This document shows positions 1 through 64,000 of a DNA stretch of 64,000 nt, piece by piece. This DNA is from Occultella glacieicola (lineage in GTDB: Bacteria > Actinomycetota > Actinomycetes > Actinomycetales > Beutenbergiaceae). A model generated the notes under the pieces. The model was given only the letters and a program-made list of their open reading frames with translations, had not been told where the DNA came from and did not search any database. The stretch is from contig NZ_SMNA01000007.1 in NCBI RefSeq assembly GCF_004353825.1, positions 124,001 through 188,000 on the forward strand, read 5' to 3'. Every line of letters begins with the position of its first letter. Positions within the stretch are counted from its first letter, which is position 1. The translations under genes and the position numbers were made by a program.

Positions 1-894
1 CACACCCAGTGCGAGACCACCCAGGTGCGCGGGCAGAACAAGGGCGCCGCCCTGTTCGGATACACGAAGCTGTACGGGCAGATCCCCGGCGGGCAGGCCG
101 AGTACCTGCGGGTCCCGCAGGCCCAGTTCGGACCAGTTCGGGTGCCCGACGATGGCGGACCCGACGAGCGTTACCTCTACCTCTCGGACGTGCTGCCGAC
201 CGCCTGGCAGGCCGTGGAGTACGCGGGTGTACCCGAGAACGGCACGGTCCTGGTGCTCGGACTCGGGCCCATCGGGCAGATGAGCGCCCGGATCGCGCTT
301 CACCGCGGCGCGAGCGAGGTGTTCGCAGCCGACCTCGTGCCCGAGCGACTGGCGATGGCAGCCCGGCATGGCGTGCACACCCTGGACCTGAGGGTGATCG
401 ACGACCTCCCCGAGAACATCCGGGCCCTCACCAACGGTCGTGGACCGGATGTGGTGATCGACGCCGTCGGGATGGAGGCCCACGGCTCACCGGCCGCCGC
501 CGGCGTGCACAAGGTGGCCGGCGTGCTCCCCAGTGCCATCGCCCGACCCCTGATGGAGCGGGCCGGGATCGATCGACTGGCCGCGCTTCGCACCGCCATC
601 AGCTCGGTGCGACGCGGTGGAACCCTCTCGCTGTCGGGCGTCTACGGAGGCGCCGCCGACCCGCTGCCGATGATGGAGATGTTCGACAAGCAACTCACGG
701 TCCGGATGGGGCAGGCGAACGTACACCGGTGGATCGAGGACCTGCTGCCACTCGTCGCGGACGACACCGATCCGCTGGGGGTGCTCGACCTGCGGACCCA
801 CCGGCACTCGCTCGAGGAGGCACCGGGCGCCTACCGGACGTTCCAGAAGAAGGAGGACGGCTGTATCAAGGTCGTCCTGGACCCGCAGGTCTGA
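1..894 (+). CDS. Zn-dependent alcohol dehydrogenase (formaldehyde dehydrogenase-like), 5'-partial
   Basis: Open frame from base 1; GGQAEYLRVP, LSDVLPTAWQA, GLGPIG, DAVGMEAHG and GCIKVVL motifs. Confidence 0.85.
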   Translation, partial: HTQCETTQVRGQNKGAALFGYTKLYGQIPGGQAEYLRVPQAQFGPVRVPDDGGPDERYLYLSDVLPTAWQAVEYAGVPENGTVLVLGLGPIGQMSARIALHRGASEVFAADLVPERLAMAARHGVHTLDLRVIDDLPENIRALTNGRGPDVVIDAVGMEAHGSPAAAGVHKVAGVLPSAIARPLMERAGIDRLAALRTAISSVRRGGTLSLSGVYGGAADPLPMMEMFDKQLTVRMGQANVHRWIEDLLPLVADDTDPLGVLDLRTHRHSLEEAPGAYRTFQKKEDGCIKVVLDPQV

Positions 895-897
895 GCC

Positions 898-2397
898 GTG
901 GAGAGCTACTGGGCGTCGCGCAACCCGCAGTCCCCCGAGCCGGACGCTCCGGTCGGTGGCGAGTACGACGTGGCGGTGGTGGGCGCCGGCATCACCGGGC
1001 TGTCCACCGCCGTGATGCTGGCCGATCGGGGCTGCCGCGTCGTGGTGCTCGAGGCCCGTCACGTGGGCGCGGGCACCACGGGCTCATCGACGGCGAAGGT
1101 GTCCGTGCTGCAGGGACGCCGACAGTCCGAGATCGCGGCCAAGCAGTCCGATGAGCTTCTCGCCCACTACGTGGCCGGCGGGCGCGCTGGTCAGGCCTGG
1201 TTGCTGGAGTTCTGCGCACGAGCGGGCGTCGCTGTGCAACGCCCGAGCGCGGTGACCTATGCCGCCGGTCCCGACGACATCGCGACGGTGGAGGAGGAAC
1301 AGCGGGTCTGCGAGCGGGTGGGACTCCCGGTGACCTGGCGGCCGCAGGACGGCGACGCACCGTTCCCGTACTCGGGTGGTGTGGTGCTCGCCGATCAGGC
1401 ACAGCTGGATCCGCTCGAGTTGCTCACCGCGCTCGCCGCCGACGCGGTCGCACGTGGCATCACCGTGTACACCGGCGCGCGCGTCACCGAGGTCGACGAC
1501 GGTCCGGAACACCTGGTGAGCACGAGCCGCGGTTCCGTGCGGGCGGACCGCGTGGTCCTGGCCACGGGGACCCCGATCGCCGACCGGGGCGGCTTCTTCG
1601 CACGGCTCGCGCCGCAGCGCTCCTACGCCATCGCGCTCCGCCTGGCCGGGCTGCCGGAGTCGGACATGTATCTGTCCGTGGGGACGCCGGCGAGGTCCAT
1701 CCGCACCACCCCGCGGGGAGATGACCGAACCCTCCTGATCGGCGGCAACTCGCACCCGGTCGGCGGCGGCGGATCCGAGCTCGACGCGATCGAGGAGCTG
1801 ACCGCGTGGGCGCAGCAGCACTACCCCGGCGCCCAGGTGACGCACCGGTGGTCCGCCCAGGACTACCACCCCATCGACGCACTGCCCTACGTCGGGCCGC
1901 TGACGCCGTCGAACGATCGGGTCCTGGTGGCGACCGGCTTCGCGAAGTGGGGCCTGACCACCGGCGCGGCCGCCGCCACGATCATGACCGGGCTGGTCGA
2001 CGGCGGCGCTCCCGACTGGGCAGATGCGTTCGCCAGTTGGAGTGCTCATGAGTTCGCCGGATTCGGCACCGGCGCGAAACAGAACCTCAAGGTCGTCGCC
2101 GACCTTGTCGGAGACCGGCTGACGGCGCTCGAGCGGGTTCCCGACGAGGCGCCGGGGGAGGGCGTCGGCCGCGTGGGCCGGAAGGGGTTGAGTCCGGTCG
2201 CGGTCTCGACCGTTGACGGCATGACCTGCACGGTCTCCGCCGCCTGCACCCACCTGGGCGGGGTGGTGCACTGGAACGACTTCGAACGAAGCTGGGACTG
2301 TCCGCTGCACGGGTCCCGGTTCGCGTCCGACGGGGCGCTGCTCGAGGGACCCGCCACCACGGACCTGCAGGGTGCGGAGCCGGCAGGCACGGACTGA
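898..2397 (+). CDS. FAD-dependent oxidoreductase with C-terminal Rieske domain (YhfW-like)
   Basis: GAGITG FAD motif; Rieske motifs CTHLG and CPLHGS. Confidence 0.88.
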   Translation: MESYWASRNPQSPEPDAPVGGEYDVAVVGAGITGLSTAVMLADRGCRVVVLEARHVGAGTTGSSTAKVSVLQGRRQSEIAAKQSDELLAHYVAGGRAGQAWLLEFCARAGVAVQRPSAVTYAAGPDDIATVEEEQRVCERVGLPVTWRPQDGDAPFPYSGGVVLADQAQLDPLELLTALAADAVARGITVYTGARVTEVDDGPEHLVSTSRGSVRADRVVLATGTPIADRGGFFARLAPQRSYAIALRLAGLPESDMYLSVGTPARSIRTTPRGDDRTLLIGGNSHPVGGGGSELDAIEELTAWAQQHYPGAQVTHRWSAQDYHPIDALPYVGPLTPSNDRVLVATGFAKWGLTTGAAAATIMTGLVDGGAPDWADAFASWSAHEFAGFGTGAKQNLKVVADLVGDRLTALERVPDEAPGEGVGRVGRKGLSPVAVSTVDGMTCTVSAACTHLGGVVHWNDFERSWDCPLHGSRFASDGALLEGPATTDLQGAEPAGTD

Positions 2398-2497
2398 ACG
2401 CCGATTCCGGACGTCGTTGCGAACCGCCACCCCCCCTGGGACCCGAGCGGTGAACCAGCGCGTGCTCGGACGGTCGACCGGTGTCACCCTTGGCCCC

Positions 2498-3571
2498 ATG
2501 GCCCGGCTCAAACGATGGATTCATCGGACCTGGATCCTGCAGCCCCGTATCGCGCTGACCCTACGGGCGGCACTGGCCGCGGGCCTGGCCTGGACGATCG
2601 TGAGCCTCCTACCGCTGGCGGCGGCGGCGCAGTACCCGTACTACGCGCCGTTCGGCGCCGTGATCGCCACGACGTTCACGGTGTCCAGTTCGGTCCGGGA
2701 GTCGGTGCAGGCCGTCGCCGCCATCGCGCTCGGTGGCCTGACGGCCGGCCTCGTCGACATGGTGTTCGGCACCACGACTCTGCTCACGATCGTCCTCGTG
2801 GTCGCTGCCGGCGTGGCCCTGGCCGGGCTGCGACCCCTCGGGTCCATGGGTGGCTGGGTGCCGACGGCAGGGATCTTCACCCTGATCATCGGGCACGGCG
2901 AGACGGCGTTCGCAGGTTCGTACGCGGGTCTGACCCTGCTGGGTGCGTGTGTGGGTGTCGGCGTCAACGCCCTCTTCCCGCCGCTGCCCGTCGGCCCGGC
3001 GTCGCGGTCGATCCGGGCCACCCGGGAGGCCGTCGCCGGCCAGCTCCGGGATCTCGCGGAGGCCCTGGAGACCACCACCTTCCCCTCGATGGCGGACTGG
3101 GAGCACCAGCACCGTGGCATGGATCGGGCCCGGCTCACGATGCGGGAGGCGATCGCACAGGCCCAGGAAGCCCGCCGCGCGAACCGGCGGGCTCGGCGCC
3201 ATTCGGACGACATCGACGCCCTCGTGGTGGAGGCGGACGCGCTCGAGAGGTTGACCTTCGTCGTGGCGGACCTGAGCGATCTCATCCTGCGCGATCACCT
3301 CGCCCCCGGCCCGGAGGGTCGACCCACGCGGCTACCGGCCGACCTGCGCGCCCCGATCGTGCACTCCATCCGGCTGCTTGCGGGGGCGCTGAGCCTCGGG
3401 GACGTCTCAGCGCTGCGTGAGGAGCTGGCCGCGGTCGACGATCAGCTCGCGACCCTGGTGAGCACCGCCTCCGAGCGGTCCGGGGGGCCGGACGACCTCG
3501 TGCTCAACAGCGTGCTCCTGGCGCTGCGCCGCGGTCTGGACACCTTCGCCGCCCAGGTACCGTCGTCCTGA
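2498..3571 (+). CDS. FUSC/aromatic acid exporter family membrane protein
   Basis: N-terminal TM block with YPYYAPFGAV followed by a helical soluble domain; start taken at ATG 2498. Confidence 0.7.
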   Translation: MARLKRWIHRTWILQPRIALTLRAALAAGLAWTIVSLLPLAAAAQYPYYAPFGAVIATTFTVSSSVRESVQAVAAIALGGLTAGLVDMVFGTTTLLTIVLVVAAGVALAGLRPLGSMGGWVPTAGIFTLIIGHGETAFAGSYAGLTLLGACVGVGVNALFPPLPVGPASRSIRATREAVAGQLRDLAEALETTTFPSMADWEHQHRGMDRARLTMREAIAQAQEARRANRRARRHSDDIDALVVEADALERLTFVVADLSDLILRDHLAPGPEGRPTRLPADLRAPIVHSIRLLAGALSLGDVSALREELAAVDDQLATLVSTASERSGGPDDLVLNSVLLALRRGLDTFAAQVPSS

Positions 3572-3605
3572 CGAACTCCGCCGCATCGCGGACCGTCGTG
3601 GGCGC

Positions 3606-3944
3606 TCAGCCGCTCGGCAGACCGGGATCGACCCGCACGTAGCCGTCCCGCAGGACGAGGTGCTGGTCGTCGACCCTGGCCACGTCCGGCCACCGGACCA
3701 GGAACGTGCCCCGGTGCAGCCACCCGAGGAACGCGCCGATCGGCGCGGGGGCGCGCACGCCCGTGCGCTCGTACCCCAACATCGAGGTGTGGGTGCGCGG
3801 GCTGACGAGCAGCCCGTGCAGTCGGGCGCCCGCGAGCGTGGGTCCGGGTGCGCCGTCGAGCACGAACCGGGCGTCGATGACGTAGCCGACATGGGTGCCG
3901 TCGTGATCGCGAACCGACAGGTCGAGAAGGTCACTCAGGAGCAT
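3606..3944 (-). CDS. PRC-barrel-like protein
   Basis: LSDLLDLSVRDHDGTHVGYVID pattern. Confidence 0.65.
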   Translation of the reverse strand: MLLSDLLDLSVRDHDGTHVGYVIDARFVLDGAPGPTLAGARLHGLLVSPRTHTSMLGYERTGVRAPAPIGAFLGWLHRGTFLVRWPDVARVDDQHLVLRDGYVRVDPGLPSG

Positions 3945-4305
3945 GACCGGCCCCCGGGATGCGCCCGATGACGTGATCACGGACCCAGCGCTCGACCCAG
4001 GTCGCGTCCAGGCCGTCCGCGCCGACGGAGAGGTGGATGGTCTGGTCGACCTCGACCACGTCCCGCCACGGCACCTTGTGCATGAGGCTGCGCGGGGGCC
4101 GGCCACCGGCGAGCCGGGCGAGGAACACCCCACCGAAGAGCATCGCCCCGATCGTCACGGTTCCGTCCTCGGCGACCTCCAGATCGAGGTCGGCGAGGGT
4201 GGCCACCGGAACGTCGTCGGGATCGAGGACCTGGCGGTCGAGCAGATGCAGACGGGCATCGAGCACCTTGCCGGCGGCGGGCTCGTCCGGCTCCAGCGCG
4301 TTCAT
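3931..4305 (-). CDS. PRC-barrel-like protein
   Basis: LHLLDRQVLDPDDVPVATLADL pattern; overlaps both neighbours. Confidence 0.65.
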   Translation of the reverse strand: MNALEPDEPAAGKVLDARLHLLDRQVLDPDDVPVATLADLDLEVAEDGTVTIGAMLFGGVFLARLAGGRPPRSLMHKVPWRDVVEVDQTIHLSVGADGLDATWVERWVRDHVIGRIPGAGHAPE

Positions 4306-5528
4306 GCCCCGGCCCCGGTGATGACCATCAACGGGATCGCCGCCAGTGCGGCGATCAGGATGATGCCGAGATAGAGGCTTCCGACGGCGTTCATCACCCG
4401 CGAGTTCACATGTTCTCCCATGTATTGCGGATCGTTGGCCACGATGAGGATCGGCAGATACGTCAGCGGGAGCGCGACGGCGGAGAACACCACCGAGTAC
4501 TCCGTCACCAGGACGGGGTCCACTCCCGTCATCAGCACGCCGACCGCCACGACCAGGCAGATGATCATGGTCAGGTGGAACCTTGCCGCCGCGCGCGGCT
4601 TACGGAACTTCCCCCACGACCAGCCGAAGAACTGGGCGATCGTGTAACCGCTCGAGAGGGCCGTCTCCAGGGCGGCGCCGAAGGTCGCCGCCACGATGCC
4701 GACGATCACGAATGCGAGCAGGAGCTTGCCCCCGCCGATCGCCACCGGCAGGACCACCTGGCTGAGGGTCTCCACCTGGATCGCCTGGGGCAGGAGCACG
4801 ATCGCCGCGCAGGCGGCGATGGCAACCGACAACAGTCCACCCAGTGGGAAGCCGACGAGCACGTTGATCCGGGACTGGGAGAGGTCCTTGACGGTCCATC
4901 CCTCCTCCACCGCGCCCGAGGAGAAGAAGAACACCTCGTACGGGGTCATGGCGGCGCCGAAGAGTGCGATGGCGTAGTACCAGTACACGGTGGTGGACTC
5001 CTCGGGCAGCCCTTGGCCCATCACCTGGGCGGCGAGTTCCGACCAGTCCGGACCGAGCAGGAAGACCGCCACCGCGAACGCGATCAGGCACAAGCCCAAC
5101 AGGCCGGTCACGTTCTCCATGATCTTGAACCGGACCCGCCAGATCACCAGCCAGACCGCGAACGCCGCCACCGGGATCCACAGGCGGGGCTCGACACTGC
5201 TTGCCAGCTGCAGCGCGAGCGCGATGCCACCGACCTCGGCGGTCAGGGTGAGCAGATTGATCAGGAACGACGCACCGAGGTTCGCTGCAGCGGCTCGCGG
5301 ACCGAGGCGCTCCCGGATGATCTCGAAGGTCGCACGGCCGCTCACGGCAGCCACCCGGCCGGACATGCTGGCGAACACGCAGATGCCGACGACGCCGACC
5401 GCGACCACCCACGCCAGGCTGAGTCCGAACCGGGACCCGACGACCGCGTTGGTGACCAGGTCGCCGATGTCGAGGAATCCGCCGATGGCGGTCAGGATCC
5501 CCAGGGCGACGCCGAGAAGCCGCTTCAT
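4302..5528 (-). CDS. NRAMP-family divalent metal transporter
   Basis: GGFLDIGDL, GAAMTPYE and about 11 hydrophobic segments. Confidence 0.85.
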   Translation of the reverse strand: MKRLLGVALGILTAIGGFLDIGDLVTNAVVGSRFGLSLAWVVAVGVVGICVFASMSGRVAAVSGRATFEIIRERLGPRAAAANLGASFLINLLTLTAEVGGIALALQLASSVEPRLWIPVAAFAVWLVIWRVRFKIMENVTGLLGLCLIAFAVAVFLLGPDWSELAAQVMGQGLPEESTTVYWYYAIALFGAAMTPYEVFFFSSGAVEEGWTVKDLSQSRINVLVGFPLGGLLSVAIAACAAIVLLPQAIQVETLSQVVLPVAIGGGKLLLAFVIVGIVAATFGAALETALSSGYTIAQFFGWSWGKFRKPRAAARFHLTMIICLVVAVGVLMTGVDPVLVTEYSVVFSAVALPLTYLPILIVANDPQYMGEHVNSRVMNAVGSLYLGIILIAALAAIPLMVITGAGA

Positions 5529-5995
5529 CCCTGCGGCTCCCACTCGTCCGCGAACGCCGAGAGATCCGCTGCGCTGTCACTGAGCGCGGACACGAGTGCG
5601 ACCGGATCCGAACCGGTCGTCAGCCCGACCCAGGCGCGAGCATCCACGAGGGCGTCGGTGCCTGCCCGGATCAGGACCAGTGCCTGTCGCCGCGGCTGAG
5701 CGTCCTCCGGATCCTCGACCACCCGGGTCGCCGCGGCCACCTCGGCGTCCTGGCTCGCGTCGATCATCTCGGACAGGACGGTGTCGGCCACGGCCGCGGT
5801 GACCGCACCGTCGAGGTAGGCGTCCAGCGCCAGCCTGCCGGTCGAAGCCGCCGACGCCGCCGCCTCAGCGGCCCGGGAGAGGTCGCCGGTGGTGCCGCCC
5901 TCCTCGGTTGCGCAGCCGGCCTGTACGGTCACGACGGCCAGCACCGCAACCATCGCGAACGCCCGTCGTAGTGCGGGAGACAGGCTGATGACCAC
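5525..5995 (-). CDS. Putative lipoprotein
   Basis: Signal peptide with QAGC lipobox-like motif; overlaps the NRAMP start. Confidence 0.6.
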
Positions 5996-6120
5996 CTTTG
6001 GTTTCTACGCCCGAACGCCGGCGCGCGCATCTCAGCGGCGACATCGGCTCCGGCTCGACACGACGAGCTGCGCCCGCCTCCGCAGGTGCGGTCCGCCGTC
6101 GGCGCACCTACGTTGACGAT

Positions 6121-6945
6121 ATGAGGGAACTGCAACAGATCATCGTCGCCGAGATGGGTGTCCGGCCCCAGATCGATGTCGAAGCGGAGGCTGAGGCGCG
6201 CGTGGGATTTCTCTGCGACTATCTGGCGGCCACCGGCGCTCGCGGCTACGCACTCGGGATCTCCGGGGGCCTGGACTCCACGCTCGCCGGTCGGCTCGCC
6301 CAGCTCGCTGCCGAACGTCGGCGTGCGGACGGCGCGGACGCGGCCTTTCTGGCGATCCGCCTTCCCTACCGGGTGCAGTTCGACGAGGACGACGCCCAAG
6401 CCGCGCTGGACTTCATCGCCCCGGACGAGATCGTCACCTACAACGTGGCGCCGGCCGTGGACGCATTCGAGGCCGAGTTCCTCACCGCGACGGGTCTGCC
6501 GGTCTCGGATTTCACCAAGGGCAACTCCAAGGCTCGCCTGAGGATGGTCGCGCAGTACGCTCTCGCGGCGGAGCGCGGGCTCCTCGTGATCGGCACTGAT
6601 CACGGCTCGGAGTCGGTGACCGGCTTCTTCACCAAGTTCGGCGACGGTGCCGCCGACGTGCTCCCCCTGTTCGGTCTGGACAAGGGGCAGAACCGCAGGC
6701 TCCTGCAGCAACTGGGTGGCCCCGAGCGGCTCTGGGCCAAGCAACCCACCGCCGATCTTCTCGATGGCATTCCCGGCCAGCCCGACGAGGCCGAGCTCGG
6801 TGTCGCGTACGCCGACATCGATGCCTATGTGGAGGGGAGGGACGTGGCGGCGGACGTCGCCGAGCGGATCGAGGCAGCCTGGCTGCGGACCCGACACAAA
6901 CGGACCACTCCCGTCACCCCAGCCGACACCTGGTGGCGTCCTTGA
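6121..6945 (+). CDS. nadE: NH3-dependent NAD+ synthetase
   Basis: [36 protein letters not shown] and HKR motifs. Confidence 0.95.
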
Positions 6946-7526
6946 GCGACCAACAGGCTCCCGTCGGCGGCGGCGTCGTGGCGCTGCTGCTCATCGATCT
7001 GCAGAACGCGTACTTCGAGGATCCACAGTTGGCCGAGGCACTCCCGAGCCTTATCGACCACGCGAACCAACTCATCGAAGCCGCGCGCAGCGCGGACCGG
7101 CCGGTGATCCTCGTCCGAACCGTGCACGCCCGGGACGGATCCACCTGGACACTGAACATGCGCGAGGACGGCGAGGGCTTCGCGTACCCGGGCAGCCACC
7201 AGGCGGCGTACGTCGACGGACTCGACGTCGGCGACGCCCTCGACGTGATCAAGACCCGCGACAACGCGTTCCATCGCACCGAGTTGCGCGACGTGCTGGC
7301 CGGCCTGGGGGTGGGGCGGCTGCTGATCGGCGGGGTGTCCACGCACAGTTGCGTGGTGCAGACGGCGATGGCGGCGTTCGCTGAGGATCTCGAGGTCGCG
7401 ATCGCCGCCGGATCGATCGCCTCGGAGAACGAGGAACTCGCCGATGCGGCGTTGACCTTCCTCTCCGAGGAGATGCGTCAGCCCGTGCTCGACCAGCGCG
7501 CCGCCCTGGCGTTCCTGCGCGGCTAG
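6933..7526 (+). CDS. Isochorismatase/cysteine hydrolase family protein
   Basis: [15 protein letters not shown] and GVSTHSCV motifs. Confidence 0.85.
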
Positions 7527-7539
7527 GCGCGCGGGCCGG

Positions 7540-8589
7540 CTAGGTCTGTTCGTCGGTGTCTGCCTCGCGACCACGTGATCTGCGGAGGGCACGGCCGCGC
7601 GCGACGGCGTCCTTCTCCTTGGCGGCCCGCTTGTCGCTGGCGCGGGTATCGCGCGGGGGAAGTTGGACGGTCTCCTCGGCCTCGATGCCGGCCTGGAGTT
7701 CGCGTCCACGTTCCATCTCGGCGTCGAACTCCGCGCCGAACAGGAGTGCCAGATTCATCACCCAGAGCCACAGCAGGAAGATGATCACACCGGCCAGTGC
7801 CCCGTAGGTGGCGTCATAGCTGCTGAAGTTCGACACGTACAGGCCGAGGCCGAACGAGGCGATCCCGGCGAGCACGATCGCGATCACGGCCCCCATGCTG
7901 ATCCACCGGAACCTGGGCTGCTTGACGTTCGGTGTCACGTAGTAGAGCAACGCGATCGCGAGGATCACGATGAGCAGCAGGACCGGCCACTTGGCGATGT
8001 CCCAGACGGTCACGGCCGTGTCACCGAGCCCGATGGTGTCACCGATGGCCCGCGCGACCGGTCCGCTGACCACCAGGATCAGGCCGGCCGCGGCCACGAG
8101 CAGCAGCATCACCACCGTGAGCGCGTACATCGCTGGACGCAGTTTCCAGATCGGCCGGCCCTCGGGCACCTCGTACATACGGTTCATCGCGCGCGAGAAC
8201 GCGTTCACGTAGTTCGACGCCGTCCACACCGCGGTGAGGAGGCCGACGATCAGGCCAAGACCCGGCGCCGGCGCGGTGGTGAGGCTCTCGATGATGGGGC
8301 CGAGGGTCGCCATCGCGTCCTCCGGTACCGCGTCGGAGGCGATCCCGAGGAGACGTTCGGTGGTGGACGCCTGTCCGACCAGGCTGAGGATCGACACGAG
8401 CGCGATGATCGCGGGGAAGATCGAGAGAACCGCGTAGTAGGTGAGTGCGGCGGCGAGGTCGGTGCACTGGTCGTCGAGGAACTCGGCGACCGTGCGGCGC
8501 AGGATGTAGAACCAGGACGGTTTGCGCAAGTCGGTGGGATTGTCGGGCTTGACCGGATGGTCGGCCGACGGGCGGGTGGTCTTGGGCAT
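7540..8589 (-). CDS. YihY/virulence factor BrkB family membrane protein
   Basis: AAALTYYAVLSIFP, YGALAGVIIFLLWLW and LLFGAEF motifs. Confidence 0.9.
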   Translation of the reverse strand: MPKTTRPSADHPVKPDNPTDLRKPSWFYILRRTVAEFLDDQCTDLAAALTYYAVLSIFPAIIALVSILSLVGQASTTERLLGIASDAVPEDAMATLGPIIESLTTAPAPGLGLIVGLLTAVWTASNYVNAFSRAMNRMYEVPEGRPIWKLRPAMYALTVVMLLLVAAAGLILVVSGPVARAIGDTIGLGDTAVTVWDIAKWPVLLLIVILAIALLYYVTPNVKQPRFRWISMGAVIAIVLAGIASFGLGLYVSNFSSYDATYGALAGVIIFLLWLWVMNLALLFGAEFDAEMERGRELQAGIEAEETVQLPPRDTRASDKRAAKEKDAVARGRALRRSRGREADTDEQT

Positions 8590-8652
8590 CGGAAACCTCA
8601 CGGCGTGGACGGTTCCCCGTGGACCGGTGAACCGGCCCACGGGGAGCGACGA

Positions 8653-9300
8653 TCAGGGATCCTGCAGGCGGTCGCGGGACTCCTCGGCCTCTCCGCGGAT
8701 GTCCTGGGCGGCCTGTCGGCTGGAGTCGCGGACCTCCTCGGCGCCGGAGACGGCGGTCTCCTTGACGTCCTGGACACCCTCGGTGGCGGTCTCCTTGACC
8801 GCTTGAGCGGCATCCTGAGCAGGCTGCTTCAGGTCCGCGCCCACCTCCTGCGCGATCGACTTCGCCTCGTCCGCTGCTCGATGCACAAGGTCGGACTCCT
8901 TGGCCTGGCTGACCAGCTCTTGTTCCTTACGACTGGACGGGATGAGCGATGCGACCAGCAGGCCGGCACCGAACGCGATGAATCCGGCGGCCCAGGGGTT
9001 TCCCGTCGCCTTCTCCTTGACCAGGTGGGGTGCATCGCTGATCCGGTCGGCGGCGGAGTGGGCGGCACCGGAGACGGCGTCGGCGGCGTTCTCGGCGGAA
9101 TCCGAGCCGAACGAGCGTGCCTCGTCGGCCGCGCCGAAGACCTTCTCCCTGACGCTGCCGACCGCGTTCCTCACCTTCTCGGTCTGGCGTTCGGCGATAC
9201 GACCCGGGTGGACCCGGTCGGTGAGGGCATCGACGTCACTGCTCAGATCGGCGCGGGTCCGTTCGATGTCGGAGCGGATACGGTCGGGGTCGGTACTCAT
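8653..9300 (-). CDS. DUF3618 domain protein
   Basis: DPDRIRSDIERTRADLSSDVDAL; GNPWAAG TM segment. Confidence 0.8.
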   Translation of the reverse strand: MSTDPDRIRSDIERTRADLSSDVDALTDRVHPGRIAERQTEKVRNAVGSVREKVFGAADEARSFGSDSAENAADAVSGAAHSAADRISDAPHLVKEKATGNPWAAGFIAFGAGLLVASLIPSSRKEQELVSQAKESDLVHRAADEAKSIAQEVGADLKQPAQDAAQAVKETATEGVQDVKETAVSGAEEVRDSSRQAAQDIRGEAEESRDRLQDP

Positions 9301-9722
9301 GATTGCTGTCCTTTCAGGGCGTCGGGGATCCTCTTCACGGTGTCTGCGGTCTGCGGGATCCCCTCCACGGACTCGAGTGACTTCCTGCCCAGTAGCGCCA
9401 GGACGGCAGCGACCACGGCCCAGATGCCGGCGACGATCAGGGCGGACCAGCCGAGGGCAGGGACGTCATCGCCGTCGCCGATCATGGCCCCGATCGCCCA
9501 CCACAACGCCAGGGACAGGAACAGGAGCAGGAAGTTCGACGCCCAGGCGGCGCCGCCCAGCATGCCCGCACCCTTCCCGGCCCGCTTCGCCGACTCCTGT
9601 ACCTCGGCCTTGGCGAGGGCGACCTCCTGACGGATGAGCGTCGACAGGTCCTTGCTCACCTCGCCGAAGAGCTCACCGACGGACCGTTCGTCGCGAGGGT
9701 CCGGTGAGTGCGAGGCGGTCAC
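9297..9722 (-). CDS. Actinobacterial holin-X-like membrane protein (host gene, not prophage)
   Basis: SVGELFGEVSKDLSTLIRQEVALAKAE plus two TM segments. Confidence 0.8.
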   Translation of the reverse strand: MTASHSPDPRDERSVGELFGEVSKDLSTLIRQEVALAKAEVQESAKRAGKGAGMLGGAAWASNFLLLFLSLALWWAIGAMIGDGDDVPALGWSALIVAGIWAVVAAVLALLGRKSLESVEGIPQTADTVKRIPDALKGQQS

Positions 9723-10531
9723 GCCTGGCCACCCGGGCGAGTACTGAGCGGGTCAACGGTCGATCCACCCACGGGCGCCCAGTCCGGGGCGCCCGGTGAG
9801 CCCGCACGCGTCGACGGCGTCTGCGTGACTGAGGGCGCCGCGCCGACACCCTCGATGTTCGGTGCCTGCCGACGCATGGGTGCCGCCACGGGTCGGCGGG
9901 TGGCGTCAGTGGTGTCGTTCGGCTCTGCGTCGCCCCCGGCCTCCTTGGCACCGCGAGCCACCCGACCGGCGAGGAGACCGAGGCCGGCGGCGATCGCCAT
10001 GAACGTGCCCGGGTGCCGGCGCGCGTACCGGGAGACCTCATCCAGGGCTTGCGCAGGGTCGCGCTGTTGCAGCCAGTCACCGGCTCGCTCGAGGTAGTCG
10101 GCCACCTGTCGCGTCATGGCGCCGGCCAGCCCCTGCCCTTGGTCGCTGTCCGCCATCGACGAGAGGTCGGAGGAGAACGAGCGCAGCCCCTCGGAGAGCC
10201 GTTGCTGCTGGCCGCCGGCCTGGTCAATGACTTCCCGGCGAGCCTGCTCGAACAGGCTGCGGGCCTGGTAGCGAGCCTCGGACGCGGTGTCCCTGGCCTG
10301 TTCCTTCACCGCCCTGGCCACGTCCTGCACCTGGTCGGTCGCCACATCCTTCACAACCCGCGCGCGGTCGGAGACCTCGGAGGCCACGTGGGCGGCCTCG
10401 TCCTTCGCATTCACCCGATCGTCGGCTGGTGAGCCGGGTTCCCGGACTGGCTGCGCAGCGGGCGGGTAGCTCGGTGGTAGGCCACCCGACGCCTCCACGC
10501 TCGGTTCGAAGGGTCGATTCTGATCTGTCAC
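9719..10531 (-). CDS. Hypothetical helical protein of the DUF3618/holin-X operon
   Basis: GTG 10531 with GGGAG RBS; ARRHPGTFMAIAAGLG motif. Confidence 0.7.
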   Translation of the reverse strand: MTDQNRPFEPSVEASGGLPPSYPPAAQPVREPGSPADDRVNAKDEAAHVASEVSDRARVVKDVATDQVQDVARAVKEQARDTASEARYQARSLFEQARREVIDQAGGQQQRLSEGLRSFSSDLSSMADSDQGQGLAGAMTRQVADYLERAGDWLQQRDPAQALDEVSRYARRHPGTFMAIAAGLGLLAGRVARGAKEAGGDAEPNDTTDATRRPVAAPMRRQAPNIEGVGAAPSVTQTPSTRAGSPGAPDWAPVGGSTVDPLSTRPGGQA

Positions 10532-10694
10532 GGTCGTTCTCCCGGTCTTGGCTCTGCACCTGTGGCGAGCGGGGTCCGGGCGCGCCGTCTGTCGAGTCCG
10601 CCGCTGGCGGTCCCGCGACCTTGAGCGATCAAGGCTCGCGGGCACAGCATGACGCGCGAACGACGTCAGCGCATCCGCAGGAAGCGCCTCGACC

Positions 10695-12368
10695 TCAGGT
10701 CGCCCCGGGACCACGCTCAGGTGAGCTGTGGGCCAGCGAACCGCGGTCACCGCCGGGGCCGGCGGCGAAGACGTCCGGGAGCAGGTCCCTGTGCAGCCGG
10801 TCCAGGGTGGCCCTCTGGCGCCGAGCGTCCTCGGCCAGATCCGCGAATACCGTGGGTGGCAGTCGAAGCTCGGCGGCGAGACTCTCGAGCGTCTGCCAGA
10901 CCCCCTCCTTGCCACTCACGGCGCTGCGCATCAGTTCGACCTCCAGAAGCGGCGTCATCGGTGAGCTGCCCACGAGGCGTTCATTGAGCTTGAGACGCCC
11001 GACGTGCTCGGCGACCCACGCTCCGGCCTGCCGGTGCGGCCGTCGTCGCAGACCCAGGAGGGCGATGAGTTCGCGGAGGAGTTCGCGCTCCCGGGTGATC
11101 TGATCCCTGATCGTGGCCAGATCGCGACCCAAGGGCGTGTCGGCGAAGGCGTGCGCCATCCGCCGGATGCGCTCGGTGCCCGCAGTCGCTCCGGTCAGAT
11201 GATCCGAAAGGTAGAGGCCGAGGAGGTCGGCGTCGACATGCTCGGAGACGCGCGCGGCGAGCGCACCCGGTGGGAGCATCCGATACCCGCGGTCCGTGTC
11301 ACGGTCGGTCGGCGCCGGTGTGAGGGACTCGATCGGCCCACCGAAGCGGGTGTCGTCGGGGCGCAGGGAGGGGCTCGTGGTACCACGGTGTTCCCGTATC
11401 CCGGCCACTACCTCCCGGAGTGCGTCCTCGGCGCTGTTCTGCTCCGTCCAGCCGAGGTCGCGGATCCGGGCGGTGTCCATCACCGGCACGCCCATCGCCA
11501 TGTCGAGCCAGCCGGCGTCCGACGCGACCAACCTCGCACGCCAGGCATAGTGCAGGAACGGCCGGACGACCTCGGGCGGGAGCTCGACGTGGTGGCCCCG
11601 GGCCAAGATCCCGGCCAGGTCACGGGGCCACAACGTGTCCGCCGCGGCGACGTTGAACGCGCCGCCGGCCCGATGCGCCACCACGGCGGCGTAGGCACGG
11701 CCCACATCATCACCGTGCACGATCTGGAGGCGCAACCCCTTCGGCAGGGGAAGCACCGGGACCGCCCCGGTACGCAGCAGGGACGTCGGCACCCACGGCC
11801 CGAGGAAGTAGCGCACGATCTGTGCGCCCGCCTCCCCCTGAAAGACCAGCGCGGTGCGCATCCGGGTGATGGTGAGGCCGGGCGTCGCCTCGAACTCATC
11901 GAGCACCCGTTCCTGCGCCGCCTTGTCGACGCTGTAGTGGGAGGAGGGGATGCCGGCGCGGGCCGCGTTCTCGTCGCGGGGCACGTCGTCGTCAACCGGG
12001 GAGTACACGGCCCAGGATGAGGCGACCACCAGATGCGGCACGCCCGAACGCACAACGGCCCGCGCCACCCGTTCGGTGCCGCTCACATTGACGCGGCGCA
12101 TATAGTCACGATCGGTGTTCGGCTGGATCGCCCACACGAGGTGGATCACGGCGTCCGCTCCGGCGAATGCCTCCGTCAGCGCGTCCTCGACGCCCCGGCG
12201 AGCAGCGAGGTCCACGCTGAGCCACGTGACCGAGTCGTACGGCGGGGAACGGTCCTCCGGTGGCCGCCGGGCGATGCCGACGACCGTCGTGACCTCATCC
12301 GTGGCCGCGAGGGCGCGCAGCACGGCGGTGCCCACGTTGCCACTGGCGCCCACCACGACAACTCTCAC
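10695..12368 (-). CDS. NAD-dependent epimerase/dehydratase fused to a C-terminal helical (ferritin-like?) domain
   Basis: GASGNVG and YSVDK; C-terminal YLSDHLTGATAG...GKEGVW domain. Confidence 0.8.
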   Translation of the reverse strand: MRVVVVGASGNVGTAVLRALAATDEVTTVVGIARRPPEDRSPPYDSVTWLSVDLAARRGVEDALTEAFAGADAVIHLVWAIQPNTDRDYMRRVNVSGTERVARAVVRSGVPHLVVASSWAVYSPVDDDVPRDENAARAGIPSSHYSVDKAAQERVLDEFEATPGLTITRMRTALVFQGEAGAQIVRYFLGPWVPTSLLRTGAVPVLPLPKGLRLQIVHGDDVGRAYAAVVAHRAGGAFNVAAADTLWPRDLAGILARGHHVELPPEVVRPFLHYAWRARLVASDAGWLDMAMGVPVMDTARIRDLGWTEQNSAEDALREVVAGIREHRGTTSPSLRPDDTRFGGPIESLTPAPTDRDTDRGYRMLPPGALAARVSEHVDADLLGLYLSDHLTGATAGTERIRRMAHAFADTPLGRDLATIRDQITRERELLRELIALLGLRRRPHRQAGAWVAEHVGRLKLNERLVGSSPMTPLLEVELMRSAVSGKEGVWQTLESLAAELRLPPTVFADLAEDARRQRATLDRLHRDLLPDVFAAGPGGDRGSLAHSSPERGPGAT

Positions 12369-12479
12369 CGTGTCCCAGCCTCCATTACTCCACGTCGGGT
12401 CCGTCCACTATCGCCCGCGGTGACCTCGCGCGCATCTTCGGATCCGGCCCACCCGAGTGCGGCGCGGCGGGTACCGGGA

Positions 12480-13862
12480 TCAGCCGGCCGCCCCGTCGTA
12501 CATCGCCACCAGGTACGGGTGATGCGGATCGTAGGACGTGAGCGGTCGCGGGTCCGGCACCGTCCCGACCGGGCGCAGGTCTCGCCCGGGATCACCGGTC
12601 CGTTCGTCCCCGCAGCGCTGCCGGATCTGCACCGCTCGCGCCGTCAGATCGGCGACGACCTCAGGATGGTCGCTCGCGACGTCGGTGGTCTCGCCCGGGT
12701 CGGCGATGAGGTCGTAGAGCTCGCGCACCTCGCCGTCGGCCGGCTCGTGACGATACAGGTGGAGCTTCCACCGACCGGCTCGGACGGCCTCCAGCGTGTG
12801 CATCCAGTAGTACGGCAGCACGTCGTGCGGCGAGTCGGCGTGCTCCGGGTCGAACCAGACCGGCGAGATGTCATGGCCGTCGCGGACCCGGTCGGAGGCG
12901 AGGTCACCACCGGCGAGCGACGCGAGGGTGGGTAGCAGGTCCATGGCGCTGGTGACCGCTCCGCTGGCAGCGCCGGCCGGCACTCGACCGGGCCAGCGGA
13001 CCAGGCAGGGGACCCGGACGCCACCTTCGAAGTTCGTGCGTTTGGTGCCACGGAGGGGCGCGTTGCTGCCACCTTCGTCGTTCACCCGGGAGCCGTTGTC
13101 CGAGGTGAAGATGACGATCGTGTTCTCAGTCAGGGCGAGGTCGTCGAGTTCACGAAGGATCACGTCGGTCGACCAGTCGACGTACTCGACCGCGGCCCCG
13201 TACGGTCCGTTGCGGGAGTCCCGCGCGAAGCGCTCAGCCGTGAGGTGCGGCAGATGCGGGTGCAGGTGGGCGAGGTAGAGGAAGAACGGTCTGCCGCGAT
13301 GCTGTCGGATCAGCCGCACAGCCTCAGCGGTGTAGCGCTCGGTCAGGGCCTCCATCAGCGGCTGCTGCTCGATCACATCGTCATCGAGGATCAGTGGCAG
13401 CGGCGGGTTGCCGGTTGCGACGCCGTCGATCTGTTGACGGCCCATGTCGTTGCTGTAGGGCAGGCCGAGGTAGGAGTCGAATCCGTGCCGCCTTGGCAGA
13501 TGCTCGGGCTGGTCGCCGCAGTGCCACTTGCCCACCATCGCGGTGGCGTAGCCCGCGTCCCGCAGCATGGTCGCGAGCGTCTGCTCACCCGGCGCGAGGC
13601 CGTGTCGCATCCCGGGAAACAGCACGGCCCTACCGTCGAACGACGTGAACCCGACCCGCGCCGGCAGGCTTCCCGTCATCAGCGCGGCCCTCGACGGCGA
13701 GCACACCGGAGAGGCGACGTAGAAGTCGGTGAGCCGCAGGCCCTCAACAGCCAACCTGTCGATCGCGGGGGTCCGGTTCCGCTCGGAGCCGTAGCAGCCC
13801 AGGTCGCCGTACCCGAGGTCGTCGCAGTTGATCAGGACGATGTTGGGACGGCCGTTGTCCAT
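12480..13862 (-). CDS. Cys-type sulfatase (arylsulfatase-like)
   Basis: PNIVLINCDDLG, CSPSRAALMTG, GKWH and SDNG motifs. Confidence 0.93.
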   Translation of the reverse strand: MDNGRPNIVLINCDDLGYGDLGCYGSERNRTPAIDRLAVEGLRLTDFYVASPVCSPSRAALMTGSLPARVGFTSFDGRAVLFPGMRHGLAPGEQTLATMLRDAGYATAMVGKWHCGDQPEHLPRRHGFDSYLGLPYSNDMGRQQIDGVATGNPPLPLILDDDVIEQQPLMEALTERYTAEAVRLIRQHRGRPFFLYLAHLHPHLPHLTAERFARDSRNGPYGAAVEYVDWSTDVILRELDDLALTENTIVIFTSDNGSRVNDEGGSNAPLRGTKRTNFEGGVRVPCLVRWPGRVPAGAASGAVTSAMDLLPTLASLAGGDLASDRVRDGHDISPVWFDPEHADSPHDVLPYYWMHTLEAVRAGRWKLHLYRHEPADGEVRELYDLIADPGETTDVASDHPEVVADLTARAVQIRQRCGDERTGDPGRDLRPVGTVPDPRPLTSYDPHHPYLVAMYDGAAG

Positions 13863-14103
13863 GCTCAGGTTCGCCTCCGGACATCGGTCGCGGTCGCCAT
13901 CGGTGCACCCGACGGCTGCTCGCGCACTGTAGCGGAACACGAACCCCAGGGTCGCAGTGCCACCGGTGGGTCATCGGGGTATGCCCGCACCTGGTCGCCG
14001 CTGTCATGCCTCCACCGAACCAGGAGCCGCGAGACCACGACCGGCCATCGAGACCGTCGGGCGTGTTCGGAGAGCGCATCTCGCTGCTCGCGTCAGTCAG
14101 GTC

Positions 14104-15564
14104 TCACCACGTCGCGACTCGGCAGGCGGAACGGTCCTCGTGCCACATCTGAAGGTCGAGGACTGCCGCGCACATCTCGGTGCGGAGCTCCGCACGATCG
14201 GGGTCGTCCCATAGATTGACAAGCTCGTCCGGATCGCTGGCGAGGTCGTAGAGCTCTCCGGTCTGAGCTTCACCGGTAGCTGGGTTGCCGTGCCAGATGA
14301 CGACCTTCGTGTCGGCTCGACGGAACATCGTGGTCATCGCCGGCGGGTCGTAGGCGTAGCCGGAGTCGCGGTACTCCGACCAGGCATAACGACGGCCGCG
14401 GCGGTCACCTCGGGCGACCTCGGTGAGATCGATCCCCTGATCGCGAACGTAGGGAGCCAGGCCGGCCGCCACACGGATGGTCCGGGCGACGTCGTGGACG
14501 CCAACGAAGTCGGTGACCCTGTGATCGGCGGGAACGTTCTCCGGCCACGAGACGATCAGCGGCACCCGCACGGCCTCGTCGTAGAGCATCGGGCCCTTGA
14601 GTAGCAGGGCATGGTCGCCCAGCATCTCGCCGTGGTCGCTGACGAACACGACCAGGGTGTCCTGGTCCTGGTCGCGCTGACGCAGCGCCTCGAGGATCTG
14701 CCCGACGCCGTCGTCGACCTGGGTGATCATCGCGTAGTACGTCCGTCGGATCTCGTCGAGATCGTCCGGGGTGAAGTCTTGGTAGGAGGGGCCGTGGCCC
14801 CGGTAGCTCGACGCGGAAGCCTCCAGTTGCCGAGCGGGCTTGCCGGCCAGCTCCCGCACGCTTCCAACTGGGGGCCGCACCGAACCGGGCGGGTACTTCT
14901 CGAGGTACTCAGGTGGTGCCGCGAACGGATGATGTGGAGCGAAGTAGTTCGCGAGCAGGAAGAACGGGCGGCTGTCGGCCTCCCCGAGGAAGTCCGACAC
15001 CTTCTCGGTGACCCAGGTCGAGTAACTGGCCTCGTGAGGCATCTCGTCGAACTGGGTGTTCGCGTGCGCGAAGTTGGTGAGGTCGGGCGTGACCACGTCG
15101 GCGGCTGCCGCCGCCCACAGGCCCGGGTGCCGCTCCCGCAGCCACCGGTGGTACGAGTTCTCCGGTGAGCCATGGAACGGGTCGTGGGCCCACTCGTAGT
15201 ACTCGAACCCGTCGTCAAGGCGCTCCTCGGTGCGACCTTGGAACGCCGCACCCAAGTGGAACTTGCCGACCAGTCCGCACCGATACCCGGAGTCGGCCAG
15301 CTCGCGGGTGACCAGGCTGCGGCCTTCCGGGAGCGCGACGCCATTGGCCCAGAGCCCGTGGGAGCTTGGGTACTCACCCGTGAGCATCGAAGCCCGGGTG
15401 GGTGAGCAGACACTGTTCGGCGCGTAGCAATGGTCGAATACCGTGCCACGGCGCGCGAGGGCATCGAGATTCGGCGTGATGGCCGCGCTTCCGGGGTAGA
15501 CGCCGATCGCGTCGTACCGATGCTGGTCCGTGCAGATCACCAGGATGTTGGGTCTTGTCTTCAT
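14104..15564 (-). CDS. Cys-type sulfatase (choline-sulfatase-like subfamily)
   Basis: PNILVICTDQHR, CSPTRASMLTG, GKFH and SDHGEMLGDH motifs. Confidence 0.93.
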   Translation of the reverse strand: MKTRPNILVICTDQHRYDAIGVYPGSAAITPNLDALARRGTVFDHCYAPNSVCSPTRASMLTGEYPSSHGLWANGVALPEGRSLVTRELADSGYRCGLVGKFHLGAAFQGRTEERLDDGFEYYEWAHDPFHGSPENSYHRWLRERHPGLWAAAAADVVTPDLTNFAHANTQFDEMPHEASYSTWVTEKVSDFLGEADSRPFFLLANYFAPHHPFAAPPEYLEKYPPGSVRPPVGSVRELAGKPARQLEASASSYRGHGPSYQDFTPDDLDEIRRTYYAMITQVDDGVGQILEALRQRDQDQDTLVVFVSDHGEMLGDHALLLKGPMLYDEAVRVPLIVSWPENVPADHRVTDFVGVHDVARTIRVAAGLAPYVRDQGIDLTEVARGDRRGRRYAWSEYRDSGYAYDPPAMTTMFRRADTKVVIWHGNPATGEAQTGELYDLASDPDELVNLWDDPDRAELRTEMCAAVLDLQMWHEDRSACRVATW

Positions 15565-15601
15565 CGTCGCGGTTCTCCTGAGGTGGGCTGTTTTTCGATG
15601 G

Positions 15602-16435
15602 TCACTTCACGCTCCCTGCTGCCAGGCCGCCGACCATGGACCTGCCGAAGACGGCACCCAGCACGATCAGCGGCAACGACAGCAGCACCACTCCGGCCAT
15701 CACCTGGTTCCACTGCAGCGTGTAACTGCCGAGGAACTTCTGAAGCACCAGCGGGATCGTCGCCGACCGCGAACCGGTGAGCACCAGCGGAAAGAGAAAG
15801 TTGTTCCACGCGAACAGGAACGTCATGATCGTGACCGAAGCCAGGCCCGGCCGAGCGACCGGCAGCACGACCTGCAGCATGGTGCGCAGCGGACTGGCCC
15901 CGTCGATGGCCGCTGCCTCGTCGAGTTCGCGGGGAATGCCGTCGATGAAGACCTTCAACATGATCGTCGCGAGGGCGACGTTGAACGGTAGATAGACAAG
16001 CAGCAGAGCGACGATCGTGTCCGAAAGGCCGATGCGTGTGAAGATCGCGTACGCGGGGATCGCCAGACCGATCGCCGGCAATGCCCGCGCGGCCAGTAGC
16101 CACATCCCGATCACCCCTGAGGACGACACGTTCGCTCGGCTGAGCGCGTAGGCCGCCGGGGCGCAGATCGCGAGTGCAAGTGCGGCTGACGCGACACTGG
16201 ACTGGACGCTGTTGAGCACCGGACCCAGGAACGAGGAGTCCTCGAACAGCGAGACGAAGTTGTCGAGGGTCGGTGTGAAGATCCACTGCGGCACTGGGTT
16301 GAGACTGACGCTCGCGGGCTGCAGCGACGTCAGCAGCGCGTACAGCGTCGGCAGCGTGAAGGCCGCCAGCACGAGCGTGATGTACAGATATGCCGCGACC
16401 CGAGAAGCGAGGTGGGGCCGGCTTGCCCGTCTCAT
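15602..16435 (-). CDS. Carbohydrate ABC transporter permease
   Basis: EAA loop ELDEAAAIDGAS; FLFAWNNF. Confidence 0.9.
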   Translation of the reverse strand: MRRASRPHLASRVAAYLYITLVLAAFTLPTLYALLTSLQPASVSLNPVPQWIFTPTLDNFVSLFEDSSFLGPVLNSVQSSVASAALALAICAPAAYALSRANVSSSGVIGMWLLAARALPAIGLAIPAYAIFTRIGLSDTIVALLLVYLPFNVALATIMLKVFIDGIPRELDEAAAIDGASPLRTMLQVVLPVARPGLASVTIMTFLFAWNNFLFPLVLTGSRSATIPLVLQKFLGSYTLQWNQVMAGVVLLSLPLIVLGAVFGRSMVGGLAAGSVK

Positions 16436-17346
16436 GCCCATGCCTTCTCGGCTCGGCGCTGGATACGGGTGAAGACCGTGACGCACGCCAGCGTGAAGAG
16501 GACCACGAAGATCGCGATCGCAGCACCCTGCCCGAACTGCAGCTGGCCGAAGAACACCTGGAAGTTGTAGTACGTGAGCAACTGCGTGCTGGAACCGGGG
16601 CCGCCGCGCGTGAGGACGTAGATCGTTGGGAACACCTGGATCGCGTCGATGAAACGCAGCAGCGCGATCGCGATCACGGCGGGCCGGATGATGGGGATCA
16701 CGAGGCTCCAGGCACTGCGAATCCACCCCGCGCCGTCGAGTTGGGCAGCCTCGAGCACCTCCTCGGGGACGCTCTTGAGCGCCGCCAGGGTGAGCAGGAT
16801 GACGAATGGGGTGTATTGCCAGACGTCGATGCCGATGATCACAGCCATCGCCGAACTGGGCTGGGTCAGCCACTCCTGATGGATGCCGACGAGACCGAGG
16901 TAGTACGACAGCATCCCGATGTCTCCTTGCAGGATGTACTTGAAGACCAGCGCGACGGCGATCGGCGGCAGTACTGCGGGCCATAGCAACACGACACGCA
17001 GTGTGTTGCGATTCGGTACGAAGCGATCGAGCACGAGTGCTGTGAACACACCGAGGCCGAGTTCAAACGCGAGCGCCCCGACGAGGAAGACGACCGCCAG
17101 CCACAGGGCCGGCCAGAGGTCGCCGCGGTCCAGAACCGCCTCGACGTTGCCGGTGCCGAACGGTGCCTGCGGCACCAGGCTGGCGTCCGAGCCACCTAGT
17201 GCGAGTGCCAGCGCATACGCGAGCGGGAGCACCGTTGTCGCCAGCAGTACCGCGATGAGTGGGAAGGTGAATCCCAGATGCCAGCCGCGAAGTCGGCCTT
17301 CGGCACGGGGTATCGAGGTCACAGGCGGGCCTCCTCTCCTAGTCAT
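16432..17346 (-). CDS. Carbohydrate ABC transporter permease
   Basis: EAA loop EVLEAAQLDGAG; LTRGGPG. Confidence 0.9.
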   Translation of the reverse strand: MTRRGGPPVTSIPRAEGRLRGWHLGFTFPLIAVLLATTVLPLAYALALALGGSDASLVPQAPFGTGNVEAVLDRGDLWPALWLAVVFLVGALAFELGLGVFTALVLDRFVPNRNTLRVVLLWPAVLPPIAVALVFKYILQGDIGMLSYYLGLVGIHQEWLTQPSSAMAVIIGIDVWQYTPFVILLTLAALKSVPEEVLEAAQLDGAGWIRSAWSLVIPIIRPAVIAIALLRFIDAIQVFPTIYVLTRGGPGSSTQLLTYYNFQVFFGQLQFGQGAAIAIFVVLFTLACVTVFTRIQRRAEKAWA

Positions 17347-17400
17347 CGGTCACGGCGGTGCTGCTCCCGACCCGCCAGCCAGCCGCCCGGTCGGCGAGGG

Positions 17401-18810
17401 TCACTCGAGATAGGTGGACGCGGCACGCAGGGCTTCCTCGACGGAGACCTGACCGGTCACGGCCTTGCTCAACTCCTCGGCGATCTGCTGCCCGACCGTC
17501 GCCCAGTCGGTGGTGGCAGGCAGGTAGTTCGGATCGTCCTCGAAGGGGGAGACGCCGCCGCCGTTGGCGATGTCGATCGTGCCGATCACCGCGGGGACGA
17601 AATCGTTGAAGCCGTACTTCGCCTCGTACTCGGGGGAGGAGTAGACGTCGGCCAGCGGCGGGGCGCCGAAATTGGCGTCAGTCTGTGTGGCTGCCGTCAA
17701 CGTTTGGGCCAGTGTGGCCCACTGCGTGAACAACCACGCCGCGTCGGTGGCGTCGCTGTTCGCGGCGATCGTCCAGCCGTGCGCGTTGTAGGGCACGAAC
17801 GACCCGGCTGGGCCAGCAGGCAGTGTGAACGCGTCGATATCGCCGGACACCTGGGAGGAATCCGGGTTGTTGAACGTACCTCCGAAGACCGCACCCTCCT
17901 GGACGATCGCCACTCGACCGGTCGCGAAGGCCCGTGTGACGTCGTCCACGCTCCAGTTGGTTGCACCGGACGGCGCATAGTTCTGCACGAGGTCGGTGTA
18001 GGTCGTCAGCGACTCGACTGCCTCGGGGGAGTCGAGCGCGGAGCCGGAATAGGTGCCGTCGTCGTACTCGGCGTAGTAGGAGCCGCCATTGGCGTACAAC
18101 CAGGCCGACCAGACGAACAGGAGTTGCGATGGGCTCGGCGCCGTGCGCAGGGCGATCCCGGCGACGTCGTCGCCGTGGACCTCATGCACGACCTCGACCA
18201 GTTCCTCGTACGTTGTCGGCACCTGCTCGATGCCGTGCTCCTCGAACACGTCGGTGCGGTAGTAGAACATCTGTGTCCCGATGAACATCGGGACGCCATA
18301 GACCTCGTCGTCCCGGCTGAGCAGCGACGTCGTGCCTTCCCCGAAGGCCTCGAGATTCCAGCCCGGCACGATGCTGCTGGCGTCGTCGACGAGCGGACCG
18401 ATCGGCTGCAGCCAACCACGATCCACATAGGTCGGGATGAAGCCAGACGGGGTCTGCAGCACGTCGAAGCCGCCGTCGCCCGAACCTAGCGCCACAGCGG
18501 CGCGGTTCTCCGTGGACTGCTCGTCGAGGATCGTCCAGTCCACGGTGATGCCCGTGAGCTCGGTGAACTGTCCGCTGATCTGTTGAATGGCGTCGGCCTG
18601 CGGTGAACTCTGTGCGAGCACGCTGATGCGGTCGACGCCGAGTTCCTCACCCCGAGCGGTGAGGAAGTCCTCCACGGAGACATCGAGATCGGCAGCATCG
18701 TCGGCACCGGTGCCGCCGGTCCCGCCGCCGGCGCCGCACGCCGTGACCACGAGCGTCGCCGCGAGCACCAGGACGGCACGGTTGGCCACTCTTCTGGATC
18801 TGATTCGCAT
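17401..18810 (-). CDS. Sugar ABC transporter substrate-binding lipoprotein
   Basis: Lipobox VTAC; YYRTDVFE; lies upstream of the permeases. Confidence 0.88.
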   Translation of the reverse strand: MRIRSRRVANRAVLVLAATLVVTACGAGGGTGGTGADDAADLDVSVEDFLTARGEELGVDRISVLAQSSPQADAIQQISGQFTELTGITVDWTILDEQSTENRAAVALGSGDGGFDVLQTPSGFIPTYVDRGWLQPIGPLVDDASSIVPGWNLEAFGEGTTSLLSRDDEVYGVPMFIGTQMFYYRTDVFEEHGIEQVPTTYEELVEVVHEVHGDDVAGIALRTAPSPSQLLFVWSAWLYANGGSYYAEYDDGTYSGSALDSPEAVESLTTYTDLVQNYAPSGATNWSVDDVTRAFATGRVAIVQEGAVFGGTFNNPDSSQVSGDIDAFTLPAGPAGSFVPYNAHGWTIAANSDATDAAWLFTQWATLAQTLTAATQTDANFGAPPLADVYSSPEYEAKYGFNDFVPAVIGTIDIANGGGVSPFEDDPNYLPATTDWATVGQQIAEELSKAVTGQVSVEEALRAASTYLE

Positions 18811-18933
18811 GACGAACCTCCTTGTCCGAGGGATGGAGCAGGAAGTGCTCCGCCCTGGTTGCCAGCCAAGACGTATCCGCGACGCGCGTCAATCATCTGA
18901 GCGAAGTTTGCTCGAATGAGCGATGCTTGGGCC

Positions 18934-19872
18934 ATGGAAAACCCACGCGAGCTGGCACTCATGGCGCACGTCGCACGTCGCTTCTATCTCGCAGGCCGAA
19001 CGAAGAGCGAGATTGCGGACGAACTATTCCTGAGCCGGTTCAAAGTGGCGCGATTGCTCGACGCGGCCCGTGACGCAGGGGTTGTCGAGATCAGGATCAA
19101 CGTGCCCGGCGATTCCAATGCCGAGGTCGCGCGTGAGCTCGAGGAGGCGCTCAATCTGCGTCGCGCGGTCGTGATCGACGATCCCGACGCTGGCGGCGAC
19201 ACCCTGCTCGCGGACCTGGGCGACGCCGCGATCGCGGTCCTTGGCGAAGTCGTTCGGGATGGTGACCGGGTGGGGATAGCGTCGACCCGGACCATGCTGG
19301 CCATCCACGAAGCACCTCCGGTGGCGCTGCCGCGGTGTACCTTCGTTCAACTCACCGGGGAGATCCCCCGCGATGATGCGGCCAACGTCATGGGCGTGAT
19401 CCGGATTCTCACTCGCCGGGCGGCCGGAAGTGCCAAGGTGTTCTACGCGCCGATGATCGCAGGTGACGAGGGAGCCTGGCGCAGCTACATGTCGCTGCCG
19501 GAGGTGCGTGCAGCGTTCGCCGAGTTCTCGAGGCTGGACGTTGTGGTGACCGGCATCGGCGCATGGGCTTCCGGACTATCGATCAGCTTTGACCACCTCA
19601 GCCCTGAAGCTCGGGACGAAGCGTCGGAGGCGGGCGCCGTAGCCGAGGTCGCCGGGATTCCGATCGACGTCCGGGGTCGCACCGTTACGGGTGCGGCCCG
19701 GCGCCGGGTCGTCGCGCCCGACGTCGAGATGCTCATCCGCGCGCGGGAACGGATCGGCGTCGTGTTCGATCCTGCCCGCGCGGACGCGACACGAATTGCT
19801 GCTCGTTCCGGAGTCATCACGACGATCGTCACCCAACGCTCGAACGCCGAGGCGCTGCTGTCGTACCGCTGA
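18934..19872 (+). CDS. SorC/DeoR-type sugar-binding transcriptional regulator
   Basis: VARRFYL...SEIADELFLSRFKVARLL HTH; divergent from the ABC operon. Confidence 0.88.
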   Translation: MENPRELALMAHVARRFYLAGRTKSEIADELFLSRFKVARLLDAARDAGVVEIRINVPGDSNAEVARELEEALNLRRAVVIDDPDAGGDTLLADLGDAAIAVLGEVVRDGDRVGIASTRTMLAIHEAPPVALPRCTFVQLTGEIPRDDAANVMGVIRILTRRAAGSAKVFYAPMIAGDEGAWRSYMSLPEVRAAFAEFSRLDVVVTGIGAWASGLSISFDHLSPEARDEASEAGAVAEVAGIPIDVRGRTVTGAARRRVVAPDVEMLIRARERIGVVFDPARADATRIAARSGVITTIVTQRSNAEALLSYR

Positions 19873-19978
19873 CGGAATGGTGCGTGCCCTGCGCCGGGAG
19901 GCGCACCGCCGTCGAACTGCCCGACGACGCTTGTCGCTGGAGGGGACGCGCTGACCCGTGGGACGGGCGGCCTGCAGT

Positions 19979-20887
19979 TCAGCGCCTCGCCCGTGCGACT
20001 CTCCAGTGGCCCTCGCCGAGCAGCAGGACCTGCTTCAACGCCGGGTTGGTGTTGTCCCGGCGCCAGACGCACTGGGCCTGTACCTTCCGCTCCGCGAGGC
20101 CCGACGGCTCCAGATAGGTCAGGGACGGCAGTCTCAGCGCCGTGGCCGAGGTGGGCACGAGACCGACGCCGACACCCGCGTCGACGAGGGCGAGCACGCT
20201 GTGCACCTGGCTGACGTGCTGGACGTAGTGCGGGGTGAGGCCGGCATCGCTGAAGGCGGCGACCACGACCTCGTAGAGGTATCTGGCCTCGACCGGGGCG
20301 TAGGTGACGATGTGGTGCTCGGCGACGTCCGCGAGGACCGGGGGCCGTCCGAGCCGCGTGAGCGGATGTCCGGCCGGCACGGCTAGGACCAGCGGTTCGC
20401 TGTGCACCAGTCGCGCCGCGAGGATCTCGGAGGGGTTCACGCCACGAGCCAGGCCGACGTCGATCTGCCCGGCGAGCACGGCCTCGACCTGGTCGGCGGT
20501 GACCATCTCGGTGAGGATGAGATCGACGCCCGGCAGGTGCTCGCCGACCGCCCTGGCCCACCCGCCGAGGACCGTCAGGGCCGTCATCGCCGTGAACCCG
20601 ATCCGGACCGTGCCGGCGGTCCCGGCGGCGACGCCACGGGCCCGAAGCGGCGCCGCCTCGGCGAGCCCGAGGATCCGGCGAGCCTCATCGAGGAAGACGC
20701 GGCCTGCCGTCGTCAGCTGCGCGCCCCGGTGGGTGCGGGCGAAGAGTTCAACTCGCAACTCGCCCTCGAGCTTGCGCACCAGTCGGCTCAGCGGAGGCTG
20801 CGTCATCCCCAACCGGTCCGCGGCCCGGCTGAAGTTCCGTTCCTCGGCAACCGCGACGAAACCTCTGAGCTGGTCGAGCGTGTACAT
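19979..20887 (-). CDS. LysR-family regulator
   Basis: FVAVAEERNFSRAADRLGMTQPPLS. Confidence 0.93.
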   Translation of the reverse strand: MYTLDQLRGFVAVAEERNFSRAADRLGMTQPPLSRLVRKLEGELRVELFARTHRGAQLTTAGRVFLDEARRILGLAEAAPLRARGVAAGTAGTVRIGFTAMTALTVLGGWARAVGEHLPGVDLILTEMVTADQVEAVLAGQIDVGLARGVNPSEILAARLVHSEPLVLAVPAGHPLTRLGRPPVLADVAEHHIVTYAPVEARYLYEVVVAAFSDAGLTPHYVQHVSQVHSVLALVDAGVGVGLVPTSATALRLPSLTYLEPSGLAERKVQAQCVWRRDNTNPALKQVLLLGEGHWRVARARR

Positions 20888-21006
20888 CGCACCTCCGGAT
20901 CAACTATGCGTGATGGGCATGATGCCAGTCCGCTTCGGACTTGGACGGGTATAGGTCCGGGTGGTTAACCTCCAATCAGACCCTTCCGCGCGGCAGGAGC
21001 ACCACG

Positions 21007-21957
21007 ATGACCAGCTACACGCCCGACGAGCTCCGGACGATCCTCGGCTCGGGCCTGCTCTCCTTCCCGGTCACCCATGCCCGGGCGGACCTGAGTCTCG
21101 ACGAGGACGGCTACCGGGAACACGTCGCCTGGCAGGCAGGTTTCGGCCCGGCCGGACTCTTCGCCGCCGGCGGCACCGGCGAGATCTTCGCCCTCACGCC
21201 CGCCGAGGTGCCCCGGGTGGTCCGCGCGGCCGTGGCGGAGGCCCCGGACGGCCTGCCGATCCTCGGCCCGGCCGCGTACGGCACCGCGCAGGCGGTCCAG
21301 ATGGCTCGCGAGGCTGAACAGGCCGGCGCCCACGGCATCCTGTTGTTCCCCCCGTACCTCACCGAGGTGAGCCAGGACGGCCTGGTTGCTCACGTGCGGG
21401 CGGTGTGCGCGGCGACCTCCCTCGGGGTGATCGTCTACCACCGCGCGAACGCTCGGTTCACCGCCGAGTCGATCGCCCGGCTCACCGAGACCTGTCCGAA
21501 CCTCATCGGGTTCAAGGACGGTGTCGGCGACGTCGAACTCATGACCCGTCTGTACGCGGGCCTCGACGGCCGGCTCCTGTTCATCGGTGGGCTGCCCACC
21601 GCCGAGGTCTATGCCCTGCCCTACCTCGAGATGGGGCTGACCACCTACTCCTCCGCGATCTTCAACTTCGTGCCACGGTTCGCGCTGGACTTCCACCGGT
21701 CCGTGCTCGCCCGCGACCGTGAGGACGTCTACCTGCGGCTACGCTCGTTCGTCCTGCCATACCTGGAGATCCGTGATCGCAGCGCGGGATATCCCGTCTC
21801 GATCGTCAAGGCCGGCCTGACGGCGATCGGCCGCCCCGCCGGGCCCGTCCGGCCGCCGCTGACCGACCTGACCGGCGCCGAGCAACAGGCGCTGACCACC
21901 TTGATCGAGGGCATCGCGCAGGTCGAGCACGCCGACCGGGACCTGGTCGGCTCATGA
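21007..21957 (+). CDS. kdgD: 5-dehydro-4-deoxyglucarate dehydratase
   Basis: [27 protein letters not shown] and YSSAIFNF motifs. Confidence 0.9.
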
Positions 21958-23297
21958 CCTCCACGCAGCCGACGAGCGGTTCCCCGGTGGTCACCGGCAT
22001 GCGGGTGGTACCCGTGGCCGGCCAGGACAGCATGCTGCTGAACCTCTCCGGCGCACACGCTCCGTACTTCACCCGCAACGTGGTGGTGCTGACCGACTCC
22101 GCGGGCCGCACCGGGGTGGGGGAGGTGCCCGGTGGTGCGGGGATCACCCGGACCCTGGAGGCGGCGACCGACCTGGTGCTCGGCCGGCCACTGGCGCAGT
22201 ATCAGTCGGTGCTCGGCGAGATCCGACGCAGGTTCGCGGACTCCGCCGACCGGCGTGGGCTGCAGACCTTCGACCTGCGCGTGACGGTCCACGTGGTCAC
22301 CGCCGTCGAGTCCGCGCTGCTGGACCTGCTCGGACAGTTCCTGGAGGTTCCGGTCGCCGCGCTGCTCGGCGACGGCGTGCAGCGCACCACCGTGCCGGTG
22401 CTCGGATACCTCTTCTACGTCGGGGACTCCGGCCGCACCGACCTGCCCTACCGGTCCGAGCGCGACGCCGACGACCCGTGGCTGCGGTTGCGCAACACCG
22501 AGGCACTGACCCCCGGGGCGGTCGTCTCTCTCGCCGAGGCGGCCCAGGCCCGGTACGGCTTCACCGACTTCAAGCTCAAGGGTGGGGTGTTGCCCGGCTC
22601 CGAGGAGGCGGACGCCGTGACGGCGTTGGCCGAGCGGTTCCCGCGGGCGCGGATCACCATCGACCCGAACGGGGCCTGGTCGTTGCCCGAGGCGATCGGA
22701 CTCGGGAAGCGGCTGCGGGACGTCCTGGCCTACGCGGAGGACCCGTGCGGCGCCGAGGCCGGCTACTCCGGCCGGGAGGTGATGGCGGAGTTCCGCCGCG
22801 CCACCGGACTGCCGACGGCGACCAACATGATCGCCACCGACTGGCGCGAGCTCGGGCACGCGGTCCGCTCCGGCTGCGTGGACATCCCGCTCGCCGACCC
22901 GCACTTCTGGACGATGAACGGCTCGGTCAGGGTGGCGCAACTGTGTGAGGCCTGGGGGTTGACCTGGGGGTCGCACTCGAACAACCACCTCGACATCTCG
23001 TTGGCCATGTTCACGCAGGTCGCCGCCGCGGCACCCGGCGACATCACGGCCATCGACACCCACTGGATCTGGCAGGACGGTCAGCGACTGACCAGGGAAC
23101 CGCTGCGGATCACCGGCGGGACGATCGCCCTGCCGGACCGGCCCGGCCTGGGCGTCGAGCTGGACCTCGACCGGCTCGAGGCCGCCCACGAGCTCTACCT
23201 CGCCCACGGACTCGGCGGACGTGACGACGCCGTCGGGATGCAGCACCTGCTGCCCGGCTGGGTTTTCGACGCGAAGCGCCCGGCGCTGGTGCGCTGA
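21954..23297 (+). CDS. gudD: Glucarate dehydratase
   Basis: [31 protein letters not shown] and GSHSNNH motifs. Confidence 0.92.
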
Positions 23298-23326
23298 GCC
23301 GACCGACCGACCCGGTCACCAGGTCG

Positions 23327-23788
23327 TCAGTCCAGGCAGAACTCGTTGCCCTCGGGATCGGTCATCACGATGAACCCGATGCTCGTCGGGGCCTCCGGTT
23401 CGAAACGCTTCACGCGGGTGGCGCCGAGGGCGACGAGTCGTTCGCACTCGACCTCGAGGGCGGCCATGCGCTCGTCACCACGCAGGTCGGACGCGGTCCG
23501 GACATCCAGGTGCACGCGGTTCTTGGCGACCTTGTCCTCGGGCACCTGTTGGAAGAACAGCCGGGGACCGACGCCGTCCGGGTCCTCCAGCGCGGATGCG
23601 GAGTTGCGCTGGTCCTCGGGAACCCCGGACCTCTCGAGGAACTCCTCCCAGGCGGCGAGGGGGTCGGCGCCGGGCTCCAGGTCCACCCCGGGCGGACCCG
23701 GATGGACGTAGCCGAGGACGTCCCGCCAGAAGGTCGAGAGCGCCCGGGGGTCGTGGGCGTCGAACGTGATCTGGATCGTGCGGCTCAT
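23327..23788 (-). CDS. VOC/glyoxalase family protein
   Basis: KNRVHLDV and DPEGNEFC motifs. Confidence 0.88.
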   Translation of the reverse strand: MSRTIQITFDAHDPRALSTFWRDVLGYVHPGPPGVDLEPGADPLAAWEEFLERSGVPEDQRNSASALEDPDGVGPRLFFQQVPEDKVAKNRVHLDVRTASDLRGDERMAALEVECERLVALGATRVKRFEPEAPTSIGFIVMTDPEGNEFCLD

Positions 23789-23854
23789 CAAGGTCTCCTT
23801 TTCGTCGAAGGTCGGAGGTCAACCCTCTCGCGGATACCGGACGGATACGGTCCG

Positions 23855-24817
23855 CTACCCGGGCGAGCGCGCGGGACGTTCCATCTCGGTGCGCAGCGCC
23901 GCCAGCAGTGCGTCGACGGTGCGCTGCCGGTAGGCAACGCCGTCGTCGTCCGTCACGTGCCGGTCGAAGTAGTCCCGCCGGCCCATGTGCCGCATCGGCC
24001 CGATGCAGGACATCGTGATCCGGCCCTCCCGCAGTGCCCTGGCCCACGAGGAGACCCGGGCCGTCGGCCACCGTCCCGGAAACACCGTCGGTCCCAACAG
24101 CTGGATCCGGTCCTTGGACCCGTACACGTGCCAGAGGTGCTGCACGCGGTCCAGGGCCGGGTCCGAGGCGAGTACCCCACCGATCGAGAACACCGAGACC
24201 GGCACGTCGAGCGCGGCCAGATACCAGCTCGCGCCGAGCGCGATCTGGCCACCACCGCTGTATCCGATGACGGTCACCGGGGCGCGGGCGTCCCAGTCGT
24301 AGCCGTGCCGTGACAGTGACTCGGCGATCTCCTGCGCGATCGCGAGATTGAACGACGGGCCGTAGCGCGGGTCGGCCGAGACCAGCACGCGCAGTGCGTT
24401 GCGCAGGTTGATGAGCTTGGACGCGGTCTTCGCCACCGGAACCCGTTGGAGCCGCTGCAGCCGCTTCCAGAACCAGTTCGTCGCGCGCTGCGTCAGGCCA
24501 CGGTTGTCAACCGCATAGGGAAAGACATCCGCCGTCACGACGGCGTCCGGCAGCTCCTGAGCGAGCGTCGCCAGGACCGCCTGCTCGCGCCGGGAGTCGG
24601 TGGTGCCGTCCACGGCACCGATCCCGGACAGGTACACCACGAAGAGGCGAGCCTCCCGCGCGAGGGCGGGGACGCCGTCGTCGGTCTCCGGTCGCGCGAG
24701 CGAGTCGAGCACCGCCGAGTCCTTGCGACGTGACCACCACCGCAGCGACTCCAGCGGCGCCAGCAGCGCGAAGATCAGGGCGAGCGCCACCAGGCCCAGG
24801 AGCACCATCTCGATCAT
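23855..24817 (-). CDS. Membrane-anchored alpha/beta-hydrolase-like protein
   Basis: N-terminal TM; GYSGG nucleophile-elbow-like motif; late His (GPMRH). Confidence 0.6.
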   Translation of the reverse strand: MIEMVLLGLVALALIFALLAPLESLRWWSRRKDSAVLDSLARPETDDGVPALAREARLFVVYLSGIGAVDGTTDSRREQAVLATLAQELPDAVVTADVFPYAVDNRGLTQRATNWFWKRLQRLQRVPVAKTASKLINLRNALRVLVSADPRYGPSFNLAIAQEIAESLSRHGYDWDARAPVTVIGYSGGGQIALGASWYLAALDVPVSVFSIGGVLASDPALDRVQHLWHVYGSKDRIQLLGPTVFPGRWPTARVSSWARALREGRITMSCIGPMRHMGRRDYFDRHVTDDDGVAYRQRTVDALLAALRTEMERPARSPG

Positions 24818-25473
24818 GCGTGGTGCTCCCGGTGCTCGAGTGGCACGAACGGCGCACCGGAGAGGACGTCGGAGGAGGTCAGGAACGTCTCGTGGCCGGT
24901 CACCAGCGTCCAGGCCCGGGCGGTACCGCGGGCCAGCGGGCCGGCCAGGGCCACCGAGAGCAGGTGCGCTGCGAGCCACGCGACGCCGGAGATCACCAGC
25001 GCCGGCAGCAGCCCGACGGCGAGCACGGGCGCGAGCAGGAATGCCAGGACGACGGCGGACCAGACCTCCAGGACCCTCCCGAACAGCAGGCCCAGGTACG
25101 GGATGAAGACTCCGAAGGCCAGCACGTGCGGCGCGGCGGCGAACAGGTAGGCGGCCGCGACCATCTCGGCGTCGACGGTGCCGCGGGTGACCAGCCAGGC
25201 GACCAGGGCGATCCCGGCGCCGGTGACCCCGCGCAGGAGCGCGGTGTAGACGGCGCCGAGCGCCATCGCGGCGACCATCCGCAGCCGCCGGACCCGGTTG
25301 ATCACGAAGACGACCGCGTGCCCGATCATCGTGGACAGCCCGGCCAGCACCGCGACCCCGACGGCCACGGACAGCGCGCGGCCCGGGGAGTCGAGCAGCG
25401 GCGCCGGCGCGCGGAAGGACAGGATGTCACCGACGGCGGCGAACACCTGGACGAACCACTCCACGACCGACAT
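24814..25473 (-). CDS. Hypothetical polytopic membrane protein
   Basis: About 5 hydrophobic segments; ATGA overlap with the downstream gene. Confidence 0.65.
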   Translation of the reverse strand: MSVVEWFVQVFAAVGDILSFRAPAPLLDSPGRALSVAVGVAVLAGLSTMIGHAVVFVINRVRRLRMVAAMALGAVYTALLRGVTGAGIALVAWLVTRGTVDAEMVAAAYLFAAAPHVLAFGVFIPYLGLLFGRVLEVWSAVVLAFLLAPVLAVGLLPALVISGVAWLAAHLLSVALAGPLARGTARAWTLVTGHETFLTSSDVLSGAPFVPLEHREHHA

Positions 25474-25542
25474 CGGTTCACATCATCCACGGCACCGGGT
25501 GGTCGTGTCGCCACCACACGCGCCCGGCCCCACACGCTTGCC

Positions 25543-25713
25543 CGTGAGAGTGCGGTTCTGGCTGCCACCTCGACACTCTCGGTGAAGGAGGCATGTCGCC
25601 GAGTGCTTCCGCGGAAGCGTCGGCTTGCCGCACCCGGCGTGAGAGTGCTGCTCTGGCTGCCACTTCAGCACCCTCGGCGAGGGGGATTAGGGTCGAGTGC
25701 TTCCGCGGAAGCG
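25543..25713. repeat. Two imperfect ~76-bp REP-like intergenic repeats (period 95 bp)
   Basis: CGTGAGAGTGC..TCTGGCTGCCAC..GAGTGCTTCCGCGGAAGCG at 25543 and 25638; internal palindrome GCTTCCGCGGAAGC. Confidence 0.75.
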
Positions 25714-25759
25714 CCCTGCGCGACTCGCCGCGGTCGCGGCGTGAGCCTCAGGGCGGCGC

Positions 25760-26914
25760 TCAGGTTGGCGGCTCGTCAGCGAAGATCGCCGCCATCTGCT
25801 CCGCCGACTTCAGCCCGCCGCCGGTGAGCACGACGACGGTGGTCTGGCCGGGGCCGATGGTGCCGTCGGCGAGGAACCGGTCGAGCGCGGCGACCGCGAC
25901 CGCGCTGGTCGGCTCGGCATAGAGGCCGCGCCCGGCCAGGTCGCGGACGGCCCGGCGGATCTCACCGTCGGGCACGGCGACGGCGGCCCCACCGGAGCGG
26001 CGGATCGCGGCGACGGCCTCGGGCAACCGGATCGGGCGGGCGATCGACGCGCCCTCGGCGATCGTGGGGACGCGGGGCCCTCGGGATCCGGCCTCGATCC
26101 CGTTGACCGTGTCGGCGATCGTGGCCCAGTGTTCCGGCTGGCCGACAAGCAGTCGGGGTCGGCGGGCGATCTGCCCGGCCGCCAGGAGCTCCGTGAAGGC
26201 GAGGTCGCAGCCGAGGACGATGCTGCCGGCGCCGGCGACCAGGACCACGTTGTCCGGAGCGGTGAAGCCGAGCGCCTCCCAGATCTCGTAGCCGATGGTC
26301 TTCGTGCCCTGCAGGAACATCGGGTGCCAGTTGTGGCTCGCGTACGCGATCGTGGCCGACTGCCGCACCGCCTCCTCGGCGACCTCGTCACGGGTGCCGG
26401 ACACCAGTTCGATCTGCGCGCCGAAGGCCCGGGCCTGCAGGATCTTCGCCCTCGACGTCGCGGCGGGCACGATGATCTTCGCCCGTATCCCGGCGGCAGC
26501 CGCGTACGCCGCGACGGCCGAACCACCGTTGCCCGAGCTGTCCTCCAGGACCCGGTCCGCGCCGTGTGCCCGCAGGTGCGAGATCATCACGGCGACGCCG
26601 CGGTCCTTGAAGCTCGACGTCGGGTTGAACCACTCCAGCTTCACGTGCACCCGGTGACCGGGCCGGTCGAGCGCGACCATCGGGGTGCAGCCCTCGCCGA
26701 GGCTGACCCGGTGCTCGGGCGACACCGGGAGCGCGGCCCGGTACCGCCACAGCGAGCGCTCATCGGTAACGATCTGCTCGACGGTCGCCGCGGCCAGTGG
26801 TGACACCGCAAGCGGCGACCCGTCCGCACCACGCCACCGCAGGTCCGTGAGCGGGTACCGCGTCCCGGCCCGGTCCAGCAGGACGGGCGGGCCGGCCTTC
26901 GACGGAGTCGACAC
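25760..26914 (-). CDS. Threonine synthase-like PLP-dependent enzyme
   Basis: SLGEGCTP, NPTSSFKDRG, SSGNGG, EPTSA and LTGGGLK motifs. Confidence 0.85.
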   Translation of the reverse strand: MSTPSKAGPPVLLDRAGTRYPLTDLRWRGADGSPLAVSPLAAATVEQIVTDERSLWRYRAALPVSPEHRVSLGEGCTPMVALDRPGHRVHVKLEWFNPTSSFKDRGVAVMISHLRAHGADRVLEDSSGNGGSAVAAYAAAAGIRAKIIVPAATSRAKILQARAFGAQIELVSGTRDEVAEEAVRQSATIAYASHNWHPMFLQGTKTIGYEIWEALGFTAPDNVVLVAGAGSIVLGCDLAFTELLAAGQIARRPRLLVGQPEHWATIADTVNGIEAGSRGPRVPTIAEGASIARPIRLPEAVAAIRRSGGAAVAVPDGEIRRAVRDLAGRGLYAEPTSAVAVAALDRFLADGTIGPGQTTVVVLTGGGLKSAEQMAAIFADEPPT

Positions 26915-27095
26915 CGGGGACCCCTTTCGGAAGTCGATCGGCGGGAGTGCCCGCCAGCATAGGCCCGGCCTGCCCTTCGGTCGGTGGGTGTGACCGCCGA
27001 CACGGTGATCCACCGCACGATCTAGAGACTTTGCCCGCGGTTCGGAGTAGACCAGAGAGAGCAGTCACGGCACTGGCGAGTGGAACGAGGAGACG

Positions 27096-28250
27096 ATGGC
27101 ACACCCACGAGTGGTCGTGGTCGGTGGCGGGTACGGCGGGGTCGCCGTGGCACAGCAGCTCGATGCGGTCGCGGACGTCATGCTGATCGAACCGAAGGAC
27201 GCGTTCGTGCATGCCGTCGGGACGCTCCGTGCCGTCGTGGACCCGGCCTGGGAGGACCGGGTGTTCCTTCCCTACGACCGGCTGCTCAGCCGGGGCCGGG
27301 TCATCCACGACTCCGCCCGGGCGGTCGGTGCCAACCGGGTCAGCTTCACGCGGACCGAGTTCGTCGACGCCGACTACCTCGTGCTCGCCACCGGCACCGC
27401 GTACCCGTTCCCGGCCAAGTTCCTGGAGTCCGACGCCTGGGTGGTGCGCTCGCGGATGGCGCGGCTGCGGGAGGCGATCGGGCAGGCGGAGCGGGTCCTG
27501 CTGGTCGGAGCCGGACCGGTCGGAGTGGAGCTCGCCGGGGAACTCACGAGTGCGTTCGGCGATCTGGGCGTGACCCTGGTCGACCGGGCAGACGACATCC
27601 TGACCACGATCGACGTGATACCGCAGGTGCGCGACTCGATCCGGACCCAGCTGATCGACCGGGGTGTCGACCTCGTCCTCGGCGCGCCGCTGGGGTTCCT
27701 GCCACCGATGGACGTCGGGCGCCTGCACGATTTCACCGTGCGCACCGACGCCGGTGTGGAGATCAACGCGCAGGTCTGGTTCCGCTGCTACGGGAACCGG
27801 GCGGTGACGGACTACGTGACCGGGGGCCTGCTGGACGCCCGCCGTCCCGACGGCACCCTGAGCGTCACCGAACACCTGAGCGTCGCCGGCCATGACACCG
27901 TGTTCGCCGTCGGGGACGTCGCCGACCTGCGCGAGACGAAGCGGGCCGACGCGGCCCGCGCCCACGGCCGGGTGGTCGCCACGAACATCGCCGACCTGAT
28001 CGCCGGGCGTTCGCCGTCGGCCGTGTACGTGCCGCCGCCGGAGCGGATCGTGATCCCGTTGGGGCCCGACGGCGGTGCGTCCCAACTGCTCGACACGTCC
28101 GGTGTGCCGCGCTTCCATGGCCCCGAGGAGACCAGCCGGATGAAGGGCGTGGACCTGTTCACCGATCTCATGGCCGAGCAGTTCCACCGGCTCGACGACG
28201 TCACCGAGCACTCCCGGGGCGAGGACACCTCGCTCGAGTACGCCGGCTGA
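27096..28250 (+). CDS. FAD/NAD(P)-dependent oxidoreductase (AIF/AMID-like)
   Basis: GGGYGG, GAGPVGVE and FAVGD motifs. Confidence 0.85.
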   Translation: MAHPRVVVVGGGYGGVAVAQQLDAVADVMLIEPKDAFVHAVGTLRAVVDPAWEDRVFLPYDRLLSRGRVIHDSARAVGANRVSFTRTEFVDADYLVLATGTAYPFPAKFLESDAWVVRSRMARLREAIGQAERVLLVGAGPVGVELAGELTSAFGDLGVTLVDRADDILTTIDVIPQVRDSIRTQLIDRGVDLVLGAPLGFLPPMDVGRLHDFTVRTDAGVEINAQVWFRCYGNRAVTDYVTGGLLDARRPDGTLSVTEHLSVAGHDTVFAVGDVADLRETKRADAARAHGRVVATNIADLIAGRSPSAVYVPPPERIVIPLGPDGGASQLLDTSGVPRFHGPEETSRMKGVDLFTDLMAEQFHRLDDVTEHSRGEDTSLEYAG

Positions 28251-28295
28251 CGCGGACCCCGGCGCAGGCACGGGGCGACCACTACCCTCGGTGAC

Positions 28296-29240
28296 ATGGC
28301 AGCCAAAGGCGGGGACACCGCCGTCGAACTCGAGGTCGGCGAGCGCACCGTCCGGATCAGCCACCCCGAACGGGTCATGTTCGCCGCACGCGGGGAGACG
28401 AAACTCGACCTCGCCAACTACTACCTCGCCGTCGGCGACGGCATCGTGCGTGCCCTGCGCGAGCGGCCATGCATGCTGCACCGGTTCCCGGACGGCGTGG
28501 CGGGTACGAAGGTGCACCAGAAGCGGCTGCCACGCGGCGCCCCGGACTGGGTCGAGACCGTCGAGCTGCACTTCCCGCGCTACAACCGGACCGCGGATGA
28601 ACTGTGCGTCACCGAACTCGCCAGTGTGATCTGGGCGGTGCAGATGTCCACCGTCGAATTCCACCCCTGGAACTCCCGCCGAGCGGACACCGAGAAACCG
28701 GACGAGTGGCGCATCGACCTGGATCCGATGCCCGAGTGCCCGTTCGAGCGGGTACGAGACGTGGCGCACGTGGCCCATGAGGTGCTCGACGACCTCGGGA
28801 TCACCGGCTACCCGAAGACCTCCGGCGGTTCCGGGCTGCACGTCTATGTGCGGATCGAACCGGACTGGGGCTTCGACGAGGTCCGGACCGCCGCGCTCGC
28901 GTTCGCGCGGGAGGTCGAGCGGCGTGCGCCGAAGGACGTCACCACCGCCTGGTGGCGCAAGGACCGGGACCCGTCCGCGGTGTTCGTCGACTACAACCAG
29001 AACGCCCGTGACCACACGATCGCCAGCGCGTACTCGGTGCGCGGCAAGGACGAGGGCACGGTCTCGACACCGATCCGGTGGGATGAGGTCGACGACGTCG
29101 ATCCGACAGCGTTCACCATCGCGACGGTGCCGGCCCGGTTCGCCGAGCTCGGGGACCTGCACGCCGACATCGACGCGAAGGCGCATCGGCTGGACGAGTT
29201 GCTCGAGTGGGCGGAGCGGGACGAACCCGCCGACGCCTGA
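28296..29240 (+). CDS. Stand-alone LigD-type polymerase (AEP primase-polymerase) domain protein
   Basis: HRFPDG, RIDLDP, KTSGGSGLH, FVDYNQN and AYSVR motifs. Confidence 0.9.
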   Translation: MAAKGGDTAVELEVGERTVRISHPERVMFAARGETKLDLANYYLAVGDGIVRALRERPCMLHRFPDGVAGTKVHQKRLPRGAPDWVETVELHFPRYNRTADELCVTELASVIWAVQMSTVEFHPWNSRRADTEKPDEWRIDLDPMPECPFERVRDVAHVAHEVLDDLGITGYPKTSGGSGLHVYVRIEPDWGFDEVRTAALAFAREVERRAPKDVTTAWWRKDRDPSAVFVDYNQNARDHTIASAYSVRGKDEGTVSTPIRWDEVDDVDPTAFTIATVPARFAELGDLHADIDAKAHRLDELLEWAERDEPADA

Positions 29241-29331
29241 CCGGTTCTCCGCCCGGATGTCGATCCAGGCGTCCGCCGTTCGTGGTGACGGTGAAGGCCG
29301 CCGGCGCGGTGGCCCCGAACCGGAGGACGTC

Positions 29332-30012
29332 ATGAACGGCACCAGCACCACCAACACCGCTCCGACGGCGGAAGGCACCCACGAACAACGCGTCACCAGG
29401 TCGTTGCTCGGGTACGGCATTCTGGCCGGCCCGTTCTACGTGGTCGTGTCGCTCACGCAGGCAGTCGTCCACGACGGGTTCGACCTGACCAGGCACGACT
29501 GGAGCCTGCTGGCCGCCGGCCCGCAGGGCTGGATCCAGATGGTCAACCTGATCCTGACCGGCGCGATGGTGATCGCGTTCGCGGTCGGCGTGGCCCGGTC
29601 CTGGACGTCCCGTTGGGCGCCGCGGCTGCTCGGGATCTATGGACTGGGACTGATCGCCGCCGGCGTGTTCGTGGCCGACCCGATGGCCGGCTACCCGGTC
29701 GGTTCCGTGCCCGTCACCGAGATCAGCTGGCACGGGCTCGGCCACATGGTCGCCGGCATGGTCGGCTTCGCCGGCCTGATCGCGGCTACGTTCGTGGTGG
29801 CCCGGGTCCAGGCACGCGAGGGCCGTCGAGGCGCCGCGTGGGCGTCCCGCGCCGTCGGCGTCATCTTCCTCGCCGGGTTCGCCGGGGTCGCGACGGGATC
29901 GTCGGCACCGGCGATCGTGCTCGGTTTCACGGCGGCCGTGGTGATCTCCTGGGCCTGGCTGGCCGCGCTCGCGGCGCACCTGCAGCACAGGGTCGCCGCG
30001 CCCCGGTGCTGA
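29332..30012 (+). CDS. DUF998 family membrane protein
   Basis: GFDLTRHDWSLLA, GVFVADP and SWHGLGH motifs. Confidence 0.75.
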   Translation: MNGTSTTNTAPTAEGTHEQRVTRSLLGYGILAGPFYVVVSLTQAVVHDGFDLTRHDWSLLAAGPQGWIQMVNLILTGAMVIAFAVGVARSWTSRWAPRLLGIYGLGLIAAGVFVADPMAGYPVGSVPVTEISWHGLGHMVAGMVGFAGLIAATFVVARVQAREGRRGAAWASRAVGVIFLAGFAGVATGSSAPAIVLGFTAAVVISWAWLAALAAHLQHRVAAPRC

Positions 30013-30028
30013 ACCACCGGTCCTCGGG

Positions 30029-30195
30029 CTACAGCTCCTTGACCAGCAATCGGTCCCGCTCCACCGCATGGTGCGTGACGCCGTCGACGTCCACCCAGTC
30101 GTAGGCGGTCACGTCCTCGACGCCGGAGGCCACGTAGCCGAGCCTGAGGTAGAGCCGCTCGGCGTCCGGGTTGTCGAACGCGACGCCGACGGCGG
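30029..30195 (-). pseudogene. 3' remnant of a GNAT acetyltransferase gene
   Basis: Minus frame reads VGVAFDNPDAERLYLRLGY...LLVKEL*; no start before an upstream in-frame TAG. Confidence 0.55.
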
Positions 30196-30315
30196 GTCCG
30201 TGCGCGGGTCCGGCACCGTTCGACCCGGCGTCGGTGCCGCACCCGGCGGGCTACCCTTGCCTCTCGTGTCGCACCACCGCATCCGCTCCCGCCGACGCGT
30301 CGGGGGTGCGCCCTC

Positions 30316-31296
30316 GTGAGGCTCCTGCGTCGCTGGGTGGACCCGTTCGTGGTCGGGATCCTGGTCGCCCTGGTCCTCGGGCTCGTGGTGCCGTTGCCCG
30401 ACGCGGTGCGGGGGGCGGTCGAAGGGGTCGGGAACGTCGCCGTCTTCCTTCTGTTCCTCGTGTACGGCGCTCGGCTGTCCACCCGCGAGGTGCTCGGCGG
30501 GCTGCGGAACGTGCGCCTGCAGGGGAGCATCCTCGGTTCCACCTACCTGTTGTTCCCGTTGCTCGGGCTGGCCGTGTCCTGGGCGGCCGCCCCGATCATC
30601 GGTGCGGCGCTCGCAGCCGGGGTGCTGTACCTGTCCCTGCTGCCGTCGACCGTGCAGTCCTCGGTCGCGTTCGTCTCGGTGGCCCGGGGCAACGTGGCCG
30701 GGGCCATCTGCGCCGCGACGATCTCGAACCTGCTCGGCATGGTGCTCACCCCGCTGCTCGTGCTCTGGCTGATGGGCGCGTCGGGGGCGGGTGGGCTCGG
30801 TGGCCTGCGCTCGGTGCTCCTCCAGCTCCTGCTGCCGTTCGTGGTCGGGCAGCTACTGCAACCGCTCGTCGGGACCTGGCTACGCGCCCACAAGTGGCTG
30901 ACCACCCTGCTGGACCGGAGCACGATCATCCTGATCGTGTTCGGTGCGGTCGCCTCCGCCACGGCCGACGGGGTGTGGTCCTCGGTGTCCTGGGTGATGA
31001 TCGTGGCGCTGCTCGTGATCAGCGCCGTGGTGCTCGTGGTCATGCTGGCGGCGACCTGGTGGGGCGGCCGGGGGATCCGGCTGGACCGCAAGGACCGGAT
31101 CGCCCTGCTCATGTGCGGGTCGAAGAAGTCGCTCGCGACCGGGCTGCCGATGGCCGTGGTGCTCTTCCCGGCGGCCACCGCCGCGACCATCGCGGTGCCG
31201 CTGATCATCTTCCACCAACTGCAGCTGGTCGTGTGTGCCGCACTGGCCCGGCGGCTGGCGCGGACGTCCGGGGAACCGGGGACGGTCGGCGCCTAG
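30316..31296 (+). CDS. Bile acid:sodium symporter family protein
   Basis: LPSTVQSSVAF, CGSKKSLATG and FHQLQL motifs. Confidence 0.9.
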   Translation: MRLLRRWVDPFVVGILVALVLGLVVPLPDAVRGAVEGVGNVAVFLLFLVYGARLSTREVLGGLRNVRLQGSILGSTYLLFPLLGLAVSWAAAPIIGAALAAGVLYLSLLPSTVQSSVAFVSVARGNVAGAICAATISNLLGMVLTPLLVLWLMGASGAGGLGGLRSVLLQLLLPFVVGQLLQPLVGTWLRAHKWLTTLLDRSTIILIVFGAVASATADGVWSSVSWVMIVALLVISAVVLVVMLAATWWGGRGIRLDRKDRIALLMCGSKKSLATGLPMAVVLFPAATAATIAVPLIIFHQLQLVVCAALARRLARTSGEPGTVGA

Positions 31297-31314
31297 CGTG
31301 GTGGAACCGCAGTG

Positions 31315-31656
31315 CTACCCGTCCAGCGTGACCCGGTACGCCGCGAAGCCCAGAGCCGCGAGCATCACCACACCACCGATCAGCGCACCGAGTCCCCGGT
31401 GCCGCGCCTTCAGCGCGAGGATCAGCACGGTCGCGTAGGCCGCGGCCAGGACCACCGACCAGAGCGCGGCCACCGGCACCCGAGCGGGGCTGCAGCCGGC
31501 CGGCGCCGGGTGCACGGCTGGGCAGGCGGACTGGGCCGGGGCCGGGATCGCCAGCAGCCACACCGAGACCAGCGTCCAGAGCAGGATCAGCGAGGCCGTG
31601 AGGATCACCCAGGTGGCGGCGGCCCGGCTCGGTGTCGAGGGCGGGTCCGGTTCCAT
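31315..31656 (-). CDS. Small membrane protein
   Basis: Three hydrophobic segments; CPAVHPAPAGC loop. Confidence 0.55.
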   Translation of the reverse strand: MEPDPPSTPSRAAATWVILTASLILLWTLVSVWLLAIPAPAQSACPAVHPAPAGCSPARVPVAALWSVVLAAAYATVLILALKARHRGLGALIGGVVMLAALGFAAYRVTLDG

Positions 31657-31798
31657 CAGGTGCACGCTACCGGGCGTCGCCCGTGGCCGAAGCCCGCGGC
31701 GCCCGAGCGTCGAGGAAGTCGCGGCGCCGGCGAGACCGCCCCCTGGTTGGGGCGGATTCGGGTTCGCGGCGACTTCCTCGACGCGTGGCCGAACCGGC

Positions 31799-33124
31799 TC
31801 AGGCCAGGACCGTGCGCACCACCCGGCGGGAGGCCAGGGTGCCGAGCAGCACCAGCGCGCACGCGGCGGCCACGCTGAGTACGAACTGCAGCAGCACCGG
31901 CGTCGCGGTCAGGAACGCGTAGCCCAGTGCCGGGATCATGAACAGCAGCGCACCGGCGGTGGCCACCCCGACGGCCGCGGCCAGCGGGATCGACGTCTCC
32001 CGCAGCCGGGCGGCGTCCATGACCCGCAGGTCGGTGCCGGCCAGATGCAACGCCCGGTACTCACCGCCCTGATCGATGACCCGGCCCGCCTGCATGACCC
32101 CGGTGGAGACCGCCGCGACCACACCGGCGATCGCGAGCGTCAGGAAGCCGCCCGTAGCCATGTCGCGGTAGAGGTTCGCCTCGGCGGCGTCGCTCGCGAT
32201 CGCCGGGTCGAACATGGCGACGGCGGCGGCCAGGCCGGCGATGAACGTCGCCAGGGCGATCCCACCCACGCTGCGCCACGCCGTCTTCGGGGAGTCCACG
32301 AGGCGGCGGGCGGCGATCAGGGTGGCCACATCCTTGGTGCGACGCACCACGATGCGACCGACCACCGACATCACCCACGGACCGAGCAGGTTCAGCATCG
32401 CGAATCCGCCCGCGACCACCATGACGATCACCAGGATGCTGGCCAGGCCGGTGTTCCACAGCACCACGAACACCACCGCGAAGCCGAGGATCGGCACCAG
32501 CCGGGACCAGTGCAGCGGGTTCGGGGTGGTCCGCGCGGCCACGCCGAGCGGAGTGATCGCGACCTTCCGCAGGCTCGCGCCGGCCGAAAGCAGCGCCACC
32601 AGCGTCACGGCGAGCACCGCCACCGGGTACACCCACCACGGGGCTACCAGCTCGGCGAACGTGAAGGACCGGCCCTGGAACTGCAGCGGCAGCACGGTGA
32701 GGATCAGCAGGAACGACCCGGCCACGCCGATCAGGGAGCCGGCCAGCGCCTGGGCGGCCGCATCCAGCATCGTCATCAGCGAGACCTGCCCGGTGGTGGC
32801 GCCGGCCAGGCGCAGCGCGGCGAGGCGCTCGTCGCGGCGGGCCACGGCGAGCCGGGCGGCGGCCCCGCCGAGCGTCGCGAGCGGCACCATCAGCAGGATC
32901 GTGGCTGTGCCAGCGAGGGTGACGTAGAAGCCGCCGTCGGAACCGGGCGCGATGTCGGTCATCGCCCGGTCGACGAACGCGGCGAAGCCGCCGACCACCA
33001 ACAGGACGACGGCGGTGGTCACCGCGAAGGCCAGGACGGCGAGCACGCTCGTCAACCGCTGCGGGTCGGACCGGCCCGCGCTGCGGCCGCGCAGCAGCAA
33101 CCACAGGTCGAGTGCCGCCCTCAT
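31799..33124 (-). CDS. FtsX-like ABC transporter permease
   Basis: RRDERLAALRLAGAT; multiple TM segments. Confidence 0.85.
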   Translation of the reverse strand: MRAALDLWLLLRGRSAGRSDPQRLTSVLAVLAFAVTTAVVLLVVGGFAAFVDRAMTDIAPGSDGGFYVTLAGTATILLMVPLATLGGAAARLAVARRDERLAALRLAGATTGQVSLMTMLDAAAQALAGSLIGVAGSFLLILTVLPLQFQGRSFTFAELVAPWWVYPVAVLAVTLVALLSAGASLRKVAITPLGVAARTTPNPLHWSRLVPILGFAVVFVVLWNTGLASILVIVMVVAGGFAMLNLLGPWVMSVVGRIVVRRTKDVATLIAARRLVDSPKTAWRSVGGIALATFIAGLAAAVAMFDPAIASDAAEANLYRDMATGGFLTLAIAGVVAAVSTGVMQAGRVIDQGGEYRALHLAGTDLRVMDAARLRETSIPLAAAVGVATAGALLFMIPALGYAFLTATPVLLQFVLSVAAACALVLLGTLASRRVVRTVLA

Positions 33125-34008
33125 CGGGACACCGCGGTGACGCCGTCGGGCCTGCCGTACGGGCTGACCGGAGCGGGTCCGCCCGGGCTGGCGGCCGCAG
33201 CGAAGGGTGCCGCCTGCTGCGGCGCGGAACCAGGCCCGACGGCGGTGGCGGAGTCGGTGGTCCGGCTCTCGGCGGGTTGAGGTACTCCGGTGCGCTCACT
33301 CGGCACCCCGGTGCCGCGTGCGTGGTCCTGGGCCACCACGAGACCATCGCGCATGTGGACGGTGCGCGAGCACCAGCGGGCGACGCCCGGGTCGTGGGTC
33401 ACGATCACGAGGGCGGCGCCGGTCGCGCGGGTTGCCTCGGTCAGGACGCCGAGCACCTCGTGGCCGGTGTGCTGGTCGAGGGCGCCCGTCGGCTCGTCGG
33501 CGAAGACGACGCCGGGGGAGCCGACCAGGGCGCGGGCGATCGCGACCCGCTGGGCCTGCCCGCCGGAGAGCTCGCCGGGCCGGCGGGACTCCATGCCACC
33601 CAGGCCCAGGTAGGCGAGCCAGCGTCGGGCGGTGTCGGTCGCCTGCGCGCGCGGTGTCCCGGCGAGCATCAGCGGCAGGGCAGCGTTCTCGTCCGCGGGC
33701 AGTTCGGGCAGCAGCTGCCCGGACTGGAACACGAAGCCGAAGTCGGTGCGGCGCAGCCCGGTACGGGCGCGCTCCGACATCGACGAGAGGTCCTGCCCGG
33801 CTGAGACGACCTGCCCGGACGTCGCCGGCAGCACCCCGGCGAGGCAGTGCAGCAGGGTCGTCTTGCCGGAGCCGGAGGGGCCCATGATGGCCACCGACTC
33901 GCCCGGCGCGATGCTCAGGTCGACGCCGGCAAGCGCGGTGGTCCCGGTGCCGGCGGAGCCGTAGGTCTTCACCAGGGCGCGTGCGGTGAGAGGGGTACGT
34001 GAGGTCAT
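33121..34008 (-). CDS. ABC transporter ATP-binding protein (LolD-like)
   Basis: GPSGSGKTT, LSGGQ, ADEPTGALD and VTHD motifs. Confidence 0.92.
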   Translation of the reverse strand: MTSRTPLTARALVKTYGSAGTGTTALAGVDLSIAPGESVAIMGPSGSGKTTLLHCLAGVLPATSGQVVSAGQDLSSMSERARTGLRRTDFGFVFQSGQLLPELPADENAALPLMLAGTPRAQATDTARRWLAYLGLGGMESRRPGELSGGQAQRVAIARALVGSPGVVFADEPTGALDQHTGHEVLGVLTEATRATGAALVIVTHDPGVARWCSRTVHMRDGLVVAQDHARGTGVPSERTGVPQPAESRTTDSATAVGPGSAPQQAAPFAAAASPGGPAPVSPYGRPDGVTAVSR

Positions 34009-34179
34009 GCCACCCAGCCTCGCCGCCCTGCCGGGCCACGGCATCGGTCCCCGGAGGTGTCCTGGGCGGGTGCGCGTCCACCGGTGGTCGTCAGGGTGAG
34101 TCCGCCCACAGTCTGATGCCCCGATTGGAAACCAGGAGCGAACAACGGGTAGAGTGACCGTCGGTCCACGTGACCGTGA

Positions 34180-34252
34180 GCGCCCGTAGCTTAATGGATA
34201 GAGCATCTGACTACGGATCAGAAGGTTGGGGGTTCGAGTCCCTCCGGGCGCG
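34180..34252 (+). tRNA. tRNA-Arg (anticodon ACG); prophage attL
   Basis: Acceptor GCGCCCG/CGGGCGC; anticodon arm TCTGA-CTACGGA-TCAGA; T loop GGTTCGAGTCC; CCA not encoded. Confidence 0.97.
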
Positions 34253-34522
34253 CTTCACCGATAGACCCCCGTCAGGATCGCCCTGACGGGGGTCTATCCC
34301 GTCTCGGAGCCACACGTAGGGGACGCCGGTCCGCAGTGCCCACAGGCGCATGGTCGCGCCGTTCGGCTTCGATCGACCGTTGATCCAGTTACCAACCGCG
34401 TTGCGGCTGACCTCCAGGTAGTCGCCCATCTCCTGCACCCCGACGTCGGCGTGGCGCAGCGACAGCAGCATCCGATCTGCCAGGTCCGGGACCGGCACTC
34501 GGCCGGCTGTCATCTCACTCAT
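34211..34522 (-). CDS. Immunity repressor (XRE-type HTH), prophage form of 103 aa ending inside the tRNA
   Basis: VQEMGDYLEVSRNAVGNWING HTH; ends RARRDSNPQPSDP with TAG supplied by the tRNA anticodon loop. Confidence 0.9.
   Translation of the reverse strand: MSEMTAGRVPVPDLADRMLLSLRHADVGVQEMGDYLEVSRNAVGNWINGRSKPNGATMRLWALRTGVPYVWLRDGIDPRQGDPDGGLSVKRARRDSNPQPSDP
34214..34253 (+). repeat. attL core (40 bp)
   Basis: CGGATCAGAAGGTTGGGGGTTCGAGTCCCTCCGGGCGCGC, identical to 50055-50094. Confidence 0.97.
34260..34298 (+). terminator. 17-bp perfect hairpin directly after the tRNA (phage-supplied)
   Basis: GATAGACCCCCGTCAGG-ATCGC-CCTGACGGGGGTCTATC. Confidence 0.7.
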
Positions 34523-34528
34523 GCATGG

Positions 34529-34557
34529 AGCATTGCACCTACTCGCGACACGCGCAA
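34529..34557 (-). promoter_or_regulatory. Putative leftward repressor promoter (leaderless)
   Basis: Minus strand TTGCGC-17 bp-AATGCT, 6 nt before ATG 34522. Confidence 0.5.
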
Positions 34558-34570
34558 GGTCTAGCGGGTA

Positions 34571-34600
34571 TTGACAATGTGATTGTGCAATGCCCATACT
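34571..34600 (+). promoter_or_regulatory. Rightward early lytic promoter (leaderless)
   Basis: TTGACA-18 bp-CATACT, 7 nt before ATG 34608. Confidence 0.8.
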
Positions 34601-34607
34601 CGCCGAC

Positions 34608-34799
34608 ATGACCACGACTGCAGCAGAGTTGATCGGCAGCAAGGAAGCATGCCGGCTCCTCGACGTCGACCGGGCAACCCTGGTCCGTCGAGTGTGGGAC
34701 GGCACGCTCACCCCGGTAACGAAGATGCCGGGGAAGAACGGCGCATACGTGTTCGCTCGCGCCGACATCGCCGCGCTCGCCGAGGAGCGTGCGTCGTGA
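34608..34799 (+). CDS. Cro/excisionase-like HTH protein
   Basis: LIGSKEACRLLDVDRATLVRRV...YVFARADI; divergent from the repressor. Confidence 0.85.
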   Translation: MTTTAAELIGSKEACRLLDVDRATLVRRVWDGTLTPVTKMPGKNGAYVFARADIAALAEERAS

Positions 34800-34885
34800 A
34801 GCGCGCCGCCGACCTCGTCGCCCGGGTCGCGCTCGTCTCGGTTCCGCTCGCCGCTGTGCTGCTCGCCGGGTGGTGGGCAGCGTGA
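34796..34885 (+). CDS. 29-aa single-TM phage protein
   Basis: GAGGAG RBS; GTGA overlap with the cro-like stop; hydrophobic. Confidence 0.55.
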   Translation: MKRAADLVARVALVSVPLAAVLLAGWWAA

Positions 34886-35217
34886 GCGTCGGCCGAGGTT
34901 GCAAGTCACGTAAGGAGGTGATCCCATGTTCGGCTTCTTCTTCGGCCTCTTCGGCTGGGGTGACGAACTCATCTGACCCCGGAGCCCGGCTCGATCCTCC
35001 TCCCCCGGGGATCGAGCCGGGTGGGATCACCGACAAGACCCGCAAGCACGTGTTCGCCCTGCTGAACAAGCAGGGCATCACCGACCCCGACGTCCAGCGT
35101 CGGGGCATGACGAAGGTCCTCGGTCGCCCGGTCGAGTCCCGGTCGAGCCTCACCGAGGACGAGGGCCGGACCCTCGTCATGGAGCTGCAGGCCCGTGAAC
35201 GGCGGTACGCAAGATGA
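34882..35217 (+). CDS. Phage hypothetical protein
   Basis: GTGA overlap; helical C-terminal domain KHVFALLNKQGITD...SLTEDEGRTLVMEL; start uncertain. Confidence 0.55.
   Translation: MSVGRGCKSRKEVIPCSASSSASSAGVTNSSDPGARLDPPPPGIEPGGITDKTRKHVFALLNKQGITDPDVQRRGMTKVLGRPVESRSSLTEDEGRTLVMELQARERRYAR
34926..34976 (+). CDS. 16-aa micro-ORF MFGFFFGLFGWGDELI
   Basis: Preceded by AAGGAGGTGATCC (34912-34924); high-GC-type codon usage. Confidence 0.5.
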   Translation: MFGFFFGLFGWGDELI

Positions 35218-35438
35218 GGCATCACCACACCGAGGCACTCGACGTCGACGTCGACGAGCCCGTCCCCTACGTCCCGACCGACCTCCCCACCGCGCTCGCG
35301 ATGGTCGACCGCCTGGTCCTCGACCTCGCCCTACTCACGGGCGTCCCTGAGTCCGTCATCCGCATCCGGTACGGGGTCGTGTCCACGCCCATCGTGGACA
35401 TGCTCGTCTACGGATCGCCCGATCGGGAGCCGTCATGA
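35214..35438 (+). CDS. Phage hypothetical protein
   Basis: ATGA overlaps at both ends. Confidence 0.65.
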   Translation: MRHHHTEALDVDVDEPVPYVPTDLPTALAMVDRLVLDLALLTGVPESVIRIRYGVVSTPIVDMLVYGSPDREPS

Positions 35439-35653
35439 AGGCGACGCTCCGCGCGTTCGGGTGGGTCGCTGACCTCACCATCGGCCCCGTGCCCAAGCCC
35501 GCCGCCCCGCCGCCCGCAGCTCCAGCCGTGGGCACGCACCCGGTGGGTGGCTTGACCTCGTCCGTGGGGCACGGCCCCGGGCAGCGTGTGAACGCACGTA
35601 ACCCGTTCCCGCGTGCCGCCGGATTCCTCCGCAACGAGGAGCCGCCCCGATGA
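35435..35653 (+). CDS. Phage hypothetical protein
   Basis: GGGAG RBS; ATGA overlaps. Confidence 0.6.
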   Translation: MKATLRAFGWVADLTIGPVPKPAAPPPAAPAVGTHPVGGLTSSVGHGPGQRVNARNPFPRAAGFLRNEEPPR

Positions 35654-35856
35654 TGACCTACGTCGCGCAATGGCCCGTCCTGGACGATGACGCGCTACTC
35701 AGCGCGCTCAAGGTGGAGGCCCTCACCGACCTGGTCACCATGACGGCCAAGCTGCACCTGGTCCTCGTGGGCAACCCCGAGTGGGAGACGTCCGAGGTCG
35801 CCGGCAAGACGTTCCTAGGCGTGCGTGTCGGCGTCGTGAGGGTGTCAGCGTCGTGA
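35650..35856 (+). CDS. Phage hypothetical protein
   Basis: GAGGAG RBS; ATGA overlap. Confidence 0.65.
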   Translation: MMTYVAQWPVLDDDALLSALKVEALTDLVTMTAKLHLVLVGNPEWETSEVAGKTFLGVRVGVVRVSAS

Positions 35857-36254
35857 CGCCGGAGGAATGGCGCACAGTGCCCACCGCACCCGGCTACGAG
35901 GCATCGAGCCTCGGCCGGGTGCGGAACGCGCGCACGCTGCACGTCCTGAAGCCGCTCAGGCACGACAAGGGCTACCTCAAGGTCAAGTTGGGTCGCGCTC
36001 GCTACGACTACGTCCACAGGATCGTCTGTGAGGCGTTCCACGGCGAGCCGCCGAGTCAGCACGTCCACGATGCCGACCACAAGGACTTCGACCGCGAGAA
36101 CAACCGCCCAGCGAACCTCAGGTGGCTCCCCAAGCACCTGAACGCCTGGAGGTGGGACGGCTACCGCGATCCCGTCGAGGACGAGCCGTTCGAGCCGATC
36201 ACCGAGGCCGAGGGCAAGCAGCTCGACGCCGCCATGGCGAAGGCCGGGTGGTAG
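35853..36254 (+). CDS. NUMOD4/HNH homing-type endonuclease
   Basis: EEWRTVP..GYEASSLGRVR; VHRIVCEAFHG; DHKDFDRENNRPANLRW. Confidence 0.88.
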   Translation: MTPEEWRTVPTAPGYEASSLGRVRNARTLHVLKPLRHDKGYLKVKLGRARYDYVHRIVCEAFHGEPPSQHVHDADHKDFDRENNRPANLRWLPKHLNAWRWDGYRDPVEDEPFEPITEAEGKQLDAAMAKAGW

Positions 36255-36545
36255 CAGCACACGAACACGCAGTACGGCGTTCCTGCCTCTCCCGCCGCAG
36301 AAGCACACCAGAGAGGTCCGGCATACAGGTTGACCCGGGAACGGCCCGGGCCGGGTGCTCAGACACCGCGCGCAAACTCACCGTCTGGTCACTCGTCAGC
36401 ACAGCTCGCTCTCAAATCGAGAGCGGGCCATTCGTGTTGGCCGAGAGGGTATATCGGCTGATGGTTACCGGGAACTGGGGAAGGGGAGCCGCTCCGGGGA
36501 CAGCCCTCGCGCAGCGAGGTCCATCGATCAGTGGAGGTGAGCAGC

Positions 36546-36797
36546 ATGGACGACATCACGAGGGACCACCTCGGTCGGATGGTGTGCGACCACGAGACTC
36601 CAGGTGGTGCGCCCAAGTGCCCACTCTGCCGCCGGATCGTCCTCGACCTCCACGCCCCGAGCGATGCGAAGGTCAAGGCATGGCGCAGGCGGAACCGCGC
36701 CGGCACCCCGATGCCCGACTGGTTCAAGCAGCAGCTCACTCAGATGACCGAGCCCAAGCCCGAGCATCCCGACCTCCTCGATGGAGGTGCGTGGTGA
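36546..36797 (+). CDS. Phage hypothetical protein with possible Zn site
   Basis: GGAGGTG RBS; CDH...CPLC. Confidence 0.65.
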   Translation: MDDITRDHLGRMVCDHETPGGAPKCPLCRRIVLDLHAPSDAKVKAWRRRNRAGTPMPDWFKQQLTQMTEPKPEHPDLLDGGAW

Positions 36798-37087
36798 CCG
36801 GGGCATGGTCTGGACGGGTGGTGATGAACGAGCGTGCCCGCCTGGCGAAGCGGCTACCCGCGCCGTGCTGTCGGTGTGGCAAGCCGGTGCTGCCCGGGCA
36901 GAAGTGGCACGTGGACCACTACCCGATCCCGCGTGAGTTCGGCGGCACCGAGACTCACCCGGCCCACGAGCACTGCAACACCAGCGAGGGTGGCAAGCGC
37001 GGCGCGGCGATCACGAACGCACGACGACAACCGACCGCGTCGGCCGCGATGCGACCCGAGCGAGACCGAGGGATCAGAGGGATATGA
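36794..37087 (+). CDS. Small HNH endonuclease (packaging-associated type)
   Basis: CCRCG...WHVDH...PAHEHCN; immediately upstream of the terminase. Confidence 0.85.
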   Translation: MTGAWSGRVVMNERARLAKRLPAPCCRCGKPVLPGQKWHVDHYPIPREFGGTETHPAHEHCNTSEGGKRGAAITNARRQPTASAAMRPERDRGIRGI

Positions 37088-38634
37088 AGCATCTGACCGA
37101 CACCAAACCGGCGACACTTTTTGAGTTCGGCACGGAAGTCCTCGCATGGCGTCCCCTCCCGTTCTCTCCCTACCCCATCACGCGAGGTGGGCGACGTCGG
37201 GCCAAGCCAACATTCATCTCACGCATACCGCGCGACACGAACATAGCGACAGCGGTCAAGGGTGCCGACCTGTTCAAGTTGCCGATCACGACGCAGGGCG
37301 AGCAGGTCGCCGGGGTCCTGGAGTCGCTCGCCCCGGACGGGACCCCGTTGTATCCAACGGTCGCGATCCTCATGCCTAGACGTTCGACCAAGACCACCTC
37401 GATCTGGAATGTTCTCCTCGGCCGCTGCTACGCCCACCCTGGCTACAAGGTGGTCACGACGGCGCAGGACGGGATTCGCGCCCGGAACAAGTTCCGCGAG
37501 GTCCAGCGTGCTCTCGACGCGTTCGGGTTCAAGGAGCGCGGACTGGGCAAGCTCTACTGGGGCAACGGGTTCGAAGCGATCGAGTGGGCGAACGGGTCGA
37601 GGATGTGGGTGGTCCCACCCGACGCCGCCGCGTTCCGGTCCGAAGCTGCTGACTGCATGCTCTTCGATGAGGCCGGCGAACTGGACGAGGCGACGTCCGA
37701 GGACCTCGTCGCGGGTGCTCTGCCGCTCATGGACACCCGCCCGATGGGTCAGGTCATCATCACCGGCACCCCGTCACCGCGCCGGGCCGCCCTCCTGTGG
37801 GACACCCTCCAGGAGGGCCGCGACCGCAAGAAGCGTGACGTCGGGATCGTGGACTACTCGCTCCGTGACGACGAACCGTCCGTGCTCTACCCCGATGGTG
37901 AGGACTCCGAACCGGTCCTGAACGAGAAGCTGCTCTACCGGGTGCACCCCGGCATCGGCACCCTGACCACCATCAAGAAGATGCGCGCCCGGTTCGCGAA
38001 GATGACCCTGGTCAAGTTCGAGGCCGAGTACTTCTGCCGGTTCCCGACCGACCACACCGTGACCGCGATCAACCCAGCGAAGTGGGACACCGCCCGCGCC
38101 GAGGTCCTCCCGGTCCGGCCCGACCGCGTCGGCCTGGCGTTCGACGTCGCCCCGGACTCATCCGCCGCCGCCCTGGTCGCGGCGTGGCGAGACGAGGACG
38201 GCCGCGCCCATATCGAGGTGATCGGCTACCGGTCCGGCGTCGCGTGGCTCCCCGGCGCGGGCAAGGCCGCGGCGATCAAGCACCGGTGCGCGGTCGCCTA
38301 CGACGTGATCGGTGCGAACACGAACCCGGCCGACACCATGCACCGGTCCCGCGTCCAGGTCACCGGCTACAACATCCGCCACCAGCAAGGCGCACAGCAG
38401 CGGTTCGTCGACGAGCTCGACCGCGAGAACCTGACCCACTACGACCAGACCGACCTCAACCTCGCGGCCGAGGGTGCGAACTGGCGCAACGTGAACGAGG
38501 GCGGTCGCCTGTTCGGGAGGAAGGCATCCGCGTCCGACGTGTCCCCGATCGTCGCCGCCGCCCTGGCGCTCTGGCAGTACGACCAGGTCCCCGACCGCCA
38601 ACCCATGAAGATCCGTACCACCGCGACACGCTGA
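37084..38634 (+). CDS. Terminase large subunit
   Basis: Walker A-like MPRRSTKT; Walker B LFDEAG; ITGTP; nuclease LAFDV and DVSPIVA. Confidence 0.9.
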   Translation: MKHLTDTKPATLFEFGTEVLAWRPLPFSPYPITRGGRRRAKPTFISRIPRDTNIATAVKGADLFKLPITTQGEQVAGVLESLAPDGTPLYPTVAILMPRRSTKTTSIWNVLLGRCYAHPGYKVVTTAQDGIRARNKFREVQRALDAFGFKERGLGKLYWGNGFEAIEWANGSRMWVVPPDAAAFRSEAADCMLFDEAGELDEATSEDLVAGALPLMDTRPMGQVIITGTPSPRRAALLWDTLQEGRDRKKRDVGIVDYSLRDDEPSVLYPDGEDSEPVLNEKLLYRVHPGIGTLTTIKKMRARFAKMTLVKFEAEYFCRFPTDHTVTAINPAKWDTARAEVLPVRPDRVGLAFDVAPDSSAAALVAAWRDEDGRAHIEVIGYRSGVAWLPGAGKAAAIKHRCAVAYDVIGANTNPADTMHRSRVQVTGYNIRHQQGAQQRFVDELDRENLTHYDQTDLNLAAEGANWRNVNEGGRLFGRKASASDVSPIVAAALALWQYDQVPDRQPMKIRTTATR

Positions 38635-38675
38635 GCCGCAATGCGCAAATAGTGGGCAATGCACAGAAGCGGCGC

Positions 38676-38681
38676 TATGCT
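38676..38681 (+). promoter_or_regulatory. Putative -10 of a leaderless late promoter
   Basis: TATGCT 7 nt before ATG 38689 in an AT-richer intergenic gap. Confidence 0.5.
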
Positions 38682-38688
38682 CCTGCCC

Positions 38689-39729
38689 ATGGGCATCCGG
38701 AGTGTGTTCGACCTCGCTAGTCGGGTCGCGTCCGGGACTGCCCTGCCCAAGACCACCCGGCTCGCGTCGCCCTACGCCGGGGCGAACACCCTGACCAAGG
38801 TCGCGGTCGCGGACATGTGGGGCGAGGACGGTCCGCTGTTCGCGACCTACCTCGACGCGATGCGCGTCCCGGCGATCGTCAAGGGCCGAGCACTGATCGT
38901 CGGCACCCTCTCCCGGCAGCCGCTCGCGAAGTTCCGAGGCTCCGAAAAGGTCAAGTCCGACCCGTGGATGTACCGGACCTCGACCGCACAGAACCCGCAG
39001 GCACGGATGCTCTGGACCATCGATGACTGCATCATGTACGGCTCGTCCCTGTGGGCTGTCCAGCGTGGCAGCAAGGAGCAGATCACGGATGCGATCCGGG
39101 TCCTGCCCGATGAGTGGGAACTGGACGACGACCTCCGGATCAAGGTCCGAGGCCAGAAGGTCGACGCCGATGAAGTGATCCTGTTCGAGGGTCCGCAGCT
39201 TGGCCTGCTCGAAATCGCCGCCGCCGACATTCGCGCCTCGATCGCGATGGGCCGCTCGTGGGCGCAGCGGGTCGACTCCCCGGTCCCGCTCGTCGCACTC
39301 AAGATCGAGGACGCGAACCACGAACCCACGGACGACGAGGCTGACCAACTGATCGAGAGTTGGGAGACTGCGCGCCGTAAGGGCGGCACTGCGCTCCTGC
39401 CCTACGGCCTCGGCATGGACGTTCACGGCGAGACGCCCACCGACCTGTACGTCAACGGTCGCAACGCTGCCCGCCTGGACTGGGCGAACTACCTCGCGTT
39501 GCCGGCGTCCCTGCTCGACGGGTCCACCGCGACCGCGTCGCTCACGTACTCCACGAAGCAGGACTCCCGGAACGAACTCGTGGATTTGTCCCTCGCCTAC
39601 TGGGCGACCCCGATCGAGGCGCGCCTGTCCCAGGACGACGTCGTCCCCTCCGGCACCCGAACCGCGTTCGACCTCGAATATCTCGCATCCCCGACCCAGC
39701 CGACCCAGTCGCCGGCCCGAGAGGACTGA
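38689..39729 (+). CDS. Portal protein
   Basis: AMRVPAIVKGRALI, SLTYST and PIEARLSQDD; position after the terminase. Confidence 0.88.
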   Translation: MGIRSVFDLASRVASGTALPKTTRLASPYAGANTLTKVAVADMWGEDGPLFATYLDAMRVPAIVKGRALIVGTLSRQPLAKFRGSEKVKSDPWMYRTSTAQNPQARMLWTIDDCIMYGSSLWAVQRGSKEQITDAIRVLPDEWELDDDLRIKVRGQKVDADEVILFEGPQLGLLEIAAADIRASIAMGRSWAQRVDSPVPLVALKIEDANHEPTDDEADQLIESWETARRKGGTALLPYGLGMDVHGETPTDLYVNGRNAARLDWANYLALPASLLDGSTATASLTYSTKQDSRNELVDLSLAYWATPIEARLSQDDVVPSGTRTAFDLEYLASPTQPTQSPARED

Positions 39730-39731
39730 CC

Positions 39732-41339
39732 ATGACCACCATGAAGATCGCGGGGACACTCCTCGCAACCGACGCGGGCGACCGCACCCTGACCTACCTC
39801 CTGGCCCCGTTCGGCGAGCCGGGCCGCACGAACCTCGGGAAGGTCACCCTGACCGCGTCGTCCTTCACGGTCCCCGAGGACGTGACCGACCTCGGCATCA
39901 ACGTCGAACACGAACGCACGACGCCGGTCGCGAAGTTCGCCCGGGTCGAGGCGACCGACGCCGGCTATGAGGCCGACGTCCGGTTCCTCGCCACGAGGGC
40001 CGGTGACGACGCCCTGACCGAGGCCCGCGAGGGTGTCCGCAAGGGCATCAGCGTGGAGGTAGACCAGCCGGTGATCCGCGACGGGAAGATGCTCGCCGGC
40101 CTGCTCTCCGGGGCCGGCCTGTGCGTCACCCCGGCGTTCACCTCCGCGCAGCTCGTCGCCGCCGACGCCGGGGAACTGCCGGACCACATGGCCGACACCG
40201 ACTCCGAGACCGTCTCCACCGAGACGATCACGATCGACGGCAAGGAGTACGTCCGCAAGACCACGTCCAAGTACACCTCCGAGACCACGCCCGTGGCCTC
40301 GGCCGACGACCCCACCGAGGGCGACGATGAAGGAGACAACACCATGGGTGACACCACCCTCGCCGCGTCGGCCCCGGCCGGCGGCCCCGCCGCGATGCGC
40401 GGCAAGTCCGGCCCGAAGATCGATTCGGCCGAGTCGCTGTTCGCGACCCTCGCGAAGGCGTTCGCGGCCGACGACCGGCAGATGCTCGCCGCCCTGGACC
40501 AGGGCATCGCCGCCGACCTCGCGTCGGCGCAGCAGCCGCAGTGGGCCGGTGAGGTGTGGGCCCGCCGCACGCACCGTCAGCGGTTCATCCCGCTGTTCAC
40601 CTCCGGGCCGCTGAACGCCCTCAAGATCACCGGGTGGAAGTTCGCGCCCCGGTCGGGCACGGCGCCGCAGCCGCCGGCCACGCCGACCGTGGCGACCTAC
40701 GCCGGCTACCCGGCCGAGCCGAACTCGACCGAGGTCAAGACCGGGCCGGTCACGATCACCGCGTCCCGGCTCGCCGGGGCGAACGAGTTCGACCGGGCGT
40801 TCGTGGACTTCGACACCCCGGAGTTCTGGGCCGGGTTCTTTCGTGAGTCCGCGAACGACCTGTCCCGCAAGCTCGACACGGCGGCCGAGACGCACCTGTT
40901 CACCTCGGGCAACTACGTCGAGGTCGACGGCGGGACCGTCCCGTCCGGGGTCTCGACCGCCGCGGCCTACATCGTGGACGGGGTCCTCGCGATCCAGGAC
41001 GTGGCCGTCCCGGACTTCGCGGTCATCGGTGTGGACCTGTGGCGTGAGTTCGCCCTGACCCGCAAGGACGACGCCCTGGAGTACCTGAGCGCGATGCTCG
41101 GACTCGACCCCGCCGAGGGCCGGTTCGACACGTTCAAGTTCATCCCGTCCAGCCACGCCAGCGTGGCCGGGTCCGTGCTCGTCGGAGCGTCCGACTCGCA
41201 CACCTTCTACGGCCCCAAGACCGTCCGGGCCTCCACGGTCGACATCGCCAAGGGTGGCGTGGTGGAGGGCCTGTTCGGGTACTACGCCGCGAACACCGGC
41301 TCCGACAGCGCGTTCGCCCTCGTCGCCGCCGCCGCGTGA
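39732..41339 (+). CDS. Capsid maturation protease-major capsid protein fusion
   Basis: N-terminal HK97-type protease (NVEH, GISVE, TPAF), acidic linker, capsid-sized C-terminal domain. Confidence 0.85.
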   Translation: MTTMKIAGTLLATDAGDRTLTYLLAPFGEPGRTNLGKVTLTASSFTVPEDVTDLGINVEHERTTPVAKFARVEATDAGYEADVRFLATRAGDDALTEAREGVRKGISVEVDQPVIRDGKMLAGLLSGAGLCVTPAFTSAQLVAADAGELPDHMADTDSETVSTETITIDGKEYVRKTTSKYTSETTPVASADDPTEGDDEGDNTMGDTTLAASAPAGGPAAMRGKSGPKIDSAESLFATLAKAFAADDRQMLAALDQGIAADLASAQQPQWAGEVWARRTHRQRFIPLFTSGPLNALKITGWKFAPRSGTAPQPPATPTVATYAGYPAEPNSTEVKTGPVTITASRLAGANEFDRAFVDFDTPEFWAGFFRESANDLSRKLDTAAETHLFTSGNYVEVDGGTVPSGVSTAAAYIVDGVLAIQDVAVPDFAVIGVDLWREFALTRKDDALEYLSAMLGLDPAEGRFDTFKFIPSSHASVAGSVLVGASDSHTFYGPKTVRASTVDIAKGGVVEGLFGYYAANTGSDSAFALVAAAA

Positions 41340-41373
41340 CCGACCGATGAGCGAACCGGGAGGAGGTGAACAG

Positions 41374-41715
41374 GTGGTGGACTGGTTGACACCCGTGGAG
41401 GTAGTCACGGATGCGTACTGGCCGTCGTGCCCGTTGGTGCCCGCCGACGAGGTCGATGCCAAGGCGCTGGACCGCCTGCTCACCTCCGCCCGGATCCAGT
41501 GCGAGGAGTTCGCGCCCACCCTCGCCGAGGGTGCCGACGTCCCGGAGAACTGGCGGCTCGCGCAAGCATTCCAAGCCCGGGCCCTGTACCGGTCGGCCCG
41601 GGCCGGGTCTCAGGACCGGCTCGGGGAGGACGGGCTGGCCGTCACCGTGTTCCCGATGGACTGGACCGTGAAGAACCTCCTGCGGCCCAAGCGCGGAAAG
41701 TTCGTGGTCCGATGA
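41374..41715 (+). CDS. Head-to-tail adaptor
   Basis: GGAGGTG RBS; ARIQCEEFAP and FPMDWTVKNLLRP; alternative start 41347. Confidence 0.7.
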   Translation: MVDWLTPVEVVTDAYWPSCPLVPADEVDAKALDRLLTSARIQCEEFAPTLAEGADVPENWRLAQAFQARALYRSARAGSQDRLGEDGLAVTVFPMDWTVKNLLRPKRGKFVVR

Positions 41716-42080
41716 GCCTCGCGACCGACGTCGCCGACGACCTCCGGGTGCGCCTCGGCAAGCCCTACGTAGTGAGGGGGTTCCTGCCCACGGTCGACGC
41801 AGTCCCCCACCCGACCGTCGCGGTCTGGCAGACCCGAGTCGTGAAGGCCCCGCTCCTCGGGCACAACGTCCTCCAGTTCGAAATCACCGTCCAGGTGATC
41901 GTCGGGGAGGAGGACATGGCCGCCGCAGACCGCGCCCTCGACGTCGCACTACTGGACGTCCTGGACGCACTCCAGCGGATCAGTCTCGTGGACTGGACCG
42001 GGGCCGACCGTGTCGTCCGTGAGGACGCTCACCACGCCTACAACATCAACTGTCAAGCCCTCGCCAAGATCGGAGAATGA
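41712..42080 (+). CDS. Tail terminator-like protein
   Basis: 122 aa; synteny; ATGA overlaps. Confidence 0.6.
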   Translation: MSLATDVADDLRVRLGKPYVVRGFLPTVDAVPHPTVAVWQTRVVKAPLLGHNVLQFEITVQVIVGEEDMAAADRALDVALLDVLDALQRISLVDWTGADRVVREDAHHAYNINCQALAKIGE

Positions 42081-42505
42081 CCATGGCCGTCGTGCCCATC
42101 ACCAGCCCGTACTCCCTCAAGAACGCCGCCCTCACCATCGACGTGGACGACTTCACCGCCGCTGTCTCCCAGGTCCAGTTCAACCCGCGCACCCAGTCCT
42201 CGACCTGGCGCGGCATCAGCGGGAACACCATCCGCGACCAGGCCGTGGCCGAGTGGGACTGCCAGCTCGGCCTCGCGCAGGATCTCGCCCCCAGTGGTCT
42301 GCTCCGCTACCTCCTCGACCACGACGGCGAGCAGAAGGACGTCGTGTTCACCCCCGTCGAGACCGAGGGCGGGAACGACCTCACGATCGAGGCGACCCTG
42401 GTCATCAGCGCGGCGACCATCGGTGGCACCGCCGGAGCGGACGTGACGACCGCGACCGCGACGTGCGCGGTCATCGGCAAGCCCGAGTTCGTCGACCCGA
42501 CCTGA
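42077..42505 (+). CDS. Major tail protein
   Basis: 142-aa beta-rich protein; synteny; TIGG motif. Confidence 0.75.
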   Translation: MTMAVVPITSPYSLKNAALTIDVDDFTAAVSQVQFNPRTQSSTWRGISGNTIRDQAVAEWDCQLGLAQDLAPSGLLRYLLDHDGEQKDVVFTPVETEGGNDLTIEATLVISAATIGGTAGADVTTATATCAVIGKPEFVDPT

Positions 42506-42527
42506 CCGTCAACTGAGGGTTGACGTC

Positions 42528-43046
42528 ATGTTGAGCGTGGAGGACCACCGCGAGCTGCAAGCTGCTGTGCTCGCGTTGAAGGCTGCCCCGCGTGCGCTCA
42601 GGACGGCGATCAACAAGACCACCCGGGAGACGATGAACCCGGAGTGGAAGGCCCTCGTCTCGGCGAACGCATCCGGCCTCCGGAACCCCGGGAGCCGGGT
42701 GCTCACGTCCGGGGCGAAGATCAAGGCCGGTAACCCTCCGGTCGCGCAGGCCGCGCAGTCCCGCCGGGGGATCGGCGAGGGCAAGCGGCTCGTCCCGAAC
42801 GAGCACTACTTCCTGTGGGAGTTCGGTGTCGGGAACCCGGAGAAGGTCTCGACCTACACCCGCAAGTCCAAGAACGGCGGCACCCACCAGGTGCGTCGCC
42901 GCACGAACCGGGGCAAGCCGCGCCTGGTCAAGGCGGGCCGAGTGTTCTACCCGGCGTTCGCTGAACTCGCACCCCGCATGGTCTCCCTGTGGGTGCAGAC
43001 CATCGTGAAGATTTACGCCGACGCACTGGAGGGGAACCGTGGCTAA
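42528..43046 (+). CDS. Basic virion-assembly protein (HK97 gp10-like?)
   Basis: Arg/Lys-rich; FLWEFG; lies between major tail and tape measure genes. Confidence 0.55.
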   Translation: MLSVEDHRELQAAVLALKAAPRALRTAINKTTRETMNPEWKALVSANASGLRNPGSRVLTSGAKIKAGNPPVAQAAQSRRGIGEGKRLVPNEHYFLWEFGVGNPEKVSTYTRKSKNGGTHQVRRRTNRGKPRLVKAGRVFYPAFAELAPRMVSLWVQTIVKIYADALEGNRG

Positions 43047-44613
43047 GGGCCTCAACCTTGAGTTCGTCGCCGACGTCCGCCGCTTCATCGCCGGCACGGA
43101 CGACATCGAACGCAGCCTTGACGAGGTCTCCGACTCGCTCGACACCATGGCCCGCGACGCCGACCGGGCCGGCGACAAGGTCAGCGACTCCCTGGAGCAG
43201 GTCGGCGACGACGCGAAGGACGCCGGCCGCGACCTCGAGCGCGGCCTGGAGGACGGCACCGACGCAGCCGCCGACGAGGCCACCCGCCTGGAGCGCACGT
43301 TCAAGGACACGTTCGACACGGTCAAGCGTGAGTCCAAGGGTGCCGGTGACGACGTCTCCCGGAACACCAAGCGCGGCATGGACGACGCCGCCGACTCCAC
43401 CGAGACCTTCAAGAACGAAGCCCGGCAGAACCTGTCCGAGTCCGTGTCATCGTTCCGTGGCGACGTCGAGGACATCCCGCAGCTCGTCCAGGACGTGTTC
43501 GGCGGGGTCGCCGCCGACCTCGGCCCCGCCGGCCTGATCGGCGGCACCCTCGTCGCCGCCGGCATCGGCCTCGGCGTCGCCTACCTCCAGGGTGCCGCCG
43601 AGAAGGCCGAGGAACTGAAGGACCACACCATCGACCTCGCGAAGCAGATTCAGGAGGTCGGCGGGGACCTGAACCGGCTCGACCTCGGCGCGATCTTCGA
43701 TGACTGGGCGTTCGCGATCGGCGACACCAAGGAGTTCTGGGAGGTCTGGCAGAACGCCCCGATCACGAACGTTGAGCAAATGGCGACTGCGATGGACGCG
43801 CTCGGGGTGTCGGCCACCGACATGTATGCCGCACTCACCGACCCCAACGGGCCCGAGGGGCAACGCATCCTTGAGCAGATCATCGACACCCTCGCGAACA
43901 CAGGCGGCATGTCCGACGAGACCACGAACGCGCTCGTGCACATGCGCGACGCGATCCGCGACGGGAACCTGTCCCTGGAGGACGCCACCGAACTCCAGCA
44001 GACCTACCAGGCCGCGATCGAGGGAACCACGGTCGAGGCGATCAAGGCCCGGGAGGCGGAGGAGGAGCTACGCGAGGAGCGGGAGACTTCCCGCGACGTG
44101 CTGTTCGGGTTGAACGACGCCACCGCCGGGTACTACGAAGCGCTCCAGGCCGCGAACGAGGCCCTGTCCGAGAATGGTGCCGGGCTGAACCTCGCCACTG
44201 AGCGGGGCCGCGAGAACCAGGCCGCGCTCGACGCGCAGGCGCAGGCGTCCTACGACTACATCCAAGCCCTGATCGACTCCGGTGCCGCCGAGGACGACGT
44301 GACCACCGCCGTCGACCAGCACCGTGCCGCGCTCCGAGAGCAAGCCACACAGATGGGCATGACCGAGACGCAGGCGCAGACCTACATCGACACCATCCTC
44401 GGCACCCCGAGCAACATCAACACCACGTTCAACGTGACCGACAACGGCACCGCCGCCGCGACCGAGCAGCGGATCAACAACATCCCGTCCAGCCTCCGCG
44501 TGCCCGTGAACGTGGACGGGGCCGGCCTCCAGGGCCAACTGGACGAGCAGCTCCGCCGCCTCCGCGTCAACGCGATTCAGGCACCCCTACGCATCGGGAC
44601 GAGGGTGGCGTAA
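43039..44613 (+). CDS. Tape measure protein
   Basis: 524-aa helical Ala/Asp-rich protein; GRENQAAL; synteny. Confidence 0.85.
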   Translation: MAKGLNLEFVADVRRFIAGTDDIERSLDEVSDSLDTMARDADRAGDKVSDSLEQVGDDAKDAGRDLERGLEDGTDAAADEATRLERTFKDTFDTVKRESKGAGDDVSRNTKRGMDDAADSTETFKNEARQNLSESVSSFRGDVEDIPQLVQDVFGGVAADLGPAGLIGGTLVAAGIGLGVAYLQGAAEKAEELKDHTIDLAKQIQEVGGDLNRLDLGAIFDDWAFAIGDTKEFWEVWQNAPITNVEQMATAMDALGVSATDMYAALTDPNGPEGQRILEQIIDTLANTGGMSDETTNALVHMRDAIRDGNLSLEDATELQQTYQAAIEGTTVEAIKAREAEEELREERETSRDVLFGLNDATAGYYEALQAANEALSENGAGLNLATERGRENQAALDAQAQASYDYIQALIDSGAAEDDVTTAVDQHRAALREQATQMGMTETQAQTYIDTILGTPSNINTTFNVTDNGTAAATEQRINNIPSSLRVPVNVDGAGLQGQLDEQLRRLRVNAIQAPLRIGTRVA

Positions 44614-45980
44614 TGGCGACCAGGACCAACCTCATCCGGAACCCCTCAGCCGAGATCGACACCGCGAACGCGTCGCAGAAGGGCGAGTTCTCAAGCACGC
44701 TTGCGCGTTCCACGGACCGGGCGTGGACCGGCATCGCCTCGTTCAAGGTCACCTCTACCGGTATTGGGCAACTAGAGCACAAGAAGCAGCTCGGTATGGC
44801 TGCCTGGGTTGACCCGGTTGCACCCGGAACCACGGTCAATGTCAAGGCGCGCATCTACGTTCCCGGCACCAACCAGCACGGTCCGAGGTATGTGTTCTGG
44901 TACCACCACCATCCCGCCACTGAGACACACAGTGAGGGATGGGTCTATGCCGGCAGTGACGGGGATATGCAGGTGAACACCTGGATAACCCACGACAGGA
45001 CGATGACCTCCGAGGTCTACATGATCGACGGCTACGCCGTCGTGGTCACGAACGACAGTGATGGGCCTTGGGCCGCCGCCGACGTTGTTTACTTCGATGG
45101 GCTCCAGGCCGAACTCGGTACCGAGTCCGGGGAGTACTTCGACGGGGACACCCTCGACACCCTGGAGTACGCCTTCAACTGGTCCGGCACCCCGCACAAC
45201 TCCGAGTCCACCATGGACTGGATCGGGCCTACCCTGTTCACCGCAACACCGGACCCGGCCAACGGGAACATCCTCCTGGACATCACCCCGGGCACCAGCT
45301 CGACCGTGGACGCGATCACCCGCACCGACGCCAACGGAACGCACCCGGTCCGGCTACTGCCGAACCAGCTGCCGACCCCGTCGCAGCTCATCGTGCGCGA
45401 CTACGAGGCCGCCCTGACCGGCCCGGTCACGTATACCCTGACCGGTGCCGGTGGTTCCCAGGTGACGACGTCCCTCGGGTCGGATCACCCGTGGCTGTTC
45501 GTGCCCGTCTATCCGCAGTTCTCCGCCGCCGTGGAGTCCGTCACCGGGTACACCTCGGACCGGGCCACCCAGACCACCGTGCACCAGGTGATCGGCCGCC
45601 CGGACCCGCTCGTCACGATCGGTCGCCTCCAGACCAGGGCCGGGACCCTGGAGATTTGGTGCGCCTCCCACGCCGACGCGCTCACCGTCCAGAACGTCTA
45701 CAGCCTCGGGCACGCCGTGATGCTCCGCCAGGTCGAGCACGCCGGCCTGGACATGTACCACTTCGCCCGGGCCGTCACCGTCGACCCGTTCGCCCCTCAG
45801 GGTGCCCGCACCCGGTGGCGGGTCGCGGTCGACTACGTCGAGGTCAACCGTCCCACGGCCGACCTCGCCGGTTCCCTCGGGTGGAACTACTCCGAGCTGG
45901 CCGCCGCGCACACGTCCTACTTCGAAGTCGCGTTCACCTACGCGGACTACAACGCCCTCCTAGTCGGACCACTCACATGA
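44613..45980 (+). CDS. Minor tail protein (carbohydrate-binding-like N domain plus distal-tail-like domain)
   Basis: RTNLIRNPSAE...YFDGLQ...YFDGDT...WSGTPHNSES module. Confidence 0.75.
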   Translation: MATRTNLIRNPSAEIDTANASQKGEFSSTLARSTDRAWTGIASFKVTSTGIGQLEHKKQLGMAAWVDPVAPGTTVNVKARIYVPGTNQHGPRYVFWYHHHPATETHSEGWVYAGSDGDMQVNTWITHDRTMTSEVYMIDGYAVVVTNDSDGPWAAADVVYFDGLQAELGTESGEYFDGDTLDTLEYAFNWSGTPHNSESTMDWIGPTLFTATPDPANGNILLDITPGTSSTVDAITRTDANGTHPVRLLPNQLPTPSQLIVRDYEAALTGPVTYTLTGAGGSQVTTSLGSDHPWLFVPVYPQFSAAVESVTGYTSDRATQTTVHQVIGRPDPLVTIGRLQTRAGTLEIWCASHADALTVQNVYSLGHAVMLRQVEHAGLDMYHFARAVTVDPFAPQGARTRWRVAVDYVEVNRPTADLAGSLGWNYSELAAAHTSYFEVAFTYADYNALLVGPLT

Positions 45981-47107
45981 CCGCCCCGTTCATGGAGCAG
46001 GCCGCCACCGCGATCAACGAACCGATCACGCACGTGTGGCGGATCGAGGCGTGGCCTCCCGGCGCGACCGAGGGCATCCCGTTGGCCGTGAACAACGGCA
46101 CCCTCACCTACGACGAGGCGTGGGCCCCGCACGTGCAGGCGTCCCTGCAATGCCAGGTCCCGACCGACCAGGCCACCCTCGACGCCCTCGACCCCCGAAC
46201 CAACTGCCGCATCCATATCTACCTCGGGTACGTCTACCAGCGCGGCACCGAGGACGTGCACCTCATCGCCGACCTCGGACTGTTCGCCCGGACCGTGAAC
46301 CGGCCGCAAAACACCATGGACCTGTCGGCGATGTCGGACGAGATACGCCTACTCTCGAACGCCTGGTTGGGTGGTGCCCAACCGCCCAAGACGGGTGCCG
46401 CCGAGGCCCTCGTCTGGACGATCAACGCCGGCCTTGACCCGATCAACGCGGGCAGCATCGACACGCAGATCGGAACCGAGGTCGCGGCCGACCAGCTCAC
46501 CGAACTCGCGATCGGGTACGGCGACTCCTACGGGTCGCTGTTCACCACCATTCAGGACTCCACCGAGACGTGGGCCTACTGCCCGGGTGCGGTCGCCGGG
46601 CACTGGGTGATCCGATACCGGCCCACTCTGGCGGGCCGCTCGGCAGCCCAGTTCACCACGGGTCCCGGTGGGAACGTGTTCGAGTCCGAGGCCGACCTGT
46701 CCCGCGAGGACTGGCACAACGCGGTTCTCGTCCGGCACCGGTGGAAGGACACCGGCGGCACCGATCACGAGGTGCGCGGCATCGCGGTCATCAACTCCGG
46801 TGCCCATGGGGCCGTCAGTGTCGGCCGTCACGTCCTGACCATCGACCGCACCACGCCGACCAGCCAATCCGCCGCCGACGCCGCGGCCGCCGCGAAGGTC
46901 CGCCGCACCATCAGCCGAGGGCGTCAGTTCAATGTCAGCGTCCCGGCCGCGTACTGGGTGCGCCCCGGTCACACCGTGACCATCCAGTTGCCCACAGGCC
47001 CGCAGGAACGCCACCTCGTGGCATCCGTCGAGTTCCGGTTCCCCTCTGGGGACATGTCCGTCCGAACCCGCGTCCCCGAGAACGTCACCATCACGGAAGG
47101 TGAATGA
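45977..47107 (+). CDS. Minor tail protein (hub-like)
   Basis: ATG 45977 overlap; LTYDEAWAPHVQA and YWVRPGHTV. Confidence 0.75.
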   Translation: MTAPFMEQAATAINEPITHVWRIEAWPPGATEGIPLAVNNGTLTYDEAWAPHVQASLQCQVPTDQATLDALDPRTNCRIHIYLGYVYQRGTEDVHLIADLGLFARTVNRPQNTMDLSAMSDEIRLLSNAWLGGAQPPKTGAAEALVWTINAGLDPINAGSIDTQIGTEVAADQLTELAIGYGDSYGSLFTTIQDSTETWAYCPGAVAGHWVIRYRPTLAGRSAAQFTTGPGGNVFESEADLSREDWHNAVLVRHRWKDTGGTDHEVRGIAVINSGAHGAVSVGRHVLTIDRTTPTSQSAADAAAAAKVRRTISRGRQFNVSVPAAYWVRPGHTVTIQLPTGPQERHLVASVEFRFPSGDMSVRTRVPENVTITEGE

Positions 47108-47110
47108 CCC

Positions 47111-47542
47111 ATGCCCAGCACACCCGCAGGACTGCCCTACCCGTCCGGGAACGACCAGCCCAACGTGCCCTACGACGTGCAGCAGCTCGCCGAGGCGCTC
47201 GACCCCATGGTCAACGACACTGGATGGGTGCCCATCGATGTGTACGCCGGCTACGAGACCAAGTCCGGGACCCCCGCCGTCCGACGCATCGGCCCCGTCG
47301 TGTACGCCCGGGGCGTGATCGGTCCCACGGCCGGCACCATGGCCGCCTCCCAGACCGTCTATATCGGGCGGGTGCCAGTAGGGTTCCGTGTCGCCGAGTC
47401 GCTCTGGTTCGCGGCCGGCACCACGGCGGGTCAGCCTGCCGCAACCCTGGTCCAACTCTCGGACGGGCAGATTCAGGCCCGGACGCCGAACCTCGCTGTG
47501 TCCTACGTGGGTCTGTCCAGCATGAGTTACCCGGTCGACTGA
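47111..47542 (+). CDS. Minor tail protein
   Basis: GLPYP, DTGW, RRIGPVVYARG and VPVGFR motifs. Confidence 0.7.
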   Translation: MPSTPAGLPYPSGNDQPNVPYDVQQLAEALDPMVNDTGWVPIDVYAGYETKSGTPAVRRIGPVVYARGVIGPTAGTMAASQTVYIGRVPVGFRVAESLWFAAGTTAGQPAATLVQLSDGQIQARTPNLAVSYVGLSSMSYPVD

Positions 47543-48270
47543 TGCGCACCCCAACCCAGGCCGTCGAGTGGGCGAACCGGGTCAAGGCCGGCTACTCCGG
47601 CTACTGCCTCCAGTTCGTCCGGTCCGCGTTCGGCGTCGCCGCGAAGCACGCCAGCGCGAAGGACGCGTGGCTCGCCACCACCCGCCGCCACACCGACCGC
47701 ACCCCACCCGCCGGGGTGCCCGTGTGGTTCTCGTTCGACTCCGGCGTGAACCGCAACTACTGGCACGTCGCGATCAGCCTCGGAGGCGGCCGCATCCGCA
47801 CGACCTCCTACCCCCGGTCCGGCGTCGTCGGCAACACCACCATCACCGGACTGGAAAAGGCGTGGTCCGGCGTCGGCACCACCTACCTCGGCTGGTCCGA
47901 GGACATCAACGGGGTCCGGGTCTACACCCCCGCCGCCCCGCCGCCCGCACCATCCGCCCCGAGTCCTGAGGAGGACGACATGCCCACAGTTGGAGAAATC
48001 TGGTCCGCCGAGTTCGGACGAGGAGACCGCCGCATCACTGCCGGCGACCTCATCACGCAGGTGGACGACATCCTCGCCGAGGTCGCCGACCTCCGCGTCG
48101 AGGTAGGCAACATCACCAAGATCGTCGCGAGCCTCGACACCAGCGAATCCAGGGTCAAGCAGCTCTACGACCGCCGCACCTCGATCGACAAGATCGGGCC
48201 GCTGCTCGACCGGGTCGACGCCCTCGCCGACCTGGTCGAGAAGGCCCTCACCAACAACCGGGAGGTCTGA
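47542..48270 (+). CDS. Endolysin (CHAP/NlpC-P60-like Cys-His peptidase plus C-terminal helical domain)
   Basis: GYCLQFVR, WHVAISLGGG and YLGWSEDING; Pro-rich linker. Confidence 0.85.
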   Translation: MRTPTQAVEWANRVKAGYSGYCLQFVRSAFGVAAKHASAKDAWLATTRRHTDRTPPAGVPVWFSFDSGVNRNYWHVAISLGGGRIRTTSYPRSGVVGNTTITGLEKAWSGVGTTYLGWSEDINGVRVYTPAAPPPAPSAPSPEEDDMPTVGEIWSAEFGRGDRRITAGDLITQVDDILAEVADLRVEVGNITKIVASLDTSESRVKQLYDRRTSIDKIGPLLDRVDALADLVEKALTNNREV

Positions 48271-48272
48271 CC

Positions 48273-48470
48273 ATGGACGAGTACACACCCAAGGTCCCCG
48301 ACCGGGTCCGCACGTGGGCCTACGGCGTCGGCATCGGCCTCGGCCTCGGTGCCGCACCCGCGCTGCTCGCCCTCAACCAGCCGGCCCTCGCCGGGGTCGC
48401 CGCCGCCCTGGCCGGCGCAGCGAACGCCCTCGCGTTCGGCTACCGACCCACCCGGCCCAGCGCAAGCTAA
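48273..48470 (+). CDS. Holin
   Basis: 65 aa, two hydrophobic segments, follows the lysin; GGAGG RBS. Confidence 0.7.
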   Translation: MDEYTPKVPDRVRTWAYGVGIGLGLGAAPALLALNQPALAGVAAALAGAANALAFGYRPTRPSAS

Positions 48471-48712
48471 TGAGTGTCCAGGGTGAGGGGAGCATCCCGC
48501 TGCCGACGCGCCTGGAGCGGATCGAGAAGAACCTGTCCGAGGTCCTCGAAACCGTCCAGGCGCTCGACGGCCGGGACAAGGCCGACCTCGTCCGCTACGA
48601 GCACCTCGCCGCCCGTGTCTCCGCGCTGGAGTCGTGGCGCACGTGGCTCGAGCGGATCGTCGGTGGTGTCGTGATCCTCGCGGTCCTCGCGGGCGCGATC
48701 ATCACGCGATAG
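48470..48712 (+). CDS. Lysis-cassette membrane protein (coiled coil plus C-terminal TM)
   Basis: TAATG overlap; RVSALESWRTW...IVGGVVILAVL. Confidence 0.65.
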   Translation: MSVQGEGSIPLPTRLERIEKNLSEVLETVQALDGRDKADLVRYEHLAARVSALESWRTWLERIVGGVVILAVLAGAIITR

Positions 48713-49523
48713 CGAGGACGGTTCGGCGTAGCGCGTCGTCGGGGACCTGGACGTAGACCCGGGTGGTCACCGGCGACGCGTGGCCCAGTAGTGTCTGCAC
48801 ACTCAGTAGGTCCCGGTCGACCCCATAGGCCCGGGTCGCGAAACGATGCCGCAGCGCGTGCATGGTCACGTCCTCGGGCAGGAGCCCGGTGACGAGTTTC
48901 CCGACCCACCTCGGCGAGAGGTGCCCGCCGTCGTCGCCCGGGAACGCCCACCCGCCGCCCGCGTTGTGGATCAGGGTCCGCAGCTCCAGCGCTAGCCCGG
49001 GGGAGAGCGGCACGGTCCTCTCCCGGGAGCCCTTCCCGTGCACGACCAGGGACCAGCCGCCGAGGTCCTCGACCAGGTCCCGGTGATGGACCTGTGCGAC
49101 CTCGGCGCGGCGTAGACCGGCCTCGGCCGCGAGGCGCACCATCACCCGTTCCCGAGGTCGAGCGACCCGCATCGCGAGGTCCACCGCCGTGTTCGACGCC
49201 GGCCTCGGTCGCGGCTCGCTCGCACGCACAGGTGCCAGCCCAGCGGCCGGCGACGTCGCCACCCGCCCCGAGGTGACGCCCCACGCGTAGAAGGACCGCA
49301 GCGAGGCGCGCACGCCCCGCCTCGTCTCCCTCGCCCACGTCCTCGACCCGGTCCACTCGACCAGGTCGTCCCCGGTCACGTCCCACGGCCCGCACGGTAT
49401 CGCCGCAGCGCACCAGCGCAGGTGCTCCCGCCGGGTCCCGATCGTCGTTTCAACTCGTCCGGCCGCTCGGAGCGACACGGTCCAACGGTCGATTGCCTCA
49501 CTCCATTGTGTGTTCATAGTCAT
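48702..49523 (-). CDS. int: Tyrosine integrase lacking an N-terminal arm-binding domain
   Basis: GLRRAE, HGKG, HALRH, LLGH and TRVY; 273 aa; ends LAIA. Confidence 0.93.
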   Translation of the reverse strand: MTMNTQWSEAIDRWTVSLRAAGRVETTIGTRREHLRWCAAAIPCGPWDVTGDDLVEWTGSRTWARETRRGVRASLRSFYAWGVTSGRVATSPAAGLAPVRASEPRPRPASNTAVDLAMRVARPRERVMVRLAAEAGLRRAEVAQVHHRDLVEDLGGWSLVVHGKGSRERTVPLSPGLALELRTLIHNAGGGWAFPGDDGGHLSPRWVGKLVTGLLPEDVTMHALRHRFATRAYGVDRDLLSVQTLLGHASPVTTRVYVQVPDDALRRTVLAIA

Positions 49524-49525
49524 CG

Positions 49526-49810
49526 CTATCGGCCGATCGTGACGGCTTGTTCGTGGTCAACCCGGGGTTGACGGCCCCATCGCTTGTGGGCGGCCTGCTT
49601 GGTCGTGCCGGTCGCGGCCCCGATCTGCTCCCAGGTGGCCCCGTTCGCGTGGACCGACCGTGCCGCGTTGTCGATCGCCTCGTCCACGGCCGCACGCAGC
49701 GCGACCAGGTCGGCGAGGTCCTCCGGGTCCGCGAGGGCCATGCGCCGCGACGCGGCCCGCAGGATGCGACGCGTGAACGCCATGAACTCGGCGTGGTCCC
49801 CGCCGCCCAT
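49526..49810 (-). CDS. Small HTH DNA-binding protein
   Basis: GATWEQIGAATGTTKQAAHKRW. Confidence 0.75.
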   Translation of the reverse strand: MGGGDHAEFMAFTRRILRAASRRMALADPEDLADLVALRAAVDEAIDNAARSVHANGATWEQIGAATGTTKQAAHKRWGRQPRVDHEQAVTIGR

Positions 49811-49998
49811 CACGAGCCACCCTCGATCCGGACCGGACCAGCGACCCGCAGCACGTCGTGAGTGTGTGAGTGAGCCGTCCCGGCCGTGCGAGCCTCGTCC
49901 CGGTCGGCGTGCTCGGACCAGTGCCCGCACTCACCACAGAGGACCTCGACGCTCCCGCCTGCCCCGGACATGAGCACGACGGGCAGTCGCGCGCTCAT
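49810..49998 (-). CDS. 62-aa putative Zn-binding protein
   Basis: CGECG...AHSHTH; GAGGAG RBS; ATGA overlap with the stop of the viral-form repressor tail. Confidence 0.6.
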   Translation of the reverse strand: MSARLPVVLMSGAGGSVEVLCGECGHWSEHADRDEARTAGTAHSHTHDVLRVAGPVRIEGGS

Positions 49999-50054
49999 GC
50001 CGCACGCTCCTCGGCGGGCCGCAGCTCGACCACGTTCGAGCGGCCCTCAGACTC
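49995..50054 (-). other. Detached 3' end of the repressor gene (ESEGRSNVVELRPAEERAA*)
   Basis: In frame with the repressor when attL and attR are rejoined as attP. Confidence 0.88.
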
Positions 50055-50094
50055 CGGATCAGAAGGTTGGGGGTTCGAGTCCCTCCGGGCGCGC
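50055..50094 (+). repeat. attR core (40 bp; 3' part of tRNA-Arg)
   Basis: Identical to 34214-34253. Confidence 0.97.
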
Positions 50095-50097
50095 AGA

Positions 50098-50130
50098 AAA
50101 GGGCCAGATTCCAACGAATCTGGCCCTTTC
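50098..50130 (+). terminator. Original host terminator of the tRNA-Arg gene
   Basis: AAAGGGCCAGATTC-CAAC-GAATCTGGCCCTTT hairpin. Confidence 0.8.
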
Positions 50131-50195
50131 GCGTGTCCCTCTCCTCGTGCCGTATCCCCCCGCGTGCCGTCTGCCTCCGCGCTCTCGAGGACGAT

Positions 50196-51116
50196 CTATG
50201 ACCGGCGCGCCGGCGGTGTCGGCCTCGGCGTGTCGGGCATGCGAAGCGGGGTCACGGCACGGCGGGCCAGTTCGCCGATGGCGGCGTCCACCCGTGGCAG
50301 GTGTTGCTCGGGCCGGACCGCTTGGGTGAGAACGGCGACGGCGATCGGGTACTCGTGCGGAAAGTGGACGACGGCGGCTTCATGGCGGAGGCTGCCGAGG
50401 GAGCCGGTCTTGCCGAAGATGGTGACATCGTCGTGGGGAAATCCTGAGCCGATGCGGTGGCGCCAGGCCTGGCGGGCCATGGCGGCCCGCACTAGGTCAT
50501 GGGCCCGGCCGGCCCGCGACCAGAGGATGCGCAGCACCGCCGTCAGCTGGTCCGGCGTGGCGGCGCTCGAGTAGGCGGGATCGTACTGCGAGGTGTACGT
50601 CGGGTGGTCCGGGTCGGCCAGAGCGCGGAGCGCCGCTGGCCGGTCGGCGCTCTCGGTGTCACGGAGGATCGCTCGGGTCTCCTCGGCGGAGCTCTGTCGG
50701 ACGAGCGCCGCCGGAAGTCCGAGCTGGGTCAGACGATGGTGGATCCGCCCGGACCGGATACGGCCGAAGATGGCGTCGCCTGCAGCGTTGTCCGAGATGG
50801 TCAGCATGAGCCGGATGAGGTCGCGTTGGGTCATGGTGACGTCGTCCTGGAGCACAGCAATACCGGTGGGGCCCGGCATGCGGGCGCCGGCGGCCAGGCG
50901 CAGGGGTTCGGCGGGGTCGAGCTCGCCGGCCTCGACCAGGTCAGCCCAGACCAGGGCCAAGGGAAGTTTGTACACGGACGCGATCGCGACCTCGACGTCG
51001 GCGGCCAGTCCGAGAGGCTCTGTCGGCTCGGAGAGGCGGACCGCATGGACATGGGCCCGCACGCCCGCGTCGCGGGCGATCTGCTCGAGGTCGTGTCGAT
51101 GGTCGCGTTGGCTCAT
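50196..51116 (-). CDS. Class A beta-lactamase-fold serine hydrolase without signal peptide (BlaB-like)
   Basis: SVYK, SDN and KTG motifs; coupled to the LysR gene. Confidence 0.82.
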   Translation of the reverse strand: MSQRDHRHDLEQIARDAGVRAHVHAVRLSEPTEPLGLAADVEVAIASVYKLPLALVWADLVEAGELDPAEPLRLAAGARMPGPTGIAVLQDDVTMTQRDLIRLMLTISDNAAGDAIFGRIRSGRIHHRLTQLGLPAALVRQSSAEETRAILRDTESADRPAALRALADPDHPTYTSQYDPAYSSAATPDQLTAVLRILWSRAGRAHDLVRAAMARQAWRHRIGSGFPHDDVTIFGKTGSLGSLRHEAAVVHFPHEYPIAVAVLTQAVRPEQHLPRVDAAIGELARRAVTPLRMPDTPRPTPPARRS

Positions 51117-51940
51117 CGGGTCAGCGCCTGCTCAAGGGCCTGCGTCGCCCTATCGTGATCGATCTCGGGGCGCCGGTGGTTGGGGTGGGGGGCGATGACC
51201 CGCACCCGCAGGGGCGGTAGCGCGGGGTCGTGGACGGCGCCCCTGGGTGCGGGGACGATCTCGGCCGTGTTGCCGGCCGCCAGCAGTGCTCGGCGTTGGG
51301 TGGCATCCGGCGCCTCGACCACCGAGCCGCTGTGTCCCGCGCGTCGGAGCGCATCGATGAACTGGTCGTGGGCCGGTGGCTGGTGATGTCGGGGAGGCAC
51401 GGCGATCGGGAGGGAGCAGGCTGCCAACGAGTCCGATCCCGATGGTCCTTCCAGACGGGTGGGTAGCACGAGCACGGTGCCTGCGGTGAGGCCGTCGATG
51501 ATGCCTGGGTGCCGGACGACGGCAAGGTCCAGGAGGCCATCGCGCAGCAGGTCCGCCAGCTCGACGCTGCCACCGACCGTCGGCACGACGCCGTCCCCGG
51601 TCCCGGCGAGGACGCGGACCACGGCATCGGTCAGGTGGTCCAGGTCGGTTGCCACACCGAGGCGGACCTGGTGGGAAACCAGGAGTTCTGCGGCTTGGTC
51701 CTGGAGGGCGATGGCGAGGCGCAGGAGGTCACGAGAGAGCGGGAGCAACGCCTGACCTGCAGGCGTGATCCGGACACCGCGCGAGTCGCGGTCGAACAAG
51801 CGCACCCCGAGGTGACGTTCGAGCTTTCGGACTCCCTGCGACAGCGGCGGCTGGGTCATGGCCAGATCGCGCGCCGCGTCCCCGAAGTGACGCGAGTCGG
51901 CCACGGCCACGAAGAAGCGCAAATGGCGCAACAGATCCAT
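51113..51940 (-). CDS. LysR-family regulator (BlaA-like context)
   Basis: MDLLRHLRFFVAVADSRHFGDAARDLAMTQPPLSQ. Confidence 0.88.
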   Translation of the reverse strand: MDLLRHLRFFVAVADSRHFGDAARDLAMTQPPLSQGVRKLERHLGVRLFDRDSRGVRITPAGQALLPLSRDLLRLAIALQDQAAELLVSHQVRLGVATDLDHLTDAVVRVLAGTGDGVVPTVGGSVELADLLRDGLLDLAVVRHPGIIDGLTAGTVLVLPTRLEGPSGSDSLAACSLPIAVPPRHHQPPAHDQFIDALRRAGHSGSVVEAPDATQRRALLAAGNTAEIVPAPRGAVHDPALPPLRVRVIAPHPNHRRPEIDHDRATQALEQALTR

Positions 51941-51959
51941 TCCGCTCACGATAGCCATA

Positions 51960-52016
51960 GCGACTCGATTCCAGTCGCCGATAGTCTTTGACTCCTGCCG
52001 CGGCGTGCCACAGGGT
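51960..52016 (+). promoter_or_regulatory. Divergent promoter region with a dyad
   Basis: GCGACT-N7-AGTCGC (51960-51978); TTGACT-17 bp-CAGGGT before ATG 52023. Confidence 0.5.
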
Positions 52017-52022
52017 TGCCGC

Positions 52023-53018
52023 ATGGAAAATGAGCGCACTGCAGTCAAGTCCGACTCGCCCACCACGATCGGCCGCCGCTCCGTGCTCGCCGCAGCGGCG
52101 GCCACGCCACTGGTCGGTCTGGCGCCGAGCGCGTGGGCCGGGTCGCGTGCGCATCCTCAGCCAGGGTTCGCGCGCTTCGAGTGGCTGGGCACCGCGGGAT
52201 GGCGGGTTCGGACGCCGACGACGACCCTCCTGGTCGATCCCTACCTGAGTCGCTTCGACGTCGGCCTCGCAGCAGGCCGGTTCGAGAAGGAGGCCCCCTT
52301 GACGCTCGATGAGGCGGCGGTCGACGCCGTGCTCGGTACTGCCGGAAGTGCAGCCGGCGCCGTCGATGCGGTGTTGGTCTCGCACACGCACTGGGATCAC
52401 TTCGCCGACGTCCCGCACATCGCCGCGACCCGAGACTCGACGGTGTTCACCACGTTGAGCGGGTACCACCTCGCGCAGTCGATGGGGTTGCCCGCCGGCC
52501 AGGTGGCCGTCGTGAAAGGAGGCGAGCAGCTACGCATCGGTGATGTCGTGGTGCGAGTCGTCCGCTCCCTGCACAGCCGCAGTGGTGGTGGTGGTCTGCT
52601 GTTCCCCGGCACCCGGGTGCACGTGCCCGAGCCGCCCACGACCATCGCCGATCTGCCCGAGGGCGACACCCTCGGATTTGTGATCCGGTCGCCGGAGGGC
52701 CGGGGTGTGCTCATCCTCGGTGCCAGCGACTACGACGACCAGGCGCTGAGCGGCCTCGAGGTGGAGACGGTCATGGTGCCGGTGCCCAGCAGCGACGTGA
52801 CCGCAGGCTATGCCGAACGGTTGATGAGCGCGTTGGCACGGCCCCGTACGGTCGTCCTGGTCCATTGGGACAACTTCGAGACCCCCCTGTCCAACCCGCC
52901 TCGGGCTGACTCGGTGACGCGCGAGCGGATGGACTCGCTGATCGCCGACCTCCGCCGGCACTCGCCGCGGACCCGGGTCCTCACGCCCCAGTACCTCACA
53001 CCGCTGGATCTGCTGTGA
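52023..53018 (+). CDS. Tat-exported MBL-fold metallo-hydrolase
   Basis: GRRSVL twin-arginine signal; LLVDPY, SHTHWDH and VHWD. Confidence 0.85.
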   Translation: MENERTAVKSDSPTTIGRRSVLAAAAATPLVGLAPSAWAGSRAHPQPGFARFEWLGTAGWRVRTPTTTLLVDPYLSRFDVGLAAGRFEKEAPLTLDEAAVDAVLGTAGSAAGAVDAVLVSHTHWDHFADVPHIAATRDSTVFTTLSGYHLAQSMGLPAGQVAVVKGGEQLRIGDVVVRVVRSLHSRSGGGGLLFPGTRVHVPEPPTTIADLPEGDTLGFVIRSPEGRGVLILGASDYDDQALSGLEVETVMVPVPSSDVTAGYAERLMSALARPRTVVLVHWDNFETPLSNPPRADSVTRERMDSLIADLRRHSPRTRVLTPQYLTPLDLL

Positions 53019-54010
53019 GCACGGCGGCGACCGCCAAGGGTGCGCGGCCGCGCACGTGGCCGTGGGTGCTTGTCCTTTCCGGCTTTGCGACCGGCCTGCT
53101 CGGTCTGCTCCCGTGGCTGCTCACCGGGGCGAGGCTGCCGTTGCAGAACCTGTGGGATACCGAGATCCGTCCCGGTGACATGCCGCTGGTTCTGCTGCCG
53201 TTCAGCCAGTACGCCCTCACCCTGCTGCCCGGCATGCTGGTCTGGGGCTCCGCTCTCGCTGGGTGCGTGGTCCGGCTCCATCCGGTCCATGCCCGGCTGA
53301 GGGGAGCCATGGTGGCGACGCTGGGCTTCCTGGCGGTGGCGGTGATCGCGACCTCGCAGACCGCGCTGGTGGTTCACGGCGGATTGCGTGCCGATGACCC
53401 CAGAACCGACCGGTACTTCGTGGCGGTCCTGAGCGTGATCGTCGCCTCGGTCGTGGTCGGGATTGTGGTGCTCGCGCTGCTGGCCTGCGGACGGCGCCCG
53501 AGTGCCTCGATCGCTGCGACCGTAGCGGCGCTGGCCGGCGGGATCTGGCTCGACGCACTCATCGCGACCCCGTTCGGCGGCGCACCGTCGACCCTGCAGG
53601 TGGAACTCCTGAGCTACTCCCGCTGGCTCCCAGCGCTATTCGTCGGCGCCGTGCTTGTGTGGTGTGGCGTCGGCGGGCTTGGCAACGCGGTGGCGTGGGC
53701 GGTCAGTCCCGTGCTGCTGTGGGTACTGCCGGCCGGCTTCACCGCGGTCAACTACGCAGCCGGTTCTCGGGTGCTGGCCGGAGATCTCGAGGAGATGCGT
53801 GACGCCGCGCTCGACGTCTTCAGGTCGGCGCTGGGCCCGGCCGGACCTTCACTGGAGTATGCGGGGGTCGCGTTGGGCCTCGGTGTGCTCGGCACCGTCA
53901 TTCGCGCATGCCACGCGCGCCGGCGGGCCTCCTCGAATGGTGCCTCCGACACGACGCCGGCGCAGCGGGCACCGTTGCCCGATCGGGCAGTTCCTCGCTC
54001 AAAGGCCTGA
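53015..54010 (+). CDS. Polytopic membrane protein
   Basis: About 8 hydrophobic segments; GTGA overlap. Confidence 0.7.
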   Translation: MSTAATAKGARPRTWPWVLVLSGFATGLLGLLPWLLTGARLPLQNLWDTEIRPGDMPLVLLPFSQYALTLLPGMLVWGSALAGCVVRLHPVHARLRGAMVATLGFLAVAVIATSQTALVVHGGLRADDPRTDRYFVAVLSVIVASVVVGIVVLALLACGRRPSASIAATVAALAGGIWLDALIATPFGGAPSTLQVELLSYSRWLPALFVGAVLVWCGVGGLGNAVAWAVSPVLLWVLPAGFTAVNYAAGSRVLAGDLEEMRDAALDVFRSALGPAGPSLEYAGVALGLGVLGTVIRACHARRRASSNGASDTTPAQRAPLPDRAVPRSKA

Positions 54011-54069
54011 CGCGCCATGGTCCGGGCCGCTACTGTCACCGGGTCACATCGGACGTCGGAAGGGCCATC

Positions 54070-56064
54070 GTGCCATCGACAGTGATCATCCCCGCCAGCG
54101 ACGTTGCCACCCGGGTCATGCGCACGATCCTGGTCCTGGCAGGCGTCGCGCTCGCCCTGCTGCTGATGCGGCCGTCGGCCGCCCACGCCGACGTCACCGA
54201 CCTGACACCGCCACCGGACGGCTGCCTCGCCTATGACGTGGACGCCGTGCCCTTCGCTGAGACCTCCGACCCCCAGACGCTCGACCTGCAGCTCGACGGC
54301 CCGGTGATCCAGGTCATCATCGAGTGGGCCGGGATCTGGCAACCCGCACCGCTCGACCCGACGATCGGGGTCGAGGTGGTCGGACCGGGTGGCACCCTCT
54401 CCGGCGCGTACGCCGGCACCGAGTCCACGGACGCCACCGCATTGCCGGCCGTCCCGGAGCCGATCGTGTACGGCTACGTCGCCGACATCACCGAGCTCTT
54501 CGGGGCCGGCGCCGAAGGCACCTACACGGTGAACATCACGCCGCCCATCGACGGCATCGACGCGGACGAGGCCCGCTGGGGCGGCGCCACCGTGACCGCG
54601 GTCTACGACAGTTCGCCCTGCGACGACGTCGCCACCGTGATCTGGAAGACCGGCGCCGACTTCTACTTCGGCGGCAACTCGACCTCCTCGCCGACGACCG
54701 AACTGATCGTCTACGACTGGGGCTACCCGCTCACCGAGGACTACGTCGCCTCCTTCTCCACCTCGCACGCGGGGGCCGACAACGCCGCGACCGACTGCCG
54801 GGTCTCCTCCATCTGGGTGGCCACCGGCGACGGGACGGCGCCCGGGAGTTCGGAGGACCTCGTCGACGACGACGGCGTCCCGAACCCGGCGTACGGGGGC
54901 GTCGAGGGCATCGTGTCCCCGTTCACCCCACCGAGCCAGCCGTGCCCACCTGCGACGGTCACGGCCCCCGTGGTCTCCTTCACCCCCGGCAGCATGGGCC
55001 CGGAGCAGACGCTGGTGTACTTCGACGTGCTGATCCCGGCGGGTTCCACGTGGGCGGCGTTCCAGCTCGAGTCGCCGGCCGACAACGGCGGCCACCCCGG
55101 TCTCCCGGAGTCCGGCGCCTGGAGCGGCGCCGGCCTGCTGATCCTGCCGGCGTTCGTGCCGCCGGCACCGGAGATCGCCCTCGAGAAGACCGTTCTGGAC
55201 GGCGCCGGGGCCGCCTGCCCCGGGGTGGAGGGCACCGACGAACTCGTCTCGGGCGAGCCGACCACCCCGGTGACCTACTGCTTCCGGGTCACGAACACCG
55301 GCGACGTGGCCCTCTTCCCGGTCACGCTCGACGACCCTGACCTGGGCATCACCGACGCCGACATGACCCTGGTTTCCGGTGACGACACCGTGCCGCTGCA
55401 GCCGGGGGAGGAGTTAGTCTACTCCTACGACTCCACGATCACCGCGGACCTGCTGAACACCGCGACCGTCACCGGCCAGCCGGAGGGTGGCGGCGAGCCG
55501 GTCACCGACACGAACGACGCGTCGGTCCAGATGTATGTGATCACCGGCACCGTGACCCCGTTCTGCGAGGCGGACGCCCCGTACCTCGGGTACGACATCC
55601 AGACGAACGCGCCCGGGACGACGGCGACCATCACCTTCACCGGTGACGGCGGTTCGGAGTCGGTCACCGTGCCCGTCGGGACCGGCAGGGTCCTCTGGCC
55701 GGGCGCGGAGGTCGGCCCGGACGGCGTCGGGATCGACTGGCCCGGCTGGGACCAGAACGCCGACGGCGACTGGTTCGAGAACGCCGCCAACCCCTACGCC
55801 TGGGCGCGCCCGGACGTGCAGATCACGGTGACGGTCAACCCGACCACGGAGCCGGTCACGGTCGCCTACCCCCCGGGTACGCCGACCTGTGTGACGGCGC
55901 CCCCGCCGAACGAGCCCCCACCGAGCGGTCGGCCGCCGTCGAGCCCGCCACCGCTCGCGGAGACCGGTGCCGGTGATCCTGCCGGGCCGGCCGGCCTCGC
56001 CGCGGCGATGACCCTGTTCGGCGCCGCGCTCGTGGTGTTCTCCCGCCGCCTGGCTCGCCACTGA
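54070..56064 (+). CDS. Sortase-anchored surface protein (LAETG) with Ig-like/DUF11-type module
   Basis: Signal peptide ending AHA; IALEKT..VTYCFRVTNTGDV..NTATVTG; LAETG plus TM plus RR; start uncertain. Confidence 0.8.
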   Translation: MPSTVIIPASDVATRVMRTILVLAGVALALLLMRPSAAHADVTDLTPPPDGCLAYDVDAVPFAETSDPQTLDLQLDGPVIQVIIEWAGIWQPAPLDPTIGVEVVGPGGTLSGAYAGTESTDATALPAVPEPIVYGYVADITELFGAGAEGTYTVNITPPIDGIDADEARWGGATVTAVYDSSPCDDVATVIWKTGADFYFGGNSTSSPTTELIVYDWGYPLTEDYVASFSTSHAGADNAATDCRVSSIWVATGDGTAPGSSEDLVDDDGVPNPAYGGVEGIVSPFTPPSQPCPPATVTAPVVSFTPGSMGPEQTLVYFDVLIPAGSTWAAFQLESPADNGGHPGLPESGAWSGAGLLILPAFVPPAPEIALEKTVLDGAGAACPGVEGTDELVSGEPTTPVTYCFRVTNTGDVALFPVTLDDPDLGITDADMTLVSGDDTVPLQPGEELVYSYDSTITADLLNTATVTGQPEGGGEPVTDTNDASVQMYVITGTVTPFCEADAPYLGYDIQTNAPGTTATITFTGDGGSESVTVPVGTGRVLWPGAEVGPDGVGIDWPGWDQNADGDWFENAANPYAWARPDVQITVTVNPTTEPVTVAYPPGTPTCVTAPPPNEPPPSGRPPSSPPPLAETGAGDPAGPAGLAAAMTLFGAALVVFSRRLARH

Positions 56065-56068
56065 TCCA

Positions 56069-56104
56069 CCGGAGGCCGCCTCCCCACCGGGAGGCGGCCT
56101 CCGG
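56069..56104 (+). terminator. 16-bp hairpin
   Basis: CCGGAGGCCGCCTCCC-CACC-GGGAGGCGGCCTCCGG. Confidence 0.75.
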
Positions 56105-56244
56105 CGCGCCCGTTCGGGCCCGTTCGGACGTCCGGCCCGGGTCCCGCCGCCGACCTGGGTCGAATCGTTTCGCATCCGCCGGCAGATGTGTAGGGTTGTC
56201 GACGCGATCAACCCACCAGGACACTCATCGAGGAGCCCCTTCCC

Positions 56245-56979
56245 ATGCCCGGAGCCATCTCCGTCCAGCTGTACTCCATCCGCAATGCCATGGCGGAGGA
56301 CATGCCCGCCGCCCTGCAGCGCACCGCCGATCTCGGATTCGAGAACGTCGAGCTGTACGGGTACGTCGACAGGGTGGACGCCCACCGGGAGGCGCTCGCC
56401 GCTGCCGGCCTGAGCGCACCCTCCGGGCACGCCCGGCTCGTGGTCTCCGACGACGTACCGGGTGTCCTGGACGCCTCCGCCGCGCTCGGGATGACCACCG
56501 TCATCGACCCGTCCATCCCCGAGGAGCAGTGGGCCACCCGCGAGCTCATCGAGGCCAGTGCCGCACGGCTGAACGAGATCGCCAAACAGGCCGCCGACCG
56601 AGGGCTCGAGGTCGGCTACCACAACCACTGGTGGGAGGTCGCCTCGGTGGACGGCACGCCCGGCCTGGAGATCTTCGCCGCTGCCCTCGACGAGGGCGTC
56701 ACCCTCGAGGTGGACACCTACTGGGCCGAGGTCGGCGGGGTCGCCGCGCCCGACCTGCTCCGCCGCCTCGGTGACAAGGTCACCCACATCCACGTCAAGG
56801 ACGGCCCGGCCACCCGCGACACCAAGGCCCAGCTGCCCGCCGGGCAGGGCGTGGTCCCGGTCGCCGACATCCTTGCCGCGGCTCCGAACGCGCTGCGCGT
56901 CGTCGAGTTCGACGACTACGACGGCGACGTCTTCGACGGCCTCGCGCAGAGCCTGGCCTGGCTGAAGGCACAGGCATGA
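56245..56979 (+). CDS. Sugar phosphate isomerase/epimerase (TIM barrel)
   Basis: SVQLYS, GYHNHWWE, EVDTYW and HVKDG motifs. Confidence 0.88.
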   Translation: MPGAISVQLYSIRNAMAEDMPAALQRTADLGFENVELYGYVDRVDAHREALAAAGLSAPSGHARLVVSDDVPGVLDASAALGMTTVIDPSIPEEQWATRELIEASAARLNEIAKQAADRGLEVGYHNHWWEVASVDGTPGLEIFAAALDEGVTLEVDTYWAEVGGVAAPDLLRRLGDKVTHIHVKDGPATRDTKAQLPAGQGVVPVADILAAAPNALRVVEFDDYDGDVFDGLAQSLAWLKAQA

Positions 56980-58100
56980 GCGAGTCCTTCGTGAGCGCCG
57001 CTCGCTCCGGGCGTGTCGGCGTCGGCATCATCGGTGCCGGAGTGATCAGCACCCAGTACCTGACCAACCTCACGAAGTTCGCCGACCTCGACGTCCTCTT
57101 CGTCGCGGACCTGGACGTGGAGCGGGCCCGGGCCAAAGCCGAGGAGTTCGGCGTGCCCGGCAGTGGGACCGTCGCGGAACTGCTCGCGGTCGACGCCATC
57201 GAGATCGTCATCAACCTGACCATCCCCGCCGTGCACGTCGAGGTCGGCGAACAGATCATCGCCGCCGGCAAGCACCAGTGGAGCGAGAAGCCGCTCGCCC
57301 TCGACCGTGAGTCCGGCCGGCGCCTGCTCGAGTCCGCCACGGCCGCTGGTCTGCGCGTCTCCTGTGCGCCGGACACCATCCTCGGCGCCGGGCTGCAGAC
57401 CGCCCAGCGGCTCCTCCTCGAGGGCAGGATCGGCACGCCGCTGAACGGCCTCGTGCTGCTCCAGGGGCCGGGGCCGGAGTCATGGCACCCGAGCCCGGAG
57501 TTCCTCTTCGACGTCGGCGCCGGGCCGCTGTTCGACATCGGCCCGTACTACCTGACGGCGCTCGTGCAGTTGCTCGGCCCGATCGCCCGGGTGAGTGCCA
57601 CCTCGTCGACGGCGCGGACCACCCGGGTGATCGGGTCCGGTCCCAAGGCCGGCACCGAATTCCCGGTCAACGTGCCGACCCACCACGGTGCCCTGATCGA
57701 GTTCGCCGGCGGTGCGGCAGCGCAGACGACGTTCAGCTTCGAGTCGGTCCGCAAGCGCACCCTGATCGAGGTTGCCGGAACCACCGGCACGCTGGAGGTG
57801 CCGAACCCGAACACCTTCGACGACTCCGGCCATCTGTGGCTGCCCGGGGCCGACGAGGCGGAGGAGGTCCCGGCGGTCGGCTCCACCTACGGCCGGGGCA
57901 GCGGTGCGCTCGAGCTGGCCCGCGCGATCCGCGCCGGGGTGCCCGAGCGGGCGTCCGGCGAACTTGCGTTCCACGTGCTGGACGCGATGATCTCGATCGC
58001 CGAGTCGGCGCTGTGGCACAAGCCGGTGGAGCTCGCGAGTTCCGCGGCCGCGCCCGCGCCGCTACCGGCCGACTGGGACCCGGCTGCGGCGACGCTCTGA
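56976..58100 (+). CDS. Gfo/Idh/MocA oxidoreductase
   Basis: GIIGAG, SEKP, WHPSP and DIGPYY motifs. Confidence 0.9.
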   Translation: MSESFVSAARSGRVGVGIIGAGVISTQYLTNLTKFADLDVLFVADLDVERARAKAEEFGVPGSGTVAELLAVDAIEIVINLTIPAVHVEVGEQIIAAGKHQWSEKPLALDRESGRRLLESATAAGLRVSCAPDTILGAGLQTAQRLLLEGRIGTPLNGLVLLQGPGPESWHPSPEFLFDVGAGPLFDIGPYYLTALVQLLGPIARVSATSSTARTTRVIGSGPKAGTEFPVNVPTHHGALIEFAGGAAAQTTFSFESVRKRTLIEVAGTTGTLEVPNPNTFDDSGHLWLPGADEAEEVPAVGSTYGRGSGALELARAIRAGVPERASGELAFHVLDAMISIAESALWHKPVELASSAAAPAPLPADWDPAAATL

Positions 58101-58112
58101 ACGCATCCGAGC

Positions 58113-58146
58113 ACCGCCCGGCCCGCGTCCTCGCGGGCCGGGCGGT
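58113..58146. terminator. Hairpin between convergent genes
   Basis: ACCGCCCGGCCCGCG-TCCT-CGCGGGCCGGGCGGT. Confidence 0.75.
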
Positions 58147-59355
58147 TCAGGACAGCGGCTTGTGCGAGCCCGCGAGTGTCCCGGAGAGGAAGACCACGAC
58201 GCCGATCCCCAGGAGCAACCCCATCGACGCGGTCCAGGTGCCGGTCGCGGCGTAGAGCGCGCCGACGGCGACCGGCGCGAGCGCGGCGAGGCCGTAGCCG
58301 ACCGTCTGGGTCATGGCCGACACGCCGCGCACCTGCGCCACGCTCGTCGAGCGCAGCGTCACGAGGGTCATCGCCATGGCGAACGACGACCCCTGCGCGT
58401 ACCCGGTCACCACGCACCACACCCAGAACGCCCCCGGCGCCGCGAGCATCCCGCCGATGCCGATGAGCCAGGCGCTGAGGATGACCGCGATCAGGACGCG
58501 CCGGGCCCGCACCCGGGCCAGCAGCACTGGGGCCGTCAGCGTGCCGAGGATGCCGACGAGCTGGAAGGCGGAGGCCGCCGCACCGGCCGTGGCGGCGTCC
58601 GTGCCGGCGAGCTCCGGCAACATGCTGGGGAGCCAGGCCGTCATTCCGTAGAACAGCCCCGACTGCGTGCCGAAGTAGATCGCCAGCACCCAGGCGCTCG
58701 GCATCGACCACGGCCGGTGCGGGGGCTGCCCCGCCGGTGGGGCCGGCTCGGCTGGATGCGGAAGGCGGGCCCAGACGAGCGCGGCGACCAGGGCGAGCGC
58801 GGCCCAGGCGGCCAGTGCGGGCTGCCAGCCGAGCCAGAGGGCGAGCGGCACGGTCACGGCGGCCGCGATCGCGGCGCCGCCGGTGACCGACGAGGTCGAG
58901 ATCGCGGTCATCGGACCCTGGTGCGCGGGGAAGTCCCGGCGCACCACCACCGGGAGCAGCACATTGCCGGAGGTGATGGCCAGGCCGATCACCGCGGTCC
59001 CGGCGAGCAGCGCCCACGCCGGTCCCCACGGGCGGATCAGGGTCAGGGTGGCGATCACCAGCAGTCCGAAGACGATGACGCGGTCCACCCCGAACCGGCG
59101 CACCGCGGCGGCGATCAGGGGGGCCCCGACCGCGAAGCAGACGACCGGGAGGCTGGTGAGCAGCCCGGCGGTGGTCGGGTCGAGCCCCAGGTCGGACCGG
59201 ATGTCGGGAAGAACCGCGGCGAGCGAGGTGATCGGGGCGCGCAGGTTGATCCCCACGAGCACGAGCGCGGCGGCCAGCAGTAGACCGGGTCGGCCGCGCA
59301 GAACCTCCGCCGCGCTGCGTCGCCCGGACCGGGTCGGCGCAGGATCGGTGGTCAT
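58147..59355 (-). CDS. MFS transporter (CynX-like)
   Basis: INLRAPITS, GNVLLP and SAMTQTVGY motifs. Confidence 0.88.
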   Translation of the reverse strand: MTTDPAPTRSGRRSAAEVLRGRPGLLLAAALVLVGINLRAPITSLAAVLPDIRSDLGLDPTTAGLLTSLPVVCFAVGAPLIAAAVRRFGVDRVIVFGLLVIATLTLIRPWGPAWALLAGTAVIGLAITSGNVLLPVVVRRDFPAHQGPMTAISTSSVTGGAAIAAAVTVPLALWLGWQPALAAWAALALVAALVWARLPHPAEPAPPAGQPPHRPWSMPSAWVLAIYFGTQSGLFYGMTAWLPSMLPELAGTDAATAGAAASAFQLVGILGTLTAPVLLARVRARRVLIAVILSAWLIGIGGMLAAPGAFWVWCVVTGYAQGSSFAMAMTLVTLRSTSVAQVRGVSAMTQTVGYGLAALAPVAVGALYAATGTWTASMGLLLGIGVVVFLSGTLAGSHKPLS

Positions 59356-59515
59356 GGCGGTGACGCTAGACCGTTTCCGTCGTCGGCGTGGAATCGGTCC
59401 GTCTCGCGATCTGGGCGGACGGAACGATGCACGGATGCCGGGCGTTGGGGGATGTGTAGGGCAAAGGGAGTTGCGGGTCACCGCGGCGGCCCGAGCCGGC
59501 ACGAGACGAACGAGC

Positions 59516-60073
59516 ATGGGAGTAGACGTGGATGCCCTGGCGCAGGCCCGATCCGAGGTTCGTGGGATGGTTCCCGCCAGTTCGCTGACCGGCATCCTGG
59601 GGCTCACCGATGTCCTCGGACGGGTCGGGGAGGCCGGGATGGCCCTGACCCACAGGATCGAGACCGTGACCGGGATGCGGGCCGGCGAACTCCAGGTGCT
59701 GGTCGCGGTCGAGGACGGGGCCGAGCACCCGCGAGCCATCGCCGCCCTCACCGGGCAACTTCCTGAGGCCGCCGAGGTCACCGTCAAGGCCCTCGTCGCG
59801 CGAGGCCTGCTCGGCCGTCACGCCCACCCGGCGGACCCGTCCGGTGAGCCGGGCCTCGTGCATGTCACCCCGATGGGCACGGCGGCCCTCGAGCAGGCGG
59901 AGGCCGTTCAGATCCGGGTCGTGGACGCGCTCGCGCGCACGATCGGCGTGGAGCGGACCAAGGATCTGAGCCGCAATCTCACGGTCCTCGCCGACGTCCT
60001 CGAACACGGGAACGGGCTCGGCGGGCAGCCGCATCCCGACCGTCCCACGCACCTGCGCACGATCGAGGCCTGA
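59516..60073 (+). CDS. MarR-like winged-helix regulator
   Basis: ELQVLVAV...LVARGLL...VTPMG. Confidence 0.65.
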   Translation: MGVDVDALAQARSEVRGMVPASSLTGILGLTDVLGRVGEAGMALTHRIETVTGMRAGELQVLVAVEDGAEHPRAIAALTGQLPEAAEVTVKALVARGLLGRHAHPADPSGEPGLVHVTPMGTAALEQAEAVQIRVVDALARTIGVERTKDLSRNLTVLADVLEHGNGLGGQPHPDRPTHLRTIEA

Positions 60074-60095
60074 GGCGGAGACCGTTTGCCCGGAG

Positions 60096-60839
60096 TCAGC
60101 GGCCGGCGAGCCAGCCGGTGAGCCGGTCCGGGCGGTCGGTGATGATGCCGTCCACCCCCGCGTCGACCAGCGGCGCCCACTCCGCGGCAGTGTTCGGCGT
60201 CCAGACGTGCGCCTCCAGGCCGGCCTCGTGGATCCGGGCCAGCACTTCGGGTCGTTCGAGGATCAGGGTCGCGGGCGGGTTCAGGGCCACGACGCCCAGT
60301 TCGGCCGCGAGCTCCAGGGTGGCGTCGTCGAACTCGCTGATGAGCAGGCCCCGGCGCAGTTGCGGAGCCACCGCCTGCAGGGTGCGCAGCATCTCCACGG
60401 AGAAACCCTGGACCAGGACTCGGTCGTCGATCCCCGCCTCGGTGACCTCGGCGAGCAGCAACTTCGTCGGTTCGGCCGGCCAGGCGCCCTTGAGTTCGAG
60501 CAGCAGACCGAGGCCCCGGTGGCGCAGCAGCACCTCGACGACATCCGCGAACAGCGGCAACGCGGTGCCGGAGTAGGCGGGCGCGAACCACGAGCCCGCG
60601 TCGAGGTGACGCACCTCGGCGGCCCGGAGGGCGGCGACCGGGCCGGAACCGTCGGTCGTGCGGTCCACGGTGTCGTCGTGGATGACGATGCCGACGCCGT
60701 CCTCGGAGACCTGGACGTCGATCTCGATCAGGTCCGAGCCGCCGAGCGCGGCCGACTCGAAGGCGGGCAGGGTGTTCTCCGGAGCGACCGAGGAGTTACC
60801 CCGGTGCGCGATGATCAGTGGGCTCGTCGTGATGGGCAC
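60096..60839 (-). CDS. Glycerophosphodiester phosphodiesterase
   Basis: AHRG, PENT, EIDV, HD and GIITDRP motifs. Confidence 0.92.
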   Translation of the reverse strand: MPITTSPLIIAHRGNSSVAPENTLPAFESAALGGSDLIEIDVQVSEDGVGIVIHDDTVDRTTDGSGPVAALRAAEVRHLDAGSWFAPAYSGTALPLFADVVEVLLRHRGLGLLLELKGAWPAEPTKLLLAEVTEAGIDDRVLVQGFSVEMLRTLQAVAPQLRRGLLISEFDDATLELAAELGVVALNPPATLILERPEVLARIHEAGLEAHVWTPNTAAEWAPLVDAGVDGIITDRPDRLTGWLAGR

Positions 60840-61004
60840 CGGCCCAGCCTAATGGTCCAAGGGAGAACGCTCACCGACGGTTGAGGAAACGTTCACCGAC
60901 AATCGCAACGTGTGAATCAGGGCAAGGGCTTCCGGTGGCGCAAATACGACGGCCGTGCAAGGCTCGTGTGGAAACACATTCTTGAGCCACAGGGGATTCC
61001 AGCG

Positions 61005-62183
61005 ATGGATGCAGATCCGGCGACCGATGCCATAGGTGGCGTCGTGGTGCGCTGGCTGCGACGTGGCATCCTCGCCCTGGGCACCGCCACGGCAGGGGTC
61101 CTGATCGGCGCCGGAATCGCCGTGGCCGCGGCGGGGGAGCAGCCGGAGACTGGCTCCGAGGTGGCTGGCGGCTTGCTCGACGGGCCAGTCGGCCTCGTGC
61201 AGGAGATCGCCGCACCGGAGGACGTCGGCATCGAAGACGTTGTGTCGCGCGCGAGTGAGCCCGTGCTCGAAGTGCTCGAGCCGCTGGTCGCGGAGGTGGT
61301 CGAGCCGGTCGCCGAGCCTGTGGTCGCGGAGGTGGTCGAGCCGGTCGCCGAGCCGGTGGTTGCCGAGGTGGTCGAACCGGTGGTTGCCGAGGTGGTCGAA
61401 CCGGTGGTTGCCGAGGTGGTCGAACCGGTGGTTGCCGAGGTGGTCGAACCGGTGGTTGCCGAGGTGGTCGAACCCGTCACGGCGCCGATCCTGGACGAGG
61501 TGGCTCCGGTGACCGATCCGGTCGTCGACCACGTACTCGCCCCAGTGACGCAACCGGTGCTCGACACCGCGTCCTCAGTTCTCACCGGGATGACCGCACC
61601 TGTCCGCGCCGTGGTGGATCCGGTCCTGGACCCGATCCGTGAGCCCGTCCGTCACGTGCTCGACCTTGTGGGACGCGCTCCGGGCGGCGTCGTCGTGGAT
61701 GTGCTGGATCTTTCGACCCCGGTGGTGGGCGCCGTGATCGCGCCGGCGCCCGATGCGTCAGGTCCGCTCGCGGCGGCTCACGACCCGGCTGACCTGAACG
61801 ACGCGGCGGCGGTCCGCGGGCTCGGTCCGCCCGCCGTCGGCGTACTCCAGATGGCAGCGGGATCGGCCGATCTCGTCCCCGCACCGCAGTTGGTCGGGGA
61901 GTTCGTCGGTTCCAGTCCGCCGGGTGATCCGCCGTTGGTGGAACCTGCCGACACGCCTCGGTCGGCCGACGAGCCAGCGCGCGCACCGCTGCGCCAACTC
62001 GGCACCGCTCCCGGGAACGACCAGACCCCGTTGCCGACCAGCGCTCAGCCGCGCCCGGGCGAGGCCACGTCGGCGACAAGCATCGACGTGCAGCCGCGCG
62101 TTGGGCTCGTCGCGATCGATGGTGACGACATTGGTCCGCGGGTGAGCGCCGATCCGTTCGACATTCCTGTCTCGCCTGGGTGA
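61005..62183 (+). CDS. Secreted low-complexity Val/Pro/Glu-rich protein; candidate regulatory leader
   Basis: Signal-like RWLRRGILALG..AVAAA; EPVVAEVV repeats; ends ADPFDIPVSPG*. Confidence 0.7.
   Translation: MDADPATDAIGGVVVRWLRRGILALGTATAGVLIGAGIAVAAAGEQPETGSEVAGGLLDGPVGLVQEIAAPEDVGIEDVVSRASEPVLEVLEPLVAEVVEPVAEPVVAEVVEPVAEPVVAEVVEPVVAEVVEPVVAEVVEPVVAEVVEPVVAEVVEPVTAPILDEVAPVTDPVVDHVLAPVTQPVLDTASSVLTGMTAPVRAVVDPVLDPIREPVRHVLDLVGRAPGGVVVDVLDLSTPVVGAVIAPAPDASGPLAAAHDPADLNDAAAVRGLGPPAVGVLQMAAGSADLVPAPQLVGEFVGSSPPGDPPLVEPADTPRSADEPARAPLRQLGTAPGNDQTPLPTSAQPRPGEATSATSIDVQPRVGLVAIDGDDIGPRVSADPFDIPVSPG
61278..61469 (+). repeat. In-frame tandem repeat: 2 x 36 bp then 5 x 24 bp
   Basis: GA(A/G)CCGGTGGTTGCCGAGGTGGTC x5 at 61350-61469. 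Confidence 0.92.
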
Positions 62184-62262
62184 TCTGAGCCCCGTGAGCC
62201 CTGCTCACGTCGGCATTAACCCGAGCAACTTTCGGACATTTCAGATCATTCGAACAGGAGTG
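62162..62262 (+). promoter_or_regulatory. Predicted RNA structure sequestering the SD of the downstream gene
   Basis: CATTCCTGT (62162-70) pairs with ACAGGAGTG (62254-62); TGATCTGA (62181-88) pairs with TCAGATCA (62241-48). Confidence 0.6.
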
Positions 62263-62267
62263 GATTC

Positions 62268-63767
62268 ATGCATGCCATTGTGAGAACTGCATTACGCACA
62301 TTGATCGTGACCGGCGGTCTTGTCATAGCCGGTGCCGGCGCCGCGCAGGCGGCCGAGGGGGACCTGCTCGACGACCTGGCGGCGAGCGTCCAGGACACCG
62401 TCGGAGGTGACGTGATCACCGATGCCGTGGCGGACAACACGGTGACGGTGCCGGTCTCGATCCCGGTGACGGTCCGCGACATCGCGGTCGGAGTCGTCGG
62501 CGACTCCACAGTGAACTCCACGGAGGCCGATGCGAACCCCACGGCTCCCGCCGTGCCCCCATCCGAACCGGTGGAGGTCGTTGCGGAGCCCGCGGCGAGC
62601 GACGATGCCCTCGTCGAGGATGTGGCGGCGGACAATACGGTGACGGCGCCGATCAGCGTCCCGGTGAGCACCGACGATGTCGCGCTGGGGGTGCTGGGCG
62701 ACGCGGAGGTCTCTTCCTCGCAGGGGCAGGAGGAGGCGACGGCGGTCCAGGCAGCACCGGCGACCCCGGTGGACGTGGTCACCGGTGGTGATGGCGGTTC
62801 ATCTGACGCGGTAGCTTCCGATGAGGTGGCGTCTGATGTGGTGGCCGACAACACTGTGACGGCTCCGGTTGTGGTGCCGGTGACGGTCGGTGATGTGGCG
62901 CTGGCGGTCGTGGGTGATTCGGCTGTGGGTTCGACTGGTCCGAGTGCTCCGGCGGGTGCTGGTTCGGTGGACGTGGTCACCGGTGGTGACGAGGGTTCGT
63001 CTGACGCGGTGGCTTCGGACGCCGTGGCCTCTGATGTGGTGGCCGACAACACTGTGACGGCTCCGGTTGTGGTGCCGGTGACGGTCGGTGATGTGGCGCT
63101 GGCGGTCGGGGGTGATTCGGCTGTGGGTTCGACTGGTCCGAGTGCTCCGGCGGGTGCTGGTTCGGTGGACGTGGTCACCGGTGGTGATGGCGGTTCGTCT
63201 GACGCCGTGGCCTCTGATGTGGTGGCCGATAACACTGTGACGGCTCCGGTTGTGGTGCCGGTGACGGTCGGTGATGTGGCGCTGGCGGTCGTGGGTGATT
63301 CGGCTGTGGGTTCGACTGGTCCGAGTGCTCCGGCGGGTGCTGGTCCGGTGGACGTGGTCACCGGTGGTGACGAGGGCTCATCCGACGCCGTGGCCTCCGA
63401 TGAGGTGGCCTCTGATGTGGTGGCCGACAACACCGTGACGGCGCCGATCACCGTTCCGGTCACGGTCGGAGAGCTCGCGCTCGGCGTCGGTGGTGACTCC
63501 GCCGTGATCTCCACCGGAGCGACCATCCCGACCGAGCCGACGGTCTCGCCGCCGAGCCAGCCGGGCGCCCGATCCCCGCAGGGGCCGGTACCCGCTGCTC
63601 CGATCGGCGCGATGCCGTCGAACGCATCCGGCCCGGCAGCAACCGAGACCGGCGTTGTGCTCGCGGAGACCGGTCCGGTGTCCGCGGCCGCGGCGACCGG
63701 GCTCGCCCTGGTGCTCATCGTGCTCGGTGGCCTGCTCGTCGGATTCCGGACGTGCACCGGACGATGA
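62268..63767 (+). CDS. Sortase-anchored (LAETG) protein with six chaplin-like repeats
   Basis: Signal peptide ending AQA; DNTVT(A/V)P..VPV..G.VA..V.GDS-type motif x6; LAETG plus TM. Confidence 0.75.
   Translation: MHAIVRTALRTLIVTGGLVIAGAGAAQAAEGDLLDDLAASVQDTVGGDVITDAVADNTVTVPVSIPVTVRDIAVGVVGDSTVNSTEADANPTAPAVPPSEPVEVVAEPAASDDALVEDVAADNTVTAPISVPVSTDDVALGVLGDAEVSSSQGQEEATAVQAAPATPVDVVTGGDGGSSDAVASDEVASDVVADNTVTAPVVVPVTVGDVALAVVGDSAVGSTGPSAPAGAGSVDVVTGGDEGSSDAVASDAVASDVVADNTVTAPVVVPVTVGDVALAVGGDSAVGSTGPSAPAGAGSVDVVTGGDGGSSDAVASDVVADNTVTAPVVVPVTVGDVALAVVGDSAVGSTGPSAPAGAGPVDVVTGGDEGSSDAVASDEVASDVVADNTVTAPITVPVTVGELALGVGGDSAVISTGATIPTEPTVSPPSQPGARSPQGPVPAAPIGAMPSNASGPAATETGVVLAETGPVSAAAATGLALVLIVLGGLLVGFRTCTGR
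62769..63500 (+). repeat. Four near-identical intragenic repeats (periods 198, 198, 183 bp)
   Basis: GTGGACGTGGTCACCGGTGGTGA at 62769, 62967, 63165 and 63348. Confidence 0.9.
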
Positions 63768-63780
63768 CCGGTTCCCGAGG

Positions 63781-63811
63781 CCGCGACCGTGGGTCTCGCC
63801 CACGGTCGCGG
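63781..63811 (+). terminator. 13-bp hairpin
   Basis: CCGCGACCGTGGG-TCTCG-CCCACGGTCGCGG. Confidence 0.7.
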
Positions 63812-63916
63812 TCCGGCATGGGGACCTCTGGCCATCGCGTCGACGACGCGGCGTCGATACGGTGCCACGAGGGCCCGCGAGCGGCGGGACCCGGGTGCCG
63901 ATCCGTGGGGAGTCCT

Positions 63917-64000
63917 GTGGCGAGTGTTGAGGTGGTGCCGGCCGACCTCGCCGCTGCCGCCACGAGGCTCGAGGAGGCACGCGACGGCGTCGCGTCCCTG
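63917..64000 (+). CDS. 3'-partial ORF, possibly WXG100/type VII substrate-like
   Basis: GGGGAG RBS; VASVEVVPADLAAAATRLEEAR; only 28 codons visible. Confidence 0.35.
   Translation, partial: MASVEVVPADLAAAATRLEEARDGVASL

Follow-up and report, generated by a model that had tools for sequence, protein, structure and literature searches.

Integration-dependent immunity is a published mechanism (PMC3694055, PMC4557955, PMC9262239, PMC9934374). In mycobacteriophage BPs (cluster G, int32-rep33-cro34), one host base beside the core makes the stop codon of the repressor, at the same tRNA-Arg as in the locus described here (PMC9262239). Small (16-18 kb) temperate actinophages of non-mycobacterial hosts with this layout are also in print (including PMC5559632), namely Gordonia cluster CW (GMA5, GRU3), Gordonia phage Rahul and the Bifidobacterium prophages Bb423phi2/689b-1. 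The integration-dependent immunity system of another isolated Gordonia phage, Wizard, which is placed with Twister6 at attB-2 (tRNA-Arg), seems to be intact (PMC5559632). We analyzed a 64,000-nt stretch of the Occultella glacieicola genome (the window), which contains a 15.8-kb prophage with the same layout. This element is likely a further example of the switch known from Mycobacterium and Gordonia phages. It adds a compact and apparently intact example in a host without the mycobacterial arabinosyltransferase family and leaves the known mechanism unchanged.

The sequence shows an att core inside the repressor gene, a host-supplied stop, a tyrosine integrase without an arm-binding domain and a divergent Cro-like gene, in agreement with the BPs-type assignment proposed in an earlier sequence-only reading. 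The non-mycobacterial host presumed there was also borne out, as no Arabinose_trans/EmbCAB family was found in the 100%-complete genome. The target tRNA-Arg(ACG) is common to both elements, and the BPs prophage repressor likewise has 103 residues, with 32% identity over 69 aa. However, BPs uses another frame of the core (PEGFEPPTF, with TGT changed to TGA at tRNA position 39) than the prophage (DSNPQPSDP, with GAG changed to TAG at position 34). Furthermore, the prophage and BPs differ in core length (40 vs 35 bp), tail length (19 vs 33 aa) and genome size (15.8 vs 41.9 kb), and the prophage, unlike BPs, has two ORFs between repressor and integrase. These two ORFs were not mentioned in the sequence-only reading. 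Such extra genes are not new, since gp18 occupies the same place in GMA5, whose DSNP-frame repressor ends in AAA.

Cluster CW phages target tRNA-Lys and the Bifidobacterium prophages tRNA-Met, as opposed to tRNA-Arg here. The integrases of GMA5, GRU3 and Rahul are 46-47% identical to that of the prophage. In all these small Gordonia and Bifidobacterium elements, the virion genes are only distantly related. The closest switch modules found were those of L061 (uncultured phage IMGVR_UViG_3300048851_000074, 17,257 nt), which has the same tRNA-Arg core and is 68% (Int), 67% (repressor) and 80% (94-aa HTH protein) identical, and of Curtobacterium phage Barebow (Int 53-54% identical). Both are in the BPs frame. 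Compared to L061, the prophage carries an additional 62-aa ORF, differs at two places in the left arm and is shifted in frame by a net one base in the linker that precedes the core.

The prophage and its tRNA site

The element, its attachment site and its virion genes are as follows.

34214..50054, no strand: prophage unit, 15,841 bp; 68.5% GC vs 71-72% in the flanks; ~96% coding
34180..34253, plus strand: host tRNA-Arg(ACG), intact at attL; anticodon 34213-34215
34214..34253, plus strand: attL common core, 40 bp, exact copy of attR
50055..50094, plus strand: attR common core (3' part of the tRNA); 14-bp hairpin directly after it
34260..34298, plus strand: 17-bp hairpin directly 3' of the tRNA, within the repressor coding sequence; -36.1 kcal/mol
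37084..48712, plus strand: virion and lysis genes (terminase, portal, capsid-protease fusion, tail genes, tape measure, putative lysin, holin)

The tRNA-Arg(ACG) is the sole ACG tRNA in the genome according to ARAGORN. Positions 34214-34253 and 50055-50094 form an exact 40-bp direct repeat with an offset of 15,841 (E 6.8e-12). Chance does not explain it, because apart from this repeat the prophage has no strong match elsewhere in the genome. When the alignment was extended to 34209-34253, it contained one mismatch in 45 bp, A34213 vs C50054, as had been reported before. The attB rebuilt in silico also carries ACG, and the tRNA is reconstituted on integration. The 17-bp hairpin is likely a tRNA terminator supplied by the phage; a hairpin-like repeat directly 3' of the tRNA is also present in same-genus genomes.

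The gene set, mostly virion genes, is that of a small tailed phage, for which a siphovirus type is predicted, and it fits the small-genome (14-18 kb) actinobacterial siphoviruses (RRH1, Gordonia CW, Arthrobacter Corgi-like). The best terminase matches (38-40%) were in the 15-16 kb Arthrobacter phages (Corgi, Berka, BlueFeather and relatives), and the 535-aa capsid protein shares 29% identity with the capsid-protease fusion of Corgi. No integrase or repressor is annotated in the Corgi record, whereas the prophage carries a temperate switch. A defective remnant, whose switch formerly worked but which now lacks excision or particles, would be consistent with the absence of a recognizable replication gene from the right arm and with similar 18-kb Bifidobacterium prophages, which were not seen excising. 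However, the element looks intact: all annotated ORFs are open with ~96% coding, the two 40-bp att cores match exactly, the catalytic residues of Int are retained, and the virion genes show synteny with those of the isolated 15.8-kb phage Corgi (23-45% identical). A remnant appears very improbable.

Integrated and predicted excised forms of the repressor

The repressor frame was followed through both att sites.

34211..34522, minus strand: prophage-form repressor, 103 aa, XRE/HTH_3 (phrog_2328); ends PSDP-TAG
34211..34213, minus strand: repressor stop TAG, complement of the host anticodon-loop bases C32-U33-A34; A34213 is the wobble base
50052..50054, minus strand: equivalent codon in the phage arm, GAG (Glu), with C50054
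49995..50054, minus strand: attR region of the repressor frame, opening with the GAG codon

The repressor has five helices at residues 14-74 and a C-terminal part predicted to be disordered, and the 40-bp core codes for the final 13 residues of the 103-aa form. The ORF from 34522 to 34211 indeed passes through the att core on the minus strand and meets TAG at attL, as opposed to GAG at attR, where the read-through codon and a 19-codon tail are found. We reconstructed the excised form in silico from the attL and attR sequences. Crossover after 34213, 34214, 34230 or 34253 gave a repressor of 122 aa ending RPAEERAA and restored ACG, whereas crossover after 34212 left the repressor at 103 aa and turned the anticodon into CCG. 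The two lengths and the -AA end of the longer form therefore agree with what was claimed earlier. Natural counterparts of both forms exist in a set of 111 repressor homologs: the SDP terminus of the prophage form was found in 7, and in 4 others SDP is followed by a tail ending LAAA, RIAS, PPAA or LAVA.

The host has clpP-clpP-clpX genes (ClpX and ClpP were found), and its tmRNA tag, ADSKRTDFALAA, ends ALAA. The -RAA end of the reconstructed repressor likely targets the 122-aa form to ClpXP. In a set of 32 distinct Int-linked attP/attR sites for this tRNA (not independent, with close relatives among them), 16 of the 30 predicted excised-form tails of at least 5 aa ended in AA, compared to 3/45 in the other two frames and 64/3569 host ORFs. 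RAA closed 7 of the 30 tails, and 7 had no [AV][AS] end.

It is conceivable, although improbable, that the layout is real but the 19-residue tail works poorly or not at all as a degron in this host, with both repressor forms active. The switch would then work mainly at the DNA level, by integration severing the repressor promoter from int and two small genes. The EERAA end is acidic, without the upstream Leu that is favored in E. coli, a terminal AA alone is insufficient, the two BPs repressor forms bind DNA similarly, and the Int end is non-canonical. These points are countered by the enrichment of AA ends in the excised-form frame, together with AA ends in 61/111 homologs, by the RAA ends among the predicted tails, and by the BPs tag, which functions despite its KAS end.

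Strand exchange and the integrase

The crossover site was mapped by family comparison.

34219..34224, plus strand: predicted 6-bp strand-exchange overlap CAGAAG, tRNA positions 40-45
34208-34218 and 34225-34235: predicted 11-bp arms at attL
50049-50059, 50060-50065 and 50066-50076: equivalents at attR of the left arm, overlap and right arm

In a set of 23 Int-linked sites, retrieved by a pattern starting at tRNA position 47, identity to the tRNA spanned positions 40-46 in all 23, as opposed to 1/23 at position 39 and 2/23 at position 36. The left arms mirrored positions 46-56 about CAGAAG with 5.66 of 11 matches vs 3.46 in shuffled arms (maximum 4.38 in 5000 shuffles), and one site was perfect (11/11). 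Half-sites centered at tRNA position 45/46 (GACTC/GAGTC) were also considered and were rejected by a register scan, which put the axis at 42.5. The limited identity and the symmetry place the wobble base within the predicted left integrase-binding arm. They support strand exchange 3' of the wobble base, as previously suggested, with the whole left arm being swapped. C50054 belongs to the left arm of the phage and is 6 bp away from the predicted overlap; the codon that contains it specifies K or S in related phages. The earlier idea of a stop made by one base stood in that TAG is completed by a host base, but C50054 does not act at the crossover as an isolated switch base. A one-base stop is already described for BPs at this tRNA and is not new.

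Alternatively, Int could cut around the anticodon loop, like many integrases that target tRNA genes, and tolerate the A/C mismatch in its overlap. The wobble base would segregate once recombination is complete, and only attL-A34 products, which make the stop, would survive. The GACT and TC identity retained in attP left of the mismatch is consistent with this, as are the cores of other elements at this tRNA, which begin at about position 32; loss of the sole ACG tRNA found would touch about half of the Arg codons. However, those cores are mostly unlinked to this integrase family, positions 36 and 39 almost never match in the linked sites, and the core of BPs, whose Int is 47% identical, begins at position 40. 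The span of identity (40-46) and the symmetry axis at 42.5 also differ from what defines an anticodon-loop-cutting (class I) tRNA integrase, in which the 7-nt anticodon loop falls within both core and overlap, and we consider this alternative extremely improbable. The predicted crossover is also in line with G399, whose two copies differ at position 49. A distant prophage (G385, tRNA-Met, Int 36% identity) speaks against it, with a mismatch to the tRNA at position 40, within the predicted overlap. At 28 integrase loci of other genomes, a tRNA-fragment repeat was found in 11 and none in 17 (within 9-40 kb each).

Three genes lie between attR and the virion genes.

48702..49523, minus strand: tyrosine integrase, 273 aa; R138, K164, H222, R225, H248 and Y257 present; ends LAIA
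49526..49810, minus strand: 94-aa HTH protein (phrog_686), 53% identical to GMA5 gp18
49810..49998, minus strand: 62-aa ORF with CxxC...H, between the repressor tail and the integrase

As noted in the sequence-only reading, the integrase has no arm-binding domain; its open frame extends to at most 284 aa. The alignment with BPs Int (47% identity) begins at BPs Int residue 62, and that with the best PDB match, 5vfz 'Gp33', begins at residue 35. Among the 33 family integrases listed, 10 end in AA and 2 in IA, and the C-termini vary widely. The -LAIA end of the prophage integrase is not Ala-Ala and may be the conserved last helix of the integrase family. A protein search with the 62-aa ORF returned only the ORF itself. 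The integrase family of the switch is common in the order of the host, with matches in 41/401 genomes. The family comparison yields a testable crossover map (6-bp CAGAAG with 11-bp arms) and an operator map, and a 273-aa integrase with a ~28-bp site might be used as a compact means of integrating DNA in such hosts.

Probable operation of the switch and variation of its frame

The candidate control elements lie mostly between the repressor and a Cro-like gene.

34608..34799, plus strand: Cro-like HTH_17 gene; ATG at 34608, in-frame ATG also at 34590
34571..34600, plus strand: candidate lytic promoter PR, TTGACA-18-CATACT; 1 found vs 0.1 expected
34585..34595, no strand: candidate operator, 11-bp palindrome GTGCAWTGCAC with 1 mismatch, between -35 and -10 of PR
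34528..34538, no strand: candidate operator directly upstream of the repressor start
38654..38664, no strand: third candidate operator, upstream of the portal gene

Repressor and integrase are co-oriented, with the two ORFs inserted between them, and diverge from the Cro-like gene, which is likely leaderless from ATG 34608 and matches the PHROG 'excisionase and transcriptional regulator'. The promoter scan gave no consensus promoter for the repressor or close to int. The 11-bp palindrome with one mismatch occurs at three prophage sites vs 0.05 expected per 15.8 kb, and the two sites next to the repressor are both kept in L061, the closest relative. Window-wide, a 9-bp motif with one mismatch (7 vs 9.8 expected) and the 11-bp motif with two mismatches (10 vs 10.8 expected) showed no enrichment.

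These data suggest, with a probability of about 0.8, that the prophage uses a BPs-type integration-dependent immunity switch with a 103-residue repressor when integrated and a ClpXP-targeted 122-residue repressor when excised. The degradation, excision and immunity steps are carried over from BPs experiments, the prophage itself being known from its sequence. After infection, the tagged repressor would be degraded and lytic growth would proceed from PR. With sufficient Int, which would bind the 11-6-11 site and exchange strands within CAGAAG, integration would replace the entire phage left arm by the host anticodon arm. Host C32-U33-A34 would then be read as TAG, giving the repressor of 103 residues, so that integration would strip the tag and part int from the repressor promoter. 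The repressor, now stable, would occupy the palindromes at PR and ahead of the portal gene. Excision would likely need Int alone and would restore the tag.

The frame used by the prophage is a minority (5/63) that recurs across the repressor tree, on which at least 6 changes are needed. It is not new at tRNA-Arg(ACG): Wizard has it (1 of the 6 isolated phages checked), as do 11 protein homologs, and different frames at one tRNA-Thr core have been published. Wizard shares with the prophage the CTC/Glu codon at positions 32-34 and has a VIPL motif and an AAA end, but it differs in its 58-kb genome, its Gordonia host, its longer tail and an attP that diverges from the tRNA leftwards, starting at position 39. 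A rule tying T39 to this frame is broken by Wizard (A39), and the stop/start overlap at the tail end was uninformative as a frame test (13/30 vs 17/42).

The motif V[VI]xL, VVEL in the prophage tail, was present in 7/29 excised-form tails (shuffle mean 0.76, maximum 5), although it was picked after viewing these 29 tails; it occurred in 0/33 other-frame tails, 2/7 of a held-out set and 3/21 protein homologs. The motif may resemble SspB tails. A two-part degron of AA and a V[VI]xL tether, jointly with repeated frame switching at this tRNA, is a doubtful proposal. If it were true, V[VI]xL would tether the repressor to the protease, e.g., via the ClpX N-domain, and frame switching would draw the stop from at least three tRNA positions (34, 39 and 49) and let phages stack at an occupied site without taking the tag of the neighbor. 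Orientation would also have been switched, in G399 and PensacolaC28.

An att site inside the repressor gene

The exact 40-bp direct repeat that bounds the prophage (34214–34253 and 50055–50094, an offset of 15,841 bp downstream) is the 3' part of the host's only ACG tRNA (55 tRNA calls over 5.34 Mb of genome). Across 34209–34253, the two copies differ at a single base, A34213/C50054, which is the anticodon wobble position. The following features are involved:

34180–34253: tRNA-Arg(ACG), called by ARAGORN
34522→34211, minus strand: XRE-type repressor (phrog_2328, HTH_3), prophage form of 103 aa ending PSDP-TAG
49523→48702, minus strand: integrase of 273 aa ending LAIA

In-silico crossover at all four points 3' of 34213 yielded a 122-aa repressor ending RAA together with an ACG tRNA, and crossover 5' of the wobble base kept the 103-aa repressor and turned the tRNA into CCG. 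The repeat, the single mismatch and the two repressor lengths claimed by the sequence-only reading were confirmed, and the integrase is, as it had described, 273 aa long, with the end LAIA and no arm-binding domain, for which an open frame of 284 aa leaves no room. R138, K164, H222, R225, H248 and Y257, located by motif position, are its tyrosine-recombinase residues. AlphaFold gave a confident five-helix domain at repressor residues 14–74 and a low-confidence C-terminal part, so the truncation is predicted to spare the whole DNA-binding domain. Directly after the tRNA, a perfect 17-bp hairpin (34260–34298) also codes for the Pro/Gly/Asp linker of the repressor; many relatives have comparable linkers, resembling PDGPDGG, ahead of their att core.

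Integration-dependent immunity of this kind, with the experiments on mycobacteriophage BPs, is described in PMC3694055 and PMC4557955. One bacterial base pair beside the 35-bp tRNA-Arg core of BPs changes a Cys codon to TGA (PMC9262239), and the bacterial stop codon is listed as one of the defining features, with two repressors using different frames at one core (PMC9934374). We reproduced the one-base frame logic from the BPs record. The earlier identification of a BPs-type system is borne out by the defining features tested at the sequence level, the integrase tag and the absence of a directionality factor aside. Judged from sequence, the feature is real, the BPs-type interpretation is correct, and the locus is a further example of a known system.

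Placement of strand exchange

Two DNA-pattern scans of IMG/VR each returned at least 122 loci. In the scan whose pattern began at tRNA position 47, the integrase family was linked to 23 distinct sites among the matches listed, of 69 non-tRNA-left sites; these 23 were identical to the tRNA at positions 40–46 in every case, at position 39 in one and at position 36 in two, and carried A (12 sites) or C (9 sites) at position 34. The left arm mirrored positions 46–56 about a 6-bp spacer, CAGAAG, with a mean of 5.66 of 11 matches over 32 distinct linked sites among the matches listed, one of them a perfect mirror; shuffled left arms gave 3.46 of 11, with a maximum of 4.38 in 5000 shuffles. C50054 raises the mirror-arm matches by one (5 versus 4 of 11). 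The Int of Brujita has an overlap of 6 bp. We infer that the strands are exchanged within 34219–34224, from sites that include relatives; the wobble base would then belong to the left binding arm, at a distance of 6 bp from the overlap. The constraint stated in the sequence-only reading, exchange 3' of the wobble base, therefore holds on linked-site identity and mirror symmetry, with the refinement that the whole arm would be swapped. Counter-evidence comes from a distant prophage (in genome G385) mismatched at position 40. The att copies differ at position 49 in genome G399 and in two tRNA-Met prophages. Compared with the related L113, the attP/attR-like sites of two loci (L105 and L119) apparently lack one base at tRNA positions 39/40, which shifts the tail frame, so that the repressor would stop after one or two residues.

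The repressor tail as a candidate degradation tag

Tails were predicted by a frame rule, which assigned sites with T at position 39 to the window's frame and all others to the BPs frame, for 30 of the 32 linked sites among the matches listed, two being dropped with tails below 5 aa. AA ended 16 of these 30 tails and [AV][AS] 23, against 3 and 5 of 45 tails in the other frames at sites among the matches listed; AA ends 64 of 3569 long host ORFs. Among 111 repressor homologs, 61 end in AA and 7 in SDP, as does the prophage form here, and 4 run SDP on into tails ending LAAA, RIAS, PPAA or LAVA, with K or S at the window's E codon. Both states of the window's frame thus occur naturally. A repressor-like ORF was cut at attL in 8 of 9 prophages examined in other genomes, and 6 of the 8 cut-off tails end in Ala, 2 of them in AA.

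Against a tag, the EERAA end diverges from the E. coli consensus, and a terminal AA by itself is often weak in E. coli (PMC10862746). The host ssrA tag is ADSKRTDFALAA, and clpP, clpP and clpX are adjacent in the host genome. The IA end of the integrase recurs in 2 of 33 family integrases versus AA in 10, so the integrase tag is putative.

V[VI]xL, a motif chosen post hoc on this set, occurred in 7 of 29 tails at sites among the matches listed (shuffle mean 0.76, maximum 5) and in 0 of 33 tails in other frames. It was found in 2 of 7 held-out tails, a count reached by 17 of 2000 shuffles. Tails of homologs had it in 3 of 21 cases, against a shuffle mean of 0.28 and a shuffle maximum of 3; here one row is mis-parsed and another is shared with the 29-tail set. 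The boldest reading, though not a likely one, is a two-part degron of which V[VI]xL would be one element.

Prophage, host and variants of the switch

Terminase, portal, capsid-protease fusion, tail, tape measure and holin genes lie between the repeats at a coding density of about 96%, giving a complete-looking small phage whose virion genes are syntenic with those of the 15.8-kb Arthrobacter phage Corgi at 23–45% identity. A NUMOD4-HNH endonuclease gene (35853–36254) is followed by roughly 290 bp (36254–36545) in which no gene is convincing; this stretch may hold an origin or serve in packaging. After excision the order would be repressor, 62-aa orphan, 94-aa HTH protein (53% identical to gp18 of the Gordonia phage GMA5) and int. 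The orphan (49810–49998, minus strand) has a CxxC...H pattern, no homolog among the candidates in a search of 5.8 billion proteins, and no counterpart in the uncultured phage L061 (IMGVR_UViG_3300048851_000074), the closest relative. A cro-like gene diverges from the repressor downstream of a predicted TTGACA-18-CATACT promoter. An 11-bp palindrome, a candidate operator, has three one-mismatch copies in the prophage (at the start of the repressor, within this promoter and before the portal gene), against about 0.05 expected per 15.8 kb from a genome-wide count of 17; the motif was chosen from the first two sites, both kept in L061, so only the portal-side site is independent.

The host was rightly suspected to be non-mycobacterial: its genome (GC 71–72%) has no match to the Arabinose_trans family. 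Three same-genus genomes share the left flank and the tRNA, but in place of phage DNA a hairpin-like repeat adjoins the end of the tRNA gene. Right of attR (50196–53018) lie a Beta-lactamase2-family gene, a LysR regulator and a metallo-beta-lactamase-fold gene; at two same-genus loci, the sequence ~1.1 kb past the tRNA matches 54026–54424 instead.

PMC5559632 describes the system for about half of the 27 Gordonia phages in which an attP was predicted; cluster CW phages of 17 kb have it, GMA5 carries an additional gene, and the Gordonia phage Wizard uses it at tRNA-Arg. PMC6109161 reasons likewise in silico for Bifidobacterium prophages of 18 kb. Further literature includes PMC7194413, PMC9635641, PMC4929511 and PMC12723719. 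An anticodon-loop TAG at tRNA-Arg(ACG) was not found named in our literature search, two primary papers being outside its reach; the arrangement is already present in Wizard. Matches to the integrase family at E ≤ 1e-45 came from 41 of 401 genomes searched in the order.

Among 63 distinct repressors from DNA-pattern loci in the matches listed, 57 used the BPs frame, 5 the window's frame and 1 a third. On a weakly resolved tree (62 rows, 62 columns, after stricter length filtering had removed 11 of 73 distinct repressors), 7 changes are required to place the 7 rows in the window's frame, at least 6 of these changes being forced by well-supported branches; recombination between modules could also have scattered them. 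L061 is 68% (Int) and 67% (repressor) identical to the prophage; it uses the BPs frame, and its linker differs by a net shift of one base. Wizard has A39 but the window's frame, so the T39 rule is imperfect; T39 also goes with the BPs frame at two loci, L006 and L079, that lack a linked integrase. In L006 (about 3265–3300), the repressor stops by TGA at the att core and the left side is neither tRNA nor integrase-linked arm; it looks like an attL outside a tRNA gene, possibly where a prophage has used a secondary site that nonetheless supplies a stop.

Genome G399 (L254, L210) carries an inverted switch at the same tRNA-Arg(ACG), with the repressor read in the sense direction of the tRNA; A49 in the repressor-side copy gives TAG, and G49 in the intact-tRNA copy gives TGG and read-through. 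Microbacterium phage PensacolaC28 (L397:14315–14728) has the same inverted switch, with gp20 as the read-through form and an integrase annotated as two pieces. A same-genus genome (G001:C1, about 1706400–1735500; L218, L219) contains two 14.5-kb prophages in tandem at tRNA-Lys(CTT), which may reflect an assembly duplication; the integrase is 57% identical, and an anticodon-loop TAA cuts the repressor, whose tail ends VPA.

What the first reader, a model, noticed from the sequence alone, without database searches (positions are those of the whole stretch)
61005..62270. Candidate secretion-monitoring leader (secM/mifM-like) controlling a chaplin-like surface protein
Seen: the upstream ORF has a signal-like N-terminus, a long repeat-expanded spacer with no catalytic motif, and a distinct C-terminus (ADPFDIPVSPG*). 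Its last codons and stop pair with the next gene's initiation region. CATTCCTGT (62162-70) pairs with ACAGGAGTG (62254-62, containing SD AGGAG), TCG with CGA, and TGATCTGA (62181-88) with TCAGATCA (62241-48). The stem encloses a small hairpin CGTGAGC-CCT-GCTCACG. Known: SecM, MifM and VemP are exported leaders whose stalled ribosome opens an SD-occluding stem. Inference: a ribosome paused at or terminating on ..SPG-stop would unmask the SD, linking export status to synthesis of a sortase-anchored protein. I know of no such system described for chaplin-like genes.
Basis: partly seen in the sequence, partly recalled or inferred. Interest (0 to 1): 0.8.

Follow-up and report, generated by a model that had tools for sequence, protein, structure and literature searches.

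The report
Exported leader gating chaplin-like gene translation
In many actinobacteria an unnamed exported protein with a conserved tail (…Ser-Pro-Asp/Gly/Ala-stop) is encoded just ahead of an amyloid-like cell-surface protein gene, and the mRNA at its stop codon folds over the next gene's ribosome-binding site, so the leader's ribosome probably acts as the on-switch, most likely by pausing; this is untested and I found no paper on it.

Summary
The leader (61005-62183) ends FDIPVSPG-TGA, and its last codons and stop close a multibranch stem over the SD of 62268-63767 (pair probabilities mostly >0.9). All 12 related genomes with the downstream gene have such a leader. Of 61 distinct metagenome loci found through the chaplin gene alone, 56 show xPD-stop directly and the rest in another frame. 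The RNA is far more stable than shuffles (79 of 79 z<-2, median -4.9), with compensatory pairs after the stop. Only 1 of 120 ordinary gene pairs look alike. The peptide is conserved in its own right: synonymous variation at Pro-10/-13, and a 97%-conserved 16-residue tail in Streptosporangiaceae, where the SD stem is not evident. In the window's subgroup only about 8 residues are conserved, partly overlapping the anti-SD. Translational coupling is likely (~0.85), a nascent-peptide pause probable (~0.65), export-sensing possible (~0.4). It is not a SecM/MifM member: the target is a secreted substrate, not Sec/YidC. No Pfam, Rfam or literature match was found; no expression data were obtained.

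The parts
61005..62183 (+). Leader ORF (392 aa): signal-like N-terminus, low-complexity Val/Pro/Glu/Ala body, conserved C-terminal tail; no Cys
61005..61133 (+). Signal-peptide-like segment (RWLRR, hydrophobic core, AVAAA); cleavage site and start codon inferred
   Evidence: sequence; crude signal-like pattern in 60 of 72 complete leader ORFs
62157..62183 (+). Conserved tail F-D-I-P-V-S-P-G-stop (candidate arrest motif; codons I-P-V also form the anti-SD in this genus)
62162..62174 (+). 5' arm of outer stem (anti-SD), pairs with 62251-62262
   Evidence: p 0.59-1.0
62179..62188 (+). Stop-codon helix 5' strand, pairs with 62241-62250; compensatory pairs at +1 to +3 after TGA across members
62189..62214 (+). 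Inner hairpin P2
62221..62235 (+).
62241..62262 (+). 3' arm of the closing stems, containing SD AGGAG at 62256-62260
62268..63767 (+). Target gene (499 aa): signal peptide, six chaplin-like beta repeats, LAETG (63660-63674) + TM + basic tail
60096..60839 (-). Divergent glycerophosphodiester phosphodiesterase gene; marks the leader as first gene of its unit (context, not part of the system)
   Evidence: PF03009 E 6e-48

Best explanation
A two-gene unit under translational control. Shown computationally: the mRNA folds a three-way junction whose closing helices pair the leader's last codons and stop codon with the SD of a sortase-anchored, chaplin-like beta-repeat surface protein, so the target is off by default. 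Inferred: a ribosome reaching the last ~5 codons melts the 5' arm and frees the SD. The conserved nascent tail (x-S-P-[D/G/A]-stop with upstream F/Y, D and P positions) slows that ribosome, either at Pro|Asp/Gly elongation or at termination, and so prolongs the open state. Inferred more weakly: the leader's signal peptide has by then engaged the Sec translocon, so the paused complex holds the mRNA at the membrane and the aggregation-prone target is made next to the export channel; pulling on the leader ends the pause.
For: Leader present in 12 of 12 relatives that have the target. Of 61 distinct loci found by the target's N-terminus alone, 56 show xPD-stop directly; 3 more show it in another frame, and 2 by inspection or as a near-duplicate. 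RNA: z<-2 in 79 of 79; two inner hairpins in 74 of 79; stop codon paired long-range in 70 of 79, with the +1 pair G-C 24, C-G 19, U-A 13. Covariation score 0.201 vs 0.103 shuffled and at most 0.143 slid. Background 1 of 120 gene pairs. Rare codons TCT/CCT (1.1%/3.6% of Ser/Pro codons in the genome) dominate at -3/-2. Peptide level, xPD group n=60: P-13 53, P-10 49, D-5 57, D-1 60, R-23 39 using all four CGN codons. Streptosporangiaceae: last 16 residues 0.97 conserved vs 0.25-0.85 elsewhere in 120 homologues; stop TGA 13/TAG 14 and all four TCN at -3. Modelled median RBS-opening cost 13.9 -> 7.8-9.0 kcal/mol only with a ribosome on the last 5 codons. Signal-like N-terminus in 60 of 72. Precedent for exported arrest leaders, including stop-dependent NSP-/NAP-stop (PMC10987492, passages) and non-Sec targets (PMC12992588, passages).
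Against: No stalling, coupling or expression data. In the window's subgroup (n=20) identity at -5..-17 (0.23) is not above the low-complexity body (0.23-0.35): only ~8 residues are conserved and several double as anti-SD. Residue -3 varies among S/T/P/A/R, mostly through NCT codons (CGT for Arg), as an RNA constraint predicts. In the window itself the modelled opening gain with the stop in the A site is only 2 kcal/mol (12.3 -> 10.1), and 26 of 79 members gain <3. In Streptosporangiaceae (gaps 125-372 nt) the SD is not consistently occluded or freed. Two loci put a signal-less 68-aa-type peptide behind the leader, which does not fit translocon delivery. Members are related, and about a quarter were picked by a DNA pattern that included the anti-SD and SD.
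Confidence: 0.55

Rival explanations
1. Pure translational coupling without a regulated pause: every terminating ribosome briefly melts the stem, fixing leader:target stoichiometry. The leader is a secreted assembly partner (rodlin-like accessory or nucleator), and its tail is conserved as anti-SD and/or as a C-terminal binding or processing motif of the mature protein.
For: -3 residue follows NCT codons; Streptosporangiaceae leaders have a conserved mid-body block (0.71-0.85), suggesting a function of the protein itself; weak tail enrichment in the window's subgroup.
Against: The tail stays when the anti-SD register shifts (window genus pairs via the I-P-V codons, Ser = TCG) and when the SD stem is not evident. 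33 of 84 members have a second TGA 4 nt earlier in another frame, yet the signal-bearing ORF uses the xPD/G/A frame. Conserved positions extend about 25 residues, the length of the exit tunnel. Leader bodies in the other groups are length-variable and low-complexity.
Confidence: 0.3
2. Classical SecM-type feedback: arrest persists when Sec export is poor, so the surface protein is induced by secretion or envelope stress.
For: Same anatomy as secM-secA (PMC7897499, passages); 32 of 84 leaders carry a hydrophobic segment shortly before the tail, where insertion could pull.
Against: The target is a Sec substrate, so induction on export failure would worsen the load; the window's leader lacks the hydrophobic segment (KD 0.99).
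Confidence: 0.1
3. The structure is an RNA-level element (processing or stability signal, or a protein-binding site) that makes a separately regulated target mRNA, independent of leader translation.
For: A conserved YGGCA in P2 (53 of 79) is unexplained by pairing; a recurrent (G)TCAGG 28-38 nt before the ATG in 10 of 22 Streptosporangiaceae gaps does not covary with its putative partner.
Against: Cleavage within the junction is not needed to explain SD pairing to coding codons, and the stop codon's register to the stem is fixed.
Confidence: 0.05

Closest known systems
Sec/YidC monitoring substrates SecM, MifM, VemP, ApcA, ApdA/ApdP (PMC7897499, passages)
   Same: Exported upstream ORF, conserved C-terminus, stem that hides the next gene's SD and overlaps the ribosome's position at the tail
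   Different: Target is a chaplin-like surface protein, not sec/yidC; leader is 200-500 aa, not 80-200; no RAPP/RAGP motif; tail sits at the stop codon
[quoted passage not shown]
   Same: Exported uORF with a conserved x-S/A-P near the stop; these arrest with the stop in the A site
   Different: Here Pro is penultimate, followed by D/G/A; Actinomycetota; target not secA/secDF
RAPP/RGPP leaders before non-Sec genes, incl. CruR and S. lividans SLIV peptides (PMC12992588, passages)
   Same: Exported arrest leaders controlling diverse genes in Actinomycetota
   Different: Different motif; no Cys/His ligand site in the window's leader; 'chaplin' and 'SPD' do not occur in that paper's main text
Streptomyces long chaplins ChpA-C (PF03777; PMC4255298, passages)
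   Same: Secreted, sortase-tailed, chaplin-type repeats in the target
   Different: Streptomyces-type chaplin loci examined (family f41) had no such leader; the window's repeats are divergent, below Pfam detection

Membership tests
Sec/YidC monitoring substrates | Encoded directly upstream of a sec or yidC gene | tested here: not met
   Targets are chaplin-like or other secreted repeat proteins
Sec/YidC monitoring substrates | N-terminal signal or TM segment | tested here: met
   Crude pattern, no dedicated predictor: 60 of 72 complete ORFs
Sec/YidC monitoring substrates | Small (80-200 aa) ORF | tested here: not met
   392 aa in the window; about 145-330 aa among Streptosporangiaceae homologues listed
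Sec/YidC monitoring substrates | Conserved C-terminal sequence in a divergent body | tested here: met
   Clear in the xPD and FSPD groups; limited to ~8 residues in the window's group
Sec/YidC monitoring substrates | SD-sequestering stem overlapping the stall site | tested here: met
   Predicted and covarying in the short-gap members; inconclusive in Streptosporangiaceae
Sec/YidC monitoring substrates | Translation arrest, cancelled by translocation force | not testable with these tools
   Needs toeprinting, peptidyl-tRNA detection and export-block reporters
RAPP/RGPP arrest peptides (ApdA, ApcA, CruR) | RAPP/RGPP/RAPG motif near the C-terminus | tested here: not met
   Tails listed
NSP-stop / NAP-stop | C-terminal Pro directly before the stop | tested here: not met
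   Pro at -2 in 84 of 84 members (xP[DGA]-stop was part of how members were called)
Chaplins (PF03777), for the target | ChpA-C domain above the gathering score | tested here: inconclusive
   Window protein: no hit. 2 of 6 family orthologues hit (best E 7.7e-6). 4 of 4 tested targets of xPD-group leaders are above cut-off and 0 of 2 from the window-type group. Profile-profile 98.6% between the two sets, partly from the signal peptide.
Rfam RNA families | Match to a curated model | tested here: not met
   Only a chance mir-598 hit at E 1.2 outside the element

The most novel reading that the evidence does not exclude
A widespread, unnamed class of actinobacterial arrest peptides (xP[D/G/A]-stop) that licenses synthesis of functional-amyloid surface proteins only while the leader's ribosome is docked at, and being pulled by, the Sec translocon. 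The long unstructured spacer could let events outside the membrane (folding, capture by wall or fibres) set the pause, making it a sensor of surface-layer assembly rather than of Sec capacity.
Probability: 0.3. Interest if true: 0.85.

Novelty: new variant of a known kind. Interest (0 to 1): 0.66.

Why it matters
Published screens for exported arrest leaders that I read looked upstream of sec/yidC genes or for RAPP-type motifs in proteins under 300 aa, so this family would have been missed. It offers a new candidate stalling motif and a new, covarying cis-regulatory RNA absent from Rfam. It also gives a function for many 'hypothetical proteins' in Microbacterium, Isoptericola, Streptosporangiaceae and relatives, and a testable answer to how cells avoid making amyloid-prone surface proteins away from the export channel.

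Tried and rejected
RNAalifold on MAFFT alignments gave no pairs because helices were out of register; I used per-sequence folding and a hand-set structure instead. Covariance model R1 was too lossy in genome searches: 3 of 141 genomes, and it missed the window's own locus, so its blanks say nothing. The tail profile A5 gave mostly noise; among the 30 loci inspected, true hits were only in f1, f7 and f10. A tight P..P..DxSPD pattern hit only f7, 5 of 251. Narrow patterns found no true member in small samples of f31, f36, f41, f52, f53, f56, f62 (hits judged from the printed matches, loci not opened) or in 32 genomes of f54 (the single hit L393 is not an ORF end): not found with these queries, not absent. 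No hit in viral contigs. The own genome has no second copy by motif scan. The AF2 model of the target is low-confidence (pLDDT 49); its best match, CsgA fibril (Z 9.8, rmsd 3.2, 106 aligned), is tied with other beta-solenoids and is only a lead. ESM Atlas: no usable hit for the window tail; unnamed clusters for another leader. Pfam/NCBIfam: no family above cut-off for 6 leaders. Earlier scan findings: none on this family. No transcript data were obtained, so co-transcription is untested.

Full report
Observation. The window holds ORF 61005-62183 (392 aa, ending ADPFDIPVSPG-TGA) and, 84 nt later, ORF 62268-63767 (499 aa: signal peptide, six repeats, LAETG + TM tail). A divergent GDPD gene lies upstream. 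A wide window does not beat shuffles (z -1.15), but the element itself does (z -4.9). No sigma-70 promoter or terminator was found, no Rfam family, and no Pfam or NCBIfam family above cut-off for either protein.

Conservation, found without using the motif. The target's N-terminal 161 aa matched 12 of 60 related genomes, all in the window's family. All 12 have an upstream long ORF ending [PL]VSP[GA]-TGA, preceded by [IV] and mostly an aromatic or Leu at -8/-9, with a 79-96 nt gap and the same fold. A DNA pattern then hit 54 of 301 order genomes against 8 control hits. Of 37 loci inspected, 10 were true members, 2 of them with an apparently frameshifted target. A collection scan stopped at 120 rows; of 80 loci fetched, the true ones were named Microbacterium, Leucobacter, Isoptericola, Promicromonospora, Luteimicrobium and one unclassified actinomycete, and most other rows were chance. 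For an unbiased test, 80 metagenome loci were collected with a profile of the target N-terminus. I dropped 3 with too little upstream DNA and 16 exact duplicates. Of 61, 53 ended [ST]PD-stop, 2 PPD and 1 APD; 3 more have the tail in another frame, and the last 2 by inspection or as near-duplicates. The same profile across the class found the leader also in f23 and before some, not all, chaplin genes of Streptosporangiaceae, and before none of the Streptomyces-type (f41) chaplin loci examined. A family search gave [DE]PxFSPD-stop in 23 of 46 Streptosporangiaceae genera with 0 control hits (family named). A search with only residues 10-110 of a VSPG leader returned 12 proteins, 7 of which end VSPG, SSPD or TSPD, linking the subgroups.

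RNA. From 91 candidate rows I removed 7 spurious ones (wrong-frame or non-leader ORFs), leaving 84; 79 have gaps of 112 nt or less. All 79 have z<-2 (median -4.9), and 74 fold two inner hairpins. In 70 the stop codon pairs long-range, with the next pair G-C 24, C-G 19, U-A 13; cognate arms bind at -12.3 versus -8.8 kcal/mol for non-cognate arms. The SD pairs with the last six codons at p>0.5 in 77 of the 91 rows, versus 28 with the upstream part shuffled. On a 33-sequence alignment, 12 of 20 pairs show two-sided changes; the score of 0.201 exceeds shuffles (0.103) and slid controls (at most 0.143) (relatedness inflates such numbers). Only 1 of the 120 (of 153) ordinary co-oriented gene pairs tested in the own genome has both z<-2 and SD pairing to upstream codons. 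No gap has TAnnnT (0 of 84). A modelled ribosome lowers the median cost of opening the RBS from 13.9 to 7.8-9.0 kcal/mol only when its A site is within the last five codons; 53 of 79 drop by >3. The window itself changes only from 12.3 to 8-11. About a quarter of the members were picked by a pattern containing anti-SD and SD, which favours these numbers.

Peptide or RNA? The last four codons are under RNA constraint: TCT and CCT are rare in the genome (1.1%, 3.6%) but common here, and residue -3 varies among S/T/P/A/R. Peptide constraint is visible beyond the stem. In the xPD group (n=60): P-13 53, P-10 49, D-17 42, R-23 39 with all four CGN codons, D-5 57; tail identity is 0.46 versus 0.23-0.31 elsewhere. 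In Streptosporangiaceae the last 16 residues are 0.97 conserved against 0.25-0.85 elsewhere in 120 homologues found by whole-protein search. This comes with free synonymous variation and TGA/TAG 13/14, although gaps are 125-372 nt and SD occlusion is not consistent. In the window's group (n=20), P-5 is 19 of 20 with all four codons and [DE]-7 is 17 of 20, but -5..-17 as a block is not above the low-complexity body. In the window's genus the anti-SD has moved to the I-P-V codons while VSPG stayed. 33 of 84 members offer an earlier TGA in another frame that is not used.

Targets. Four targets of xPD-group leaders pass the chaplin cut-off, and two of the window-type group do not. The window family's proteins are divergent homologues. 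Other targets are secreted repeat proteins, and in 2 of 12 loci examined a signal-less IGNWPDPM-repeat peptide follows the leader. The AF2 model stacks the repeats as beta strands at low confidence; its CsgA match is a lead only.

Mechanism. Shown by computation: a conserved, covarying SD-occluding junction anchored on the leader's stop, and a conserved exported leader with a conserved tail. Inferred: translational coupling (~0.85); a tail-dependent pause at Pro|D/G/A or at termination (~0.65; slow Pro-Asp/Gly bonds are recalled knowledge); release by export force, giving translocon-side synthesis of an aggregation-prone protein (~0.4). The main rival is plain coupling to a secreted partner.

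Literature. I read passages only (not whole texts or supplements) of PMC10987492, PMC7897499, PMC12992588, PMC4255298 and PMC12856214. Nine searches (listings and abstract starts seen) found no paper on such a leader: 'chaplin' + 'arrest peptide' gave one unrelated virus paper, and the motif terms gave none. Supplementary uORF tables of the Chiba-lab screens were not examined, and subscription papers are not covered. Verdict: a real, widespread, apparently undescribed regulatory module that works like an arrest leader but is not a member of the named families; arrest is untested.

Noticed in passing
L317:1294-1500 (-), L354-L365 (genus g20, family f10): A family of small secreted peptides made of a signal peptide plus 3-4 (A)IGNWPDPM repeats matched 36 of 41 genomes of the genus; it looks like a signalling or RiPP-type precursor. 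Signal-less copies follow a PGSSPD leader in L354 and L356.
   Followed up: partly
P2 hairpin 3' side, e.g. window 62211-62216: YGGCA is kept in 53 of 79 gaps, more than pairing alone explains; possible tertiary contact or protein site.
   Followed up: no
Streptosporangiaceae leaders P0001-P0120, residues ~113-145: Conserved mid-body block (NAEAMAGRTVDGLTSQSKP-like, 0.71-0.85) suggests a function of the exported body.
   Followed up: no
L366, L368, L371, L373, L377-L381, L385, 28-38 nt before the target ATG: Recurrent (G)TCAGG, often followed by TA(A)C: complementary to the Pro-Asp codons but not covarying; it also resembles a BldN-type -10 box (recalled, untested).
   Followed up: partly
window ~63918-64000 and L044:4900-6887: Genes after the surface protein look like a WXG100/type VII substrate and an alpha/beta-hydrolase-domain protein (recalled likeness, no family search).
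   Followed up: no
L034-L036, L042 upstream of the leader, opposite strand: A sequence resembling an FMN riboswitch (recalled motif) heads a divergent transporter operon, so the leader is again the first gene of its unit.
   Followed up: no
G023:C1 56.6 kb and 3656 kb (L038, L043): The locus occurs twice, with identical junctions, near both ends of one contig; possibly an assembly overlap.
   Followed up: no
window 53908-56064 (+): Another exported protein with a LAETG + TM tail; no xP[DGA] leader flagged there by the genome scan.
   Followed up: no
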